The notes below the pieces were generated by a model that was not told where the DNA came from, did not search any database, and saw only the letters and a list, made by a program, of their open reading frames with translations. Source: Nitrososphaeraceae archaeon (GTDB lineage: Archaea > Thermoproteota > Nitrososphaeria > Nitrososphaerales > Nitrososphaeraceae). From it: a stretch of 64,000 nucleotides of DNA. Positions 1 through 64,000 of the stretch are shown here, piece by piece. The stretch lies in NCBI GenBank assembly GCA_035297365.1, contig DATGZA010000011.1, positions 1 to 64,000 on the forward strand. The letters run 5' to 3'. A program made the translations under genes and the position numbers. The first letter of the stretch is position 1, and the number at the start of each line of letters is the position of its first letter.

Positions 1-60
1 ACCGGGAACAGGTCAACCGGGAACAGGTCAACCGGGAACAGGTCAACCGGGAACAGGTCA
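1..60 (+). repeat. 15-bp tandem repeat ACCGGGAACAGGTCA x4 (coding pentapeptide repeat)
   Basis: Four exact copies, truncated by the window edge. Confidence 0.95.
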
Positions 61-70
61 AGAAAGTTAA
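2..70 (+). CDS. 3' end of a gene entering from the left edge, ending in (PGTGQ)4-ES-stop
   Basis: Frame 2 reads PGTGQ four times, then GAA AGT TAA (68-70). Confidence 0.6.
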   Translation, partial: PGTGQPGTGQPGTGQPGTGQES

Positions 71-483
71 AAGATCAAAATAAGCTGGGTTATTAAATAT
101 ACGATTTAATTATATACTTCACTACAAAAATCTTACAAAAGAGTAACAAAAAAGATTTCACTTTTCAGATTGTATTTTTTTCTGAACCGCAAATTCACGT
201 TCAAAACATATGGTTGCCTCTGTTTAATCTTTAAACCAAATTTTGAAACGACTTGATTCATACTTTATACCCGGGTAAAGAAAAAATTAAAGATCTGAAT
301 AATCAGCAATCATAGAAAATAGGATATCTATGTGATTTATTGGCAGTCGATTTTACCCATAATAAATCCTTTGCTAGATCCCGGAATTTATCACAGACAT
401 GGCGCATTATTAAATATGTAACATAAAGTATTTCAATTTTATTTGACCAAAATTTATAAATTCATTCAATTTGGTTATAAAAT

Positions 484-749
484 ATGGTTTCGGAATTTAA
501 TGATGTCAATGTAACTGGAATAGATGTAAAAAGGGATTCCAAAACAGCAAAAGTATCTCTATGGGATGGTGGTCTTGATGTCGGATGGTATAGTATTACG
601 AATAATCATGACAGTGCATTTAATGGATGATAACTGTATTTACTGCAGCAATGTTTGGAAACAAGAAAGTGACGGTTGTATTTGGTGGCTCCTTTAGTGG
701 TGTGCCGCCTACAGATAAAGAAATTGAACATGTCGTTATGCCAGGATAG
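484..749 (+). pseudogene. Small beta-rich protein (~89 aa) split by a 1-nt frameshift near 627
   Basis: ATG484 MVSEFNDV...SAFNG-stop continues in the shifted frame as MITVFTAAMFGNKKVTVVFGG...VMPG-TAG749; not in the ORF track. Confidence 0.5.
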
Positions 750-951
750 TATCTTATAAGAAAATTGTAATAAGATCTAATATTCCTTTAAAATAGTAAA
801 ATATTAGAACAAGTTAATCTGACCACTTGTAACAAGAATTCGAGTCCTCCAAGCTTAACAACAGGATCTTATTCAACTAGTGATAATAAGCTATTTTTGA
901 GCTATTGTATATGACGCGTTAGTTTCAATAATCTTGACTCTATTTTTTTTC

Positions 952-1228
952 GGTGCTCTTAAGTTAAGACTATTTCGCCTCTTATATTGAATATTATTGT
1001 CTTTCTGATTTTGGTGTTATATAGATATATGAATAATTTGATCCAATTGTATACATGTGATAGATCACATTTTATACTATTCTTGGTACAATGATAGTAA
1101 TCATCAAAACATTCTGTGCTATCCTTAAAGTGTTGCATTACTCTTTCAATCAGACTTTTCTCGAATGGTGAATGTAATCGATGTTTCAGAACTTTAGTCA
1201 ATTTAACAGCACCTGCGAATATAAGCAA
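952..1228 (-). mobile_element. IS6-family transposase C-terminal remnant with one terminal inverted repeat
   Basis: HSPFEKSLIERVMQHFKDSTECFDDYY...HVYNWIKLF is homologous to the ORF at 49220; TIR-like GGTGCTCTTAAGTTAAG at 952-968. Confidence 0.75.
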
Positions 1229-1519
1229 AATTAATATCAGATTTTTTAGTACCTGTATTTTTCATGTCTGATGTTGTAAGAAGTGGGACTTTTGGTTATA
1301 CAATAAGATAGATTTATAGCAATTAAAAATCTATGCTAGGAAAATATTTGAAAGCTAATTAGACCTCTATCTTCCTTAGGTCTCACAAAATAAGTCTAAA
1401 TACTGCTTAAATAAACTTTATATTTAGAACTTTTTTCCCTAACTATATACTATTGTTATATAACATTAGTAAATATTAAAAAATTGATATACATACTATC
1501 TATAGACTATATAGGAAAA

Positions 1520-1654
1520 ATGAGTTTAGCTTCTTTCAGAACAAAAATCGATAAAAACATTAACAAAATACTACCATATGCGATCTATGGGTTTTCACTT
1601 GCATTTGTAGGGTTTCTTCTGATAGGTGTTATTAGTCATCATTTTGGTTTATAA
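1520..1654 (+). CDS. 44-aa single-pass membrane microprotein
   Basis: MSLASFRTKIDKNINKILPYAIYGFSLAFVGFLLIGVISHHFGL; basic N-terminus plus hydrophobic helix; shorter than any ORF in the track. Confidence 0.5.
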   Translation: MSLASFRTKIDKNINKILPYAIYGFSLAFVGFLLIGVISHHFGL

Positions 1655-1897
1655 AAATTAGATATACGTATACGTGTGTATATACATAGGTTAAAGATTT
1701 TTTATTTTTTTCATATATAATTATAGCTTAATTCGTTTTAAAACTTTGTTTATATAGTGATCAAAGTATAACTTTCTATCTTTACCTAAAAGTCATATAG
1801 AAGAAAAATATAATACATTCTTCTATAGATAATATATTTCTCTATGAAGAGAATAGTCAATAATTTATTATAATATATTTATGAAAGTGTTTTTACT

Positions 1898-2413
1898 ATG
1901 AAAAATGCATCAATATTCCTAACTATAGGAATTCTCTTAATAAGCGCAGCATTTCTTACATCTGTTCCTAGAAATGCAGTTGCTCAATCTGATACCATGA
2001 ACTATACAATGACAGAAGAAGATATCAAGACAAAAATCGCAGACTTTAAGGCAAAGCATCCAAAATTTGCTGCTATCGCTGAACAAATACCCACTCTAGA
2101 CCTGAAAGAAACTGTCAAAGCATACATTGCTACTGAAGGTATACAAAAAATGCTAAAATTCCACGCTAAAAATCTAGTTGAAGAAAAAGTAGGCAATCAA
2201 ACTAGTTCACCATTAGAAGAAATGATGACAGACGAACAGATTCAAGCAAAGGTAGCAGATTTCAAAGCAAAGCATCCAAAATTCACAGCTTTAGCTGAAG
2301 GAATATCTACTCTAGACCTGAAAGAAACTGCCAAAGGTTATTTTGCTGCTGAGGTATTGCAAAAACTATTAAAGGCACACGCTAAAAATCTAGTTGAAGA
2401 AAAAGTAATGTAA
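1898..2413 (+). CDS. Secreted protein with two ~70-aa internal helical repeats
   Basis: Signal peptide (..NAVAQ); repeat MTEE.I..K.ADFKAKHPKF...LDLKET.K.Y...LK.HAKNLVEEK twice; paralog at 4960. Confidence 0.85.
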   Translation: MKNASIFLTIGILLISAAFLTSVPRNAVAQSDTMNYTMTEEDIKTKIADFKAKHPKFAAIAEQIPTLDLKETVKAYIATEGIQKMLKFHAKNLVEEKVGNQTSSPLEEMMTDEQIQAKVADFKAKHPKFTALAEGISTLDLKETAKGYFAAEVLQKLLKAHAKNLVEEKVM

Positions 2414-2641
2414 GTAACTAAATTTTGGATATAAAAATATCTAAAATTTTTATATTTTTTTATTGTATTTTGAAGTATCAAATTATTGAGCTATATAAGA
2501 TCTTGTAAACTAGAAATATTATTATTTTGTTTTAATAAACACGTATATTTATTTTAAACACGTGTTGCTATTAAAACATATATTGTTACCAAAACAATAA
2601 CAACATATATATACAGGATAACTATCGCATGTATTCTATTA

Positions 2642-3217
2642 ATGATAAGAGAATCTGATTCAAAAACTCATGGATGGATGCGATTTGCCCAAATTGGTTT
2701 AGGAGCTATTGCAATTATTATATCCTTATTTGTTATAACATATCCTGGACTTACTACTGTATCTTTAGTATATTTTCTTTCCATTCTGTTCTTTATTGTA
2801 GGAATTGAGAAAATTATAACAGGGATTATCTTCAAGAGTAAGTCACGTCTTGCAAGTATAGGTTTGGGAGTTCTTGTTTTAATATTGGCTGGTTTGGCAT
2901 TAGCATTTCCAGTCAGTGCTACGTATATACTCGTACTGTTTGTTGCTTTAGCCTTGATGTTTGATGGTTTTGCTCGTATAGCCCACGGGATTGGTGAAAA
3001 ATCAGAGAGCAAATTCAATAGGTTCTTTAGTATAGGTGTAGGAATAATCTCTATTGCTATATCATCATATATAATGGCGTCACCACTATTTGGTTTTGCA
3101 TTTGTAGGCTTCTTAATAGGAATATCGATTTTTATAACTGGAATTCAAATTTTGGTGGCAGGCTTGAAAGGAAGAAAACTATCAATAGAAGCGACAAGAA
3201 TGGATGTTGAAAAATAA
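2642..3217 (+). CDS. HdeD/DUF308 family membrane protein
   Basis: About six TM helices with the repeated G..(A/S)I..S..I...P pattern. Confidence 0.8.
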   Translation: MIRESDSKTHGWMRFAQIGLGAIAIIISLFVITYPGLTTVSLVYFLSILFFIVGIEKIITGIIFKSKSRLASIGLGVLVLILAGLALAFPVSATYILVLFVALALMFDGFARIAHGIGEKSESKFNRFFSIGVGIISIAISSYIMASPLFGFAFVGFLIGISIFITGIQILVAGLKGRKLSIEATRMDVEK

Positions 3218-3414
3218 AATAGGAGTTACTATTTTAAATTTTTTAAATCTCATCTATTTATAGTATAGAAAAATTATTAGTATTATTATAGCTATATAAT
3301 TAAACAAAATATTATTTTTTTTGAAATTCTCAATTTGAACCTCTAAATTTGTACTGGGTCAACATTAAATTTATTTATTACAAATATATATGCTGTTAAA
3401 ATCTTTATGTTAAT

Positions 3415-4536
3415 ATGTTAAATAAATATAATAAAATATTAATCATTTCTTTATCCTTGTTGTTATTATTAGTTTCTACTCATATTTCATTAAAAACTGT
3501 AATTTCCAAATCTGATGATTCTTTTGAATTCTCATCAGAAGAATATTATGATACTAATGAATATAACGATAAAAGCTCTACACCAGATAAAAGTGAAAAC
3601 TCTGAAAGTACAGATTCCAAAAGTCAACTTATATCTTTTAAGGAAAAAAATGAACAGTTTGAAGATAAAAAAAATTCGTCTAATTTCAATTTTGCAATAG
3701 TTGGTGATTGGGGTTGCACTAAAGATACAAAGAAAACAGTAGATTCTATTGAAGACCACAATCCAGAGATAGTCTTCAGTCTTGGGGATACATCCTATGG
3801 CACTGATATGAATTGTTGGCTGGATATAGTTAAACCAATATCTGACAAAATGAAGACGATAGTTGGTAATCATGATTACATGTCGCCAACCATTTTTCAA
3901 CAATATATGGAAAACTTTGGATTATCAGGGCAATATTACTCGTTTGATTACAAGAACATACATTTTCTAATGATGTCTTCTGAATCTACATATAATGCTG
4001 GTGATGAAGATCGTTTCTCAGATATTGAAGAAACAGAACAATATGATTATGTTGATAAAGATTTGTCACAGGCATCAAAAAATCCTGATATAAAGTGGAT
4101 TATTGTTATGACACATAGACAGCAATATTCTTCACTTTGTGGACTTCATGACTCTTGTGATCCAATAAAAAAATTGAGAGATATCTACCATCCCCTGTTT
4201 GAAAAATATGGAGTTGATTTTTTATTTAGTGGACATGCTCATAATTATCAAAGAACATATCCTCTATCATATAATGAAAAAAATCCATCACAACCAATTA
4301 TTAACGATAATGCCAAAACTGAATACACATCCCCTAAAGGAATGTTTCAAATTATTGTAGGAACTGGTGGAGTTAATTTTGATCCTTTTACCAACCAAGA
4401 ACCTTATGTTGCATACCAGCAAGATTCTAGCTATGGATTTTTAAACGTCGATGTATCTGATAACGGAAATGCGTTAATAGGTAAATACTATTCCAATGAC
4501 GGCAAAGTATTAGATGAATTCAAAATAATTAAATGA
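3415..4536 (+). CDS. Secreted calcineurin-like metallophosphoesterase (purple acid phosphatase-like)
   Basis: GDWG, LGDTSY, GNHD and SGHAHNYQR motifs; N-terminal signal or anchor. Confidence 0.9.
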   Translation: MLNKYNKILIISLSLLLLLVSTHISLKTVISKSDDSFEFSSEEYYDTNEYNDKSSTPDKSENSESTDSKSQLISFKEKNEQFEDKKNSSNFNFAIVGDWGCTKDTKKTVDSIEDHNPEIVFSLGDTSYGTDMNCWLDIVKPISDKMKTIVGNHDYMSPTIFQQYMENFGLSGQYYSFDYKNIHFLMMSSESTYNAGDEDRFSDIEETEQYDYVDKDLSQASKNPDIKWIIVMTHRQQYSSLCGLHDSCDPIKKLRDIYHPLFEKYGVDFLFSGHAHNYQRTYPLSYNEKNPSQPIINDNAKTEYTSPKGMFQIIVGTGGVNFDPFTNQEPYVAYQQDSSYGFLNVDVSDNGNALIGKYYSNDGKVLDEFKIIK

Positions 4537-4959
4537 GAAAAATAGTATTTTATGTCTAATGTATCTGTAAAATGAAATTTTTATATTTATATTTAAGACT
4601 TACTAATTTTTATCTTCAACTTTAAGTGAAATTATTAACTAGTAATATTAAAAATGTTCTATAATAATCGATTTTATTAATAAAAGTAATAATGCCTGAT
4701 TATCATTCTTCACCAAGGTCGGTTTACAACTCATATAGTATGACTGAAGTCAGATTAGCTAAATATATGAATATGGTAATTTATTTGAGTTATATAAAAT
4801 CTTACGCATGTATAGATTTGTAAATTTATTACTATGTTATTGCTACATATTGTAATACTTTGCAATACTATGCAATATGTTTCCTTTATTCTTAATTATA
4901 TATAAATATATCTATTCCAGAGATACAGATCGTTATATACCTGTTATTATACACACATT

Positions 4960-5382
4960 ATGATGACAACCATTTTAGAAGATATTAAAATGACAAGAGA
5001 AGAATTAAAGTCAAAAGCATCAGAATTTAAAACAAACCATCCAAAGTATGCTACAATTGTTCAAGAAATTCCTAATCTTGATCTGAAAGAAACTTTCAGA
5101 GCGTATTTTGTAGCTGGAGTTTTACAGAGAATACTAAAAGCACATGCCAGAAATCTAGTTGAGGAAAAAATAACTGGTCAGAGTAGTTCACCGTTAGAGG
5201 ATTATATGACAGAAGAAGAAATCAAGACAAAAGTATCAGAAATCAAGACAAAGCATCCAAAATTTGCTACAATTGTTCAAGAAATATCGGGTCTTGATCT
5301 CAAACAAACTGTTAAAGGATATACCGCTGCTGAGATTTTACAAAGATTATTAAAAATCCATGGCAGAAACCTAGTTGAATAG
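4960..5382 (+). CDS. Cytoplasmic paralog of 1898..2413 (two-repeat helical protein, no signal peptide)
   Basis: HPK(Y/F)ATIVQEI..LDLK.T...Y..A..LQR.LK.H.RNLVE occurs twice. Confidence 0.85.
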   Translation: MMTTILEDIKMTREELKSKASEFKTNHPKYATIVQEIPNLDLKETFRAYFVAGVLQRILKAHARNLVEEKITGQSSSPLEDYMTEEEIKTKVSEIKTKHPKFATIVQEISGLDLKQTVKGYTAAEILQRLLKIHGRNLVE

Positions 5383-5740
5383 AAAATAATGTAACAAGAT
5401 AGTTACAAAGCTTTTTTATTTCCTAAATATCATTTGATATATTTTCTGTTGGAGAGAATTTTATTAATATTATCACGGCTTGCCTGTATCAATTCTTCAT
5501 TGTATTTGCATCTTTAATCTTTGTATAAAGAACAGGATCTAATTGATCTATAATCCATCTGTCCTGATCATAAAGCAATGGTCAACCAATTTTCAGGATT
5601 ATTCAATGATTGAGATACCTCCTCTTCTTTTATAATTACATTTATTATATTACTTTCTTCAAATATTTTTTTTAAATTATCATTATTACTAATTTTATCA
5701 CATAGATTATGAGATGATAAGAAGTCAGGTCTATACTTTT

Positions 5741-5960
5741 TTAATACCTATTCCAATGAGAATAGGCTGGTTCAAACGTTCTTGGTCCCGAATCAATAAC
5801 CGCTAACTTTCCTCCTGGTCTAACTAATCTCCACATCTGATCAATCTGTCTTTTCATGTTATCTGCAAAAAAGATGGCAAAAATACAAACTACAGCATCA
5901 AATTCACCATCGCAAAAATCAAGATTAGTCATGTCTCGATTACGAAATTCAATATCTTTA
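5741..5960 (-). pseudogene. Class I SAM-dependent methyltransferase fragment
   Basis: DMTNLDFCDGEFDAVVC...MWRLVRPGGKL; the SAM-binding N-terminus is absent. Confidence 0.65.
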
Positions 5961-5986
5961 AAAGATAAGATATTAAAAAATTAATA

Positions 5987-6553
5987 ATGATAATAATCAC
6001 TTTAAGTGGTGTCATTTTTCTTGTTATCCTCAATTTTTCTGTAATTACTAATATTTATGGACAAGAAGACAATAATAATACAACACAAAAAAAAACATTC
6101 TATTTTGAAGTTGAAATTCCAGATGATTGGATATATCGAAAGTTTTCGAATGCTTATGCTACAGGTCTTTTAGGGTTTGGTCCATCTAACTCTCTAGTTG
6201 CAATACCAGTAGAATATTGGGGTTCAAACACAAGTTATGCAGTTGCACAATTTAGACAAGATGCTTATTATGAAGTCAAAAATGCACCTCTTGATATATA
6301 TGTAAAATATAAGTTAGCCGAACAAAATGCAATGAAAGTTATTACGCAAAAAGATATAAATCTGGCTAATGAAACCTCAAGACAGATATATGCAGAAGGA
6401 ATTGGAAAATTTGAAGGATTCAAGTTCCTAGAATATTATGCATTTCATAATAAAGAACCATATATAATAGCATACTATGCATCTAATAACGTATATGAAA
6501 AATATCTTCCAGACTTTGAAAAAATGGTAAATTCATTCAAGTGGATAAATTGA
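5987..6553 (+). CDS. Secreted PsbP/DcrB-like beta-sandwich protein
   Basis: Signal peptide; FEVEIPDDW...YIIAYYA...YEKYLPDFEKMVNSF. Confidence 0.7.
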   Translation: MIIITLSGVIFLVILNFSVITNIYGQEDNNNTTQKKTFYFEVEIPDDWIYRKFSNAYATGLLGFGPSNSLVAIPVEYWGSNTSYAVAQFRQDAYYEVKNAPLDIYVKYKLAEQNAMKVITQKDINLANETSRQIYAEGIGKFEGFKFLEYYAFHNKEPYIIAYYASNNVYEKYLPDFEKMVNSFKWIN

Positions 6554-7131
6554 AAATAGTAAGTTATAAGGTATGGCCCTTATAGTTTTTATTATTTTTT
6601 GTTTCTAGTCTTGATACATTTATAGGATTACTGTCGGTCAAACCTTCAGACATTGCACTTAGTTCATCTTTTATCCTTCATTTTCTTTGTATAATTAAGT
6701 TCTCTTAAATTGAAGGCTATGCTCATTTTACAAAATATCGCTAGAGTAATAGATGAATATAACTACCAATAAATTAATAAATACATTCTCTAATCAAAGT
6801 TATACCAGTGTTTTTAGACTTACACACTATACCTTCTCTAGACTATGAAAAAGTTGAAGAATTAATAGGTTCCAAGGACGGGTTTGATGTTACCCCCATT
6901 AACATTCTCTTTAATACTGTCTGCAGGAGGCACCCAACAAAGAAGCAGTAGAAAAACATCATTCCAAATTCAATTTGAAATGTGAGTGGATTACAGAAGT
7001 AACTATGGCCAAAAGATAAAATAAAATATCGCTAGAGTAGAATAATAACTAATCGTGAAAGAATTTTTTATTCATGATAATACTCATTCATAACTTTTTT
7101 ATTACTATTAAGAAAATTATCTAACGAACTA

Positions 7132-7521
7132 ATGGTATCAAATAATGAATTTCATTCTGTTTTTATTGAAAATATAATCAATTGTAACCAGTCTATAAGA
7201 TGGGTAGCAATAACTGATCATAACGGTACTATTATAAATGAAAGAGTTAGAGAAGGGCTAAAGCTCTTCCTTAGCAAAGAAGAAAATAATGAGTTTGCAA
7301 AAAATTCAATAATTAGACATAAAGCAAGATTAAAATTTCAATCAAAAATGGGTAAATTAGTCTATGCATTTAGGAGATATGAAAACATGAGTAGATGTCT
7401 AATTCCAATCAATGAAAGTTATTACCTATTTTTTACTATGGATTTTGAGGAAAGTAATTTTGATAATATAATAATGGAAAAAATTATTCCTTTGATTCAA
7501 AAAGAAAAGAGAAATTTATAA
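7132..7521 (+). CDS. Thaumarchaeal roadblock/longin-like small protein (DUF6659-like)
   Basis: SIRWVAITDHNG...REGLKLFLS...GKLVYAFRRYE. Confidence 0.65.
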   Translation: MVSNNEFHSVFIENIINCNQSIRWVAITDHNGTIINERVREGLKLFLSKEENNEFAKNSIIRHKARLKFQSKMGKLVYAFRRYENMSRCLIPINESYYLFFTMDFEESNFDNIIMEKIIPLIQKEKRNL

Positions 7522-7854
7522 ATTAATAATTCTCTTTCGGGTTATTCGCATCTTATCTCTCTTCATCCTTCAACATTCTGAATCTATCATGGTAACACTT
7601 TTAGAAAATGATCTTTAGGTACAAAAAGAAATTATCAGCGTAACAATATCGCTAGAGTTATAAAATTATAATTATAATTTTATTTTTATCAAGTATTATG
7701 TTATTTTTACAATATAGATAATAACTCAGGACTCTTCCTCGACAGTAGGAATAACGAATAGCACTTAAATACGGATAGCAATAGACAGACACTTATAAAC
7801 GTTTTCAGTCCATTAGTAAAATAAATAAATAACATATTATGAGAATAAAATTTT

Positions 7855-8454
7855 CTAATCTCCTATTTTCAATGAAACCCTTTCTATTGCATCATCACAT
7901 AACCAGTTATTACAGTCATAGACATCCTTAGAAGTCTTTCCAATGACACGAATATCATTTTCAGAATATAAAAAATCGTTAATATAAAATTCTAGGTTCT
8001 GTCTCTTTCCATCAAAAACATTTATCTCTTCATTTTCATAGTTATTTGATGATCTTAATGATATAATTATAACATCCTTTGGTATATCTTGACCAATTTT
8101 TACATTCCCCTTTACTTCAAACGTAGGTTGTGTTTTCATATATTCATCCCATTCTTGCTCAGTGGAAACCTTTCCTAATTTGGATTAAATATCTTCTGTA
8201 GTTTTTTCTCATTCGGATTCTAACACTTTATCCAAAATACTGCTCACATCACTGGATCCACCTGTAATGACTATCTTTCTATTCGTTTGGCTATCTTCTG
8301 TTTCATCAATACTGATTTGTAGAGACCTGTGTTTCTTTCTTTTTGTTAACCTTGTTAAGTTCTTGTTGTTGGTAACTACTATCGTAAAAGTAAAAATTTA
8401 TGAAAATAAAACTGCTAAACAAATTATACAAGTTATTTTCTTTGTGGATAACAA
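7855..8454 (-). pseudogene. Decayed secreted or membrane-anchored protein; the tracked ORF 7855..8139 is its C-terminal part
   Basis: Same frame from TTG8454 (MLSTKKITCIICLAVLFS) with in-frame stops at 8398-8400, 8209-8211 and 8185-8187. Confidence 0.5.
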
Positions 8455-8497
8455 TTAATTTGATTACTTTATTATGGATATGATGTTTTTCATACTT

Positions 8498-8632
8498 AAA
8501 TAATTAACAAGATATGAGTTATTTAAGGTATCAAAGAACTGACATGGTTTATGAAAATAACTTTTTTTAAAAATAATTAACAAGATATGAGTTATTTAAG
8601 GTATCAAAGAACTGACATGGTTTATGAAAATA
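8498..8632 (+). repeat. Perfect 62-bp direct duplication (8498-8559 and 8571-8632)
   Basis: AAATAATTAACAAGATATGAG...GGTTTATGAAAATA twice, 11 bp apart; covers the 3' end of the receiver gene. Confidence 0.95.
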
Positions 8633-9039
8633 TCTTTTGCAACTTTTTTGCAGACGTAACATTCTTCTCCAAATTCTGGATGCATTTCTGCCAGGACTTT
8701 ATAATTTATTAATGATGATGTCATAAAACATATTTTAAATTCTTGTGGTGTATCTTCTACTCTTTTTGAAATGTCAAATAACTTATTATAAAGATCAAAA
8801 CCATCCATCATAGACATTCTAAAACCAATAAGAACTAGATCATAGTCTTGAGATCTAAAGTTTTGTTCTGCAAATTCTGGGTCATTGATTAAGGTTAGAT
8901 TGAAACCTTCTTCTTCCAACCATTTCTTATATCTTAAAGAAGTGTCAAGATCATCATCAACTATTAAGATATTTTTCAATATAATGTAATTAATAGTGCA
9001 GGTTATTAAAAAATGATATTTTAGAGAGCTGAATCCCAT
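8596..9039 (-). CDS. Single-domain response-regulator receiver (REC), atypical
   Basis: ILIVDDD, YDLVLIG(FRM), MDGFDL, ICFMTS; the real start may be the TTG near 8978. Confidence 0.85.
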   Translation of the reverse strand: MGFSSLKYHFLITCTINYIILKNILIVDDDLDTSLRYKKWLEEEGFNLTLINDPEFAEQNFRSQDYDLVLIGFRMSMMDGFDLYNKLFDISKRVEDTPQEFKICFMTSSLINYKVLAEMHPEFGEECYVCKKVAKDIFINHVSSLIP

Positions 9040-9083
9040 TATGACGAAATTCCAGAGATTTAATTTTTAACGAATAACGATAA

Positions 9084-9284
9084 GTGGGTCCTAGTAATAT
9101 TTCAAATATCAGAAACGCTATTAATAATATTAGTCATAGAAACAGAAATATGAACAATACATATTGCTATGGTTGCAATACTTCCATCTACTGGAATCCT
9201 GTAAAGGGAGAGTATTGGGAATTACACAAAAACAGGAATCAAGTATGCCCATATCTGCAGAAACAAGAGCAAGATATATACTAG
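9084..9284 (+). CDS. Small hypothetical Cys-containing protein
   Basis: CYGC...YW...CP; possible zinc ribbon. Confidence 0.4.
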   Translation: MGPSNISNIRNAINNISHRNRNMNNTYCYGCNTSIYWNPVKGEYWELHKNRNQVCPYLQKQEQDIY

Positions 9285-9362
9285 CAGTATTGTAACGACT
9301 TCAATACAGTGCACAGTGTACCTCATTATTAAATAGAAAGATGTTAAAGAAATTTCCTACAA

Positions 9363-9545
9363 TTGTATATAGAAGAAAAAAATAAAATAAAAAGTTATAC
9401 GACATTCATTATCGTAGCATTGATTATAGTGTTTATTTCAGCATTAGCAATAATATCAGTCTATGATCTTTTTGTTAATGACATTACAAATAATTTAACT
9501 GAACTTTGTGCACGATATGGCTTCCTTGTATCTCCAGGATGTTGA
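9363..9545 (+). CDS. Small single-pass membrane protein
   Basis: One TM helix followed by a C-terminal C-x9-C. Confidence 0.5.
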   Translation: MYIEEKNKIKSYTTFIIVALIIVFISALAIISVYDLFVNDITNNLTELCARYGFLVSPGC

Positions 9546-9644
9546 TGCCTTTATTTATATTTTGGAATTGATTAATTGCAATATAGATAACTCGTCATAT
9601 CATTAAATTTCAATTATAAATTAATTAATTAATTAATATAACAT

Positions 9645-10130
9645 ATGAAAAATTTCGTTTTTAGAGAATTCAAATTTACTGAAGGTAGACTAGTTGTATT
9701 TAGTTTAGTAGGAATGGTTCTAGTATTAGTTATATCTTTGATGTTAATTGGGAATGGAGTAGTCAGACATGTTGTGATCACATACAAGGAAGTAATTAAA
9801 GCAACAGTGGCATTCAAAAACATTGCTGGAGATATCAAGGTTGTTGGTATTATAGGAAATACTGGAATAAATCCTACATTAGTGTCTAGAACAGGGGAAA
9901 CACAATATAGTCTTACCGTCATTAATGAAGATAAAGAGCCACATATGCTTTACATTGATGGAATAAACGTTCATACAAAATTACTAAGATTTGGAGAAAA
10001 TGATACAATAACTATACGTCCAGATAAGGAAGGAACATACAATTACTATGATAGGGTTTTTTTGGAGAAAAATAATGGTTCAATAGTACCAATTGGCGAA
10101 TTCAAAACTTTGAGAGTAGCAGGAGATTGA
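9645..10130 (+). CDS. Membrane-anchored cupredoxin-like domain protein
   Basis: N-terminal TM; NPTL, NEDKEPHMLYID and EGTYNYY cupredoxin-like strands. Confidence 0.7.
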   Translation: MKNFVFREFKFTEGRLVVFSLVGMVLVLVISLMLIGNGVVRHVVITYKEVIKATVAFKNIAGDIKVVGIIGNTGINPTLVSRTGETQYSLTVINEDKEPHMLYIDGINVHTKLLRFGENDTITIRPDKEGTYNYYDRVFLEKNNGSIVPIGEFKTLRVAGD

Positions 10131-10353
10131 AAGAATTAGTCGAAGATATTGGAGAGTTTTTCTATTTCTTTTATTTATCAATCAGAATTAAAATTTTTAA
10201 TGTTTTATCAAACTGGGTGGATAGTAGTCTGGACATGCATTCCTACATGGTCCAGTTCGATAATTCTATGTTGTTATATTGACTTTATTCTTCCGTCTCT
10301 TTATTATTCTTGGTACAGGTTTGAAAAAAATTCCATAAATGGAACTTCATTTA

Positions 10354-10692
10354 TCAATTTAAGGCATTATTCACAAATGCTTCGTATTTTTCCTTTGGAG
10401 AAACTCCCACCGTTCGAGCTATCTCATTGCCATTTTTAAACAATACTAGTGAAGGTATAGATTGAATATTATATTTTACTGCAATTTCTTCATTTTGGTC
10501 AACATTAAGTTTAGACACTTTAACTTTTCCGTCTAGAGAGTAAGCTAATTGTTCAACAATTGGGCCAACCATTTTACAGGGACCACACCATTCTGCCCAA
10601 AAATCGACTAGCACTGGGATATCAGAATGCAAAACTTTATCGTTCCAATTTGTTGTATTCAATGAAACAACTTTTTCTAATTCTTTTGTCAT
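10354..10692 (-). CDS. trxA: Thioredoxin
   Basis: VDFWAEWCGPCK, KLNVD and SIPSL motifs. Confidence 0.97.
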   Translation of the reverse strand: MTKELEKVVSLNTTNWNDKVLHSDIPVLVDFWAEWCGPCKMVGPIVEQLAYSLDGKVKVSKLNVDQNEEIAVKYNIQSIPSLVLFKNGNEIARTVGVSPKEKYEAFVNNALN

Positions 10693-11241
10693 AATATATA
10701 TATTATCATATCAGGTAATTATAGACCTACAATTTCAAATAAAGTCACAACAGAGTTTATATTTTTATCATCTTCAAACAGGAATGGATCAATATGTTAG
10801 TCAAAATATTAACTAATTGTTGCTTTTGGAGTCATATTTCTTAACTTATACAAAATAAAATTTAGACAAATTTATTTTTCATCTATCTTGATTGTAAGAT
10901 TTTCATTACCATCTGTTTTCTTGACTTCTCAGTTTTTGACATCTTTGCAAATATTCTAGTGCATTATTTCAAAAGTACCAACAACAATCAACCATGCCCT
11001 GTGGGAGATCAAGTCATTTTTTGCTTAGGATAGTGTTCGTTTCTCATATCGGTTTCAATTGGATGGTCACGTATCTCTATTAGCTTGATTCTCTCTATCT
11101 CTTTTAGCCTAACCAATAAAGTGATTGGACCAAATCCTGTATAGATTTCTTTTATCTTTATATTATTAATTATTTTTTTTATTATAAAAAATGTATAGCC
11201 ATGAAAAATAGCATATATTCACAAGAATCATTAATTTGTCA

Positions 11242-11985
11242 TTAATTATCTATTTTATTGTAATCGTTATTTTTTATAGGATAAATTAAAGATTTATTTT
11301 CATTTACTATGTCACCAATTGATTCTATGATTCTTGTAGAATATCTGAATGCTTTCGTAATATCTGACGGATTGTCATTTGTTTCTATGATGATATTGTT
11401 CTCAGACAGATACACAACTATTTCGATACAGTTTTCTATATCTTTCCATTTTAACTGATACCCTGTTAATGTTTGTACCATACCTACCCATCTTAAGTTA
11501 TCAAACCATTTTCCTGAAATACTTTGAACTATTTTTTTATTAACAAGTTTGTATGGGACATACACTTGTAGAATTTGTGTATATTTTGTTTGACTACTTC
11601 TTTCGTCATTTGATGAACCCTTCAGATTTGAAAATATTATTTTCCCGTCTTTCGTAGATCTATATCCTAATTTGGTTCTCTCAATCAAACCCAATTCTTG
11701 TAATCGTCTAAGTGATCTTGATAAAATTTCTTGATGTATATTCAACATACTTTTCAGTCCATTAAATGAAAATGTGGATATAGTATTTTCATCTTCATTA
11801 CCATGCAAAATATTCATAATATCTATATCATGTTGTCTAAGGTCTGATAGAGATATAGAAGAATCATTATCATATATCTTTTGTTTACCGGGAAACGATG
11901 TAAGTAAAATGGTTAAATTGTCATTATCTATATTATTTTTATTTTGAATTTGAGTATTTTCTTTTATTTTTATTTTACACACCAC
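11242..11985 (-). CDS. Winged-helix DNA-binding protein (conserved thaumarchaeal type)
   Basis: FSFNGLKSMLNIHQEILSRSLRRLQELGLIER; GKWFDNLRWVG. Confidence 0.75.
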   Translation of the reverse strand: MVCKIKIKENTQIQNKNNIDNDNLTILLTSFPGKQKIYDNDSSISLSDLRQHDIDIMNILHGNEDENTISTFSFNGLKSMLNIHQEILSRSLRRLQELGLIERTKLGYRSTKDGKIIFSNLKGSSNDERSSQTKYTQILQVYVPYKLVNKKIVQSISGKWFDNLRWVGMVQTLTGYQLKWKDIENCIEIVVYLSENNIIIETNDNPSDITKAFRYSTRIIESIGDIVNENKSLIYPIKNNDYNKIDN

Positions 11986-12103
11986 ACATTAACTATATTA
12001 ATGTAAGTATATATAAATTGGTAAGTGGACATGTATAAAGCAACTTACTAAATGGTAAGTAAAATAAATCATTTAGTAATAGAAAACATAAAAATAAAAA
12101 TAG

Positions 12104-13096
12104 TTACGGCTGATTCTCCAATATCACTGAAACATTAAATCGTCTTCCGTATCTATTTACAGATAGTAAAGTCTTTTCGTTTATCTTCTTCTTTTTGATT
12201 TGAGATGAAAGCTCTGTTATTTCTTCTATCCTTTTATCATCAATCTCCTCGATAATATCACCTGGTCTTATTCCTGCATCAGCTGCTGGACTATATTCTT
12301 CCACCTTTACAACTAGTGCACCTTCATTAGTTGGTAACCGATAATATCTAGCTATTCTACCGGTTATCTTGATCGTAGATATGCCTAACCATGGTCGATT
12401 AACTTTCCCATATTGTATTAGCTCCTCTAAGACCTTTTTTGCTGTGTTTACAGGGATTGCAAATCCTATTCCATGGGCATACGGTATTTTTGCGGTATTG
12501 ATGGCAACTACTTCTCCGCTAGTATTTACTAAAGGTCCGCCGGAATTGCCTGGATTTATTGCTGCATCTGTTTGAACCAATTCTAATACTCCATCTTCAA
12601 GTTCGATGTTCCTATTTATGGAACTAATAATTCCAGTTGTAACCGTAGGTCCTCCTGTTAGACCAAAAGGATTACCGACAGCAATAACTATTTGACCCAC
12701 TTTTAGAATATCAGAATCTCCTAATTTGGCAAATGGCATAGAGGTTATTGACTTGTTATCAAGATAATTAGTATCATTATTGGAGTCATCAAAACTATTA
12801 GAATTCAATTCAATTTTTAATACAGCAAGATCAGTTAGCTTATCAGTTCCAATTGCTTTAGCATTAAATGTTCTTCCATCATTTAAGGTAACTTTTAATC
12901 TCCTAGCATGGTCGACTACATGATAATTTGTGAGTATATGACCTTGATTATCAATGATAATGCCAGATCCTACACCTTCAATTGGAAATATACGGAAGAG
13001 CTGGTCAGTTACCATTTTGACACTGGCAATATTAACTACATTCTTAGTTATTTTTTCAATAGCGTCGATAAATGTTCCTTCAGTTATAGAAATCAG
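12104..13096 (-). CDS. htrA: Trypsin-like serine protease with PDZ domain (HtrA/DegP family); probable CTG start at 13096
   Basis: TNYHVV, DLAVL and GNSGGPL catalytic motifs, C-terminal PDZ; frame is open 27 codons upstream of ATG13015 to a CTG preceded by GAGGAGG. Confidence 0.92.
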   Translation of the reverse strand: MISITEGTFIDAIEKITKNVVNIASVKMVTDQLFRIFPIEGVGSGIIIDNQGHILTNYHVVDHARRLKVTLNDGRTFNAKAIGTDKLTDLAVLKIELNSNSFDDSNNDTNYLDNKSITSMPFAKLGDSDILKVGQIVIAVGNPFGLTGGPTVTTGIISSINRNIELEDGVLELVQTDAAINPGNSGGPLVNTSGEVVAINTAKIPYAHGIGFAIPVNTAKKVLEELIQYGKVNRPWLGISTIKITGRIARYYRLPTNEGALVVKVEEYSPAADAGIRPGDIIEEIDDKRIEEITELSSQIKKKKINEKTLLSVNRYGRRFNVSVILENQP

Positions 13097-13684
13097 AATT
13101 TTATACCTCCTCGTTCTAAAGGTGATTTAGGTTTTGATGGCGTATTCGGTGGTTTCTTTATCGTTGGTTGACTTATAATTATATCATACATACTAGTATT
13201 ATATTAGAAGGAGATGACTAAATTGATTAATTTTTAATTATTTGGTCACCTCAATAACAACACTTTCTCATCGATGCTGTTTAGAGAATCTACAAAGTGT
13301 TAAATGGAAATATGAAAAAAAGGGAGGTCATGACTACCTGATGAGAACTACAACCAATGCAGAGTTTTTTTTATGTCAGGCGAACGTCTGTACAACCAAG
13401 TATAGCCATCAGACAGACGACACTCCCCAACTTCAAAAAGCACAGAAAAGGTTATAACGGTTATAGAAAGATATGGATAAATGTACCCAAGAATCCATTT
13501 TCATCGAAGCACTTTGACATAAAACAGACTTTTAAAAAGAGAGCTAAGACGAATGACATGAAATTCAAATAAACTGATTTTGAGATAAAAATATTCAGGC
13601 CACAGAGGCCTACCGGAAGGATAAAAACATTGTCTTAACTTTTTGGGGAAAACTTTAATATAATTATCAAAAAATTCTGTAGAT

Positions 13685-14077
13685 ATGTCTTCTTCGCAAT
13701 CCCTTGTTACAAATAAAAAAGATCCAACAATAACCATAAAGATCGTCAAATATATGATTATGGAACACTATGAATGTCCTCCAGACTCCAAGTATTGTCT
13801 AGAAGTACTTACAGAAAGTAGAAAGAATCAAGTTCTTACACGAATAAATCAGGACAATGTGGTAAGGGATGTAAACAGACCAGTTATCGCCACAAAAATC
13901 AATTGTTGGGAGTGTGGTCTGGAAATCTTTGTTCACAGCCTGGTTGTATCGAACAAGTTTTCAAAAGGTAGAAAAAGACGATACCACTTTAGGTGTGCTT
14001 TGAAAAAGAACCTCGTAGAAGAAAAGACAAAGATGCATGAAGATTATAGAAAATTCCTGTTAGGTATATTAATTTGA
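13685..14077 (+). CDS. Hypothetical protein with C-terminal CxxC...HxxC zinc finger
   Basis: CWECGLEI...KRRYHFRCALKKNL. Confidence 0.6.
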   Translation: MSSSQSLVTNKKDPTITIKIVKYMIMEHYECPPDSKYCLEVLTESRKNQVLTRINQDNVVRDVNRPVIATKINCWECGLEIFVHSLVVSNKFSKGRKRRYHFRCALKKNLVEEKTKMHEDYRKFLLGILI

Positions 14078-14344
14078 GATGGTGTGACTGTTTCGTAGCC
14101 AAAACACCCCGGTGACGACGAGGAGAAACAAAATGGAAACATTACCCTCACACTACAAATGTCGTACTCTATCCTCGGGGGTATTGAATTCATATTTCAA
14201 TAATGTAAGTAATGTGATTTATGTTTACTCTTTAAATCAATTAGTCTCACTTAAAGATAACTAGAAATGATATTATATATCATCTTGACGTAATGCTTTG
14301 TGAGAAAACTTTTTGAAATCCAAATGTAAAGATAATACCGCAAC

Positions 14345-15692
14345 ATGAGTAAATCTGAATTACTATCCAACAATAAATCAATTTTCCTCCTTATCATATC
14401 TATGTTGACAATAATTATAATGGATGGTTCTTTAGCAATATTTTGTACTCCTAGAAGCAACAGAATAATTAATATCTCAAATACAGAATTATATTTAATT
14501 TATTCTGTTATTTTCATAATAAGCAATATTGTTATCTTAAATATTGTAAGGAATATCAAATCAAATTTGAAAAACAAATATTTTTATTTTATAATATTGA
14601 TTACCCAGGTTTTACTATCAATAATTCTAGCAACAATTTACGGACAAATGATATTTTATTCTAATTATTCTAATTTTTTTATTTTTCTAACCGTTTTTAC
14701 TTCATTTTTAACATCAATAGGTTTCTTATCAATTTTAACGGTGAAATTACTGAGGTGGTTTTCGGATACTCCTAATTATTTAATTTTGGTATATGGTATT
14801 GCAATTTCATTATTTATTCTTAACACTATAATTGGATTATTATATGTAACACAGGCATTATCAACACATAATGATATAATAAAACCATCATCCTGTCGCG
14901 CAATATTTGCATCTATTTTCAGTGTAAATCCTGACTTGTCTATTTATTTAAGTAACTTCTATGATATAACTTCCATTATATCTTTCATAGCAGTATGGTT
15001 TGTAACTACTTTTATGTTAAAACAATACTCTCGTAACATTGGTAAAATTAAATATTGGATTTTAGTTAGTATTCCATTAATTTTTTTTTATGACTAAATA
15101 TGAGGTTTTATCGTATTATTTTTTATATGATCCTGCGATTTTAGGCATTTTTTCTTCCATTTCATTAAATCCAACGTTTAATCCTATCGTATCTACCCTT
15201 TTGAATTCAAACTTGCAATTTGGAGGAATATTTTTTGCAATAGTATTTTTAGTAATAGCCAAAAAAATTCCAAAAGGACACCAAATAAAAAATTCGTTAA
15301 TGATTTCCTTAATTGGAATGATGTTTCTCTTTGGTTCTAAAGGCATAAGTACATTAATTTTATCTTCCTATCCACCTGTAGGTATTGCAGCAATTTCATT
15401 TATGGGTCTAGCATCTTATTTATTACTGCTGGGAATTTATAGCAGTGCAACAACAGCAGCAAGAGATTTCTCCCTTCGGAAATATCTCAATAAAAAGTTA
15501 GAAAATGATACAACATTGTTAAATAATATTGCATTTTCTGAAGAAAAAAGTGAAATTGAAAAAAATGTCAAATCATTAATGAATTACTCATCACAATTTC
15601 AACAAGATAAAAAACCCCTAGAGATAAATCCACAAGAACTAAAAGAAATAATAGATGATGTAATGTCTGAAGTAAAGGAAAATACAAGTTAA
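14345..15692 (+). CDS. Polytopic membrane protein with cytoplasmic helical tail, frameshifted at a T9 run (15081-15089)
   Basis: ORFs 14345..15097 and 15090..15692 join into one ~450-aa protein colinear with 30018..31370 if the run is T8. Confidence 0.8.
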
Positions 15693-15766
15693 AGACGATA
15701 AGGTAGAAAAAAATAATAAAAAACCATAATAAAAAATAGGACTTATTTAGATAATATCCTAAACTA

Positions 15767-16548
15767 TTACTTTACCGTTAAAATGTAAGTTATTTTTGAC
15801 TCATGATCCCAACCCTTTGTTTTATCCAAGCCTCCAGATCCCTCAATCTTTGTATAATAAGTTAGTTGATGGTTTCCTTTTGAGATTTTATCCTTATCTA
15901 TAAATCCACAGAAGCAATAAGCAACTGCTTTATATTTTACTGGTGATGATGCAAAATCCTGTGGTTTTTCATAACTTGTATATTGAGTTTTGTTGGTTAC
16001 CGTTAAGTCAAAGAAGTTTGTAGGCCCTATTTCCTTATAATAACCAGCCAGAGAGTTATTATAGCGAACTTTTAGATTATTAACATCTGTATTATCGATC
16101 AATAAATCAACAATTTTTTTATCATCTAAATGTGCTGTCATTGTAACAATACCACGGTTAGAATCTAAAGTACACTTCAGCAATTTTTCGTATGAGTTAG
16201 TACCATACAAATCTGTGTGACCATTAGTACACCATCCAATATAGAAAGGGAAAAATAGCGATTTGTGTGGAATTGTACATGTATCCTTAATGTTTCCCAT
16301 CTCAAATGGATCATGTAAGAATATAACAGAATCTGTATCATGTATCACACACGGATTCACTAACTGTTGAGGATCCTCTTCAAATGGTACATTTGCCCAC
16401 CAATCTAGAAATTCACCGACTAATTTTTCAAATTTAATATTATCGTTTTTTGTGTCGTTAATCCCATGTACAGGTATCAAATTAAAAGATAACAAGTTTA
16501 GGAAAATTAAAGCGGGACTAAAAAAATCAATACTACTCTTGGAATCAT
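15767..16548 (-). CDS. Secreted Cys-containing protein, partner of the membrane protein; signal peptide disrupted at an A7 run (16520-16526)
   Basis: Homologous to 29093..29905; ATG16548 gives MIPRVVLIFFSPALIFLNLLSFNLIPVHG if the run has 8 nt. Confidence 0.75.
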
Positions 16549-17024
16549 CTATTGTAAGTGAAATTAATGATATGATTTAAAGATTTTTTTAATTACTTTC
16601 TGAAATAATTTGCGAAACTTTGCTTATATTTTGAATTTTATCTGCTGATTTCTCTATTCTTTCATCCAAAATTTTCATGTGTTTGCAACTCTTGTAAAGA
16701 TTTCTTGTCTGGTTCACACATTAACATCAAATAGTATCAAAAGCAGTTGTGACAAAGTTTGTAGTAATATGCTTTAACAGTGCGAGATTTTGGAAATTAG
16801 AGTCTTTATAAATCATTGAGGGATTGTTATAGCAGAGTATTTACAAAATACAGTTTTTATCTATCAAATTGGAAAGTCAGTATAAGCAATAAAGTACTCA
16901 TTAACATCTCATTCTATAATTGGTTGAAGTTCAAAAGTAATCGCTAAATTAAAATAAAAAAACATAATAGATGAACAGAGTCTATCATAGTCACTGATTA
17001 TTCCTTTAATATTCATAAAAATTC

Positions 17025-17477
17025 TCAAATATGATCTAACTTCTTAATTTGCCCTCTTACTTTTCCCTTCGGTTTATCCTCTGTCAATATATTTACATAT
17101 GCTTCTCCGTTTTCTATTTTTTTGACCAATTCTTCGGTATTCTTTCCTTGTAACGGCCCTTTAAGATCCTGTGAACTTATATCCCCTTCACATAATTTGC
17201 CCGTAACTTCGTCTGATGGAGTTTCAGACTTATATAGCTCTGCAACCGTTTCTCCTTTCTCATGTTTACCTACGTCAATACTAACTTCTTTTATTTTACT
17301 CATATCTGTAATTTTCACACAGAATTTTAGATCTTCATTATCTTTGGATTGGAATGTTGCTAAAGCAGTATCTAATGTATCTACTACTGGCACTTCTTCT
17401 CTTCCAGTAAGTATTGCAGCAAAATCTATATTCTCATTATTATTCTCATTATACTCTTTATCATTAGAAAAATTCAA
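17025..17477 (-). CDS. CHRD domain protein
   Basis: F.A.LTG.EEVP.V.T...G.AYVN..T...P.G.VRGQI signature. Confidence 0.85.
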   Translation of the reverse strand: MNFSNDKEYNENNNENIDFAAILTGREEVPVVDTLDTALATFQSKDNEDLKFCVKITDMSKIKEVSIDVGKHEKGETVAELYKSETPSDEVTGKLCEGDISSQDLKGPLQGKNTEELVKKIENGEAYVNILTEDKPKGKVRGQIKKLDHI

Positions 17478-17929
17478 TGTAGTTTGTTATACATAACATT
17501 TCTTATAAGACTTTCAGTATATTTCTTTCATTAGTAAATATACGTCGTGATCTTGGGTGAAATATTGGTTTATCTCACTTTTTCCATTGGTCCGATTTAT
17601 TAAATATAAACTAAATGTTGTTTTTTATTATCTCGGAGTAGAAAGGGGTAGAAAATAATAATTCACTTTCTTCTTTCCGGAATTGAGTTGTTACAGCGTC
17701 GGCGGTATGTCTTACCACAACAATGTAGTTTATTTTTATTTATAATAGGAATCCTTCTTCTCTCTATTGATCTAAATGATTTAATAACTAGAAAATATAT
17801 CAAAAATATTTGTAGTAATTTTTAATATTTAATACTCAATTTTATCTTCAGATTTTGAATTTAGCCAACAATCCACTACAAAATATTATAGTTATTTTAT
17901 AAAATTAATATTTCAGGCTATCGTAATAA

Positions 17930-18814
17930 TTATAGAAAATCAGTAATCAAACGATTTTCACTATTTTTAATTAATTCGATAATCTCTTTTTTGTATGAAT
18001 TTTCTGTAGGTATTTTAAAAAATTCACAAAATTTATTTAGAAATTTTATTTCTTCTTGTAACAAAAAATTCTCATCCAAAACATTAGTTCCAAATCTAAA
18101 TAGATAGTTAAACGCCAGTTTCTGGTTTATCCTTTCCAGTGTAACCAGACTTTTATATATTTTATCTATGTCACTAAATTTGTTTGTTACCTTATTATCG
18201 AGTAATAACTTGTTAAAACTTCTCTTTGGAATACTAAATATTCCATTCATTACGAATCTATCGAATACAGACAGTACTTCAAAAAAATCATCTTTACCTG
18301 TATATCCTATAATTGTTGTTGGAAGAAGTTTTAACAGATGAAGATTCTTGGAAATATGTTTCTGATCAAGTACTAAAAATGACCTACCAAAGGTTAGGAT
18401 AGCATTTAATATTTGATTAGGAAGACGATTGTCAAGTACATCACTATCTGATTTTACCTCTACTGGAATAAATGTTAAATTTTTTATACTGCATTTTTCT
18501 TGTTTAGCTATTTGAATAAACTGATGAGTTCGCATGCGAATGTTCTGATAAACCTCATCATCACGCCCTTGGTCTTGAAAGAAAATGTCCTTTCTGGCGG
18601 TACCACTATAGGTATTGTCTATGTCTCTTTGATTCTCATTATTTTTATGGACAATTACAATTACAAAGTCAAAATTACCAAAGTATGCTTCCTCCTTTAT
18701 CTTTATTTGATGAGATTGATAATCTGAAATATGGATAGGTAGATGATGATTATTTTGAATATGTCTGTTTTTAATTGAACTTTTGAATAATTTCTTAAGT
18801 TCTGTTTCATTCAT
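17930..18814 (-). CDS. PD-(D/E)XK-like nuclease (MmcB/sce7726-like) with C-terminal PIP-box-like motif
   Basis: GNFDFVIV...VEVKSDSDVLDNRLPNQI; C-terminus ENRLITDFL. Confidence 0.6.
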   Translation of the reverse strand: MNETELKKLFKSSIKNRHIQNNHHLPIHISDYQSHQIKIKEEAYFGNFDFVIVIVHKNNENQRDIDNTYSGTARKDIFFQDQGRDDEVYQNIRMRTHQFIQIAKQEKCSIKNLTFIPVEVKSDSDVLDNRLPNQILNAILTFGRSFLVLDQKHISKNLHLLKLLPTTIIGYTGKDDFFEVLSVFDRFVMNGIFSIPKRSFNKLLLDNKVTNKFSDIDKIYKSLVTLERINQKLAFNYLFRFGTNVLDENFLLQEEIKFLNKFCEFFKIPTENSYKKEIIELIKNSENRLITDFL

Positions 18815-18941
18815 AGATTAGTAACTATAATGAATTCATTTACTAAATAATAATTGTAGTATATCAATAATATTTGACATGATGTAAAGATTTCTGGTAT
18901 CTTATACACAACTTCATATAGCAATACTTTTATAATTTCAT

Positions 18942-18958
18942 TACCGTAAAGTACGGTA
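18942..18958. promoter_or_regulatory. Perfect 7-3-7 palindrome TACCGTA-AAG-TACGGTA between the TATA box and the start codon
   Basis: TATA-like TTTTATAA at 18928-18935; palindrome ends on the A of ATG18958. Confidence 0.55.
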
Positions 18959-19557
18959 TGGAAACGGTGTTACACTATACAAAACCGTTAACTGCCTATG
19001 AATATTTGAATATACTGGCTTTCCATATAAACAACGAATCTATTGAATTAAGGTATGGTGACAAGATTTCCTTTGTAGATTGTGATGAATTCGTTAGTGA
19101 TATAATTGTTAAAGGATTACTTCCAAAAAGATATGGTGGTCTAGAATCTTCAAATGTACTTGTTATTACAAGTAATAATAGATTTGATTTTTATCAATGT
19201 GTAAATCTCGCAAAGAAAAAGTATGGGATGGATGTCAACAAGGTTTTAGACCATGTAATAATTACCAGAGTGTTTACCATTTATCAATTAGCAGAGATAT
19301 TAATTCATGAACTTTTTGAATTAATGGAAAAATTCCAATCAAAATTATTAGTTATTATTTCTGATCTATTTCTCTTGAATTCGATCAAACAGCAAATAGA
19401 ACAAGAAGAGAAAGATTGGATTGTTAAACAGATTACAAAATCACTAAATAGTATTAACAATTCTATTGTAACCGTTTTCTCTTCTATCATTATACCAGAT
19501 TTCAAGAATCATAAGAAACCTACAAAAAAGAGATACAACGTGAATATAAATGGGTAG
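18958..19557 (+). CDS. Inactivated RadA/RecA-like protein
   Basis: GGLESSNVLVI..NRFDFY...YGMDVNKVLDHVIITRVFTIYQL...LLVIISD matches the RadA core; no Walker A GxxGxGKT. Confidence 0.75.
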   Translation: METVLHYTKPLTAYEYLNILAFHINNESIELRYGDKISFVDCDEFVSDIIVKGLLPKRYGGLESSNVLVITSNNRFDFYQCVNLAKKKYGMDVNKVLDHVIITRVFTIYQLAEILIHELFELMEKFQSKLLVIISDLFLLNSIKQQIEQEEKDWIVKQITKSLNSINNSIVTVFSSIIIPDFKNHKKPTKKRYNVNING

Positions 19558-19795
19558 AACTATTCCATCATTTAGAATAGCAATTGATCTCGAACAAAAT
19601 GAATGGAAATCATATCAAAAATATCTGAATCTAGAAAAGAGAAAATTATTTAGAGAAATGTTTTCAATTGCCAGGTTATACAATTCTGCTTGTTCTTATT
19701 GTAGTAATCCCATTAGAATATATCCTATTTTATTATCTATTATTTTTCATAAATACAAGTCTTTAAAAAAAAAGACGAATGTGATATCAAGATGA
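19550..19795 (+). CDS. Small helical PolB2-associated protein (arCOG07300-like)
   Basis: MGRTIPSFRIA...EW..Y..L..EKRKLF..MF..ARLY..A; overlaps both neighbours. Confidence 0.75.
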   Translation: MGRTIPSFRIAIDLEQNEWKSYQKYLNLEKRKLFREMFSIARLYNSACSYCSNPIRIYPILLSIIFHKYKSLKKKTNVISR

Positions 19796-20046
19796 ATCTA
19801 TTTCCATATGAAGATATACTAACAAAAGAGATAGACTCATGGAAAAGTTATTCAGACTGCCTGAGAAAAAAAGATAGAGAACTATTTGATCAGATGCTAA
19901 AAAATTGTTACCAATATTCAGAATCTATCAGTGCAAAAGGAAGGGATTACTCAACCGAATCTCTATTAATGACACTTTTATTTGAACAATACAAGCGAAC
20001 AACATCTACTACTGTTCCTACTATAGATGGAGTGACTACAATTTAG
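19792..20046 (+). CDS. Second small helical PolB2-associated paralog
   Basis: EIDSWKSYSDCLRKKDRELFDQML..CY.YS...ESLLMTLLFEQ; ATGA overlap with the upstream gene. Confidence 0.75.
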   Translation: MNLFPYEDILTKEIDSWKSYSDCLRKKDRELFDQMLKNCYQYSESISAKGRDYSTESLLMTLLFEQYKRTTSTTVPTIDGVTTI

Positions 20047-20093
20047 TTAAAATAACTGGATGGATTTTTGACGCTTACCATCTAGATAACAAA

Positions 20094-22268
20094 ATGGTTT
20101 TTTGGATTAAAGATTGCAAAAATAATACAATAAAAATAGAAGACACCAAATGGAACAATTATTTTTATTTAGCAACCAATAATACCTTTAATTTAGAACA
20201 AATATGTAATCTTAGAGAGACAGAAGATTTCATTAAAAAAACTGAATACGTATATAGATATGAGAAAATAACAGATGATGAAAAATCCAAAGTATTAAAG
20301 ATATACACACAATATATTGGAAGCAATGTAAAACTTGCAAATATGATAGAAAAGAAAATAGTAAAAGTATCTGGAGGATTTCGATTATACAATATAGATC
20401 TTTTACCAGTACAGCATTATTTTTATGAACATGATTTATTTCCATGTGGCATATTTGATGTCGAAGAGTCCCCGTATGGATTATTTTGGAAAGTGTTTGA
20501 TGATGATTGTGTATCTTTGACAGATTATATTGTACCAAATTTTAGAAATATTTATTTAAAGATAAACTTTCAAAAAGGAGGGATACCAAAATTATCAGAT
20601 AAATTAAAACATATTACTATTACTACAACTTGTGACAAAGAACCAAAAATAAATATTCAAAATGAATCAGAAGATGAAATAATTATACAGTTATCCAAGA
20701 TAGTAAAAAAATTAGATCCTGATATAATTATAACAGAGAACGGAGATTCATTTCTTTTTCCCTATCTAATTCATAGGGCATCAGAAAATAATCTGGATTT
20801 GGTACTTGGTAGAGATTCTGATGTCACACTAAAAAAACCTACGAGAAACGGCGTCTCGTATTTTTCATATGGTAGAACATACTATAAACCATCTAGCGTC
20901 AGATTTTATGGTAGATGTCATATAGATACAAGTTCCTCTTTTCTTTGGAGAGAAACTCAAGATATCCATGGACTTGTTGAGATTTCTAGACTATCAAGAC
21001 TTCCCTTGCATGAGACCTCAAGAGCAACAATTGGTAAATGCTTGACAAGTTTTCATCTGTATAATGCAACAAAAAAAGGTATTCTCGTACCCTGGAAACC
21101 AACAATGTCAGAATATCCGAAAACATTAAGAGAACTTTTTATTGCCGATAGAGGAGGTCTCATACTGGAACCAGAAATTGGAGTTCATGAAAAAGTAGCC
21201 GAATTTGATTTTGTATCTTTATATCCAAATATAATATACAAAAAAAATATCTCAGCTGAGACAATTCTATGTCAATGTTGTTACTTGGATTCAAATAACA
21301 AAATACCTGAATTAAATTATCACATCTGTATAAGAAAGGAAGGATTGATCCCAAAATCACTGGAACTAGTTCTCAAAAAAAGGTTGCATTATAAACAATT
21401 GAAAAAGATAACTCTTAATGATAACCTAAAAAAAATATATAATGCAAGACAATCTGCATTAAAATGGATTCTTGTAACGTCTTTTGGTTACCTTGGATTT
21501 AGTAATGCAAAATTTGGAAGAATCGATGCACATATTGCAGTTTGTGCTTTTGCTAGAAATATTCTTCTTGAATCAGTAAAGATAGCAGAAGAATTAGGAT
21601 TCGAAGTTTTACATGGAATTGTAGATTCAATATGGATAAAAAAAGAAAATGCTACAAAAAATGATTATATCCAATTAAAAAACAGTATTGAAGAAAGAAC
21701 CGGATTTGAAATATCCTTTGAAGGTGTCTATAAATGGATCGCATTTTTATCTTCTGAACAAGACAATCGCATTCCTGTTACAAATAGATACTTTGGTGTT
21801 TTTGAAGATGGAAAATTGAAAATGAGAGGGATTGAAACTAGAAGACACGACACGCCATTATTTTTTTCAAATTTTCAACAAAATATTATTGAGATTCTTG
21901 CAAGTGCTAATAATAGACAGGAACTAAGACAAAAATTGTCAGAAATCTATTTTCTTTATAAAAGATACTTATTGCTACTTAGAGAAAGAAAAGTATCAAT
22001 AGAAGATTTAATTTTTACAAAACAATTGTCTAAAAATTATAATGAATATGAAAATAGAAATACCATTGAAAACAATGTATTAAAGATTTTAACATCTAAC
22101 AAAGAATTTCCAAAGGCAGGTCAACTTCTAAAATATGTAATAACTTATTATCCAAGACGGAAAGCAATACCATTACAACTTGTAGATGATAAAACTAGAT
22201 ATGATATAGATAGATATTCTGAATTGCTAGCAGATATTTATGATTCAATTGTGAAAATCATAAATTAG
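20094..22268 (+). CDS. polB2: Family B DNA polymerase, PolB2 (Dpo2) group
   Basis: Motif A DFVSLYPNII, motif B RQSALKWILVTSFGY, motif C HGIVDS (PolB2-type variant of YGDTDS), RGIETRRHD; frame extends upstream to ITGWIFDAY at 20052. Confidence 0.92.
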   Translation: MVFWIKDCKNNTIKIEDTKWNNYFYLATNNTFNLEQICNLRETEDFIKKTEYVYRYEKITDDEKSKVLKIYTQYIGSNVKLANMIEKKIVKVSGGFRLYNIDLLPVQHYFYEHDLFPCGIFDVEESPYGLFWKVFDDDCVSLTDYIVPNFRNIYLKINFQKGGIPKLSDKLKHITITTTCDKEPKINIQNESEDEIIIQLSKIVKKLDPDIIITENGDSFLFPYLIHRASENNLDLVLGRDSDVTLKKPTRNGVSYFSYGRTYYKPSSVRFYGRCHIDTSSSFLWRETQDIHGLVEISRLSRLPLHETSRATIGKCLTSFHLYNATKKGILVPWKPTMSEYPKTLRELFIADRGGLILEPEIGVHEKVAEFDFVSLYPNIIYKKNISAETILCQCCYLDSNNKIPELNYHICIRKEGLIPKSLELVLKKRLHYKQLKKITLNDNLKKIYNARQSALKWILVTSFGYLGFSNAKFGRIDAHIAVCAFARNILLESVKIAEELGFEVLHGIVDSIWIKKENATKNDYIQLKNSIEERTGFEISFEGVYKWIAFLSSEQDNRIPVTNRYFGVFEDGKLKMRGIETRRHDTPLFFSNFQQNIIEILASANNRQELRQKLSEIYFLYKRYLLLLRERKVSIEDLIFTKQLSKNYNEYENRNTIENNVLKILTSNKEFPKAGQLLKYVITYYPRRKAIPLQLVDDKTRYDIDRYSELLADIYDSIVKIIN

Positions 22269-22592
22269 ACAGCATAAAGAGAAACGATATTTTTCATTGT
22301 TTATCAAACATAGTAAATGTAAAAGCATACATTAATTCTAATTCGCATTGTAATTTAAATAAAGAACTGAATGAATACAACCTATTTGTTATTAATGTGT
22401 TATGTCCATTGTTTTTATGTCATATGATCAGTTATAATGAATCTATTATAATAAAAATCTAAATATGAATTATAATTGACAGCAGCAGCTGTGCAGGTAT
22501 TAACAAATTTCTAAAAGTCGGTCTATTGATCCAGAAAAGTGAAAAAAAGATAACTATAATGATAACAATAATGATAACAATATCATAATGTT

Positions 22593-22862
22593 ATGAGTCA
22601 AAAATCACTAATTTGTATATATACAAACAAAGACAGAAATGAATTTGCTATTGGGTTAAAGGGAGACGAGAATTTTAGGGCAATGACGAAAGTAGGTGAA
22701 TTTTATACAAGATTTGTTGATGCTTTTGATCAGATGGTGGACGAGAAGGAAATTGATTGGAAACAGGAATTAAAGAAATGGATTGCGGCTGCAAAGAAAA
22801 ATGAAACCATATTTGTAGAAGTTGACCTAAGTGGTTGCAATGAAGTAACAGATTTACCTTGA
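22593..22862 (+). CDS. Hypothetical protein
   Basis: 89-aa ORF with protein-like composition. Confidence 0.6.
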   Translation: MSQKSLICIYTNKDRNEFAIGLKGDENFRAMTKVGEFYTRFVDAFDQMVDEKEIDWKQELKKWIAAAKKNETIFVEVDLSGCNEVTDLP

Positions 22863-22967
22863 CGAGAAATAAAAGAATGAAACACCACAATGTATTCAAA
22901 TCCTACTGATAGAATGATTATTGTTATAAAATAAATGTTAAATTAATATTGTATTTTATTTTTATCA

Positions 22968-23230
22968 ATGTCTGAAATAAAATCAAAGATCTGTAAAGCT
23001 AGTGAAATAGGTGAAGTAATAGGTAAGATAAGCTCTTTATCAATATCAAAAAGTCTTGACACAAATTCAGCTCTTCATTTTAGTGAATTAAAAAAAATAT
23101 TATCAGGGATAAGGAATAAAGTTTTATCAGAAGATTGTAACAGTTAGAGCAAGAGAAAATAGTGAATAAAACAACAACAAAAGATGAATCTAATGATATA
23201 TTATGTAGTCTTACTCGATTAGAACCCATT
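22968..23230 (+). pseudogene. HxlR-family wHTH regulator, frameshifted and decayed
   Basis: C.ASEIGEVIGK...HFSELKKILSGIRNKVLSE, then LEQEKIVNK in a shifted frame. Confidence 0.65.
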
Positions 23231-23738
23231 TAAGTTAATCTGGTCTCATGCAATCTTTATAGATCATATGAGTTTAGTAACATACCCAATATTCCTATTA
23301 AGAAATATTTAACCCATTTCATGCATGGCACCAAGAAGATATGAATCCAATTGAAAGAATCAATATTTGTGTTATAATAAAGAATGTAAATACTAAATCC
23401 AATCTCTTTAAACTAATAATCCTTTACTAATATGTTTCAGTCATAGCCTCAATCTCATACGGATTATATTAACTTTAAACCTAGCCAATAAAACAGTATT
23501 GGAACAGACTAAAACATTTTCATATCGTCATAGCCGATAATATTTATTTGGAGGTATTTCTGAAAATACCCTCATACATAGATAGAAAATTAGTCTTGAA
23601 AATAGGATGAGAGAGAATCAAAGAAAAAGAAAGTTGTATAAGCATAAGTCATAGTCAAATTATTTATTAGAAAATTCTCATTCTTTGATTTTATGATATT
23701 CTTTATAGTATTTTGGGAAAGTTGATTTGATTTTTAAT

Positions 23739-25310
23739 CTAATTTTTATTGATGTTTTGTTTATCTGATAACTTATCAAATAATGATATGATTTTTTTAA
23801 AATCATCTTCGGTAGCATTCGATTTAGCAAATTCTACTAGATCAGTAATTTTCAAACATTCTCTAATAGTATCTATAGGATAATTATGTTTTTGTATTAA
23901 TCTTATTAATTCTTCACTAGTTATTTCTCTTTTAAGATCTGCATCATAGCTCAAAAATAATCTAATTGCTTTGCCGGCAGTTCCAAAAGCTTCCTTGTAT
24001 TCTCCTTTATCATGATACTGTTGAGCTTGAGATATTAGTTTTTTCGATTCAATAATGTGTTCAAAGGATTTTAATTTTGGAATTGGAGATGAATCATTTA
24101 TAGTAAATGTTTTTTTCTTTAAGAATTTTTTAATTACAAAATAAACAGATATTACAGATATAATAGCCACAACCGATAGTATTAACAAAATTAGATTATA
24201 TGAGTTAGAACTGTTATCTTCTAATGTAACACGCTTAATCTCATCATTTTCAAAATTTCCTATGATTTTTGCGTTATCATGTTTTTGATTCTCATATTGA
24301 AGTATTATATTAGTTTCATTTTCATTGTCTTGAAAATTGATATCATTTTGAGAAAATCCTTCTGTGACTAACTGATTATGAAATTGTTGATATAGCTTAT
24401 TTTGTTTTAATTTTTCCAAAAGCTTTTCTTGTTGGTCTTGTGTTTGTTGTTTGAGCTCTGTTATTGTTCCATTTTTCATATTTCCTTGTAATGTAGCCCA
24501 TTTTCCATCTGTATTTTTGTATTTTAGATCAAAACTGCCAGTACCATTAGACATAGGATTCAAAATACTGTTAGTAACATTATAACCATTCTCTAAGAGT
24601 TTTTGGTGTCTATTTAGAAAACCATTATTAGATAATAACTGCTTTTCAAACTCTTTTTTTATTTGTTCTTGTTGTTGTACCTGTTTTTGTATTTGTTGCT
24701 TTAATGCTTGGCTGTCTTGAGATAATTGGTTGTTTTGAAGAAGTTGTTGCTGATTTTGTGATGGATTTTGTTGATTTCCAAGTAGTTCATTTAGTCTTTG
24801 TTCCATCTGTTGTTCTTGTTGAGAAAATAAATCTTGTTGCTTAGATTGTGTGTTTGGTTGAGAAGAGCTTTGCATTTTATTTTGTTGATTATTTTTTTGA
24901 GAATCATCAGATACAAAGTGAATTCTTATAGGACCTAGAGAAACAGTTCGATCTTCGTTTTCATTATAATTAAAATTTAGATTCAGGATTAAATTAGAGG
25001 GAGTATCAGACGTACCTAAATCCAAAGAAATTTTTTGGTTCTCTTCGTTTATTACAAGAGATTTTGCTTCTGTATTAGAATTTGAGAATTGAACATTTCC
25101 CTGATTGATTTGCTGTGTTATGGTGTATTGTAAGATGCCAGAAATCTGTTTTTCATAAGTGCTATTTATTTCAATTGGAATTATAGCCTTTTCGCCAATC
25201 TTAAAATAATATTCACTTTGTTCAGTTGACAACAAAATATCTTGTGCATAAACAACTTGGATGGAAACTAGACAAATAAATAATAATAATAATAAAACAA
25301 GTATTTTCAT
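23739..25310 (-). CDS. Gln-rich membrane-anchored protein of the MoxR/VWA operon
   Basis: Signal peptide, Q-rich coiled region, TM near residue 375-395, helical C-terminal domain (DLVEFAK). Confidence 0.8.
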   Translation of the reverse strand: MKILVLLLLLFICLVSIQVVYAQDILLSTEQSEYYFKIGEKAIIPIEINSTYEKQISGILQYTITQQINQGNVQFSNSNTEAKSLVINEENQKISLDLGTSDTPSNLILNLNFNYNENEDRTVSLGPIRIHFVSDDSQKNNQQNKMQSSSQPNTQSKQQDLFSQQEQQMEQRLNELLGNQQNPSQNQQQLLQNNQLSQDSQALKQQIQKQVQQQEQIKKEFEKQLLSNNGFLNRHQKLLENGYNVTNSILNPMSNGTGSFDLKYKNTDGKWATLQGNMKNGTITELKQQTQDQQEKLLEKLKQNKLYQQFHNQLVTEGFSQNDINFQDNENETNIILQYENQKHDNAKIIGNFENDEIKRVTLEDNSSNSYNLILLILSVVAIISVISVYFVIKKFLKKKTFTINDSSPIPKLKSFEHIIESKKLISQAQQYHDKGEYKEAFGTAGKAIRLFLSYDADLKREITSEELIRLIQKHNYPIDTIRECLKITDLVEFAKSNATEDDFKKIISLFDKLSDKQNINKN

Positions 25311-26263
25311 TGTATTATTCTGCCTCTACCATATCTCAAATAGATCTGTAAAAAGAGAATACCAAGCGCAAAGACAAAAAACCAATCTTTAATGTTAGTT
25401 TCTTCTTTTTCTCGTTTTATATCAGTACTGATGTTTTGATAAATCTCATTTAATGTTTTAATATCAACAGACTTGAAATATTTGCCACCAGTCTGCTCTG
25501 CAATAGCTTTGAGTGTACCTTCGTCTAGTTCTGCATATTGCGTTCTACCAAAAAAATCATAACCAAGAACAGTTTTTCCTTCAGAACCAAGACCAATTGT
25601 GTAAACTTGAATATTGTTTGATTTTGCAAAAGATACGGCTTCTGATGGAGAGATTACTCCTGCATTACTTACCCCATCGCTGAGTAAAATCACAACTTTT
25701 TTCTTATTTTGGACAGAGGTTGCCATATCAATTCCCAGACTTAATCCATCACCAATAGCCGTTTCACCGTTCGTTGGAGAAATATTAGAGAGTTTTTCTA
25801 TAACTTTGTCCTTATCTGGACTCAGATACGCTGCAGTAGTTGCACCTGTCCCAAATATTACAATTCCAGCATTATCTTTAGGGGGTAATGACTCTACAAG
25901 AATTTTTGCAGAATTTTTTGCAGCCTCAAGCCTGTCAGGTTTATAATCTGTAGCTTGCATACTGCCTGAAACATCAATCACAAGCACTACATTTACTCCT
26001 TCTTTACTTTGTTCAAGCGGGATGTGTGGATTAGCAAATCCTATAATCATCAATCCAATTGTTGCCAAAGATAGGTAAAATAACCATAAATCTCTCTGAG
26101 ATTTTCTTTTATTGCCTATTGCAGATTTAATAAATTCTAAATTACTAAATTTTATCGCTTCCTTTCTCCTTTTCGATATTATTTTAAAATATAGAATATA
26201 TAATCCAGGAATAACAAGAAGAGCAATTAAAACAATCTGAGAATCGAATCCGGCCAAAATCAT
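25307..26263 (-). CDS. VWA domain protein (BatA-like)
   Basis: MIDAS DVSGSM, TAIGDGL, LLSDG and VYTIG; N- and C-terminal TMs. Confidence 0.92.
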   Translation of the reverse strand: MILAGFDSQIVLIALLVIPGLYILYFKIISKRRKEAIKFSNLEFIKSAIGNKRKSQRDLWLFYLSLATIGLMIIGFANPHIPLEQSKEGVNVVLVIDVSGSMQATDYKPDRLEAAKNSAKILVESLPPKDNAGIVIFGTGATTAAYLSPDKDKVIEKLSNISPTNGETAIGDGLSLGIDMATSVQNKKKVVILLSDGVSNAGVISPSEAVSFAKSNNIQVYTIGLGSEGKTVLGYDFFGRTQYAELDEGTLKAIAEQTGGKYFKSVDIKTLNEIYQNISTDIKREKEETNIKDWFFVFALGILFLQIYLRYGRGRIIQ

Positions 26264-27138
26264 TATCTCCTGACCCTTTTTTTAAAAAATTTTCTTAAGG
26301 GGATCTCATAATTTTCATCAGATAAAATCTTTATAAAATCTACTTTCAATTTTATTAGATTTAACATCAATTGTGACTCATGATTAGATACAATCGCGGT
26401 ATATTTTTTTTGAAATAAAGGATCTGATGTATCCACAAGAATCTGTTCTCCTGTTTCTTCATCTTCAAGCTGGATTAATCCTATTTCAGGAATTTCTTGC
26501 TCACGTAAATCAGAGATTTTTAATATAATGACATCATGTTTTCTCCTCAATATTTTTAACGGTTTTAGATAATCATTTGAATCAAAAAAATCCGAAAGTA
26601 TAAACAAAATACAGCGTTTTTTTAGAATTTGTGAGACTTTAGCAAGTGTTGTTTTCAGGTTAGTATTCTTTGATTTTGGTTCGAAAGAAATAACTGAGCT
26701 TAGAATTTGCAGAGCATGTTTTTTGCCCTTTCTTGCAGGAATAAATTTTTCAATTTTATCAGTAAATAAAAAAATACCAATATTATCATTATTTCTCAGT
26801 GCTGCAAACATCAAGCTTGCTACAATTTCTAATGCTTTTCTTTTTTTAGGAATTTTATTTCCAAAACTTCCAGAGCTGGACATATCTAAAAGAAAATATA
26901 CTTGCAGATCTCGTTCTTCAACAAATTCTTTAACGTAAGGTTGATTGTATCTAGCAGTAACATTCCAATCTATAGAACGTATATCGTCTCCTGACCTATA
27001 TTCTCTAAGTTCTGAAAATTCAATACCTTGACCTTTAAATGCGGAGTGATAATTTCCAGTGATTAATTCATTTACTAAATATTTTGTAGAAATTTCTAGT
27101 TTTTTGATTTGTTTTAGAATTTCTTGTGTTTGCTGCAT
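26263..27138 (-). CDS. DUF58 family protein
   Basis: GQGIEFSELREYRSGDDIRSIDWNVTAR. Confidence 0.93.
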   Translation of the reverse strand: MQQTQEILKQIKKLEISTKYLVNELITGNYHSAFKGQGIEFSELREYRSGDDIRSIDWNVTARYNQPYVKEFVEERDLQVYFLLDMSSSGSFGNKIPKKRKALEIVASLMFAALRNNDNIGIFLFTDKIEKFIPARKGKKHALQILSSVISFEPKSKNTNLKTTLAKVSQILKKRCILFILSDFFDSNDYLKPLKILRRKHDVIILKISDLREQEIPEIGLIQLEDEETGEQILVDTSDPLFQKKYTAIVSNHESQLMLNLIKLKVDFIKILSDENYEIPLRKFFKKRVRR

Positions 27139-27168
27139 TGGATCACTTTTAGATGATTAAAACAACAC

Positions 27169-28170
27169 CTAAGGCACAGGGATTTTCTCTAGAATAGTTT
27201 TAATTATTTGATCACTAGTAATATATTCAGCTTCTGCATCATAGGTAAGAATAATTCTGTGTCGTAGTACATCATAGATAATATCCTGAATATCTTGTGG
27301 AATTACGTATCCCCTTCCATTAAGAATTGCATTGGATTTTGCACCTACCGTGAGCCAGAGGGAAGCCCGTGGTGATGCACCATACTCTATCTTATTGTCC
27401 ATATCCAGATCATAATCTTCTGGATGTCTTGTCGCGTCAACAATCTGTGTTACATAGTCACGAATTTTTTGATCGGTATAAATTCGATGATTAAATTTTT
27501 GAATTTCCATTAATTGATCAGCAGAAATTGTTTTTTGTATTTTAACATCAATGCCTTCTGTGAATCTATGAATAATTTTTGATTCTTCATCTTTTCGAGG
27601 ATAGGAAATTAACAGTTTAAACATAAATCGATCAATTTGTGCTTCAGGTAGCTTGTAGGTACCTTCTGATTCAATAGGATTTTGAGTAGCCATAACAAAA
27701 AATGGTTCCTTAAGTGGAAATGTCTCACCTTGTATGGTTACTTGTTTTTCTTGCATCGCTTCTAATAATGCTGATTGGACTTTTGGAGGGGCTCTGTTTA
27801 TTTCATCCGCCAAAACAAAATGAGAAAAGATCGGTCCTTTTACTGTTCTAAATGATGTAGAATTATGATCGTAAATTTTGGTTCCAATGATATCTGCAGG
27901 CAATAAATCAGGGGTGAATTGTAATCTCACAAAATTGGAATCAATGCATTCCGATAATGTCTTAATCAATAAAGTTTTGGCAAGGCCTGGAACTCCCTCT
28001 AATAATACATGACCCTTTGACAACAATGCTACTATTAATTTGACAATGATTTTATCTTGACCTACAATTACCTTGCTAATCTCATTGTGTACATTAGAAA
28101 GAAGTTGGCAATATTGTTCGGCTTTCCGGTTTAGCTCTTCAATTTCTGGATTCAACATATCCGTCATCAT
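27169..28170 (-). CDS. moxR: MoxR family AAA+ ATPase
   Basis: LLEGVPGLAKT, LQFTPDLLPAD, DEINRAPPKVQSALLEAM and ATQNPIE. Confidence 0.96.
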   Translation of the reverse strand: MMTDMLNPEIEELNRKAEQYCQLLSNVHNEISKVIVGQDKIIVKLIVALLSKGHVLLEGVPGLAKTLLIKTLSECIDSNFVRLQFTPDLLPADIIGTKIYDHNSTSFRTVKGPIFSHFVLADEINRAPPKVQSALLEAMQEKQVTIQGETFPLKEPFFVMATQNPIESEGTYKLPEAQIDRFMFKLLISYPRKDEESKIIHRFTEGIDVKIQKTISADQLMEIQKFNHRIYTDQKIRDYVTQIVDATRHPEDYDLDMDNKIEYGASPRASLWLTVGAKSNAILNGRGYVIPQDIQDIIYDVLRHRIILTYDAEAEYITSDQIIKTILEKIPVP

Positions 28171-29092
28171 ACTAAGTAAACTAGTATGTCAATTTTCATA
28201 TAAATATTGTTTAACAACGTTCTCTAAAGAATTGGTTCATATAAAAATCCAATTCTTATTTACACAGAAATTAAAATAATTCTACAGTAATAGAAATCCA
28301 CAACATATGTTTTCTTAATGTCAGACTTCACAGTTTTCAATTGTCATCTCGCAATTTCTCACTATCTGCAAACCCAACTTTTCCAAAAACCGAATATATG
28401 TTGATTCTACTTGTAATATGTAACTATAATCTAAGTAAATATAAAAACCAGAACAAGAAATGAAAGTGTAGAATATATATTTTATAGTACGTTCAATAGT
28501 ATGAATAAAAAGAAATGAAGTCTCAAATACCTGCAAGTATTAAATTTATTATTCTATCAATTTTGGCGGTGACATTACTGTTTTTCTCTACTGTGAGTGG
28601 TTGAAGGTACAACATCAAAGGCTCTGACGATATTAAAATCTTTTAGTTTGTTCCATTACTGTTTGTTGGCTAGGTTTAAAATTAATATACTCCGTATGAG
28701 ATTGAGGTTCTGATTGTACCGATACGCTAATGGCTATAATACTGCCTCATAAAGAAGGCGAATGAATGTTTACAGTCTGCAAACCTAATGAAAGAAAATA
28801 AAAAAAGAATTAAAAGAAAAAAGTAAGAAAAGTAACATACCTACCATTCTCTCTTGATTAATTAGAGTTGTATTTGTTGTTTATTCTGTAGATACGTACA
28901 AATATGTTTCTTGTTTGTCTTTACTTCAATACTCATCTTTAGAGGATTTAATAAATAAAGATGTCAAATTAAAAATTCAACAGCACAGAGATGATAGTAT
29001 TTTTTATTTGTTCCTCATTTATAGCGATGTATGGAATTTCTAGTAAAAAGTGTATTCCGGTATCTCAAAATTTATTAAATCTAACAAGATGC

Positions 29093-29905
29093 TTACTTCA
29101 CTACTTGAAGAGAATATGTAACATCTGCGAAATGAGGACTAGTACCAGCTGAAGTGATGGCACCGGTTGGAGTGACGCGAACATTGTAAAAGATTGTATG
29201 CTCCCCAGGAGGAAGTGGCTCCAGGAAGACCCACCATCCATGACTTCCTGCGCGCCATGTTCCTGGCACAACACCTGCTTGATGAGTATCATCTGGTAAG
29301 GTAACGTTAAATCCTGCTGTGTATAATTCGGTAACATTAGTTAGAGAATTTATCTCATAATCTAATGATCCGGATGTCAAAGACATTTTTACATCAAGAT
29401 TGGCAACTGGAATTCCATCGACTTTGACATCTGATCTTATGTTTCCTAGGTTGTATACTTCTCTTGCACATTTCGTTAATTGTTCGTCCAGATTAAAATT
29501 CGGATTTCGGATTTGCGCTCGATCAGTTCCCATGTCACACCATGCAATCCACATTGGTATCATGATACCCTGATTAGACGAGATCTTACATACCTGATGA
29601 ACAGACCCATCCACTATTGTGTTAAGTAGCATAACCAATGACTCTGATTTATTGATAATACATCCGTCGGGTTTTGGAGTGAATTCATCTGTATTAAGCG
29701 AGAAGTCCCAATTAAAATATCTAGAAACCCACTCATCATACTGTACGCCGAATGGTTTCTCGTCTTTTGAAAACAATTCAACTGCACCATATACACTATG
29801 AAGTCCAAAAATCGCAATAAAAGTTGAGAGAAGCAAAAATGCACCTAAAATATAATTTGATCCTCCAGATTTCTTAACAGTACAAAAGATGTTATTGTTA
29901 TTCAT
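29093..29905 (-). CDS. Secreted Cys-containing protein (paralog of 15767..16548)
   Basis: Signal peptide; PFG..Y..W...W...C...C.I....I.IP....WC; [16 protein letters not shown]. Confidence 0.85.
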
Positions 29906-30017
29906 TAATTTATTGAATGATTAATGTTGTTGCTATTATTATTTTCGATAACCTAAACTAATAGAACATGGTTCTTATTTATACAGGAGTTTCCGTATAT
30001 AGCTTCTATTACGTAAA

Positions 30018-31370
30018 ATGAAGATAAAAATGACTAGTTTCTCAACCTTTAACCTAACGAAGAAGAACTCATTTATCTTCATTTTGATTTTCACAGCTGT
30101 TACGGTAATTGATTCAACGATTGTAGAGTTCTCTTCGTACAGCGGAGCCAGAATTCCGATCTGGTTAAACGTTGCCATTTTTGTCATCTTTTCCATACTA
30201 TTTCTAACGAGTAGCCCCATTCTGCTAAATTTTGTGAGAAGAATTGTATCGAGAGATCCATACCAAGCAATACCGCTAGGTTTTCGGTATTTTCACACCA
30301 TAATTAGTGCCACATTAATCTTGACTGGATCCTTACTACTAATTATTATTTTCCAGATGTTAGTTCTAAATAAATACAGTCTCAATTTGTTAGAGGCCCA
30401 AACTTATATTAGTTATATTTCGGCATTGGTATTTCTGTCGTTCCTGATTTTTTTGTTTGCAGGTTGGTTAACTTCAAAAAGAAATTACATAATCATGTTG
30501 TATACTGTAGCCTTCTCACTTATTTTTGTCAACCTTGTCATCTCCCTCCTATATATTGAATTCTATTTTTCATTTTCAGTGTTACCCGAGGTAAAACCAT
30601 ATCCTATCACTTCATATGTAGTAAACCTTCCTGGATCACCAATTACTGAATCATTATCAGTGGTATTTGATATTCTGTCTCTGTCTTCATTCTTACTTAT
30701 GTGGATAGCTACAGGGATACTTCTGAGTGAGTATAGACGCAAGATGGGTAGAATAAGATTTTTCTCACTAATGAGTATACCATTGATATATTATATCTTT
30801 CCTTTTCAGAATTATTTTGGAGATGTATTTTTCCTCTTGTTGTCCTCCTCTCCAGTGATTTTTAGCGTTATATATGTTCTAATTTTTAGTGCTACAAAGC
30901 AAGTTGGAGCATTATTATTCAGTTTATCTTTTTGGACTGCCTCTTCATTGGTTCACCATGATCGGGTTTACAAATCTCTCCTTATTTCTTCCATAGGTAT
31001 GATGATCCTTTTTTGTTCCACTGAAATAGCACCATTACGAAGTCACGTATATCCACCCTATGGGTTAATAACAGAAGTATTTATACCACTAGGTGCCTAC
31101 CTGCTTCTCGTAGGGATTTTTACCTCAGCCCAGCAAATATCTCAAGATACGAGACTGAGGAGAGAGTTTTACAAGAGTGCTGAGAGCCAGCTGAGTCTTC
31201 TAAAGGATATCGGAGTATCACAGATGGAAAAAGAATTTGAAGCAAAAATAAAATCTTTGCAGCAACGTTCTATACTGTCAGAAAGAAAGAATGAGCCACA
31301 TTTGGAAGAAGAACATGTAAAGGAAATCTTACGTGATGTATTGAATGAACTTTACTATTCAAAGAAGTAA
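30018..31370 (+). CDS. Polytopic membrane protein with cytoplasmic helical tail
   Basis: About 10-12 hydrophobic segments; YPPYG; tail DTRLRREF...LLKDIGVSQMEKE. Confidence 0.85.
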   Translation: MKIKMTSFSTFNLTKKNSFIFILIFTAVTVIDSTIVEFSSYSGARIPIWLNVAIFVIFSILFLTSSPILLNFVRRIVSRDPYQAIPLGFRYFHTIISATLILTGSLLLIIIFQMLVLNKYSLNLLEAQTYISYISALVFLSFLIFLFAGWLTSKRNYIIMLYTVAFSLIFVNLVISLLYIEFYFSFSVLPEVKPYPITSYVVNLPGSPITESLSVVFDILSLSSFLLMWIATGILLSEYRRKMGRIRFFSLMSIPLIYYIFPFQNYFGDVFFLLLSSSPVIFSVIYVLIFSATKQVGALLFSLSFWTASSLVHHDRVYKSLLISSIGMMILFCSTEIAPLRSHVYPPYGLITEVFIPLGAYLLLVGIFTSAQQISQDTRLRREFYKSAESQLSLLKDIGVSQMEKEFEAKIKSLQQRSILSERKNEPHLEEEHVKEILRDVLNELYYSKK

Positions 31371-32018
31371 AGGAAAAAGCTAAATTTTGGATCAAGTATT
31401 ATTATTTTTTCAGTCTTTTTTGGTGATTCGTGGCATGTTACACCTTATTTTCTAATTTAAACTCTACAATATTCCTATTTTTAAGGGTTGCACCCCATGT
31501 AATTGTGTCGCTCGAACTTGTAGTACATAGAGATTAACTCTTGTAAAATGCTATTAGAACAAATTTTTTTTAATCTTTGTTATTAGTTATGCTTTGATTA
31601 TATACCCAATTTTTTAAAAGTTAACTAATGTGGTTCAAAAAATTAGATTGCTAACATTATAAATTCGACCCAATCCGCTTGAGATAATATGTTATGTAGG
31701 TATAAAAATTATGTCAAATTTGTTTCACAAACCACTGAAATAGATACAAAAATGTATCTAATGGTTATATCTTTTGTTGATCATTTTAAAAATTATAATT
31801 TATGAATGAGTAATATATTTAATATCCTTATTTTGTAAAATATTCAATTCTTTTCTTGAATGCGACCGAGTAGATATGAATTGCAATTACATAGTTTTAT
31901 TTTTGATTTAATGAATTAATAGAATTTATATGAATATAATTGTCATTTACTTTACTAAATGAACCAGATGTCTAAAACTTTTCAATTTCCTTTTCTAAAT
32001 ATTTGTATGATATTCATT

Positions 32019-32035
32019 ATTTCCGATTCGGAAAT
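32019..32035. promoter_or_regulatory. Palindromic operator ATTTCCGA-T-TCGGAAAT
   Basis: Perfect 8-1-8 inverted repeat; the same core recurs at 34311-34325. Confidence 0.65.
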
Positions 32036-32163
32036 TCACGATGATGATTATTAAAATAACATATTCATACCATACAAATATCTCGCATATAGTTTCCGAA
32101 ATGGAAAATAAAAACCAAAAATAATTCCGTAGAAAATATTATTACAGATGACGTAGTATAGTT

Positions 32164-32487
32164 ATGAATCAATTAAAAAATATAGATCTCTTCGAACTAG
32201 ATAGAGTGTTAGAGGATATTGCAAAAACATATGCTGCACCTTCAGCTACTGTATGGTTTAAAGTAACCAATAATGGTAAACCTTCGCAAGAAGAATATCA
32301 TGGAAAGGTTATTGAATTTATAAAAAAATTTGAAAATTTGCTAATATCTTGTTTTCCAAATAATGAACATTCAGATTACATGAAACAGTATATTTCAAAA
32401 AATATAAGATATGGAATCTCTTCAATTATTGCAGGAAATAACAAGGAAGTAGAAAGGAGGTATCGATATTACGTCGATTACAATTAA
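32164..32487 (+). CDS. Hypothetical protein
   Basis: 107-aa ORF; first gene of a two-gene unit. Confidence 0.75.
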   Translation: MNQLKNIDLFELDRVLEDIAKTYAAPSATVWFKVTNNGKPSQEEYHGKVIEFIKKFENLLISCFPNNEHSDYMKQYISKNIRYGISSIIAGNNKEVERRYRYYVDYN

Positions 32488-32509
32488 CAGGTAGGGATGA
32501 ATAAAAGAA

Positions 32510-33106
32510 ATGGCTTTAAATTTATATAAACTTGCATTTCCTGGAATATTAGCATTAATAGTAGTTGGAACGGTAGGCTTTCTACTTGCATTCAGTTATT
32601 ATCCAGAAAAACATGTAAATGTAAATATTGATGGAACATGTTATGAATTATTAGATACTTCTAATGAAAAACATAAAATTCTCAGAGCAGAAAATGAAAT
32701 CAACGTTAAACAAATGCAATTAAAAATGATTGAATATGATGATGCCAGTTTACCAATAGTCTTTAGTGGATTTAAAGAAAGTGTAAATGATTTCATAGAA
32801 CAATATAATATTAGAAACATAATATCAATACAAAAAGTTTCGGATAATGCAACATTCGATAAATTTATAGTAAAAGCAATACTATCAAAGAATGAGCTTC
32901 AGAAAATAGTAAATGATCTGACAGTAAGTGACTATTATCCAACAATAACCGTAAAAGGAAGTGTAGGACTCGGACCAAATAAATACATTAGTAGTGAAGA
33001 AGGGAAGATAATTTCAGCAGAATCAAAAGATTTTATGCAAAATGGCATCAAAAATATTGTTGAATCTAATGTTGGAATAAAATTAGCCGAATGTCGAAAT
33101 ATTTAG
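32510..33106 (+). CDS. Membrane-anchored hypothetical protein
   Basis: N-terminal TM then YPEKHVNVNIDGTCYEL. Confidence 0.75.
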   Translation: MALNLYKLAFPGILALIVVGTVGFLLAFSYYPEKHVNVNIDGTCYELLDTSNEKHKILRAENEINVKQMQLKMIEYDDASLPIVFSGFKESVNDFIEQYNIRNIISIQKVSDNATFDKFIVKAILSKNELQKIVNDLTVSDYYPTITVKGSVGLGPNKYISSEEGKIISAESKDFMQNGIKNIVESNVGIKLAECRNI

Positions 33107-33273
33107 CTAAAATGATAATAACTAATCATACCACTCATATAAAATCTAAAATGAACTGTTGATTTTTTTTGTTGATTAATACTTTTTTATCGAAAACATT
33201 ATTTAATCATTTTTAATTTCCATGTGATAGAAATCTTCATAAATCTAAAATATTAAAAATTACTAATTAGAAA

Positions 33274-34269
33274 TCATTTTAATTGTAGGTATTCTTGAGC
33301 ATCAAAATGTGTAGATAACTCTATTGATACTTTGTCAGAGAAAACTCCCAATAGTTCAAAATCACCTATGTCAAGTCTTTTTTTGCTAAACATAGCAAGA
33401 ACTCCTATTATTTTTCCTTTATGTTTCAAAGGATAACCAGCAAAAGATTCAAGTTTTTCTTTTTCTGCCCATTCAGGATATTTTATTCGTGGATCATTTA
33501 CCACATCATTACTAATAATCGGCTTACCAGTTTTAGCTATATAGCCAATTTTCAAAGAATCAACAGGTATTCTTGAGAATTCTCCGGTAATATTTTTATA
33601 TTTTCCAGCACTAAACTTTAGAATTAAATGTTGTTCATCTTCATCCAATAACCAAATCCTTGCAAATTTTGCATCAAAAAATTTTACTAGTCCATCTACA
33701 ATCAACTGTAGTTTATCTTGTAAAAATTGTGATCTTTCAACAGATTCAAGAATTTTATAGACAAGTATTTTTCTTTCAGTAAGTTTACTATCATTAAGAA
33801 AAGTATAGGGGGATAGTTTGAATGTCTTGGTTTCATAAGAACGATAGTCCATAATAATTTCTGCAAATCTTTGTAAGAAATTACTGCTTTCAAGTTCATA
33901 TTGTTCTACTGTATCAAATACAAAATGAAAAATCCAGTCATAGTCTCCGCTTGCTTTTGCCGAAAAAACACAAAATGGTGCCTCTTTTGAATAATTAATT
34001 AATCCATTAATTAAATTATTTGAAAATGACGTAAATTTGAATTTTAATAAAATAGTACGATTTACTTTCTGTGAGACTAGCTCGGGATTAATAATCGCAC
34101 AATATCCTAATATCACATTTCTATTCTCTAACCTTTTCAATCTCTGTCTTATTGCTCGATCTGTTATCTTGTAATCCATTTCATGAAGAATGTGAGCTAT
34201 CTGATATGCGGAAATTCGAGCGTTTTTTCCTAGTTCATGAAGGATAACCTTATCGATTTCATCTATCAA
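33274..34269 (-). CDS. Lrp/AsnC-family regulator with C-terminal GAF domain
   Basis: IDEIDKVILHELGKNARIS...RLKRLE...ILGY HTH; RAM-like GDYDW; GAF IGYIAKTGKPIISNDVVNDPR...SFAGYPL...IGVL. Confidence 0.88.
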   Translation of the reverse strand: MIDEIDKVILHELGKNARISAYQIAHILHEMDYKITDRAIRQRLKRLENRNVILGYCAIINPELVSQKVNRTILLKFKFTSFSNNLINGLINYSKEAPFCVFSAKASGDYDWIFHFVFDTVEQYELESSNFLQRFAEIIMDYRSYETKTFKLSPYTFLNDSKLTERKILVYKILESVERSQFLQDKLQLIVDGLVKFFDAKFARIWLLDEDEQHLILKFSAGKYKNITGEFSRIPVDSLKIGYIAKTGKPIISNDVVNDPRIKYPEWAEKEKLESFAGYPLKHKGKIIGVLAMFSKKRLDIGDFELLGVFSDKVSIELSTHFDAQEYLQLK

Positions 34270-34310
34270 GCAAATCTATATCTGTTCTATTTTTTTTGCT
34301 TATACAAATA

Positions 34311-34325
34311 TTCCGATTCGGAAAT
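34311..34325. promoter_or_regulatory. Second copy of operator TTCCGATTCGGAAAT upstream of the Lrp-GAF gene
   Basis: 15/15 identity with 32021-32035; about 42 bp upstream of the regulator start. Confidence 0.65.
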
Positions 34326-34520
34326 AATTATAGAAATAATTATAGTATTGTAAAAAACTGTCACAGTAATTTTCTTCCGCTTTATAGCAAATATACTTCC
34401 ATTTCGTTCCCTGTTGTAGATCATTGTTTTTTGTTGCTTTATAAATAAATAAATAAATTCCTAATACAATATAGCAATAGAAGAGAAATAGTAATAAGAG
34501 AAGGTAACCAAAATAATCTA

Positions 34521-35075
34521 ATGAAAAAAATCTCTAAAAGGAATACAGTAACAAGCTCTTTTATGATTGCCTATCTGGTGATCGCTAGTGGTGGATTATT
34601 GTTGTTATTTTCGTCAAGTGTAGGTCTAGTAATGGGAATTCCTCCTGGTGTAGTACAAGGAGACTATTTGTTTGGAAGAACAATAGGTATTGTAGAAGAC
34701 GAAAATGGAAAACCATTATGGATTATATCTGGAACGTGGAAAACTAATTTATCGAATCAAAGTCAAGTTACAGACAATTCAACTGTTTTTGATGCATCTT
34801 TTGAAATGATAAAACCTGATGGAACAGCAAAACATACACATACTCTTACCGATTATATCTTAACTGATGTTTCAAATCCAAATAATAACAGCACAATATT
34901 TAATGGAACAGCAACAATCAGTATGAAGGAAGCACCAATTACTGAAGTTCCTGTAAGTATTCAAGTAATGAATAATAATCTTGGTGTTATATCCATCGAT
35001 CCAAAAAAAACAGATAATCACTTTGGCACTAATCCAGTATATGGCATTCCTTTAGAAGAAAGTGAATATAAATAA
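34521..35075 (+). CDS. Secreted hypothetical protein (thaumarchaeal beta-rich family)
   Basis: WIISGTW, FDASFEMIKPDGTAKHTH and DNHFGTNPVYG. Confidence 0.8.
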   Translation: MKKISKRNTVTSSFMIAYLVIASGGLLLLFSSSVGLVMGIPPGVVQGDYLFGRTIGIVEDENGKPLWIISGTWKTNLSNQSQVTDNSTVFDASFEMIKPDGTAKHTHTLTDYILTDVSNPNNNSTIFNGTATISMKEAPITEVPVSIQVMNNNLGVISIDPKKTDNHFGTNPVYGIPLEESEYK

Positions 35076-35195
35076 AAGAAATCCTAGTGAATCTAGCGAT
35101 TAATTTTATTTTATTTTTTATTAGCAAAAGTATTTTATCGAAAAAGCTACAAGTTTATAGGTATAGTTAATATACTATTAATTTGTTATAAGTTT

Positions 35196-36167
35196 ATGAA
35201 TTTTAAAAATACCTTTTTTTTTAGCAGTATGCTGGTTTTATTGTCACTATTGATTTTTTTGAATAGTGTGACATTCAATTCCTCATTTGCAGCAACAGAA
35301 TATGAACACAAAATGAAATGGGGAGCAAAAGGTGTTGCTATTGGTCAATTTAATCAGGCAGGTGGAATTGCTTCTGACTCTGAAAATAATATTTATGTTG
35401 CCGATTTTACTGGTCGTTCAAATATGATTCAGAAATTTACAGATAACGGAACCTTTATCCTTGGTTTTGGTACATTAGGTAATGGCCCCCAATATTTTAC
35501 TAATCCTGCTGGTATAGCTGCTGACTCTGAAAATAATATTTATGTTTCTGATTTTGGAAATCCTAATTATGCTATTAAAAAATTCAGCAATGATGGAAAA
35601 TTCATTACTTCATTTGGATCATTTGGCCTTGGAGATGGAGAATTTATTAGCCCCGGTGGATTAGGTGTAGATAAAAAAAATAATATTTATGCTACTGATT
35701 TCGGAGAAAATAATAATGTACAAAAATTTGACCAAAATGGTAATTTTATAATGAAATTTGGTACTTATGGAACTGGAGATGGACGATTCTTAAATCCAAC
35801 AGATGTAGCAACAGATTCAGTTGGAAATATATTTGTTGCAGATTCTTTTAACAATCGTGTACAAAAATTTGACCAAAATGGTAATTTTATAATGAAATTT
35901 GGTAAACTAGGTAATGGTAATGGAGAATTCAATACTCCTATAGAATTAGCAATTGATTCATCTGATAATATCTTTGTCGTTGATAATGATAACAATCGTG
36001 TACAGATATTCAATAGAGATGGAGGATATATTACTCAATTCGGAAATCAAGGTACTGCCTCTGACAGAATTCAAGATCCAATTGGTATCGCACTAGATTC
36101 TTCTGGTAATGCATATGTAGCTGATGGAACGGATAGTGATGTACATGTATTCAGTCCAGTAAAATAA
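35196..36167 (+). CDS. Secreted NHL-repeat six-bladed beta-propeller
   Basis: Six repeats of F..P.GIA.DS..NIYV.D..N.RVQKF. Confidence 0.93.
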   Translation: MNFKNTFFFSSMLVLLSLLIFLNSVTFNSSFAATEYEHKMKWGAKGVAIGQFNQAGGIASDSENNIYVADFTGRSNMIQKFTDNGTFILGFGTLGNGPQYFTNPAGIAADSENNIYVSDFGNPNYAIKKFSNDGKFITSFGSFGLGDGEFISPGGLGVDKKNNIYATDFGENNNVQKFDQNGNFIMKFGTYGTGDGRFLNPTDVATDSVGNIFVADSFNNRVQKFDQNGNFIMKFGKLGNGNGEFNTPIELAIDSSDNIFVVDNDNNRVQIFNRDGGYITQFGNQGTASDRIQDPIGIALDSSGNAYVADGTDSDVHVFSPVK

Positions 36168-36256
36168 TATTCAATATAATAAATTTTTTTACATTTAATA
36201 TTTAATACATCCGTTAATTATTTTTCCTTAAATGTGCCATAATCTTCTATATAACA

Positions 36257-37195
36257 ATGATTAATCTAAAATTAAAGATAGATCATGTACATCTTAAAGT
36301 ATCAGATTTAGAAAAATCTCTTGAATTTTACCAGTCAATCCTTGGATTTAAAATAGTTAGACGAGAATCTAATACTGCATTTCTTTCATCAGATATCAAC
36401 AACTCATCTTTTTTTTTGATTGCACTTACAGAATTAAATAATGCTCTCAAAGCTCAAAGGAAACAAAGAGTAGCAGGATTATATCATTTTGCGATTTTAT
36501 TACCAGAAAGAAGATATTTATCATATTTTCTTAAACATATACAAAAAAATCTTATAACTGAATATTATGAAGGTATGGCAGATCATGCAGTATCAGAATC
36601 TATATACATACATGATCCTGATTTTAATGGAATTGAAGTTTATAGAGATAGAGCTCCCTCGGAATGGAAATGGAACGATCATACAGTACATATGGTTACT
36701 GAACCATTAGATGTACAAGGTCTACTGAAAGAATCGATCGATGGGAATAATGAATGGAATGAACTTCCTCCCAAGACATCTATAGGTCATGTCCATTTGC
36801 ATGTCTCTAATCTTGCTAACGCAAAAAAATTCTATCAAGAGATTTTGGGTTTAAATCATACTGCTACTTTTCCGGGCGCATATTTCTTTGCTGCAAATAG
36901 GTATCATCATCATGTTGCTACCAACACCTGGCTTGGAGAAAACATTCCTTCTGCAATTGATAATAGTAGACTAGGGTTAGATCATTATGCCATAAATGTA
37001 GATAGTCAAAATGATTTATTTTTCCTAAAGAATCGTTTTTTAGAATTTAAAATAGTTATTGATGAAGAACAACTAATTGAAAATGATAATAAATACCCTT
37101 CATCGTTCTACGCTTATGATTATGATGGTATAAAAATACAATTTTTGTATAATAATCCCACAAAAAAATACAATAAATTAAACAATACAATATAA
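36257..37195 (+). CDS. VOC family protein, catechol 2,3-dioxygenase (CatE)-like
   Basis: HVHLKV, GLYHFAIL, DHAVSESIY..DPDFNGIEVYRD, IGHVHL and YHHHVATNTW. Confidence 0.9.
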   Translation: MINLKLKIDHVHLKVSDLEKSLEFYQSILGFKIVRRESNTAFLSSDINNSSFFLIALTELNNALKAQRKQRVAGLYHFAILLPERRYLSYFLKHIQKNLITEYYEGMADHAVSESIYIHDPDFNGIEVYRDRAPSEWKWNDHTVHMVTEPLDVQGLLKESIDGNNEWNELPPKTSIGHVHLHVSNLANAKKFYQEILGLNHTATFPGAYFFAANRYHHHVATNTWLGENIPSAIDNSRLGLDHYAINVDSQNDLFFLKNRFLEFKIVIDEEQLIENDNKYPSSFYAYDYDGIKIQFLYNNPTKKYNKLNNTI

Positions 37196-37400
37196 GAAAA
37201 AATCATTCAACGTAATTATCAATATGTTTCTTACATACATATTGTCATTTGGGATTTTATATTTAGTATTCTTAGTCTTTTCAATATATATGAAATATCA
37301 GGTATGAACATTTTTTTGTAAAATCAATTCATTGTTATTTCAATAAAATTTTTAGTAAGACACAAAATCTCATCGATATTATTTTTTTATTTATTTCTTT

Positions 37401-37895
37401 TTATTGTGTAACCTCTTTCTTTGACATTGTTGTACAGAAATCCTCCGCTGCTTTTTTAATTTCCTCTGGGGAAAGATCTTTCTTATGAGTTGCTATTGAC
37501 CACTGATATCCAAATGGATCTTTTATTGAACCAACACGATCTCCCCAGAATGCATCGTTGACTGGTTCAATTACAGTAGCACCAGCAGATACAGCTTGAT
37601 TGAACGTCGAATCAACATCATTGACGTATACATAAAGCCAAACTGGATTTCCTCCTACAGATTGAGGTGAAAAACATTTCATTTCTTTGGATTCTTCAGA
37701 AAGCATAATAACAGAATCTCCAATTCTAATTTCTGCATGCATGATAGTGTTATTATCAGGTCCATACATGCGATGACGTTCTTCTGCGTTGAATGATTTT
37801 TTATAAAATTCTATCGCATGTTGTGCATCTTTTATGATTATGTAAGGTGTAATTGTATGATAATCATCTGGTACTGGCTTTACATTATCTATCAT
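37401..37895 (-). CDS. VOC/glyoxalase PhnB-like protein
   Basis: AIEFYKKSF, MHAEIRIGDS and DAFWGDRVGSIKDPFG. Confidence 0.92.
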   Translation of the reverse strand: MIDNVKPVPDDYHTITPYIIIKDAQHAIEFYKKSFNAEERHRMYGPDNNTIMHAEIRIGDSVIMLSEESKEMKCFSPQSVGGNPVWLYVYVNDVDSTFNQAVSAGATVIEPVNDAFWGDRVGSIKDPFGYQWSIATHKKDLSPEEIKKAAEDFCTTMSKKEVTQ

Positions 37896-38213
37896 ATTTG
37901 TAATAATCAGCGTTCCTTAAATTTATAAATTTGCTTATTAGATTATATAGAAAATGGTCAAAAATATTAAAAATTTAATTTTAGTACGTCACTTAATCAC
38001 ATTCATTTTGAAACAATAAATTTTTTATTTACTTTGAATTAACTATCTCTTACAAGCATTATCCAAATACATGATAATCTTAGAAAGAGACCAGAATTTA
38101 ATCAAATTTGTTTCTTATAGGAGATGATTATACTATAGAGCTAAAAACTATATATATCTTCAGAATGACATCATACATACTTATTAAATACCTCGCAATT
38201 ATATTTTCAGAAC

Positions 38214-39248
38214 ATGCTGCAAGAAGTCGACAATGTAAAGATTACAATTTTGGTAGATAATATGACTGATATGTTATTACCCAGCTCACCATTAGTGGAA
38301 CGACCTCCAATGATAAGCAATCAAAAATTTAATAAACCCCCAATTGCAGAACATGGTTTTTCGGCACTGTTACAAATATCATACGTATACAAAAATGAGA
38401 AACTAATCAATAAATTTCTTTTTGATACTGGAGTTAGTGAAAATGGTGTTATTTACAATTCAGATATCTTTGCTATAAACTTTAGAGATATTGAAACTAT
38501 AGTATTAAGTCATGGGCATTTTGATCATTTTTCAGGACTCGTAAGTGTTTTAAAAAGAATTAACAAACCAACAAAAATTATAATGCATCCAGATGCATTA
38601 CTTAAACGATGGATTGTATTTCCTAATGGCAATAAAGCAAAAATGGATGCCTTAAATGAAAAAACAATAAGGGACGTCAACGGCATAATAGTTAAAGAAA
38701 GTGGACTAAATTATTTGCCATACGAAAAGAAAATTATGAATAATAATGCAGAAGATTATGAAGATAATAACAGTCAATATAATAATGGGAATAGAAGAAT
38801 ATTAATAACTGGAGAAATACCAAGAATTACAACTTTTGAGAAGGGATTTCCATTACAATACAAAGAAGATATAGATGAAAGTAATCTTCTTATTCCAGAT
38901 CCTCTTGTTAAAGATGACCAAGCCCTGGTAATGAATCTAAAGAATAAGGGCTTGGTTATACTGAGTGGTTGTGGTCATGCTGGAATAATAAATACTATAA
39001 AATACGCTACAAAAGTTACAGGAATTAAAAAAATTTTTGCAGTTATCGGTGGATTTCATCTATCAGGAGAAGGATATGAACGTGCCATTTCTTTGACAGT
39101 AAACGAACTTAAAACAATTGATCCAAAGTATATCATTCCATGTCACTGTACCGGCTGGAAGGCTTCTAATAAAATAATTAAAGAGATGCCACAAAAGTAT
39201 ATACAAACAAGTGTTGGGTCTACATTTGTTTTTAATTCATTCGAATAA
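38214..39248 (+). CDS. MBL-fold metallo-hydrolase (7,8-dihydropterin-related synthase family)
   Basis: AEHGFS, FDTG, LSHGHFDH, GCGHAG, GGFHL and PCHCTG. Confidence 0.9.
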   Translation: MLQEVDNVKITILVDNMTDMLLPSSPLVERPPMISNQKFNKPPIAEHGFSALLQISYVYKNEKLINKFLFDTGVSENGVIYNSDIFAINFRDIETIVLSHGHFDHFSGLVSVLKRINKPTKIIMHPDALLKRWIVFPNGNKAKMDALNEKTIRDVNGIIVKESGLNYLPYEKKIMNNNAEDYEDNNSQYNNGNRRILITGEIPRITTFEKGFPLQYKEDIDESNLLIPDPLVKDDQALVMNLKNKGLVILSGCGHAGIINTIKYATKVTGIKKIFAVIGGFHLSGEGYERAISLTVNELKTIDPKYIIPCHCTGWKASNKIIKEMPQKYIQTSVGSTFVFNSFE

Positions 39249-39752
39249 AACATAATAATAATATTTAATATGCTCAATAAAATTGTTAAATTTGTTTCAG
39301 AAACCACAATTCATATTATTGCTTTGCCTGTTTTTAGATCGATTAGGTTACTTAACTTTAGGTTCCTTTTTTCATATTTTCTAATATCTTTGTAATCTGC
39401 TATCTAATTTTTATCGCTTTCATATTGTTTATGTGGTTAATTTTTCATTTTCTTTCTGCTCAATACTCTTCTTATCTTTTAACTCAATCTATAAGATTTG
39501 GCAAAAGTATGATTTGCCCTTAAACATAAATTTTGTTGGGATTAAATTGAAAAATTAAAAAAGTCTATTACTCTAGCGATATTCTTCCTTTTTGGACCAT
39601 TCACCTTTGCTTATAACTAGATGATTTGATTTTGTACCTAAACATCAATTGCTATTCTTTTTCTTGATGATTATTCAGAATGATTAAATACTACAAGATC
39701 ATATAATGTTCCTTCTAAGCTCAGATATATTAAATTCATATTTAATTTTGCA

Positions 39753-40208
39753 ATGAGCAATCAAAAGATAGTTCTGGCTTCTATTACAGTGATGGTAGTC
39801 GCAGGTTTACTGGCCCTGAACCCATCAATGATAGGAAATGCACAGGCACAAATATACGACAATCAATACGGATACGACAATAACTATTACCAAGACGACA
39901 ATAGTTATAGTTATGATAAAAAGGATCCAAAGAGCTCTCATGTAGATATCCAGAAAATAAAGTGTGTCAACAGTAACGTCAATGTAAATGGTATAGATAT
40001 TACCAAGATACAAGATCCGACCTCGTTGGGAGCAACAAATGACTTGGCTGGCAATGAAGCAGACGGTCCAGATGGCACAAATACACAAAATGGTAACGGC
40101 GGTGGAGATAGAATCAACTTCGACAGGAACCTCGTAAATATATGTGTCAACCTCAACTTTAACAACCAAGAAAGAATACCTTTTGTTGTTGAAGACCTAT
40201 TAGGATAA
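39753..40208 (+). CDS. Secreted Asn/Tyr-rich hypothetical protein
   Basis: Signal peptide (..AQAQ), YDN repeats, IQKIKCVNSNVNVNGIDI...NLVNICVNLN. Confidence 0.8.
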   Translation: MSNQKIVLASITVMVVAGLLALNPSMIGNAQAQIYDNQYGYDNNYYQDDNSYSYDKKDPKSSHVDIQKIKCVNSNVNVNGIDITKIQDPTSLGATNDLAGNEADGPDGTNTQNGNGGGDRINFDRNLVNICVNLNFNNQERIPFVVEDLLG

Positions 40209-40410
40209 ATTTACCTACCATTCTTTTTTTTATTTGAATTATTAATTCGTTTAATATTCTAGCAATAGGTCTCCTTCGATGTTATAGATAATGTTAATAT
40301 GGTTACTCCAAATTCGTCATTGTGTAAATATATAAACACTTTGGTTTCTAAAGTATTTAATAACACAATATAAAATGTTATTGAACCCTACTAATACACG
40401 TGGCTCGTAG

Positions 40411-40439
40411 AATAGTCAAGTGTTTTTGACACACAATTT
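40411..40439 (+). repeat. Dispersed GTCAA-N6-TTGAC element, copy A
   Basis: AATAGTCAA GTGTTT TTGACACACAATTT. Confidence 0.8.
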
Positions 40440-40674
40440 GAATTTCAAAATAAGAAATTTGTAGTTGATAATCCTGGTTAAAATAAAACTATTGATCTAA
40501 ATGTTGCCATGACTGTAAATGGTTAGCTAAATGTGTTAGTAATGTGAGTTACACAACATGACAATATAATCAATAGATCCAGAATTTGAAATTCCGAATT
40601 CTTTTCTCTACTAATTTTATAGAAACTTTGATTAGAAAGTATTTTAAAAAGATTCTTTAATAAATAATTTAGGG

Positions 40675-41046
40675 ATGTTCCTAGATAACAAAAATACTTT
40701 TTATTTAGTAGTCATATTGTCTGCTTCATTTTTAATCGGTGGGATGATAACAGCACCGGTAGTTTCTAAAATATATGCTGATCCTGATACCAAATTCTTC
40801 AAAAAAGAAAATATAAAGATACAATATGATAAGAAACACAAAGACAAACACCACAAGTATAACGACAGATGTTATGACAACCATCATTATAAATACAAGC
40901 ACAAATACCACAAGTATAACGACAGATGTTATGACAACCATCATCATAAATATTACAAAGATCATAAACATCATGACAACCATCATCATAAATATTACAA
41001 AGATCATAAGAATTACAAACACGATAGAGAGTATCATAAATACTAA
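40675..41046 (+). CDS. Secreted or anchored His/Lys/Tyr/Asp-rich repeat protein
   Basis: Hydrophobic N-terminus; HKYNDRCYDNHH x2 and DNHHHKYYKDHK x2, from DNA-level duplications. Confidence 0.75.
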   Translation: MFLDNKNTFYLVVILSASFLIGGMITAPVVSKIYADPDTKFFKKENIKIQYDKKHKDKHHKYNDRCYDNHHYKYKHKYHKYNDRCYDNHHHKYYKDHKHHDNHHHKYYKDHKNYKHDREYHKY

Positions 41047-41080
41047 TTTTATTAGAATAATAGGATCTGTAAATTAAAGA

Positions 41081-41192
41081 ACAAATAAAGAAGCAACATA
41101 TAATTACTATCAGAGTTTCGATTGAAAAAAATAATGGACTTATCTTACCAATGGGTAAATTTAAAGTGTTAAAATTAGCAGAAGATAAATAG
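41081..41192 (+). pseudogene. Fragment of a paralog of the cupredoxin-like gene at 9645
   Basis: NKEATYNYY/RVSIEKNNGLILPMGKFKVLKLAEDK versus DKEGTYNYYDRVFLEKNNGSIVPIGEFKTLRVAGD. Confidence 0.7.
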
Positions 41193-41765
41193 CCCAAAAT
41201 CATCCTCCTATAAACAATTATGCTATTGGCTAATTGTACTATACCAAGATAGTTCTCTTTTTTCTTTTCGTACCTTGCAAATAACATTATTTGCTAACAC
41301 CTATTCTTCTTGTCTATATCGTATGGAATTCATGAATTATGTCATTTGAAAATTCAAGGACATTCCTATCATTTTTAGAGTTTTTTTAAACAATTTGTAC
41401 TTGAATATCGGAAAAAAATTACTGGCTTCATAGAATTACGAGAGCTTGATATCATTAAACGACCCTGATTTTTACAATTCTATTTTTTTATACCCAATAC
41501 GATTTGATAACCTTTTAAAATCATTTTGATAATGCTTGTTTCAAATACCTATAAATTTTTCAAAAAGGTTATGAACTATTTATAGGGATATGGTTTTTTA
41601 TCTTAATATTTGCAGAATATTTAGTAATTACCTAAAGAATCAACTTATCTTCGCGATCATTTAACAAATCAAGTATGGTATTGGAAAATTTATCGAGGGT
41701 TCTTTGTTAGTGGCGGCACAAATATTGAAAAATAAGATCGATATGCTATAATACTACTTTTTTTA

Positions 41766-42335
41766 TTGGAAAATGTGGGCTATGATAATGAAGAATATGA
41801 AAAGAAAATGCTTATAGATTTCCTAAAATTAACTAAAGAGAGATTTCATATTTTAATAGATAGTGAAAATGGAGACCTCAGAACCATAATTTCTGATGAT
41901 ATGAGACCTCTTCTTCCTTTGTATGAAAGAACATATAAAGATGTTGAGAAGAATATCGACAGGTGTATGGAGATAATACCAAATATACCATACGGCCTTT
42001 TAGTTCGACATGGATTTACCAATAATCATCTTATTCTTAAATTAATTCAGGTAGATATATGTTGGATAAATATAGTAACTATAAGAAAAGATCCTTTAAA
42101 AAAATTTGATAAAATATACAAGGATCAAAAGGAACCATCTAAGGAAGAAAAAGGTAAATGGGAGTATTTTAAAGATAAACTAAGAAGAAATTGGTATAAA
42201 TTTCTAAGAGCAACTGATAGTTGTATTTTTGAAAGCTTAAATGATATTATTAATACAATGCCGGGCCAGTATGGAATTTTCAGTATGGTTAAAGAATGGA
42301 AAAATTCCGTAGAAATAGCAATTGAAGAAAAATAA
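41766..42335 (+). CDS. Hypothetical helical protein
   Basis: 189-aa ORF; no family recognised. Confidence 0.65.
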   Translation: MENVGYDNEEYEKKMLIDFLKLTKERFHILIDSENGDLRTIISDDMRPLLPLYERTYKDVEKNIDRCMEIIPNIPYGLLVRHGFTNNHLILKLIQVDICWINIVTIRKDPLKKFDKIYKDQKEPSKEEKGKWEYFKDKLRRNWYKFLRATDSCIFESLNDIINTMPGQYGIFSMVKEWKNSVEIAIEEK

Positions 42336-42629
42336 ATCTATGGTACTTAGTATATCAAATTTCATTAAAGTTGAGAAAATTTGTACCTTGATCTTGAAAA
42401 ATTTGTCCCAACTTGAAAATAGAATATCGCAATTAAACTACTAAAATTGATAAATTTACTCTCAAGCTAAACGTACTTGAATTCATTTGAAAATAAGAAA
42501 ATAAAAAAACTAAATCAAGTTTGATTCTCTCTCACACACCACCCTCTGTTGATTCTTTTCTGATGTTTGATATAATTTGAATTGTTGTGTTTTCTATAAA
42601 ATACTTTCCAAATCATATGATGCAGCAGA

Positions 42630-42685
42630 GCCTTGATACTATACGGGCTAGGAGGATAGTCAACTGATTTTGACACAATTTTGTA
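42630..42685 (+). repeat. Dispersed GTCAA-N6-TTGAC element, copy B (long form)
   Basis: GCCTTGATACTATACGGGCTAGGAGGATAGTCAA CTGATT TTGACACAATTTTGTA. Confidence 0.85.
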
Positions 42686-43181
42686 GAGCAAAAATTCAAT
42701 GACCAAACCGGAAGAATTCTGATTTTAATAGAGAACTAATTGTTAGCAATATTTTAAAACAGATATAGATTAATGTAATTGTTTAAATTGTGGTTTTCCT
42801 AACATAAGCCGATTTTTTATTTTAGTATTTTTATCACGATATATTTGTGACTTGCGTTTTCAATTTGTTAAAATATTCTTTTTAAAATGTCTTTTATTCC
42901 TATTATATAAAAGATCTCAATCCAATAATTATATGCATCTACAATTGTCATATTTAATACTTGAGTCGATTGATACATTGATTTTTGCTATTTGAAATAT
43001 GATTCTATTTCTAGTTTTTATCAACGTAATCGCCTTCATTCACATCTCTTTTCTTACTCTCTTGTATATTTGTATGAAAATTTTTAAATTAATCAACGTA
43101 TTGTTTTTTCTTTCTGTTTTGTTTGTTTAAATTATATCCTATCTATCTTTCTGTAGTATCATGGATGTGAATATGCTAGGC

Positions 43182-44618
43182 TCATTTTGAATCGTTATTG
43201 TCAAATCTTTTCTTCCGCCAGTGATCATCTATAGCGTCTCTTTCTTCTATTGCTAACTTTACATAATCTCTAAGATTGTTTTCTGTAACTTCATACGAAA
43301 AATCGCCAACCTGTTTTTGTATTTCCTTCTGTTGTTTTTGTATAATCTTTGTTACCTTCCTCTCTATCTCTTGTTCCATCTGTGCAGTTCCGATGTTACC
43401 AACCAGATCATTCATAGATCCTTTGATTGATTTTCTTAAAGAGATGTCATGTGATATTGATATTGCAGAGAGGTATAATCCAAAACTAAACAAGTACGAA
43501 GATAGCATTACAAGTGAATGAGCAGCAACTCCGTATGTCGGTTGTATTGCCGACGTAGAAAGTGAAATACCAACCATAGTATCACCTATTGCTGCGATGA
43601 TTAGATAATCTTTTAATTTTGATGAGACCAAACTCTTTACAATCATAAAAAAGGCTAGACCAAATAGAACATTTCCTGCTATAGTACCTATTCTAAATAA
43701 AAGTCTAAAAAAATAACGATACTGTTCGTCTACTCCTGATAAACCTTCACCTGAAAAGAAGCCTGGCGCCTTTCCAATCAAGTAAAATATCAATGGAAGT
43801 GACAAAATTATCCAAAGTAATAGCGGGAGTTTACCTACTCTCTGATAAAGGGTACGTAATAGTGAGGTAGATGCAATCCATCTAAATCCAAATGCTATTG
43901 GAAGAACCGTGGAATTGAGAAGATTATAAAATATTAGACTTGAATTTGGCATTATATAAAGAAAAGTAGTATCTGAATTCACTATTTTGTATATTATTTC
44001 GCCATCATATTTCTCAGAGGCTTCATATAAGAAAGATGATTCTGTCGTTACTCCTGGTGGCGACTTTTCTTGTACTACCTGTATTAATAATAATTTAGTC
44101 CCGGCATCTTCTAATATCGATGAACCAAGTGTCAATGCTGCAATTCCATAAAATAAAATAACGAGATTTTTATAACTAGTTAATTTATACCATGAAATTA
44201 ATTTGAAGGATATGATGGCTAATATTATGGTTGATGCTATTGAACTAACTGCGAAAATTGAAGGAGATAGAAATCTATTACCAGTATTACTAATAAGCAT
44301 AAGCAGGAGTACCAGAAATAAGGAAAATTGAATTATAACCATACTCCAATGCATTAGATTAATAAAACGGGATTTGGTTCGGATATCCTTACTTATTTGT
44401 GTAGTGTATCCTAGAAGGATCCAAGATCCTATACCATATCCAATAACCACAGTCAAAATAAACATTAGGATTTCCATATCCTTGGTATAAGGCAAAATCT
44501 GCCTGGTCATCAATAAGTCAATAATCAAAATAAAAAATATAGCAACTCCTGTTATGACAGGTATTTTCCTGTTACGCATAATAGGTATTTGGAGAAAAAA
44601 GTATCTACCAAGACTCAT
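43182..44618 (-). CDS. Third paralog of the polytopic membrane protein with helical tail
   Basis: LSLPLIFY, QPTYG and SA.SISHDISLRKSI...NIGTAQMEQE. Confidence 0.85.
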   Translation of the reverse strand: MSLGRYFFLQIPIMRNRKIPVITGVAIFFILIIDLLMTRQILPYTKDMEILMFILTVVIGYGIGSWILLGYTTQISKDIRTKSRFINLMHWSMVIIQFSLFLVLLLMLISNTGNRFLSPSIFAVSSIASTIILAIISFKLISWYKLTSYKNLVILFYGIAALTLGSSILEDAGTKLLLIQVVQEKSPPGVTTESSFLYEASEKYDGEIIYKIVNSDTTFLYIMPNSSLIFYNLLNSTVLPIAFGFRWIASTSLLRTLYQRVGKLPLLLWIILSLPLIFYLIGKAPGFFSGEGLSGVDEQYRYFFRLLFRIGTIAGNVLFGLAFFMIVKSLVSSKLKDYLIIAAIGDTMVGISLSTSAIQPTYGVAAHSLVMLSSYLFSFGLYLSAISISHDISLRKSIKGSMNDLVGNIGTAQMEQEIERKVTKIIQKQQKEIQKQVGDFSYEVTENNLRDYVKLAIEERDAIDDHWRKKRFDNNDSK

Positions 44619-45193
44619 GATTTAGATGCCCCCTAGAATTATTTAAATTAATTAAACTTTGATAATAAGAAATCATATTATCAATTAATAAAAATAATAA
44701 AATTAAATTTTTGTAGAAGGAAGATGCTTTTATATATACTATAAAATAAGTTTAAAAAGTATCGCATTTTCGCAATTTTTGTATTGCTTCAATTAATTGA
44801 GGAAGCATATTGATCCTTTATAACATACAAAATTTGTTTGTATTATAATATTAAAAAAATTAGTTAAAAAATAAGATATTAATTAATAAGTTTTCAATTA
44901 TTGAATTTCTATTCTGTTAATATCAGAATTATAACTGTAAAATCTTTTCCTGCTATTATCTGCTTTTTTTATTAATTATGACAAAAAGACAGATTATCAC
45001 TCAATCTACCGACATAAATTCATATCGGCTTGATATTCCAGTTCAACTTTCATCGATCGTTTCACTTCTTTTCTTACAGTCGTGTTTGAATATTCTTTCA
45101 TAAATTATAGCTATCTTTTCATTTAATTTGGTATTTAATATTTTTTTTAATTTTATTGATTGCGTATATACAATTTTATAGATTGCATATATA

Positions 45194-46147
45194 CTAATAT
45201 CCTTTAATATGTAACCCTGAGTCGTATACAATATTCTTCATCTGAAAAATTTGATAACCATTTTCAAATAAATATTTCATTTCCTTTTCAAATAAATCAG
45301 GTTTGATACTATAATCATCTTCACTATAATCAATCATATGATAAACGAGGATTGGAATTGCCCTTATTACGTATTCGCTATTGTATCTTGTTTGACTATC
45401 TACTATTTCTTTAAATTTTTCATACATTTCCTCATCAGAATATCCACCAGATTTTTTATAGGCTTCATGACTCAATCCAGTTATTGTATACCTTTTGAAA
45501 TCTAATTGTGTTGTATTTTCATTATTTTTATGTGAAGCATGTTGACATTGATTTTCGTGTTTATCATCATATACAAAACCTTCATCGTCATCTTTACATG
45601 AAAAAAACATAAGTGGCTCAGTTGCGGTCCGAGCAAGATAGTAATTGTCAGCAATAATTTTTATTATATTTTTGTTTGTATCGCCATCATTATATGGGAA
45701 GGAGAAACTGGTTACATTAAATCCTTTTTCATGTAGACATCTTTTGGATTCAATAATTTCATATTTTATATCATTATCTGATAATTTCCCAAGTCGTTTA
45801 TGGTTCATTGAATGAGAACCAATTTCATGGCCTTCTTGGGCAAGCGACTGGATATCATCCCAATTCATTCTATCGTCTTTACCTACAAAATTACAAATGA
45901 TATAGAAGGTAGCCTTAAAATTGTAAATATCTAAAATTGGTTTTGCGTAAGTGAACTGACTTAACATTCCATCATCAAATGTTAAAATTGCTGCTTTTAT
46001 TGGTTCAGCCAAGGAATAAGAAATCAGAACAGGAGAAGAAGATAATAATATTATCATTAAAAAAAGGAATACTGTTAAACAATACATAGTAAGAATTTCA
46101 AAAATGTGCAAGATATTTAGGTATTGCTTTAAATTGATTTTGTACAA
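45194..46147 (-). CDS. Polysaccharide deacetylase (CE4/NodB-like) with permuted motif order
   Basis: LTFDDG, HEIGSHSMNH and FSFPY; IPILVYH lies at the C-terminus. Confidence 0.88.
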   Translation of the reverse strand: MYKINLKQYLNILHIFEILTMYCLTVFLFLMIILLSSSPVLISYSLAEPIKAAILTFDDGMLSQFTYAKPILDIYNFKATFYIICNFVGKDDRMNWDDIQSLAQEGHEIGSHSMNHKRLGKLSDNDIKYEIIESKRCLHEKGFNVTSFSFPYNDGDTNKNIIKIIADNYYLARTATEPLMFFSCKDDDEGFVYDDKHENQCQHASHKNNENTTQLDFKRYTITGLSHEAYKKSGGYSDEEMYEKFKEIVDSQTRYNSEYVIRAIPILVYHMIDYSEDDYSIKPDLFEKEMKYLFENGYQIFQMKNIVYDSGLHIKGY

Positions 46148-46255
46148 TTACATGATTAAATGTTATGCTATTACTTTATGTAGATAAATTCATTTTCATA
46201 TTTGTTTTATCTTTGTAATTACTGATATATTTATTCTTATGTATTCAAACTCATG

Positions 46256-46282
46256 ATAGTCAACTGTTTTTGACACAATTTT
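46256..46282 (+). repeat. Dispersed GTCAA-N6-TTGAC element, copy C
   Basis: ATAGTCAA CTGTTT TTGACACAATTTT. Confidence 0.85.
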
Positions 46283-46383
46283 CTAATCCATAACAACTAA
46301 ATGTAATAAGATCATATCTATGATACTTTTATTGTAATCTAATAGAAAAAATTTTATGTGAATGTTAAAATGTTTTTTTATAA

Positions 46384-46695
46384 ATGTCTCAGTCTCAAAT
46401 TTTTGATATAGATACATTTTTATCAAATTTTCCTAAATCTAGATATTTTATTGAGGTAATGAATACACCAACCATGGAAGTTGGGATAATAAACTTGAAG
46501 AAAAGTCAAAATGACACTCAAGAACCTCACGCTTCAGATGAAATTTATTACGTTATAAGTGGGAGCGGAACAATAGATATAGATGGAATCGAAAATGAAG
46601 TTAATCCTGGAAAAATAATTTATATTCCGAAAAAAATCCCTCACTCATTTCATGCCATTACTAAAGAATTAATTGTTTTATACGTACTAGCATGA
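46384..46695 (+). CDS. Cupin domain protein
   Basis: PHASDEIYYVISGSG...IYIPKKIPHSF. Confidence 0.9.
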   Translation: MSQSQIFDIDTFLSNFPKSRYFIEVMNTPTMEVGIINLKKSQNDTQEPHASDEIYYVISGSGTIDIDGIENEVNPGKIIYIPKKIPHSFHAITKELIVLYVLA

Positions 46696-47079
46696 ATACA
46701 TAATTAGGTCTCAATAAATAATTAGATTAATAGGTGTCTAATTCTGCTACTAATGATATAGGTTGTACATAATCATTTGACACCGTTTAATGCAAAAAGT
46801 TAAATATGACTTCAAACCTGCAAAAAACTTTTGTGATTATTTCCGGTATCCCAATCAGATAAATAACAAATCCTTGATATTTACTAGTTTGAAAGAGCGT
46901 AAAGAAGAACCTTGGGAAATACTGCTTGGTTTAAACTCTTTATCTTTTTTAATTTTTTTATCCTAATTGTTGAAATCGGAATTAGATTTTTATATACTTC
47001 CTTTTTATTCTTCTATTTGTCAGTATTATAATCAAATTTACCAACTTTATTTATAAGTAGCAATACTTTTTATTTTATA

Positions 47080-47370
47080 ATGAAATGTATTATTTGCAAA
47101 CGTAATAGAGTAGAGATACCTGATAAATCCTCTAATTATTGTTGGCAACATCAACAAATTTACATTAGTATAAAAAATCTATATGTTAGTGTGTTCAAAG
47201 CATATGGTTCTATTTCTTGGCAAAATTTTTTACTTAAAGTTCTAGATAAAAAAATTGACAAACCTTGGAAAAATTCTTTAATTGACTACTATGGAAAATT
47301 ATCTCCAGGAATTTTAAACGTCGTTAATTCGGAATTGCAGTTGTCACAAAATGGCAAAAAATTAAAATGA
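47080..47370 (+). CDS. Small hypothetical protein with N-terminal CxxC...CxxH
   Basis: MKCIICKR...YCWQH...AYGSISW. Confidence 0.6.
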   Translation: MKCIICKRNRVEIPDKSSNYCWQHQQIYISIKNLYVSVFKAYGSISWQNFLLKVLDKKIDKPWKNSLIDYYGKLSPGILNVVNSELQLSQNGKKLK

Positions 47371-47827
47371 TATTTTCAAAATTAATGTTATAATTAATAA
47401 ATCAACTATAAGTAATAATTAACTTTTGGTAATTGATAAATATTTCATTCTATTTTTTAAAATGACAATACTAATCAAGGTATTACAAAAGTATTCAGGA
47501 AAAATTTCAACTGAAGATAATTAATTGTTACCGTCAGATAGAAAGAGATAATTAACCGATTCGGTTATCACGTATGTAATACTTTTTATATGCTTGACTA
47601 TTTTGTTATTATTACAACTACTTAATCTTCTTTAGAAAGAAACATTTCATATGAAGTGTAACAATCGATATCTTGATGCTCTCTTGTTCCTTGTATATTT
47701 TTGCAATGATGTCAGAGCTCTATTATTTAATATATAAACAAATTATTTTTGAATGCACTACAGTCTGATTTGGATTTATCATGGTCATCATATATTTTAG
47801 TAAAAAAACCAAGTAGTTGAAATAAAT

Positions 47828-48685
47828 ATGGTTTTTATATTATATATTTTGTATATAAAAATGGATCAAATAGAAAAATTATGTGTTCCTCCATTAAAAG
47901 AAGGAAAAAGAGATGACGAAATAAGCTTATCTAAATGGAATCCAGATGATACTTTCGGTAAGGAAAAAGAGGAAATAGAAAAAGAGTTAGATGAGATCCT
48001 CCCAGAATTGTCTGAGCTTCAATACAAATTATATGCTGAGAGGGAAAAGTCATTATTAATTATTCTGCAGGGAACAGATGCATCAGGAAAAGATGGAGTA
48101 ATACGTAATGTAATTCGAGTTTTTAATCCTGCAGGATGCAAGGTAGAATCATTTAAAGTTCCAACATCAGAGGAATTATCTCATGATTTTCTTTGGCGTA
48201 TCCATAAGGTAATTCCTTCAAAAGGTTATATTGGAATATTTAATCGATCTCACTATGAAGATGTTATAGAAGTACGTGTAAATAATCTAGTATCAGAAAC
48301 AATTTGGTCACAAAGATATAGACAAATTAATGATTTTGAAAGACATCTATCAGAAAATAATATAAGGATAGTAAAATTTTTTTTATATATAAGCAAGAAA
48401 GAGCAAATAGATAGACTACGTGATCGAGTTTTAGATCCTTCAGAAAATTGGAAGGTTTCTGCAGATGATTATGGGAGAACAAAAAAATGGGATCTGTATA
48501 TGAAAGCTTATGAAGATGCCTTGAAATTATGTAGTACTGAGTGGACACCTTGGTATGTAGTTCCAGCTAATAAAAAGTGGTTTAGAAATTGGGTTGTAGC
48601 TAAAGTTATCAGGAAAAATTTGCTAAAACTCGATCCTAATTTTCCCAATAAAAAGGTCGACAAAAGTTTGTTGGATAATATCTGA
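47828..48685 (+). CDS. ppk2: Polyphosphate kinase 2 family protein
   Basis: QGTDASGKDG Walker A, HDFLWR, FNRSHYEDV and PWYVVPANKKW; start may be ATG47861. Confidence 0.93.
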   Translation: MVFILYILYIKMDQIEKLCVPPLKEGKRDDEISLSKWNPDDTFGKEKEEIEKELDEILPELSELQYKLYAEREKSLLIILQGTDASGKDGVIRNVIRVFNPAGCKVESFKVPTSEELSHDFLWRIHKVIPSKGYIGIFNRSHYEDVIEVRVNNLVSETIWSQRYRQINDFERHLSENNIRIVKFFLYISKKEQIDRLRDRVLDPSENWKVSADDYGRTKKWDLYMKAYEDALKLCSTEWTPWYVVPANKKWFRNWVVAKVIRKNLLKLDPNFPNKKVDKSLLDNI

Positions 48686-48882
48686 GATTTTTTGATCCAA
48701 TTTGATGCTATTTGAATAAATAAAAGATCTACTGCATGGTGTGCCTTGGATAAATTTTTTTATAAATTTAAAATAAAAATGTAAGATATTATAAATTCCA
48801 TATTAGTTTTTACCATGAAGCATATTCAATCATCTGGATTTTTACATGATCACTAATTACGTAATAGATCTTGATTATAAAA

Positions 48883-49600
48883 AGCTGTGTTAAGTTAAGC
48901 AATAAAGTTATAGCTAAGAATATCATATCCATTATATGAAATAAAATTTGATAGAAATAGAACATGTGCCTGTATTGTAATATATTCTTTGTATCTGTAT
49001 TTTCTTGGTCTCCGTTTAAGAAATACGTCTAAAGTATTAATGCTCTTTAAAGGTAAGAAAAGGAGTTATGTGCCTGTATAGAATTGGGTTCAAAGATTTG
49101 GTTTCTGCAGGATCTATAAAAGAAAAATAATAATAGCATTCATGATGGATAAAGCCATTATTTAAATTGGCAACCAACATTTCCTGCAATGGGTCTATAT
49201 TGAACCAATTCACAGTTCTTTGCTTGGAATCTATATCTCAGAGGAGAGAAACATGATAGTTGATGAAAAATTCATTAGATCCTTGGTTGACAAATACGGA
49301 AAACATGTTGTGTTTACAGATGGAGGTACATGGGAGGATGAAGCATGTAACATAATTCGCTTAAAACAGTATCTGCAGTCACCATTTCGGAAAATTTTGA
49401 TGGAAAGAGTTAACCAATATTTTAAGGATAGAATCGAATCTTTTGATGACTATTATCGTATATACAAGAGGAATGTAATCTGTTACATTGACATAACTGG
49501 ATACATTTCTTTGTCGCTATGTATAATGATATAATATTTGAAAATTATTTTATAATTGAGATGCAAGAGAAAGGTGAATTTATCTTAAGTTAATAGAGCC
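48883..49600 (+). mobile_element. Decayed IS6-family element (~718 bp) with both terminal inverted repeats
   Basis: Left end AGCTGTGTTAAGTTAAG, right end (reverse complement) GGCTCTATTAACTTAAG; disrupted transposase DRNRT..LYLYFLGL..RN, TDGGTW, ERVNQYFKDRIESFDDY. Confidence 0.85.
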
Positions 49601-49744
49601 AAGTTAAACTTATTATTGATGATAAGCGTATTTTTAATGTAATAATAAACACTATGGCATAATCAGGTTTTATCGGATCATTGCCAAGTTATAAAAATTT
49701 GATTAAGTATAAAAAGAAAAAAGAAGAAATTATTTATTTTTTAT

Positions 49745-50302
49745 TTATCCGTTATACGAACCTTCTATCTTTCTTATGTAATTGAAAGTAATTCGCATTG
49801 TATCGTTGTAATATCTTTGTGTGAGTTCTAATGATTTCTTAACATTCTCAACACTACTCACAAAAATTTCATTTATAAAATTTGTTGTATTTACTGTACT
49901 ATCTTGTATGTTTTTGTTTAAGGTATTATATGTTTCAGAGTATCTTTCTGGAATCTTGAAATTTTGCCAGTATGACTTGTTTATATTGTTCAAGAATTGA
50001 GAATATGATGATTGATATGTATTAAAGATATTTTTTTGTAGTTCTATAATGTTGTAAGAAGCTTCTTGTGTAGTTCTGCTGATTTGTTCTTGATAATTCC
50101 TGAAAGTATCTACATTCTTTTCAAAAATTCTTCTGTTATCATCTTGAAATTTATTTACGCTTTCATTAATCTTTTCTGTAGTTTGAGACATATTGGATGC
50201 TGTATCCTTATATTGTTGTCTCTGCTGTTCAAGATATCTTTCTGTGGTTTCCTTAAATTGGTTTATATTTTCTTTTACATCATCTTTTTTAGTTGAAGAC
50301 AT
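49745..50302 (-). CDS. Gln/Asn-rich helical protein, phasin-like
   Basis: Amphipathic coiled-coil composition; IELQKNIFN..QS and PERYSETY. Confidence 0.7.
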   Translation of the reverse strand: MSSTKKDDVKENINQFKETTERYLEQQRQQYKDTASNMSQTTEKINESVNKFQDDNRRIFEKNVDTFRNYQEQISRTTQEASYNIIELQKNIFNTYQSSYSQFLNNINKSYWQNFKIPERYSETYNTLNKNIQDSTVNTTNFINEIFVSSVENVKKSLELTQRYYNDTMRITFNYIRKIEGSYNG

Positions 50303-50729
50303 ACACTAAATATTGTTTTGAGTGATATTAAGATTAATACTATTGACTATGTATTTTTCATTTATATTATATGTACAATTGTCTAAAACGTTGTAAAACA
50401 TAGGGCAAGATGATTATGAAAGTAATAGTTATCATTAAAGTCAAAGGAAAATCGATATTAATATTTTAGAATTTTATATCGTCTCTACAAATGATCAATA
50501 CAATTTAATAGTAAATAAAATGATTCCACGAGTTGAGCGTGGTAAGTGGAATTTAACATAAAAACTTTTATTTTTAAACTGATATACTACTTATATAATT
50601 ATTTTAGATACAACTTAGTTTTGAATAAAATACAATAAATATAATATTCTTTTTGAAGGAAGATTGGAAAAATCAACTGAATTTTTATAATTTCTATGTA
50701 ATATTCTAAAAATCAACAATTGTAACAAA

Positions 50730-50786
50730 GCCTCGATACCGTACGGACTGGAGAGAATAGTCAACTGATTTTGAAACAATTTTGTA
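50730..50786 (+). repeat. Dispersed GTCAA-N6-TTGA element, copy D (long form)
   Basis: GCCTCGATACCGTACGGACTGGAGAGAATAGTCAA CTGATT TTGAAACAATTTTGTA. Confidence 0.85.
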
Positions 50787-51045
50787 TTTCATGGAAAGTC
50801 GAGAATAATCTAAAGAACAGTCATTATCACATCTCATAAATGTCAACTGGGTATTTAATATTATACACTTTAGTATTACTGAAATATCAGGTTTGACAAA
50901 AAAACGCTAAGATAATGTCATTTAAAAAAATTTTTCAGAAGAGTAGAAAAAGTCGAGAAATTTTAGTTTCTGCTTTTACTGCTGTATCTGTTGGAATTAT
51001 TATCTCTCAACGTGTTTATAATCCTACTAAATCAACAGAAATTAT

Positions 51046-51173
51046 GGCCATGTTAAGTTAAGGAAAATAGATGGATAGAAAGGAAAAAATCTTGTAAAAG
51101 TGAGGACTGTACAGCACAGAACATATAGAATTATGTAATATGACTATTACTTTACCCTTAAGTTTACAGGGCC
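51046..51173. mobile_element. 128-bp MITE with IS6-type terminal inverted repeats
   Basis: Left GGCCATGTTAAGTTAAGG versus right (reverse complement) GGCCCTGTAAACTTAAGG, 15/18 identical; resembles the ends at 48883 and 49600. Confidence 0.7.
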
Positions 51174-51182
51174 AAAAATAAT

Positions 51183-52415
51183 CTATATCGACCTCTGATT
51201 TTCCCTAACAGTATATGTTCTGTCCTTCCAATTAACAGCGTGTTTATAACCTGAATTAATTATAGATGTAAAAAATGCAATAAATACAAAAGTACATGCT
51301 AATGGAAAGGCTATCGAATAGTAGATATTTTGAACCATTAAATATTTTAAATGCAAAATACTTGTAATTATCAACAATAAAATTGATGTTATGGCTAAAG
51401 ATAGCAAAACTACATTTAGGTTGGTCATATAATCTGTTATATGTTCTTGCTGTAAGACAGTGGTCATAATTGAAAATGGCAATACAATTAGAGGTAGTAA
51501 GAGCAAAAGAAATGTTGCAATTACCATCAAACACGCCTTTATTTTTTCTCTTTTGTATATGGAAATCATTAATCTTATAAGTCCATGCCAAAGAGTAGAA
51601 GGGTCTCTTGCCCATAAAGCCTCTATGTGATCTTTGCCATTAACTACTTTAAGTTTAAAGCCTTTCTCTTTTACTTTTCTTCCTAGTGCACCATCTTCTA
51701 CAATTTCTTCCCTTACTGCTTTATGAGTACCTATTGCCTCATAGGTTTTTCTTGTTATTATAAAAAAACTCCCAAAGAGGTATCCTATCTTGCTATTGGG
51801 ATTATTTGCTTTTAGCGCAGAGTATCTAGCCAAAGAAAGAGTCCAAAGTATAGGTAGAGTAATCTTTGTCCAAAAATCAGTTGCCAATATTTTGGGCATT
51901 GCAGTAAGAACATCAAGTTCTTCAGATAAAAAATGATTCACAGCTAAAGAGATAGAGGTTAAAGAATGTATAGTATCCGCATCAGTAAAAACAATGAGAT
52001 CGCCTGTTGATTTAAGATATCCCTGATGGCAAGCCCAATTCTTTCCTGTCCAGTAATCTGGCTTTGGTTCTGCATTAAGATACACAACTCTAGAATTTGT
52101 TGTGCTATAATTCTTAATTATTTCAGCTGTTCTATCAGATGAAGAATCGTTAATTACAACTATTTCATAATCGGAATAGTCTTGCTCAATTAAAGTTTCT
52201 AGACATTTCTCTATGTATTTTTCCTCATTTCTTGCAGGAACAATTATGCTCACCTTGGGAAGAACGATGTTTTTTTTAGATGATGTGAAAGAATGTAGTT
52301 TTGGTACCGCTATTAGAGATTTTATAGTATAAACAAGAAAATATACCCATGAAAAGAAAACACTAGAAATAATAGCTACTAACGTTATTAATACAGCAAA
52401 ATTATATTCTACCAA
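51183..52415 (-). CDS. GT2 glycosyltransferase, membrane-associated
   Basis: VSIIVPARNEE, NDSSSDRT, WTGKNWAC, FTDAD and VEDGALG. Confidence 0.92.
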   Translation of the reverse strand: MVEYNFAVLITLVAIISSVFFSWVYFLVYTIKSLIAVPKLHSFTSSKKNIVLPKVSIIVPARNEEKYIEKCLETLIEQDYSDYEIVVINDSSSDRTAEIIKNYSTTNSRVVYLNAEPKPDYWTGKNWACHQGYLKSTGDLIVFTDADTIHSLTSISLAVNHFLSEELDVLTAMPKILATDFWTKITLPILWTLSLARYSALKANNPNSKIGYLFGSFFIITRKTYEAIGTHKAVREEIVEDGALGRKVKEKGFKLKVVNGKDHIEALWARDPSTLWHGLIRLMISIYKREKIKACLMVIATFLLLLLPLIVLPFSIMTTVLQQEHITDYMTNLNVVLLSLAITSILLLIITSILHLKYLMVQNIYYSIAFPLACTFVFIAFFTSIINSGYKHAVNWKDRTYTVRENQRSI

Positions 52416-52773
52416 TTAATATAAAGAAACCTTTCTTATTACATATAAATAATATTTATATTATTTTATGCGTCAATATCTATAAATACATCAAAATTTA
52501 TGAGAATGCCTTGACACGTAATTGGGATCTGTCTTTTACAAATGCAAATTTTTATATTGTTAAAGTTTTAGATAATTAAAAATTATTTTTTATATGCTTT
52601 ACGATAGATATGGGAAAGTAAAAATAAATCTTATTGTTATTTTCAGAGAACTATTCATCCATGTTGTTCTTTTGATATCTAGCAGTTAAATATAATATTA
52701 TAACGATAATATAAAAATAATCATAGAGTATTTACTACCATGGATGTTTTGCTCAATTCACTGACTTGGATAA

Positions 52774-53460
52774 TTAACAATATATTAATAAATTTGAAAA
52801 AAGAAAGATAGTATTATAGATGAATTGATCTATTGGATAAGGATGATAAGTTGTCTTAAAAAAACTGCCTAGTCTAGTTAAAATATTCTCATTAAATAAG
52901 TTAAGCTCTTTATTATATGCGCATTTATTTAATTCATTTACATCGTTGTTACAACTTTGAATAAGTAGTAAAATTCTTTTATTCTGGAAAATATCATAAG
53001 GAAGAAAAGTGATTTGACTTTCTTTTCCATTGAATTTTTCTAAAATACTTCCTGATTTACCCTCCAATGCAAACTCAACAGATGTAAGATTTGAAAACTC
53101 CCCTTTTTTCTCATGGGGTTTTTTTTGAGGTTGAGGTCTAATTTTCATTAGAGTCTCCAATCTTTACTCCATTTTTGTCAATTATTACCAATCTGGTATT
53201 ATTTTGCAAATTAAAATTGGTCATAATTGTTAAAATTAATAGTTCCATACACCATTCCTATCAAATCATTTTCTTTTATTACTAGAACTAGCAATTACTG
53301 CCAGATTTCTTCCTGTCGCTTTAGAAATAATTGCATCGCTCAAGTTTTTTTAGTCTGTTCTACTGCTTGATAATAATCTCTAAATGAAAAATTGCTTGTA
53401 GTTAGATTTAATTGACGTTCAAATGGTTCATCAAAATACGCCTCTCCGTTATTTTTATTA
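52774..53460 (-). pseudogene. Decayed Cache-like sensor-domain gene
   Basis: Fragments GEAYFDEPFERQLNLTTSNFSFRDYYQAV, AIISKATGRNLAVIA and LIGMVYGTINF lie in shifting frames with stops. Confidence 0.55.
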
Positions 53461-53508
53461 AGTGAATTGTTAGATCATCATTTAATAGAATAAATCAAAT
53501 GCATTAAA

Positions 53509-54558
53509 TTATAATTTTTGCGGAGTAGTAATCAGCTTTCCAAACAATTGTGATTCCATCATTTTTATGTGACCCATTACCATATCTTCAAAAGGATAAA
53601 CTGTGTCTATTATGGCTTTTATTTTTCCTTTACTTGTCCATTTAATTACTTCTTCTAGTCCTGCACGTGTTCCTTGGGTAGCTCCGATAAGATTTAGTCC
53701 CTTAAAGAACAGATATCTCAAGTCTAATTTTGAATCATACCCTGTGGTGGCTCCTGTAGATACTAATGTACCTCCCATATTTAAGAGGCTAACTTCTTGT
53801 GCAAATACAGACTTTCCTATATGTTCAAAAATAATATCTACACCTTGATTATTTGTTAAAGTTCTAACTTTCTTATACCAATCCGACTCTCTATGATTTA
53901 CAACATGATGAGCACCTAATTCAAGGCATTTATCCATTTTTTCTTGTGTACCAGCTGTTGCAATAACATCACAATTAAACAACTTTGCAATTTGAATACC
54001 TGCTATTCCCATACCACTTCCACCTCCCATAATCAAAACTGTTTGCCCTGGTTGAATATTAGCTCTAGTAACTAACATGTGCCAAGCTGTCATTCCAACC
54101 ATAGAAATAGCTGCTGCATCTTGAAAAGAGATATTATCTGGGATTTTTATAACGTTGACTTCTGGTAAATATGTATATTGAGCAAACCCTCCCCATAAAG
54201 GACCAGTTTGAAAACCCCATACTTGTCTTTGACGGCAATCATATTCTTTGCCAGCAGTACAGTCCTTACATATTCTACAGGTTAGATTGGGATGTCCTAC
54301 TATTCGGTCTCCTTTTTTAATATCTAAAATATTTTCTCCAATATCCACTACTGTTCCAGAAACATCACTTCCAGAAATGTGAGGAAGAGGAATCTTAATT
54401 GGTTCTCCCCAGATTCCCCAAAGATCATTGTAATTATAAGAGACTGCTTCAACTTTTATAAGAACTTGATTATGCTTGATTTTTGGGATTTCTATATCTT
54501 CTATTTTTACAACTTTTCTTGGATCCTTATTATGCTCACGATATACAGCTGCTTTCAT
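53509..54558 (-). CDS. Zinc-binding MDR alcohol dehydrogenase/quinone oxidoreductase
   Basis: PHISGSDVSG, C..C..C...C, GGGSGMG and FGKL. Confidence 0.92.
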   Translation of the reverse strand: MKAAVYREHNKDPRKVVKIEDIEIPKIKHNQVLIKVEAVSYNYNDLWGIWGEPIKIPLPHISGSDVSGTVVDIGENILDIKKGDRIVGHPNLTCRICKDCTAGKEYDCRQRQVWGFQTGPLWGGFAQYTYLPEVNVIKIPDNISFQDAAAISMVGMTAWHMLVTRANIQPGQTVLIMGGGSGMGIAGIQIAKLFNCDVIATAGTQEKMDKCLELGAHHVVNHRESDWYKKVRTLTNNQGVDIIFEHIGKSVFAQEVSLLNMGGTLVSTGATTGYDSKLDLRYLFFKGLNLIGATQGTRAGLEEVIKWTSKGKIKAIIDTVYPFEDMVMGHIKMMESQLFGKLITTPQKL

Positions 54559-54670
54559 GTCACTAAAAAATACAATGTGAAATTTAAAGAATAGGTTTTT
54601 AAAGTATTGTAAAAAAATCTACAAATAGAAACTAGTAATAGCAATATTATAGAAATAAAAAGCAGTTAAA

Positions 54671-55628
54671 TTAATCTTCAAGAAATGTATTTATCACTTT
54701 AATTAATCTTTCAGGGTACTGAAACATCAACGCATGACCACCATCCTTGAAGTGTGCTAGCCATGCTCCTGGAATTTTCTCTATAAGTATCATAGAATTA
54801 GCAGATGATAAGACAAGATCATTAGTTCCTGTCACTACAAGAGTATCTTGTGATATATCTTTTAATTGATCACATATTCCTTCAGACGAGAAAATTACGT
54901 CTGCTTGTCTTTTAAGAATCTCAGCAGGTGGTAACTCAAATGAGGCAAATTTTTCCAAGTAATCCGTATTTTGTTTTATCCAATCTTGAGTAAATAGTAG
55001 AGGAATAATTCGTTTCTTTAAATCGTCAGTAGAAGCAGATTGATTTGTCACTTGATTAAACATGTCTGGATTTGGTGGAGTTGATTGATTTCCACCACAA
55101 TAAGAAACATATATTATTAAATCATCAACTTTGCCTTGATAGTTTGATGCTAATTTCTGGGCAATCATTCCACCCAATGAATATCCCAAGATGTCAAATT
55201 TGTTAATCTTAAGAGCATCTAGTAATCCTATACTATCCTTTACAAATTGATCAATTGAGAAATTTTTAGATCCTACAGTAGTGTTACCAATACCATGGTT
55301 ATCAAAAACTATGACTGTATGATTTACAGATAATCCTTTCAAAAAATAGGATCCAGTCATTCATAGATCCCGCATATCCTATTATTAGTAAAATTGGATC
55401 TCCTTTGTTAAAGATTTTATATGAAATATCTCTATCTCCAACTTTAATTTGCTTGGATAGATTATTATCTAATTTGCTTATGTTACTATTATTGACTGAA
55501 TTTATAATTTGACCATAAATTAAAACTGGATGATAGTAATTACCAATCATTACCAAACCAAGAGTAATGGTTACAGCAATAATTACTACAATATTGAATT
55601 GCGAAATCATTATCATTATTATCTTCAT
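54671..55628 (-). pseudogene. Secreted alpha/beta hydrolase split by a frameshift near 55350
   Basis: GDPILLIIGYAGSMNDW joins FLKGLSVNHTVIVFDNHGIG; GYSLGG nucleophile, GTNDLV and GGHALMFQ. Confidence 0.85.
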
Positions 55629-55688
55629 CCTCCTTGTTTTTTAATTGACGTACATTATTCGTCTACTTTTTCAAGAACTTCTATGTTG

Positions 55689-55997
55689 TTATTCGGAAAA
55701 AAGAATTTTCCGTTTGCTGAATATGACGAATAAGGTCCAAAAAATACCACTAACCCTGTCTTTAGAACGGCGAATTTCATGTCCGCGAAATTTCGTAGTA
55801 TCTTGACGATCCTTGGTACAAAATAGACCTTGCTCTTCAACATATCTTAGATTTTTTTCCAAGCAAATGATCCAATATGCTGCTATTTCTGCAACCTCAA
55901 TATCTTTATCTTTAAAGTTTGCTCCTATTAGAGAATATTCTAATTTGTATTCATCTAGATAAGATTCTAGAACCTGGAAGTTTACTTTTTCCTTCAC
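55689..55997 (-). CDS. Hypothetical protein
   Basis: 102-aa ORF with GTG start; no family recognised. Confidence 0.45.
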   Translation of the reverse strand: MKEKVNFQVLESYLDEYKLEYSLIGANFKDKDIEVAEIAAYWIICLEKNLRYVEEQGLFCTKDRQDTTKFRGHEIRRSKDRVSGIFWTLFVIFSKRKILFSE

Positions 55998-56222
55998 ATA
56001 ACAAGTTACCTAACATACTTAGTCGTTAATTTATTTAATTGTTTCATTTTTATAAAATATATAGTTTGCAATATTTTGTTTTCTAAAACATTAGCAGAAT
56101 CAGAATCAATATTTAATTCTTCATTAAAGATAACAAGAAAAATCTAAGAAGCAAATGGTCAAGGAGAGTAAATGATTAAGAACTATTAAATAATCACAAA
56201 AATAATTTGGGACTGATCTATT

Positions 56223-56633
56223 TTAATTAAATTTGTCGAGTAAAGATGATTTACATGGTATGGAATAGGTTACGTTTACTTCGACCCCATTATCATCCTT
56301 CATATAATCATTATTTTTATCATCAAAAAAACTTATCACATAGTCATCACGATAGATATCATCTGCTATTACATAATCGTCAAAACCACCAGTATTATTT
56401 GTAGCAAAATAACCGTACGGATCAACAAATCCAGTTGAATTAATGAATTCCCAGTAAACGTTACCATCTCTATTGAATCCATTTACTGTGAAATTTACTC
56501 TATGATCTGACAATTTTCCACATTCCGGAGAGACTTGAACGATTGGTTTAATAGCATAAATCGTATTATGTTCAGGAAGAGTATTTAGTGCAAAGACAAT
56601 TATTGTAATCAATGGAAAAAGCAAAAGTTTCAT
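56223..56633 (-). CDS. Secreted Ig-like hypothetical protein
   Basis: Signal peptide; VSPECG...GF..GYFATNNTGGF...IPC. Confidence 0.75.
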   Translation of the reverse strand: MKLLLFPLITIIVFALNTLPEHNTIYAIKPIVQVSPECGKLSDHRVNFTVNGFNRDGNVYWEFINSTGFVDPYGYFATNNTGGFDDYVIADDIYRDDYVISFFDDKNNDYMKDDNGVEVNVTYSIPCKSSLLDKFN

Positions 56634-57074
56634 AGGTTTTTCTGTGTATCGTCTATTTTAAATATTACTATATGGTTTAAAAAAAACAACCCATCATTAA
56701 AGAAAATAAAAAAGATATACATGGTAAAAATCTTCCTGTTCCTTTCAAACTTATCTGTTTAAAGAAAGAAAATTAAATTTCTTTATCTAAAACTATAGGA
56801 TTTAATATCTTATGATTAGTTTATTATTAAAAATTTAAATAATATATAAGAACATCATTTGATAGTAATATCGCTAGAGTAATTATAAGTTGATTAATTA
56901 ATTAGGTCAGTAAAAGAAGAAAAAGAGGATTTTCGCTTCATGCTTGACAATCTAAATCCCCCCATGTGTCTGTCCGTCACGATTATTGTCTATCCCATCA
57001 TTACAGAAACGAGATTCACTTGTTGGTGGGTCAATTACTCCCTCATATGCTAGACACTCTATTATGACACTGAT

Positions 57075-57296
57075 CTATTGTACGGTCAATCCTGATATAT
57101 TTTCAATAATCTGTATTAGCTGAGGAGTTTCTTGATCACTGTTTGGTGTATCAGGCAGAGGGTAACACAATATTTCAATTGATATTACTCTAGCAAGTGA
57201 TAATAGACATTCAATTTGCGTTTCGCTTAGAATTGAAAAGCAATCTTCACATGTTTGTTCTTCTGGGTTTATATTATCAATAAATGATTTGTTCAA
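57075..57296 (-). pseudogene. Fragment of a Cys-containing secreted-protein C-terminal domain
   Basis: EQTCEDCFSILSETQI; no clear start or signal peptide. Confidence 0.4.
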
Positions 57297-57389
57297 ATTA
57301 CAGTCTAATATTATTTCTAACAGAACAAGTTAGCACTATACATTATGATTAGGCACTAGTTTATATATTGTAAAATAGTAGGATATAGT

Positions 57390-57569
57390 ATGAATTTAGA
57401 GAACATAACTTACAAGATAAAGTGCTCATTTTGCCAAAATGATTTAAAGTATGTTGTCAGCAAAGAAAAAGACGATCATTTAAGAATGGAAATCTATTCA
57501 TGTTTGTTTTGCAATATAACGTATAACGAATATCCAAGAATAATCAAAGCCTCTAAAAGAGTAGAGTAG
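57390..57569 (+). CDS. 59-aa zinc-ribbon microprotein
   Basis: MNLENITYKIKCSFCQ...YSCLFCNITYNEYPR...; TATA (TTTATATA) about 25 bp upstream; not in the track. Confidence 0.7.
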   Translation: MNLENITYKIKCSFCQNDLKYVVSKEKDDHLRMEIYSCLFCNITYNEYPRIIKASKRVE

Positions 57570-57656
57570 GAAAAGAATGACCTTAAATCTTTTCTATTCT
57601 TTTTCCATTTCTCCGAAAAGGCAATTCTTGTACCAGTAAAGAAAAATATTTTATAG

Positions 57657-57845
57657 ATGGTAGGCGGAACATATGGAATAACGGGTTTAGGTGTGATCGG
57701 CGGCGGTCAAATATTTGGTGTTGTGATTGTGGCATTAGGTGGAGTTGCAATGGTTTCTGCTTTAATAGTGGAATATCAAATCAAAAGAACGACATTAGAC
57801 ACACAACCAATAGTTATCAATTTAAATTATATTAGAAAGATATAG
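57657..57845 (+). CDS. Small Gly-rich membrane protein
   Basis: GGTYG.TGLG..GGGQI...LGG.AM.S.L; paralog of 59859. Confidence 0.65.
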   Translation: MVGGTYGITGLGVIGGGQIFGVVIVALGGVAMVSALIVEYQIKRTTLDTQPIVINLNYIRKI

Positions 57846-58057
57846 AAATGTGAATATATAGTGCCTAATTTGATAATCAGATTAATAATTGAAATAAATT
57901 ATCTCTTATCATTTATTTATAGTGAATAAAAATAACTACTGATAATTCTTCAAAAATATTTATAAAGAGATCAATAATACCTTGTAATGTAAATGATCTT
58001 TTTGATTATCATGCACGAAATGGTGCACTAGAAAGACTTATTCCTCCTTGGAGCGGT

Positions 58058-59359
58058 TTGAACATAGTTAGTCAAAAAGGAGGAATCGATAATGATGCTA
58101 TCTCAATTTTTCGAATAAATATTGGTGCTCCAGTAAGTTTCAAATGGGTTGCTAAACATTTTGGTTATATTCACAATAAACAATTTCAGGATAAAATGAT
58201 AAAAGGTCCATTCAAAAAATGGATTCATACTCATTCTTTTATATCTCAAGGATCAAATCAATGCATTATAGAAGATAAAATAGATTATGCTCTAAAATTT
58301 GATAAAATAGGATCTAAAATATTACAAAAAAGAATTCAAAATTACTTGAATCAATTATTTCTTTATCGTTATCGCATTTTAGTTAATGATATCTATTTTG
58401 AAAAAATAGGATTAGAAAAAGGAAAAAAAATTCTTATTACAGGCTCTCATGGATTGATAGGATCTGCTCTTATCCCATTATTAATTAACGTAGGTAAACA
58501 CAATGTTACTTATCTTGTAAGACCTAATAAAAATAAATATTCTACCTCAAATAAAGGTTATAAAAATATAATATATTGGGATCCTAAGCATAAAAAATTA
58601 AATCATCATGAACTGGAAGGATTTGATATAATCATTCATCTCGCAGGCGAAAATATATTTGGAAGATGGACAAATATAAAGAAAAACAAAATATCAGATA
58701 GCCGTATTAAAAGTACAACTCTTTTATCTGAATCTTTATCAAAGCTCTCAAATCCTCCATCATTATTAATATGTGCTTCAGCAATTGGATATTATGGTAA
58801 TAGACCTAATGAATCTTTAACAGAGGATAGTAGTCCAGGAAAGGGATTTCTGTCTGAAGTATGTCAAAAATGGGAAAATGCAACAAAAGATGCAACTGAG
58901 ATAGGAATAAGAGTAGTAAATACACGTTTTGGCATGGTATTAACGCCAAAAGGAGGTATTTTACAAAAATTAGTTGGACCTTTTAAATTAGGTTTAGGAA
59001 TAACAATTGGTGGAAATAAAGATCAATTTATTAGCTGGATCTCAATAGAAGATGTTATAAAAAGTATATTTTATTCAATAACAAATACATCAATTAGAGG
59101 AGCTATTAACATCGTGTCTCCTCATCCAGTAACACATTTAGAATTTTCAAATACACTCAAAAAAATACTCAATCCTAAATTATCAATCTCAATAAATCCA
59201 AATATAACCAAACTAATTTTTGGGCAAATGTCTGATGAATTACTATCTACAGATACCTATGTTATTCCTAAAAAATTAATTTCAATTGGATACAAATTTT
59301 TTAATCTAGAATTGGAGGATACTCTTAGATTCTTACTTGGAAAAATGGAATTAAAATAA
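58058..59359 (+). CDS. SRPBCC plus TIGR01777-type NAD-dependent epimerase fusion
   Basis: GPFKKWIHTHSF, ILITGSHGLIG, HLAGENI and ASAIGYYG; frame extends upstream to 57932 (FDYHARNGALERLIPPW). Confidence 0.9.
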   Translation: MNIVSQKGGIDNDAISIFRINIGAPVSFKWVAKHFGYIHNKQFQDKMIKGPFKKWIHTHSFISQGSNQCIIEDKIDYALKFDKIGSKILQKRIQNYLNQLFLYRYRILVNDIYFEKIGLEKGKKILITGSHGLIGSALIPLLINVGKHNVTYLVRPNKNKYSTSNKGYKNIIYWDPKHKKLNHHELEGFDIIIHLAGENIFGRWTNIKKNKISDSRIKSTTLLSESLSKLSNPPSLLICASAIGYYGNRPNESLTEDSSPGKGFLSEVCQKWENATKDATEIGIRVVNTRFGMVLTPKGGILQKLVGPFKLGLGITIGGNKDQFISWISIEDVIKSIFYSITNTSIRGAINIVSPHPVTHLEFSNTLKKILNPKLSISINPNITKLIFGQMSDELLSTDTYVIPKKLISIGYKFFNLELEDTLRFLLGKMELK

Positions 59360-59858
59360 TATACAAGATTTGTATTTAACTATCTAACGATACTTTTTAT
59401 TTTTAAAACAAACCTTCAAATGCAAATTAGATTCAGTTATTAATACATTACAAAGGTTATGGATTTCTATCTATACTTGAGCCTTTTACCAATCCATAGC
59501 CAAATGAAATTTTGAAATGATTTTATAAATATGATGTAAATTATAAATTTTAGATTTTGTCTCTAATATCTCTAAGATACTTTTACAATGACCAAAATTC
59601 AACAATCAGGCGATGATAAAAAGCATACTTTGTACTATCATTCAAATAAACAAGTTTTTAAACAGGACAGCTTTTACTATTGATTGCTACGGAGTAAAAT
59701 GAATTTTTTGCATGGTTATGTGTATTATATTGCAGCGTCTGTAATATCCATCATCTATGTCTATAATATTGTGCCCAAGCATTTTTCTTATAGGATAAGT
59801 TAGCACTATAAAATAAAATTACCACTAGTTTATATATTGCAGAATGTTATAAGATTGT

Positions 59859-60059
59859 ATGAACATAATAAAAAATACGACTTATGGTCTTATAGGAGGA
59901 ACATACGGGGTGGCTGGCTTAGGTGCATTAGATGGTGGACAAATTTTGGCAATTGCAAGTTTAACATTAGGTGGGTTAGCAATGATTAGTGGTTTGATAT
60001 TTAGAAACCAATTACAGAGAAAGAAATTAGATACAAAAGTAGCAATGGAAATGAGATAA
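59859..60059 (+). CDS. Small Gly-rich membrane protein (paralog of 57657)
   Basis: GGTYGVAGLGALDGGQI...LGGLAMISGL. Confidence 0.7.
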   Translation: MNIIKNTTYGLIGGTYGVAGLGALDGGQILAIASLTLGGLAMISGLIFRNQLQRKKLDTKVAMEMR

Positions 60060-60520
60060 TAGAAAACAATCACCGTGAATAACCAAATTTAATATATTTT
60101 TTATTATGTGCTAGTTTGTTGGTTCTAAGATGTTTCAATTATTTTAATTTCTTAATTGTGTAGACCATTAAAAGATATACTTGTTTATCCATAAATAGTC
60201 ATTCCAAATAGTAATTCATTTTTCCTCGAGATCTTCTTGTTTTTTATCTTGTACTAAAAAAATATAATAATTTGTTCTTTCTGTTGTAAATTCATTAGAT
60301 TAGCGTCAATAAATTCCGAAAAACTTAAGAACCTTTAGAATATTACTTTGGTATCATTAAGTCCTACCTGTTCTCATATATTCATAAAATTCAATTAACA
60401 AACTTGAATTTGACTTGTTGTCTAGTTTTCTAACTTTTTCAAAAGTATCTTTGAGTTTTGTAGGGCATTTTGGACCTGTAATATTATCTTCCAATTGGTA
60501 GTATACGAGCCCAATTGGTT

Positions 60521-60564
60521 GACGGGCTCTGAGAATAGTCAACTGTTTTTGACTCAATTTTGTA
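60521..60564 (+). repeat. Dispersed GTCAA-N6-TTGAC element, copy E
   Basis: GACGGGCTCTGAGAATAGTCAA CTGTTT TTGACTCAATTTTGTA. Confidence 0.85.
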
Positions 60565-60714
60565 TTTTGGAAACCAAAAAATTAGGAGATCGTCAAATAC
60601 TTTTATTATTTCCACATTCAATTGAATTATTATCATTTTCTTTTACTTTATTATATCTGCATTTTTTATTCTTATCTACTTCTATTATTACTGTTCCAAG
60701 GCCACGAAAATGAT

Positions 60715-61480
60715 TTCCTATCATATCAAGATTAATTAATCGAAATATTTGGATGCCATTTTCTTTGACATATTGTGCGTAGTGCTCCGATCCGATAGAC
60801 TTTGTTCTTCACCAGAGAATAGAACAAATTGAATACCATCTTTCATCTGTTTTTGCCTATATAGTATAATAAGCAATTTCTAAAATTACACTTACGCCAT
60901 TGGCATTATCATTTGCCCCTGGATCTCTTGAAATAGCATCATTAGGGGCTTTACCTAAAATTGTATCATAGCAAGAACAAATTAAAATGTATTTGTTATC
61001 ATTACCCACTTTAGTACATATAACATTTTTGAGATTATACCCACCATTATTAATATATGACTTGTAGACATCAATAATAAACATCTTGATACCCTATATT
61101 TTTGAATTCAGCCATTAGCCAATCAGCTGCTTTATTGATGTATGTAGATTTACTATGTATATTATGAAACAAGGTTAGATAATTTAATTTTGTTTTTATA
61201 TTTTCCAATGAAACTTCCTAATAATGATATAACGTCATCATCCAATTTTTTTTCAGAATTTTGTATGTCGATTATAATTGTTTTCGTATTTCTAATTCTT
61301 TTATCTATTTTAAGATTTTTACATATGTTAATTCAACAGTATATTTTACTCATGAACTTTTTATTATCATCCGCTATTCTGTCATTATCTATTTGTTTAT
61401 TAAAAAAGGATCTTAAAATTTCGTCTTTTTTGTGAATTGCAATCGGGTTCTTAGAATCAATATTAATTTCTGGCATGCGA
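60715..61480 (-). pseudogene. M28 family peptidase, decayed
   Basis: NVIC, CYDT, PGANDNANGVSVILEIA, IQFVLFSGEEQ and LINLDMIG lie in disrupted frames. Confidence 0.75.
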
Positions 61481-61608
61481 ATGTTTTTGTCTTAATATAA
61501 AGTCTATTTGTGAGTAAATAGAAAATACTTTTATGTTAAAATTTACAATCTTTTAGATGCCAAAAAGTTTTTTAGCAATAAAAATGCCTATAGAATTGTA
61601 ATAATTAA

Positions 61609-61806
61609 TTAGAACTCTTCATCATTTTCTTCATCTTTTGGTTTACTCCAATAAAAGACATTTGCAGTACCACATCTTCTACATTTGTTCGTTGACTTTA
61701 CATAATCCTTCCAGTTTAACACTTTTCTATCAACTATAGTATGGACTTTGTCTGGTTGGATGACAACAATCTCTGCTTCGCACTTCCTGCAGGTAACTAC
61801 ACTCAT
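61609..61806 (-). CDS. Small zinc-ribbon protein
   Basis: CRKC...PDKVH...CRRC. Confidence 0.7.
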   Translation of the reverse strand: MSVVTCRKCEAEIVVIQPDKVHTIVDRKVLNWKDYVKSTNKCRRCGTANVFYWSKPKDEENDEEF

Positions 61807-62148
61807 GATGATAATACAATATGATTTGGTTACCCATCTATCTATCTTTGTTTTTAAAAATTCAAGTCGTAGCTAGCATCAAAGAATTTGGATCACTATA
61901 ACTTTAAATAAATTCTGTTATAAAAAAATAAACTACATTGTGATAATTACATTTACCCTAAACTCTATATAGGAAACTTGACTTATTTCCGGAACGAAGA
62001 TGCTGAGTAATTTATTTTATCCCTTGTACTCCGAATTACCAAAAAATGATGATATGCTAAATATATTTATCGATGATTCATTAGATATTTTTATTTTTGA
62101 AGTTCTAAAGAAAATTTTAAAAAAAGATACTTTGTTATATGATTTACA

Positions 62149-62781
62149 TTGAATAAAAAAATTCCATTAATTGTTGGAATTCTTATTTTTGATGATGTAG
62201 AGATCTTAGATGTTGCTGGACCTTTTGAGGTATTTGCTGTCACTCGTTTAAATGAAGAACAACGAGTAAAGCAATCGTCACCATTTAAAGTATATTTAAT
62301 AGCTGAAAAGAATAAACAAATTACAGCAATTGGTGGTCTACGTTTAACTCCTGATGTAACCATTAGTGAATGTCCGGAATTGGATTTATTGATAGTACCT
62401 GGTGGATGGGGTACGCGTAAAGAATCAAAAAATAAAATTCTTTTAAATTGGATAAGTAATCAATTTAATACTATTACTAATGATAAATTGATTGCCTCAG
62501 TTTGTACGGGATCTAGTATTCTTGGAAAAGCAGGCTTGTTAGATGGACGAGATGCAACCACTCATTGGCGAGCTTTTGATTTCCTGCGGGAGTCTGCACC
62601 GAAAGCACGAATTCTCGAAAATGTTAGATTTACATTGACTGAACCCATATTTACATCTGCTGGTGTATCTGCTGGAATAGATTTAGCTCTTCGTATAGTA
62701 AGTCATTTTTTTGGAACTGAAATAGGACAAACTACTGCTCGCCAAATGGAATATCCTTATCCTACTAGTGACCAAAGATGA
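62149..62781 (+). CDS. DJ-1/PfpI family protein (isonitrile hydratase-like)
   Basis: EILDVAGPFEVF, VPGG, SVCTGS, ATTHW and TSAGVSAGID. Confidence 0.92.
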   Translation: MNKKIPLIVGILIFDDVEILDVAGPFEVFAVTRLNEEQRVKQSSPFKVYLIAEKNKQITAIGGLRLTPDVTISECPELDLLIVPGGWGTRKESKNKILLNWISNQFNTITNDKLIASVCTGSSILGKAGLLDGRDATTHWRAFDFLRESAPKARILENVRFTLTEPIFTSAGVSAGIDLALRIVSHFFGTEIGQTTARQMEYPYPTSDQR

Positions 62782-63669
62782 TAATCTAATAAATTTTGTT
62801 AATCTATAATGAGATTGGAAATAAAGTAAATCTATCACTAAACAAAATGAGCTATCTGATTTTGTTACTGTTATCGAATTTGAGAATATGATAAAGGAGA
62901 TGATAATAAAAGCATCGTTGTATAACTGGTTTCAAAGTATAACTATCAAAAGATTAAAACTTTTGGGAAAAGACGATTATTATATAATCTTCTAAATAGG
63001 GTTCTGTAAACTATTTGTCGGATAAAATATAGTATAAAAATTCGTCGGATTCATCATATAAATTTTTATATTTGAATTAGAATAATTTTTTCGACATAAT
63101 TGATAGTGTACTAAATCAACCAAAAATATTCCTCGTTGTAAAGTATCTATTGTATCGAAAATTTAGTATTTATTGTGAAAATCAAAATAATTCTTAGTTA
63201 TCTGAACTCTTTCTAGATTTAAATCTGGTATTAATTGCTATCCTGTATTGATTTCAATTAACAAGAATTGTAAATCTATTGCAGATGCTTTTCTGTCTTC
63301 TTTAAAATCAACATAAGTTGCAAATTGAGTGGAGTCGCCTTTATTACTAAATAAAATAATACTTATGTTAGGATTTTGTAAATCGACTGAAAATCTGCAT
63401 AAGCAAATTGAACTTCTTTAAACTGAAAATATTCTTCTGTTAACCTTCTTTTAATTTTCTCTTTAATAATTAAAGCATATACATATATTCTACTAATTCA
63501 CGATAAAATTATTGATAATTAATTACACTAATATTAAAAAATATGATAGGGTTATCGAATTAAAGTTCCGCTCATTGAATAGGTTTATTCTTTCAAAATT
63601 TTAGCATTCGAACATGAAGACAGATTCATGGAAATTAATAAACGATTTGTAAAGAGGTAATATTTTATA

Positions 63670-64000
63670 ATGAACAATTACAATAAAGTAAAAATAGATT
63701 TTTCTCTAAAGAGAGAAATATTTTTTGTAATAGTTGGCGCTATCGTAGGTGCAATTGTTTTTGTTATTCCTAAAGCAATTTTTGAAGTAGTAATGGGAAT
63801 GCCTTATTACTTATCATGGATCGTATTTGGACATGTCATTGGAGTATATTCATCAAATGTAATCGTAGCAGGTATAGGGATACATATGTTAACTGCTATT
63901 TCAATCGGAGTGGTGGTAGGCATCTTTTTGTATAAAACTGGAATATTAAATATTAGTAAGCCATCCAATGGAATAATATATGGAATCTTTGCCGGTACTA
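63670..64000 (+). CDS. Polytopic membrane protein, 5' part (runs off the window)
   Basis: ATG63670 frame is open to the edge: ...VIVGAIVGAIVFVIP...PYYLSWIVFGH...IHMLTAISIG. Confidence 0.75.
   Translation, partial: MNNYNKVKIDFSLKREIFFVIVGAIVGAIVFVIPKAIFEVVMGMPYYLSWIVFGHVIGVYSSNVIVAGIGIHMLTAISIGVVVGIFLYKTGILNISKPSNGIIYGIFAGT

Follow-up and report, generated by a model that had tools for sequence, protein, structure and literature searches.

Co-oriented junctions carrying a tRNA-Arg fragment delimit accessory-gene modules in a genus of soil Nitrososphaerales and probably stem from integrative elements

In streptococci, "cis-mobilisable elements" without an integrase accrete beside integrative conjugative elements; these att-bounded modules stack in tandem at one tRNA-type site, and the integrase of a neighbour could move them. 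For thaumarchaea, Krupovic et al. (2019, PMC6563490) describe "cryptic integrated elements" with a median length of 17 kb and a median att length of 17 bp. According to the same report, 57% of the integrations are in tRNA genes, and re-use of one site yields arrays; tRNA-Arg does not occur in the main text of that paper. The archaeal integrons described so far by Ghaly et al. (2022, PMC9668308) carry classical attC sites and IntI.

We analyzed a window of 64,000 nucleotides (positions 1–64,000 of contig DATGZA010000011.1) from the genome of a Nitrososphaeraceae archaeon (assembly GCA_035297365.1; 110 contigs, 97% completeness; the contig makes up 6% of the assembly). We consider it likely that five sites in this window are att-type junctions within an accretion and cassette array of tRNA-Arg-targeting integrative elements. 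The elements are small and, as searched, confined to one genus of soil Nitrososphaerales. As in the elements described by Krupovic et al. (PMC6563490), the att repeats are short and derive from a tRNA 3′ end, the putative integrase adjoins the att site, and the cargo consists of accessory genes. Unlike the elements described there, this locus counts at least 21 junctions within about 100 kb; against the 17-kb median, its modules often measure 1.6–5 kb and hold one gene without an integrase; exchange maps to a conserved 22-nt block beside the tRNA fragment; and across the genus, left neighbours occur with right neighbours in many reshuffled combinations. The streptococcal elements share with the locus the tandem arrangement of integrase-less, att-bounded modules, and differ from it in the domain of life, in having far fewer junctions and in the conjugation genes, of which the annotated part of the island shows none.

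The palindrome GTCAA-N6-TTGAC matches exactly at 40415, 42659, 46259 and 60538, always on the + strand (0.07 matches expected; four reached in none of 100 shuffles). A fifth copy at 50760, also on the + strand, has one mismatch (right half TTGAA). The five-site observation of a preliminary description is confirmed. All five lie between hexamer-scored ORFs and outside credible genes, as had been stated; the small minus-strand ORF overlapping site E is a broken integrase start. The proposed consensus fits the sequences in the main, with departures in copy A (spacer GTGTTT; right tail with an insertion) and copy E (TTGACTCA), and the GC-rich 5′ part is indeed common to B and D, with related versions in A and E, and absent from C. 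The degenerate reverse copy suspected at 31706–31730 is not borne out: a covariance model of the copies, run unfiltered, gives no match there at E ≤ 10, neither tRNA fragment nor arm accompanies it, and it surfaces solely in a loose 16-mer search that yields mostly chance matches.

A search of the source genome with a 28-nt core (up to 5 substitutions) gives 19 copies, 17 of them on the window's contig between 40.4 and 137.8 kb and all 17 on the + strand. With a covariance model built from 19 copies, there are 20 strong matches (E ≤ 4.5e-10) among 27 at E ≤ 1, and again 17 of the 20 sit on this contig. The array spans about 100 kb here (the next junction, F, is beyond the window at contig positions 66070–66156) and about 210 kb in a relative, G017. 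All 24 other genomes searched from the genus contain the repeat, and none of 16 genomes from the order's other families does. Among the 150 matches listed, 21 of the 24 multi-match contigs outside the source genome carry all their matches on one strand. Could the copies be relics of a MITE or of an IS200/IS605-type palindrome-associated element, with an orientation that follows replication direction? The strict strand bias, the hairpin-like parts and a strand switch in G017 (C10, between 1,169,967 and 1,176,632) would suit such relics, whereas the copies concentrate in a single island and do not spread over a replichore, the flank comparison reveals no terminal inverted repeats, target duplications or paired ends, Y1 transposase (PF01797) and TnpB (PF07282) have no match in the 97% complete genome, and the element is a composite of tRNA fragment and integrase arm. 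We regard this origin as extremely improbable.

Each copy is a composite junction of about 87 bp with four parts. In order on the + strand of the window, these are (i) an integrase-proximal arm of one of four types (T1–T4); (ii) CGGGCTCGGAGG, the reverse complement of the last 12 nt of tRNA-Arg(TCG); (iii) a variable 8-nt half-site plus a 6-nt spacer; (iv) a near-invariant block, TTTTGACACAATTTTGTAGTTC. Part (ii) is what the GC-rich extension proves to be when compared with tRNA 3′ ends. Our flank, arm and spacer statistics rest on a set of 126 junctions across genomes. The tRNA fragment is matched at 9 or more of its 12 positions in 85 of the 126 and at all 12 in 36; the spacer is 9 nt in 11 of the 126 and mostly 6 nt otherwise. 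Unrelated junctions agree in the block at 85–98% pairwise identity per column; the half-site and tRNA fragment next to it are variable. A second junction family has a 19-nt tRNA fragment, with T arms and orientation as in the first. T-runs follow the hairpin. Junction A has an orthologue retained in G017, where both the left and right flanks of B and D are also conserved. The features of the window are collected in the table.

Table. Junctions, modules and integrase remnant in the window (positions of the window; T1–T4, arm types; bits, covariance-model score)
Feature	Position	Strand	Details
Junction A	40363..40451	+	Arm T2; 71.8 bits, and alignment; degenerate tRNA-Arg 3′ fragment (reverse complement); half-site ATAGTCAA; spacer GTGTTT; block with small insertion
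Module A-B	40452..42607		189-aa ORF (41766-42335); weak 123-aa ORF
Junction B	42608..42694	+	Arm T1, about 75 nt conserved; 83.7 bits
Junction B, tRNA fragment	42644..42655	+	CGGGCTAGGAGG
Junction B, half-site	42656..42663	+	
Junction B, spacer	42664..42669	+	CTGATT
Junction B, block	42670..42686	+	TTGACACAATTTTGTAG
Module B-C	42695..46207		478-aa ORF (-); polysaccharide deacetylase (-)
Junction C	46208..46294	+	Arm T4, without full tRNA fragment; core 46256-46283; model match
Module C-D	46295..50707		Cupin; 96-aa ORF; PPK2 polyphosphate kinase; 185-aa ORF (-)
Junction D	50708..50795	+	Arm T1; degenerate tRNA fragment; right half-site TTGAA; 69.9 bits
Module D-E	50796..60486		GT2 glycosyltransferase; Zn-alcohol dehydrogenase; alpha/beta hydrolase; epimerase; integrase remnant
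Integrase remnant	60114..60464	-	Broken N-terminal remnant, tyrosine-integrase family; tblastn to G017 integrase; reads away from junction E
Junction E	60487..60573	+	Arm T3; tRNA fragment CGGGCTCTGAGA; 81 bits
Module E-F, start	60574..64000		DJ-1/PfpI, then NDH2-type oxidoreductase

The source of the tRNA fragment can be seen in relatives, where the T3 arm, that of junction E, is the sequence following intact tRNA-Arg(TCG). In G017, the tRNA gene (L020:7352–7426) is followed by this arm and then by a 436 amino acid ORF (L020:7485–8792); the layout of L041 is the same. The left flank of junction Q (contig 137574–137776) is 91.7% identical to the tRNA-arm-integrase region of L020, and the homology ends where the tRNA body would start; at junction E, homology of the left flank to the integrase-side sequence of G017 stops at 60533. 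Near-full or full integrase genes directly adjoin a junction in L045 and L062 (G016:C100), and G017 has a complete 4.6-kb element (tRNA, integrase, ORF and SIR2-like gene) bounded by a 19-nt repeat of the second family. An integrase N-terminus lies within 330 nt of the junction, reading away from it, in 12 of the 126 junctions; the other 114 have no integrase trace. Since the assignment to this family rests on sub-threshold profile matches, we call the product a putative, divergent tyrosine integrase. Our profile scans covered PF00589 and the NCBIfam models: three of three family members tested score 26.3, 22.8 and 17.4 bits with PF00589, all below the cut-off of 27.1, and the best NCBIfam match is the archaeal XerA model, at a weak 28–31 bits against a cut-off of 220. 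The Atlas look-alikes of the ORF are Nitrososphaerota integrase clusters (0.99). A PDB sequence search with the single protein has no match at E ≤ 0.01, and one with the integrase profile has four unrelated matches only (E 0.33–0.94).

The window had been said to contain no recombinase gene, which is correct for intact genes and overlooks the broken integrase N-terminus on the minus strand beside junction E. This remnant aligns with residues 2–104 of the G017 integrase at 43% identity (tblastn); it covers residues 2–124 and has 8 internal stop codons. No intact integrase of this family is present in the source genome, where all 7 matches are fragments or broken, and tRNA-Arg(TCG) was not found in its 110 contigs. 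Relative to the intact tRNA-Arg(TCG) of G017, the larger part of the array there is inverted, and there is no tRNA at the far end of the array. Because the integrase copies detected in the source genome are all broken, the array is probably inactive there at present, unless another recombinase acts on it.

The modules carry 1–10 accessory genes, mostly with stress, detoxification, metal and transport functions. Is the repeat perhaps a cis-regulatory element (an operator or upstream activating site) of this stress island, or a small non-coding RNA gene repeated in it? The palindrome recalls the site of a dimeric regulator, T-runs come after the hairpin, and some copies are approximately 90 nt upstream of a + gene (e.g., the PNPOx paralogues); on the other hand, the genes around 17 sites are convergent in 5 cases, divergent in 4, tandem + in 4 and tandem − in 4 while all 17 sites are on the + strand, so that junction orientation is independent of the flanking genes. 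An RNA gene is likewise at odds with the lack of an Rfam match, of a consensus fold (0 predicted pairs) and of covariation: the palindrome shows 11 unpaired cells and not one compensatory change, and departures from it are always unpaired. With a tRNA 3′ fragment and an integrase-side arm making up the 5′ part, we find either role very improbable.

The preliminary description also suggested a Xer/dif-, pdif- or integron-like identity. Like integrons and CALINs, those of archaea included (Ghaly et al. 2022, PMC9668308), the locus is a co-oriented array of modules split by recombination sites, with many modules lacking a nearby integrase, and a store of accessory genes. Unlike the integrons described there, it has no attC-type folded site and no IntI-type integrase identified with PF00589 or the NCBIfam profiles; its genes are in both orientations, apparently with their own promoters; its sites carry a tRNA fragment; and a module may hold up to about 10 genes. 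The junctions share with Xer/dif and pdif sites two inverted arms, a mostly 6-nt spacer and probably a tyrosine recombinase. They differ in their many co-oriented copies (20 or more, not one dif), in arms of 5–8 bp that are often imperfect, in the spacers of 9 nt, and in an enzyme far under the XerA threshold, its weak best match notwithstanding. Modules bounded by pdif sites alternate in orientation, whereas the sites here are all co-oriented. A true system of any of these kinds has already failed on its defining features, and we consider it most unlikely. In the reading that we favour, the array is integron-like in its working without being an integron or a Xer/dif site.

If the sites are recombination junctions delimiting accessory-gene modules, as first proposed, gene content should differ at them between genomes, and between species it does, both in flank pairing and in the comparison of modules. 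Between the source genome and G017, 10 of 104 homology-block ends fall within junction intervals, compared with 1.08 expected. Junction C aligns to two G017 cores that bracket an extra 3.26-kb module; none of the 24 other genomes has this module complete. The left flank of C recurs at eight loci in other genomes: four have a junction (with three distinct right neighbours), one has a family-2 arm, and three have no site; counting the source genome and G017, it has five different right neighbours in all. Modules with MFS, ADH and Kelch genes recur as units beside different neighbours. The 126 junctions come in part from kin genomes and paralogues, so that their pairs are not independent. Homology extends over both flanks in 4 pairs, over the left flank only in 48 and over the right flank only in 62. 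Of the 27 right-flank groups, 24 have more than one partner group on the opposite side, as do 14 of the 16 left-flank groups.

The position of exchange can be narrowed by linkage. The arm, the tRNA fragment and the outer left half-site track the left flank, and right-flank linkage starts at the C of GTAGTTC. The exchange interval therefore runs from the inner left half-site to GTAGTTC, with the spacer inside it, which places the apparent exchange point within the palindrome/invariant block and not in the tRNA fragment. Strand exchange within the 6-nt spacer itself would agree with this position, and sits less easily with the 9-nt spacers of 11 junctions and the uncompensated changes of the palindrome. 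Perfect identity is also longest over the exchange interval, where homology-driven crossover would fall as well. Hence the junctions might be inert integration relics, reshuffled by host homologous recombination between invariant blocks of 22–30 nt. Orthologous cores of the source genome and G017 gather substitutions much as their flanks do, and an intact integrase is absent from the source genome. Two other studies provide strains approximately 99.5% identical to it, and these are colinear with it across junctions B, C, D and E, in a comparison made on contigs, where joints at junctions are indistinguishable from paralogous copies. The sole clean indel against these strains, a 2409-bp segment (57033–59441) that holds the epimerase of module D-E, is away from junctions; several indels between the source genome and G017 are not core-bounded or have a junction inside, and some end at microhomologies away from cores. 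Against such relics stands the near-invariance of the block beside a varying half-site and tRNA fragment. One-sided flank homology outnumbers two-sided by 110 to 4 pairs in flanks still 75–95% identical, which implies very frequent exchange for so short a repeat. The module unique to 1 of 25 genomes, lying exactly between two cores, needs insertion of a circle, which would be inefficient through 22 nt of homology, and intact integrase genes directly adjoin junctions in several genomes. On balance, we judge passive reshuffling of relics unlikely.

We thus return to integrative elements at tRNA-Arg as the probable origin of the array. In the scheme we propose, elements with a divergent tyrosine integrase would enter the 3′ end of tRNA-Arg(TCG). 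Repeated entry, together with recombination between junctions, would pile accessory modules into a co-oriented array, and later junction-junction exchange would take place within the palindrome/invariant block. Exchange at this position would allow any left module to adjoin any right module. The integrase presumably catalyzes the exchange, modules without one would be moved in trans, and events would have run in the direction given. One may be tempted by a bolder reading, which we hold to be possible and rather doubtful: that ammonia-oxidising archaea have independently evolved an integron-like gene-capture platform. Its integrase-less modules, often of a single gene, would each bring a 22-nt core beside a fossil tRNA-Arg fragment, and a non-IntI tyrosine integrase would excise and re-insert them in trans with strand exchange at the palindrome/invariant block, building and continually reshuffling arrays of 100–200 kb that hold genes for stress, detoxification and metals.

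Ammonia-oxidising archaea of soils have a key role in nitrification, and the way in which they acquire accessory genes is poorly known. In one uncultured genus the array seems to serve as a main flexible island, and our scheme offers a concrete mechanism by which modules may be gained, lost and exchanged. The junction model of about 87 bp flags island boundaries and module joints in metagenome-assembled genomes. We know of no genetic system for this group of archaea, and a site-specific integration tool might be built for them from a defined integrase and its short att core. If modules are indeed moved in trans, the array would represent a second, independent route to integron-like arrays.

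The inverted repeat GTCAA-N6-TTGAC is found exactly four times in the window, each time on the plus strand, against 0.07 occurrences expected; none of 100 shuffled sequences reached four. A fifth site named in the preliminary description, D, is present but has one mismatch (see the table). The sequences conform to the consensus proposed there, although A and E deviate slightly; B and D have the GC-rich 5' part in common, with related versions in A and E. The reverse copy suggested at 31706-31730 is unsupported, because a covariance model built from all copies finds no match there (E≤10, filters off). The co-orientation described for the window extends well beyond it. A search for the 28-nt core of the repeat (up to five substitutions) in the assembly (2.52 Mb, 30.5% G+C, 110 contigs) gives 19 copies, 17 of them on C11, the 151.6-kb contig whose first 64,000 nt make up the window; all 17 are on the plus strand and lie within 40.4-137.8 kb. 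The covariance model returns 27 matches at E≤1. Twenty of these are strong; C11 has 17, and contigs C26, C60 and C6 have one each. A weak match at 34735-34813 (E 0.033) falls within a conserved 184-aa ORF and has a counterpart at the syntenic position of the close relative G017; we take it as a chance likeness. All 24 other genomes of the genus carry the family (1-53 matches per genome), and it was found in none of 16 genomes of 16 other families of the order. Among the 150 matches listed, with 317 more beyond the listing, 21 of the 24 contigs outside our genome with at least two matches carry them on a single strand. The runs containing the stretch are soil metagenomes. The feature is real, extensive and genus-wide.

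Each copy is the core of a composite junction of about 87 bp, made of an arm (types T1-T4), a GC-rich fragment, an 8-nt half-site, a spacer and a near-invariant block. The strict orientation of the junctions is independent of that of the genes: around the 17 sites, hexamer-scored ORFs are convergent in five cases, divergent in four, tandem on the plus strand in four and tandem on the minus strand in four. Upstream, homology among the flanks of the copies extends over no more than about 75 nt; downstream it is seen only where a copy is followed by a paralogous gene. An Rfam scan of the window yields no family, tRNA scans of the window and the rest of C11 yield no gene, and RNAalifold predicts no pairs and no structure among the copies; departures from the palindrome all break pairs (no compensatory change, 11 unpaired cells). 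The array works like an integron array, the label given in the preliminary description, but departs from it in both features tested, with no attC fold and with genes in all four arrangements around the sites. Archaeal integrons known to date are of the classical IntI/attC type (PMC9668308). Two readings of the 5' part, one taking it for a short ORF (MYQSLD... on the plus strand, VSKTVDYPPSPY... on the minus strand) and the other for a C/D-box RNA, were dropped because frames and boxes disagree between types and conservation has no codon periodicity. A likeness to group II intron domain V was set aside, the element being too short, as was a single-strand transposon, for which no transposase was found.

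The GC-rich fragment comes from a tRNA gene. The left flank of copy Q (contig positions 137574-137776) is 91.7% identical to a stretch of G017 that, instead of reaching a core, leads to an intact tRNA-Arg(TCG) on the opposite strand (L020:7352-7426). When the GC-rich extension is compared with tRNA 3' ends, as had been proposed, CGGGCTCGGAGG proves to be the reverse complement of the last 12 nt of tRNA-Arg(TCG). In T3 copies, the sequence farther left is what follows this tRNA in G017, where it leads into a 436-aa ORF (L020:7485-8792). The same layout of tRNA, arm and ORF is repeated in a second genome (L041). The ORF scores 26.3 bits against PF00589, just under the cut-off of 27.1, and the matches of two further members of its family are also below threshold. 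Its Atlas look-alikes at 0.99 are Nitrososphaerota integrase clusters. A PDB sequence search with a single integrase gives no match at E≤0.01, and a search with a five-member profile gives nothing significant (four unrelated matches, E 0.33-0.94). We call the ORF a putative divergent tyrosine integrase, one that lies below curated thresholds. An Xer/dif or pdif system, also suggested earlier, disagrees with the array in copy number, in orientation and in enzyme, the best NCBIfam model for the ORF being archaeal XerA at 28-31 bits against a cut-off of 220.

The integrase family is present in 23 of 25 genomes of the genus, with full-length open frames in some of them (G003, G016, G017, G010). 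Our genome has seven matches to the tRNA-Arg-linked family, all fragments with no intact gene among them; one fragment adjoins site E. We collected 126 distinct junctions from our genome, 400 kb of G017 and fetched loci, leaving out duplicates and junctions less than 330 nt (left) or 280 nt (right) from a sequence end. In 12 of them an integrase N-terminus lies within 330 nt, always pointing away from the junction, and 114 have no integrase trace; at L045 and on contig C100 of G016 a near-full or full integrase gene directly follows the junction. A tRNA-Arg-like locus of G012 is not an empty attB, since its degenerate tRNA-like sequence is followed by a T2-like arm. At four other loci (L043, L044, L046, L047), the integrase genes are 56-73% identical relatives and have upstream of them a similar arm and a GC-rich fragment of another sequence (…CCCGACGGGCCCG), which suggests sister lineages aimed at another tRNA. 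Our genome also has, at C12:33265-34378, a tRNA-Thr(CGT) and, after it, an intact tyrosine-integrase-like ORF of 468 aa that shares 23% identity with the tRNA-Arg-linked family; this is probably a separate integrated element.

Sites in the window, the adjoining integrase fragment and junctions of the second family
Feature	Position	Strand	Remark
Site A	C11: 40415	+	exact
Site B	C11: 42659	+	exact
Site C	C11: 46259	+	exact
Site D	C11: 50760	+	one mismatch
Site E	C11: 60538	+	exact
Integrase N-terminal fragment	C11: 60114-60464	-	adjoins site E
Second-family junction	C11: 90439		same orientation as first family
Second-family junction	C11: 106264		same orientation as first family
Second-family junction	C11: 134710		same orientation as first family
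Second-family junction	C11: 143378		same orientation as first family
Second-family junction	C6: 194		

A longer fragment of tRNA-Arg(TCG), 19 nt in length, is likewise followed by arms T1-T3 and has different sequences on its far side; we refer to such junctions as the second junction family. A complete 4.6-kb element of G017 (L020:7352-12055), adjoining or including the intact tRNA-Arg(TCG), is bounded by a 19-nt direct repeat; its genes are the integrase, a 154-aa ORF and a SIR2-like gene that may function in defence. Sites of both families in G017 are all in the orientation of the tRNA below about 1.170 Mb and all inverted relative to it above 1.1766 Mb, and no tRNA is found within 120 kb beyond the far end of the array. 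The switch lies at 1,169,967-1,176,632 of contig C10 (L021) and suggests either a single large inversion taking in about 180 kb of the array or two arrays lying tail to tail.

The preliminary description saw the sites as att-like scars delimiting accessory modules, and this holds. Between about 32 and 85 kb, C11 shares synteny with G017 at 92-95% identity. Two cores of G017 align with junction C, and between them lie 3.26 kb missing from our genome, a module whole in none of the 24 other genomes. At junction G a block of homology between the two genomes ends at the end of the core, and at M, P, Q and H blocks start at the cores. For blocks of at least 200 nt and 75% identity from contig position 32000 onward (52 blocks), 10 of the 104 ends, which are not all independent, fall in junction intervals, compared with 1.08 expected, or 2.0 when only intergenic DNA is counted. 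The left flank of junction C is found at eight loci of other genomes: at four the same arm and core are present, with three different right neighbours among them; at one the arm leads into second-family sequence, and the remaining three are without a site. Counting our genome and G017, this flank has five different right neighbours. The MFS module (J-K) recurs in G014 at 95% identity, with another arm at its left and a second-family junction at its right; the ORF102+ADH module (K-L) recurs in G010 and G001 and the Kelch module (right of L) in G006, all with other left neighbours. Among the 126 junctions, flank homology adjacent to the junction is shared on both sides by four pairs, on the left only by 48 and on the right only by 62. 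Many left-right combinations occur across species: 24 of 27 right-flank groups are paired with two or more left-flank groups, and, conversely, 14 of 16 left-flank groups with two or more right-flank groups.

Where do the flanks change partners? We determined the identity of each column among unrelated pairs and among pairs homologous on the left only or on the right only, once raw and once as averages over homology groups. Linkage to the left flank is seen for the arm, the tRNA fragment and the outer left half-site. In columns 46-48 the group-averaged identity is 0.67-0.78 in left-only pairs, 0.44-0.56 in right-only pairs and 0.45-0.47 in unrelated pairs; spacer position 4 also leans to the left flank (0.72 versus 0.56 and 0.53). 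The TTTTGACACAATTTTGTAGTT stretch is too invariant to be informative, and linkage to the right flank begins at the C of GTAGTTC. These linkages place the exchange point between the inner left half-site and GTAGTTC, within the palindrome and invariant block and not within the tRNA-derived 12 nt. This interval contains the 6-nt spacer of the preliminary description; the data resolve the interval, not the spacer alone. Three observations speak against a strict core-type geometry: the spacer is 9 nt long in 11 of the 126 junctions, the left half-site matches the complement of the right at 7-8 of 8 positions in only 51, and changes in the palindrome are never compensated. We consider the exchange of modules to be probably integrase-mediated site-specific recombination, within a model of accretion at the tRNA gene; an alternative would be recombination by the host between copies of the short identical block.

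The variants of half-site and spacer are in part specific to individual genomes, as seen when junctions of G010 and G002 (L050, L083, L090, L097) are set beside ours. The 9-nt spacers CTGCTGATT, CTGCTAATT and CTACTGATT occur mainly in G010 and G002, G001 and G019 having one case each, and the commonest left half-site is ATAGTCAA in our genome and G010, while the genus mostly has TGTGTGAA. This pattern hints that junctions become homogenised within a genome.

Several results speak against present activity of the array in our genome. Contigs from two other studies (soil or aquatic metagenomes), about 99.5% identical to ours, are colinear across B-C, D and E, with a single 7.3-kb contig crossing both B and C. 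The one clean indel among them, at 57033-59441, is not bounded by junctions; it is a 2409-bp segment with a gene for a 433-aa NAD-dependent epimerase that these contigs skip. Several indels between our genome and G017 likewise are not core-bounded, or have a junction inside, and orthologous cores of the two genomes have diverged to about the same extent as the sequences beside them. Joints and loose ends at 42655-42686 and 60522-60564 cannot be used as signs of circles, because they look like paralogous junction copies that map partly on the core. RNA-library contigs lie off the junctions, except for one with a K-like copy in unlike flanks; being contigs only, they are silent on transcription. 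A cluster of MoxR-type AAA ATPase, DUF58 and VWA/BatA genes with its neighbours (23739-31500) is absent at the syntenic position of G017, where there is 3.7 kb of other sequence. A weak 104-aa ORF overlaps the segment 48886-49543, of which the 240 kb of G017 examined contain four copies (69-82% identity); at the syntenic place, one of these copies stands instead of the E-containing segment. The segment may represent another repeat family or the remnant of a mobile element. Within the G017-only module, a 125-140-nt sequence (L025:4646-4787) is a separate dispersed repeat, possibly a MITE, found on many contigs of many genomes of the genus, including G012 and G018, which are almost without junctions.

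The closest known kind of system is the array of tyrosine-integrase elements that re-use one att site at a tRNA gene. Krupovic et al. (2019; PMC6563490) note such re-use in archaea, including Thaumarchaeota, and give the median att length as 17 bp, the share of integrations in tRNA genes as 57% and the size of cryptic integrated elements as 2.6-98 kb (median 17 kb). The present array differs in the number of junctions, in its small modules that mostly have no integrase, in the conserved block beside the tRNA fragment and in its reshuffling across the genus; our literature search found no description of it. Most probably, small elements that encode this integrase integrate at tRNA-Arg(TCG), each leaving a junction behind, so that an array accretes. 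Recombination between junctions would then excise, insert and swap modules. Modules that have no integrase would either have lost it or have been moved in trans.
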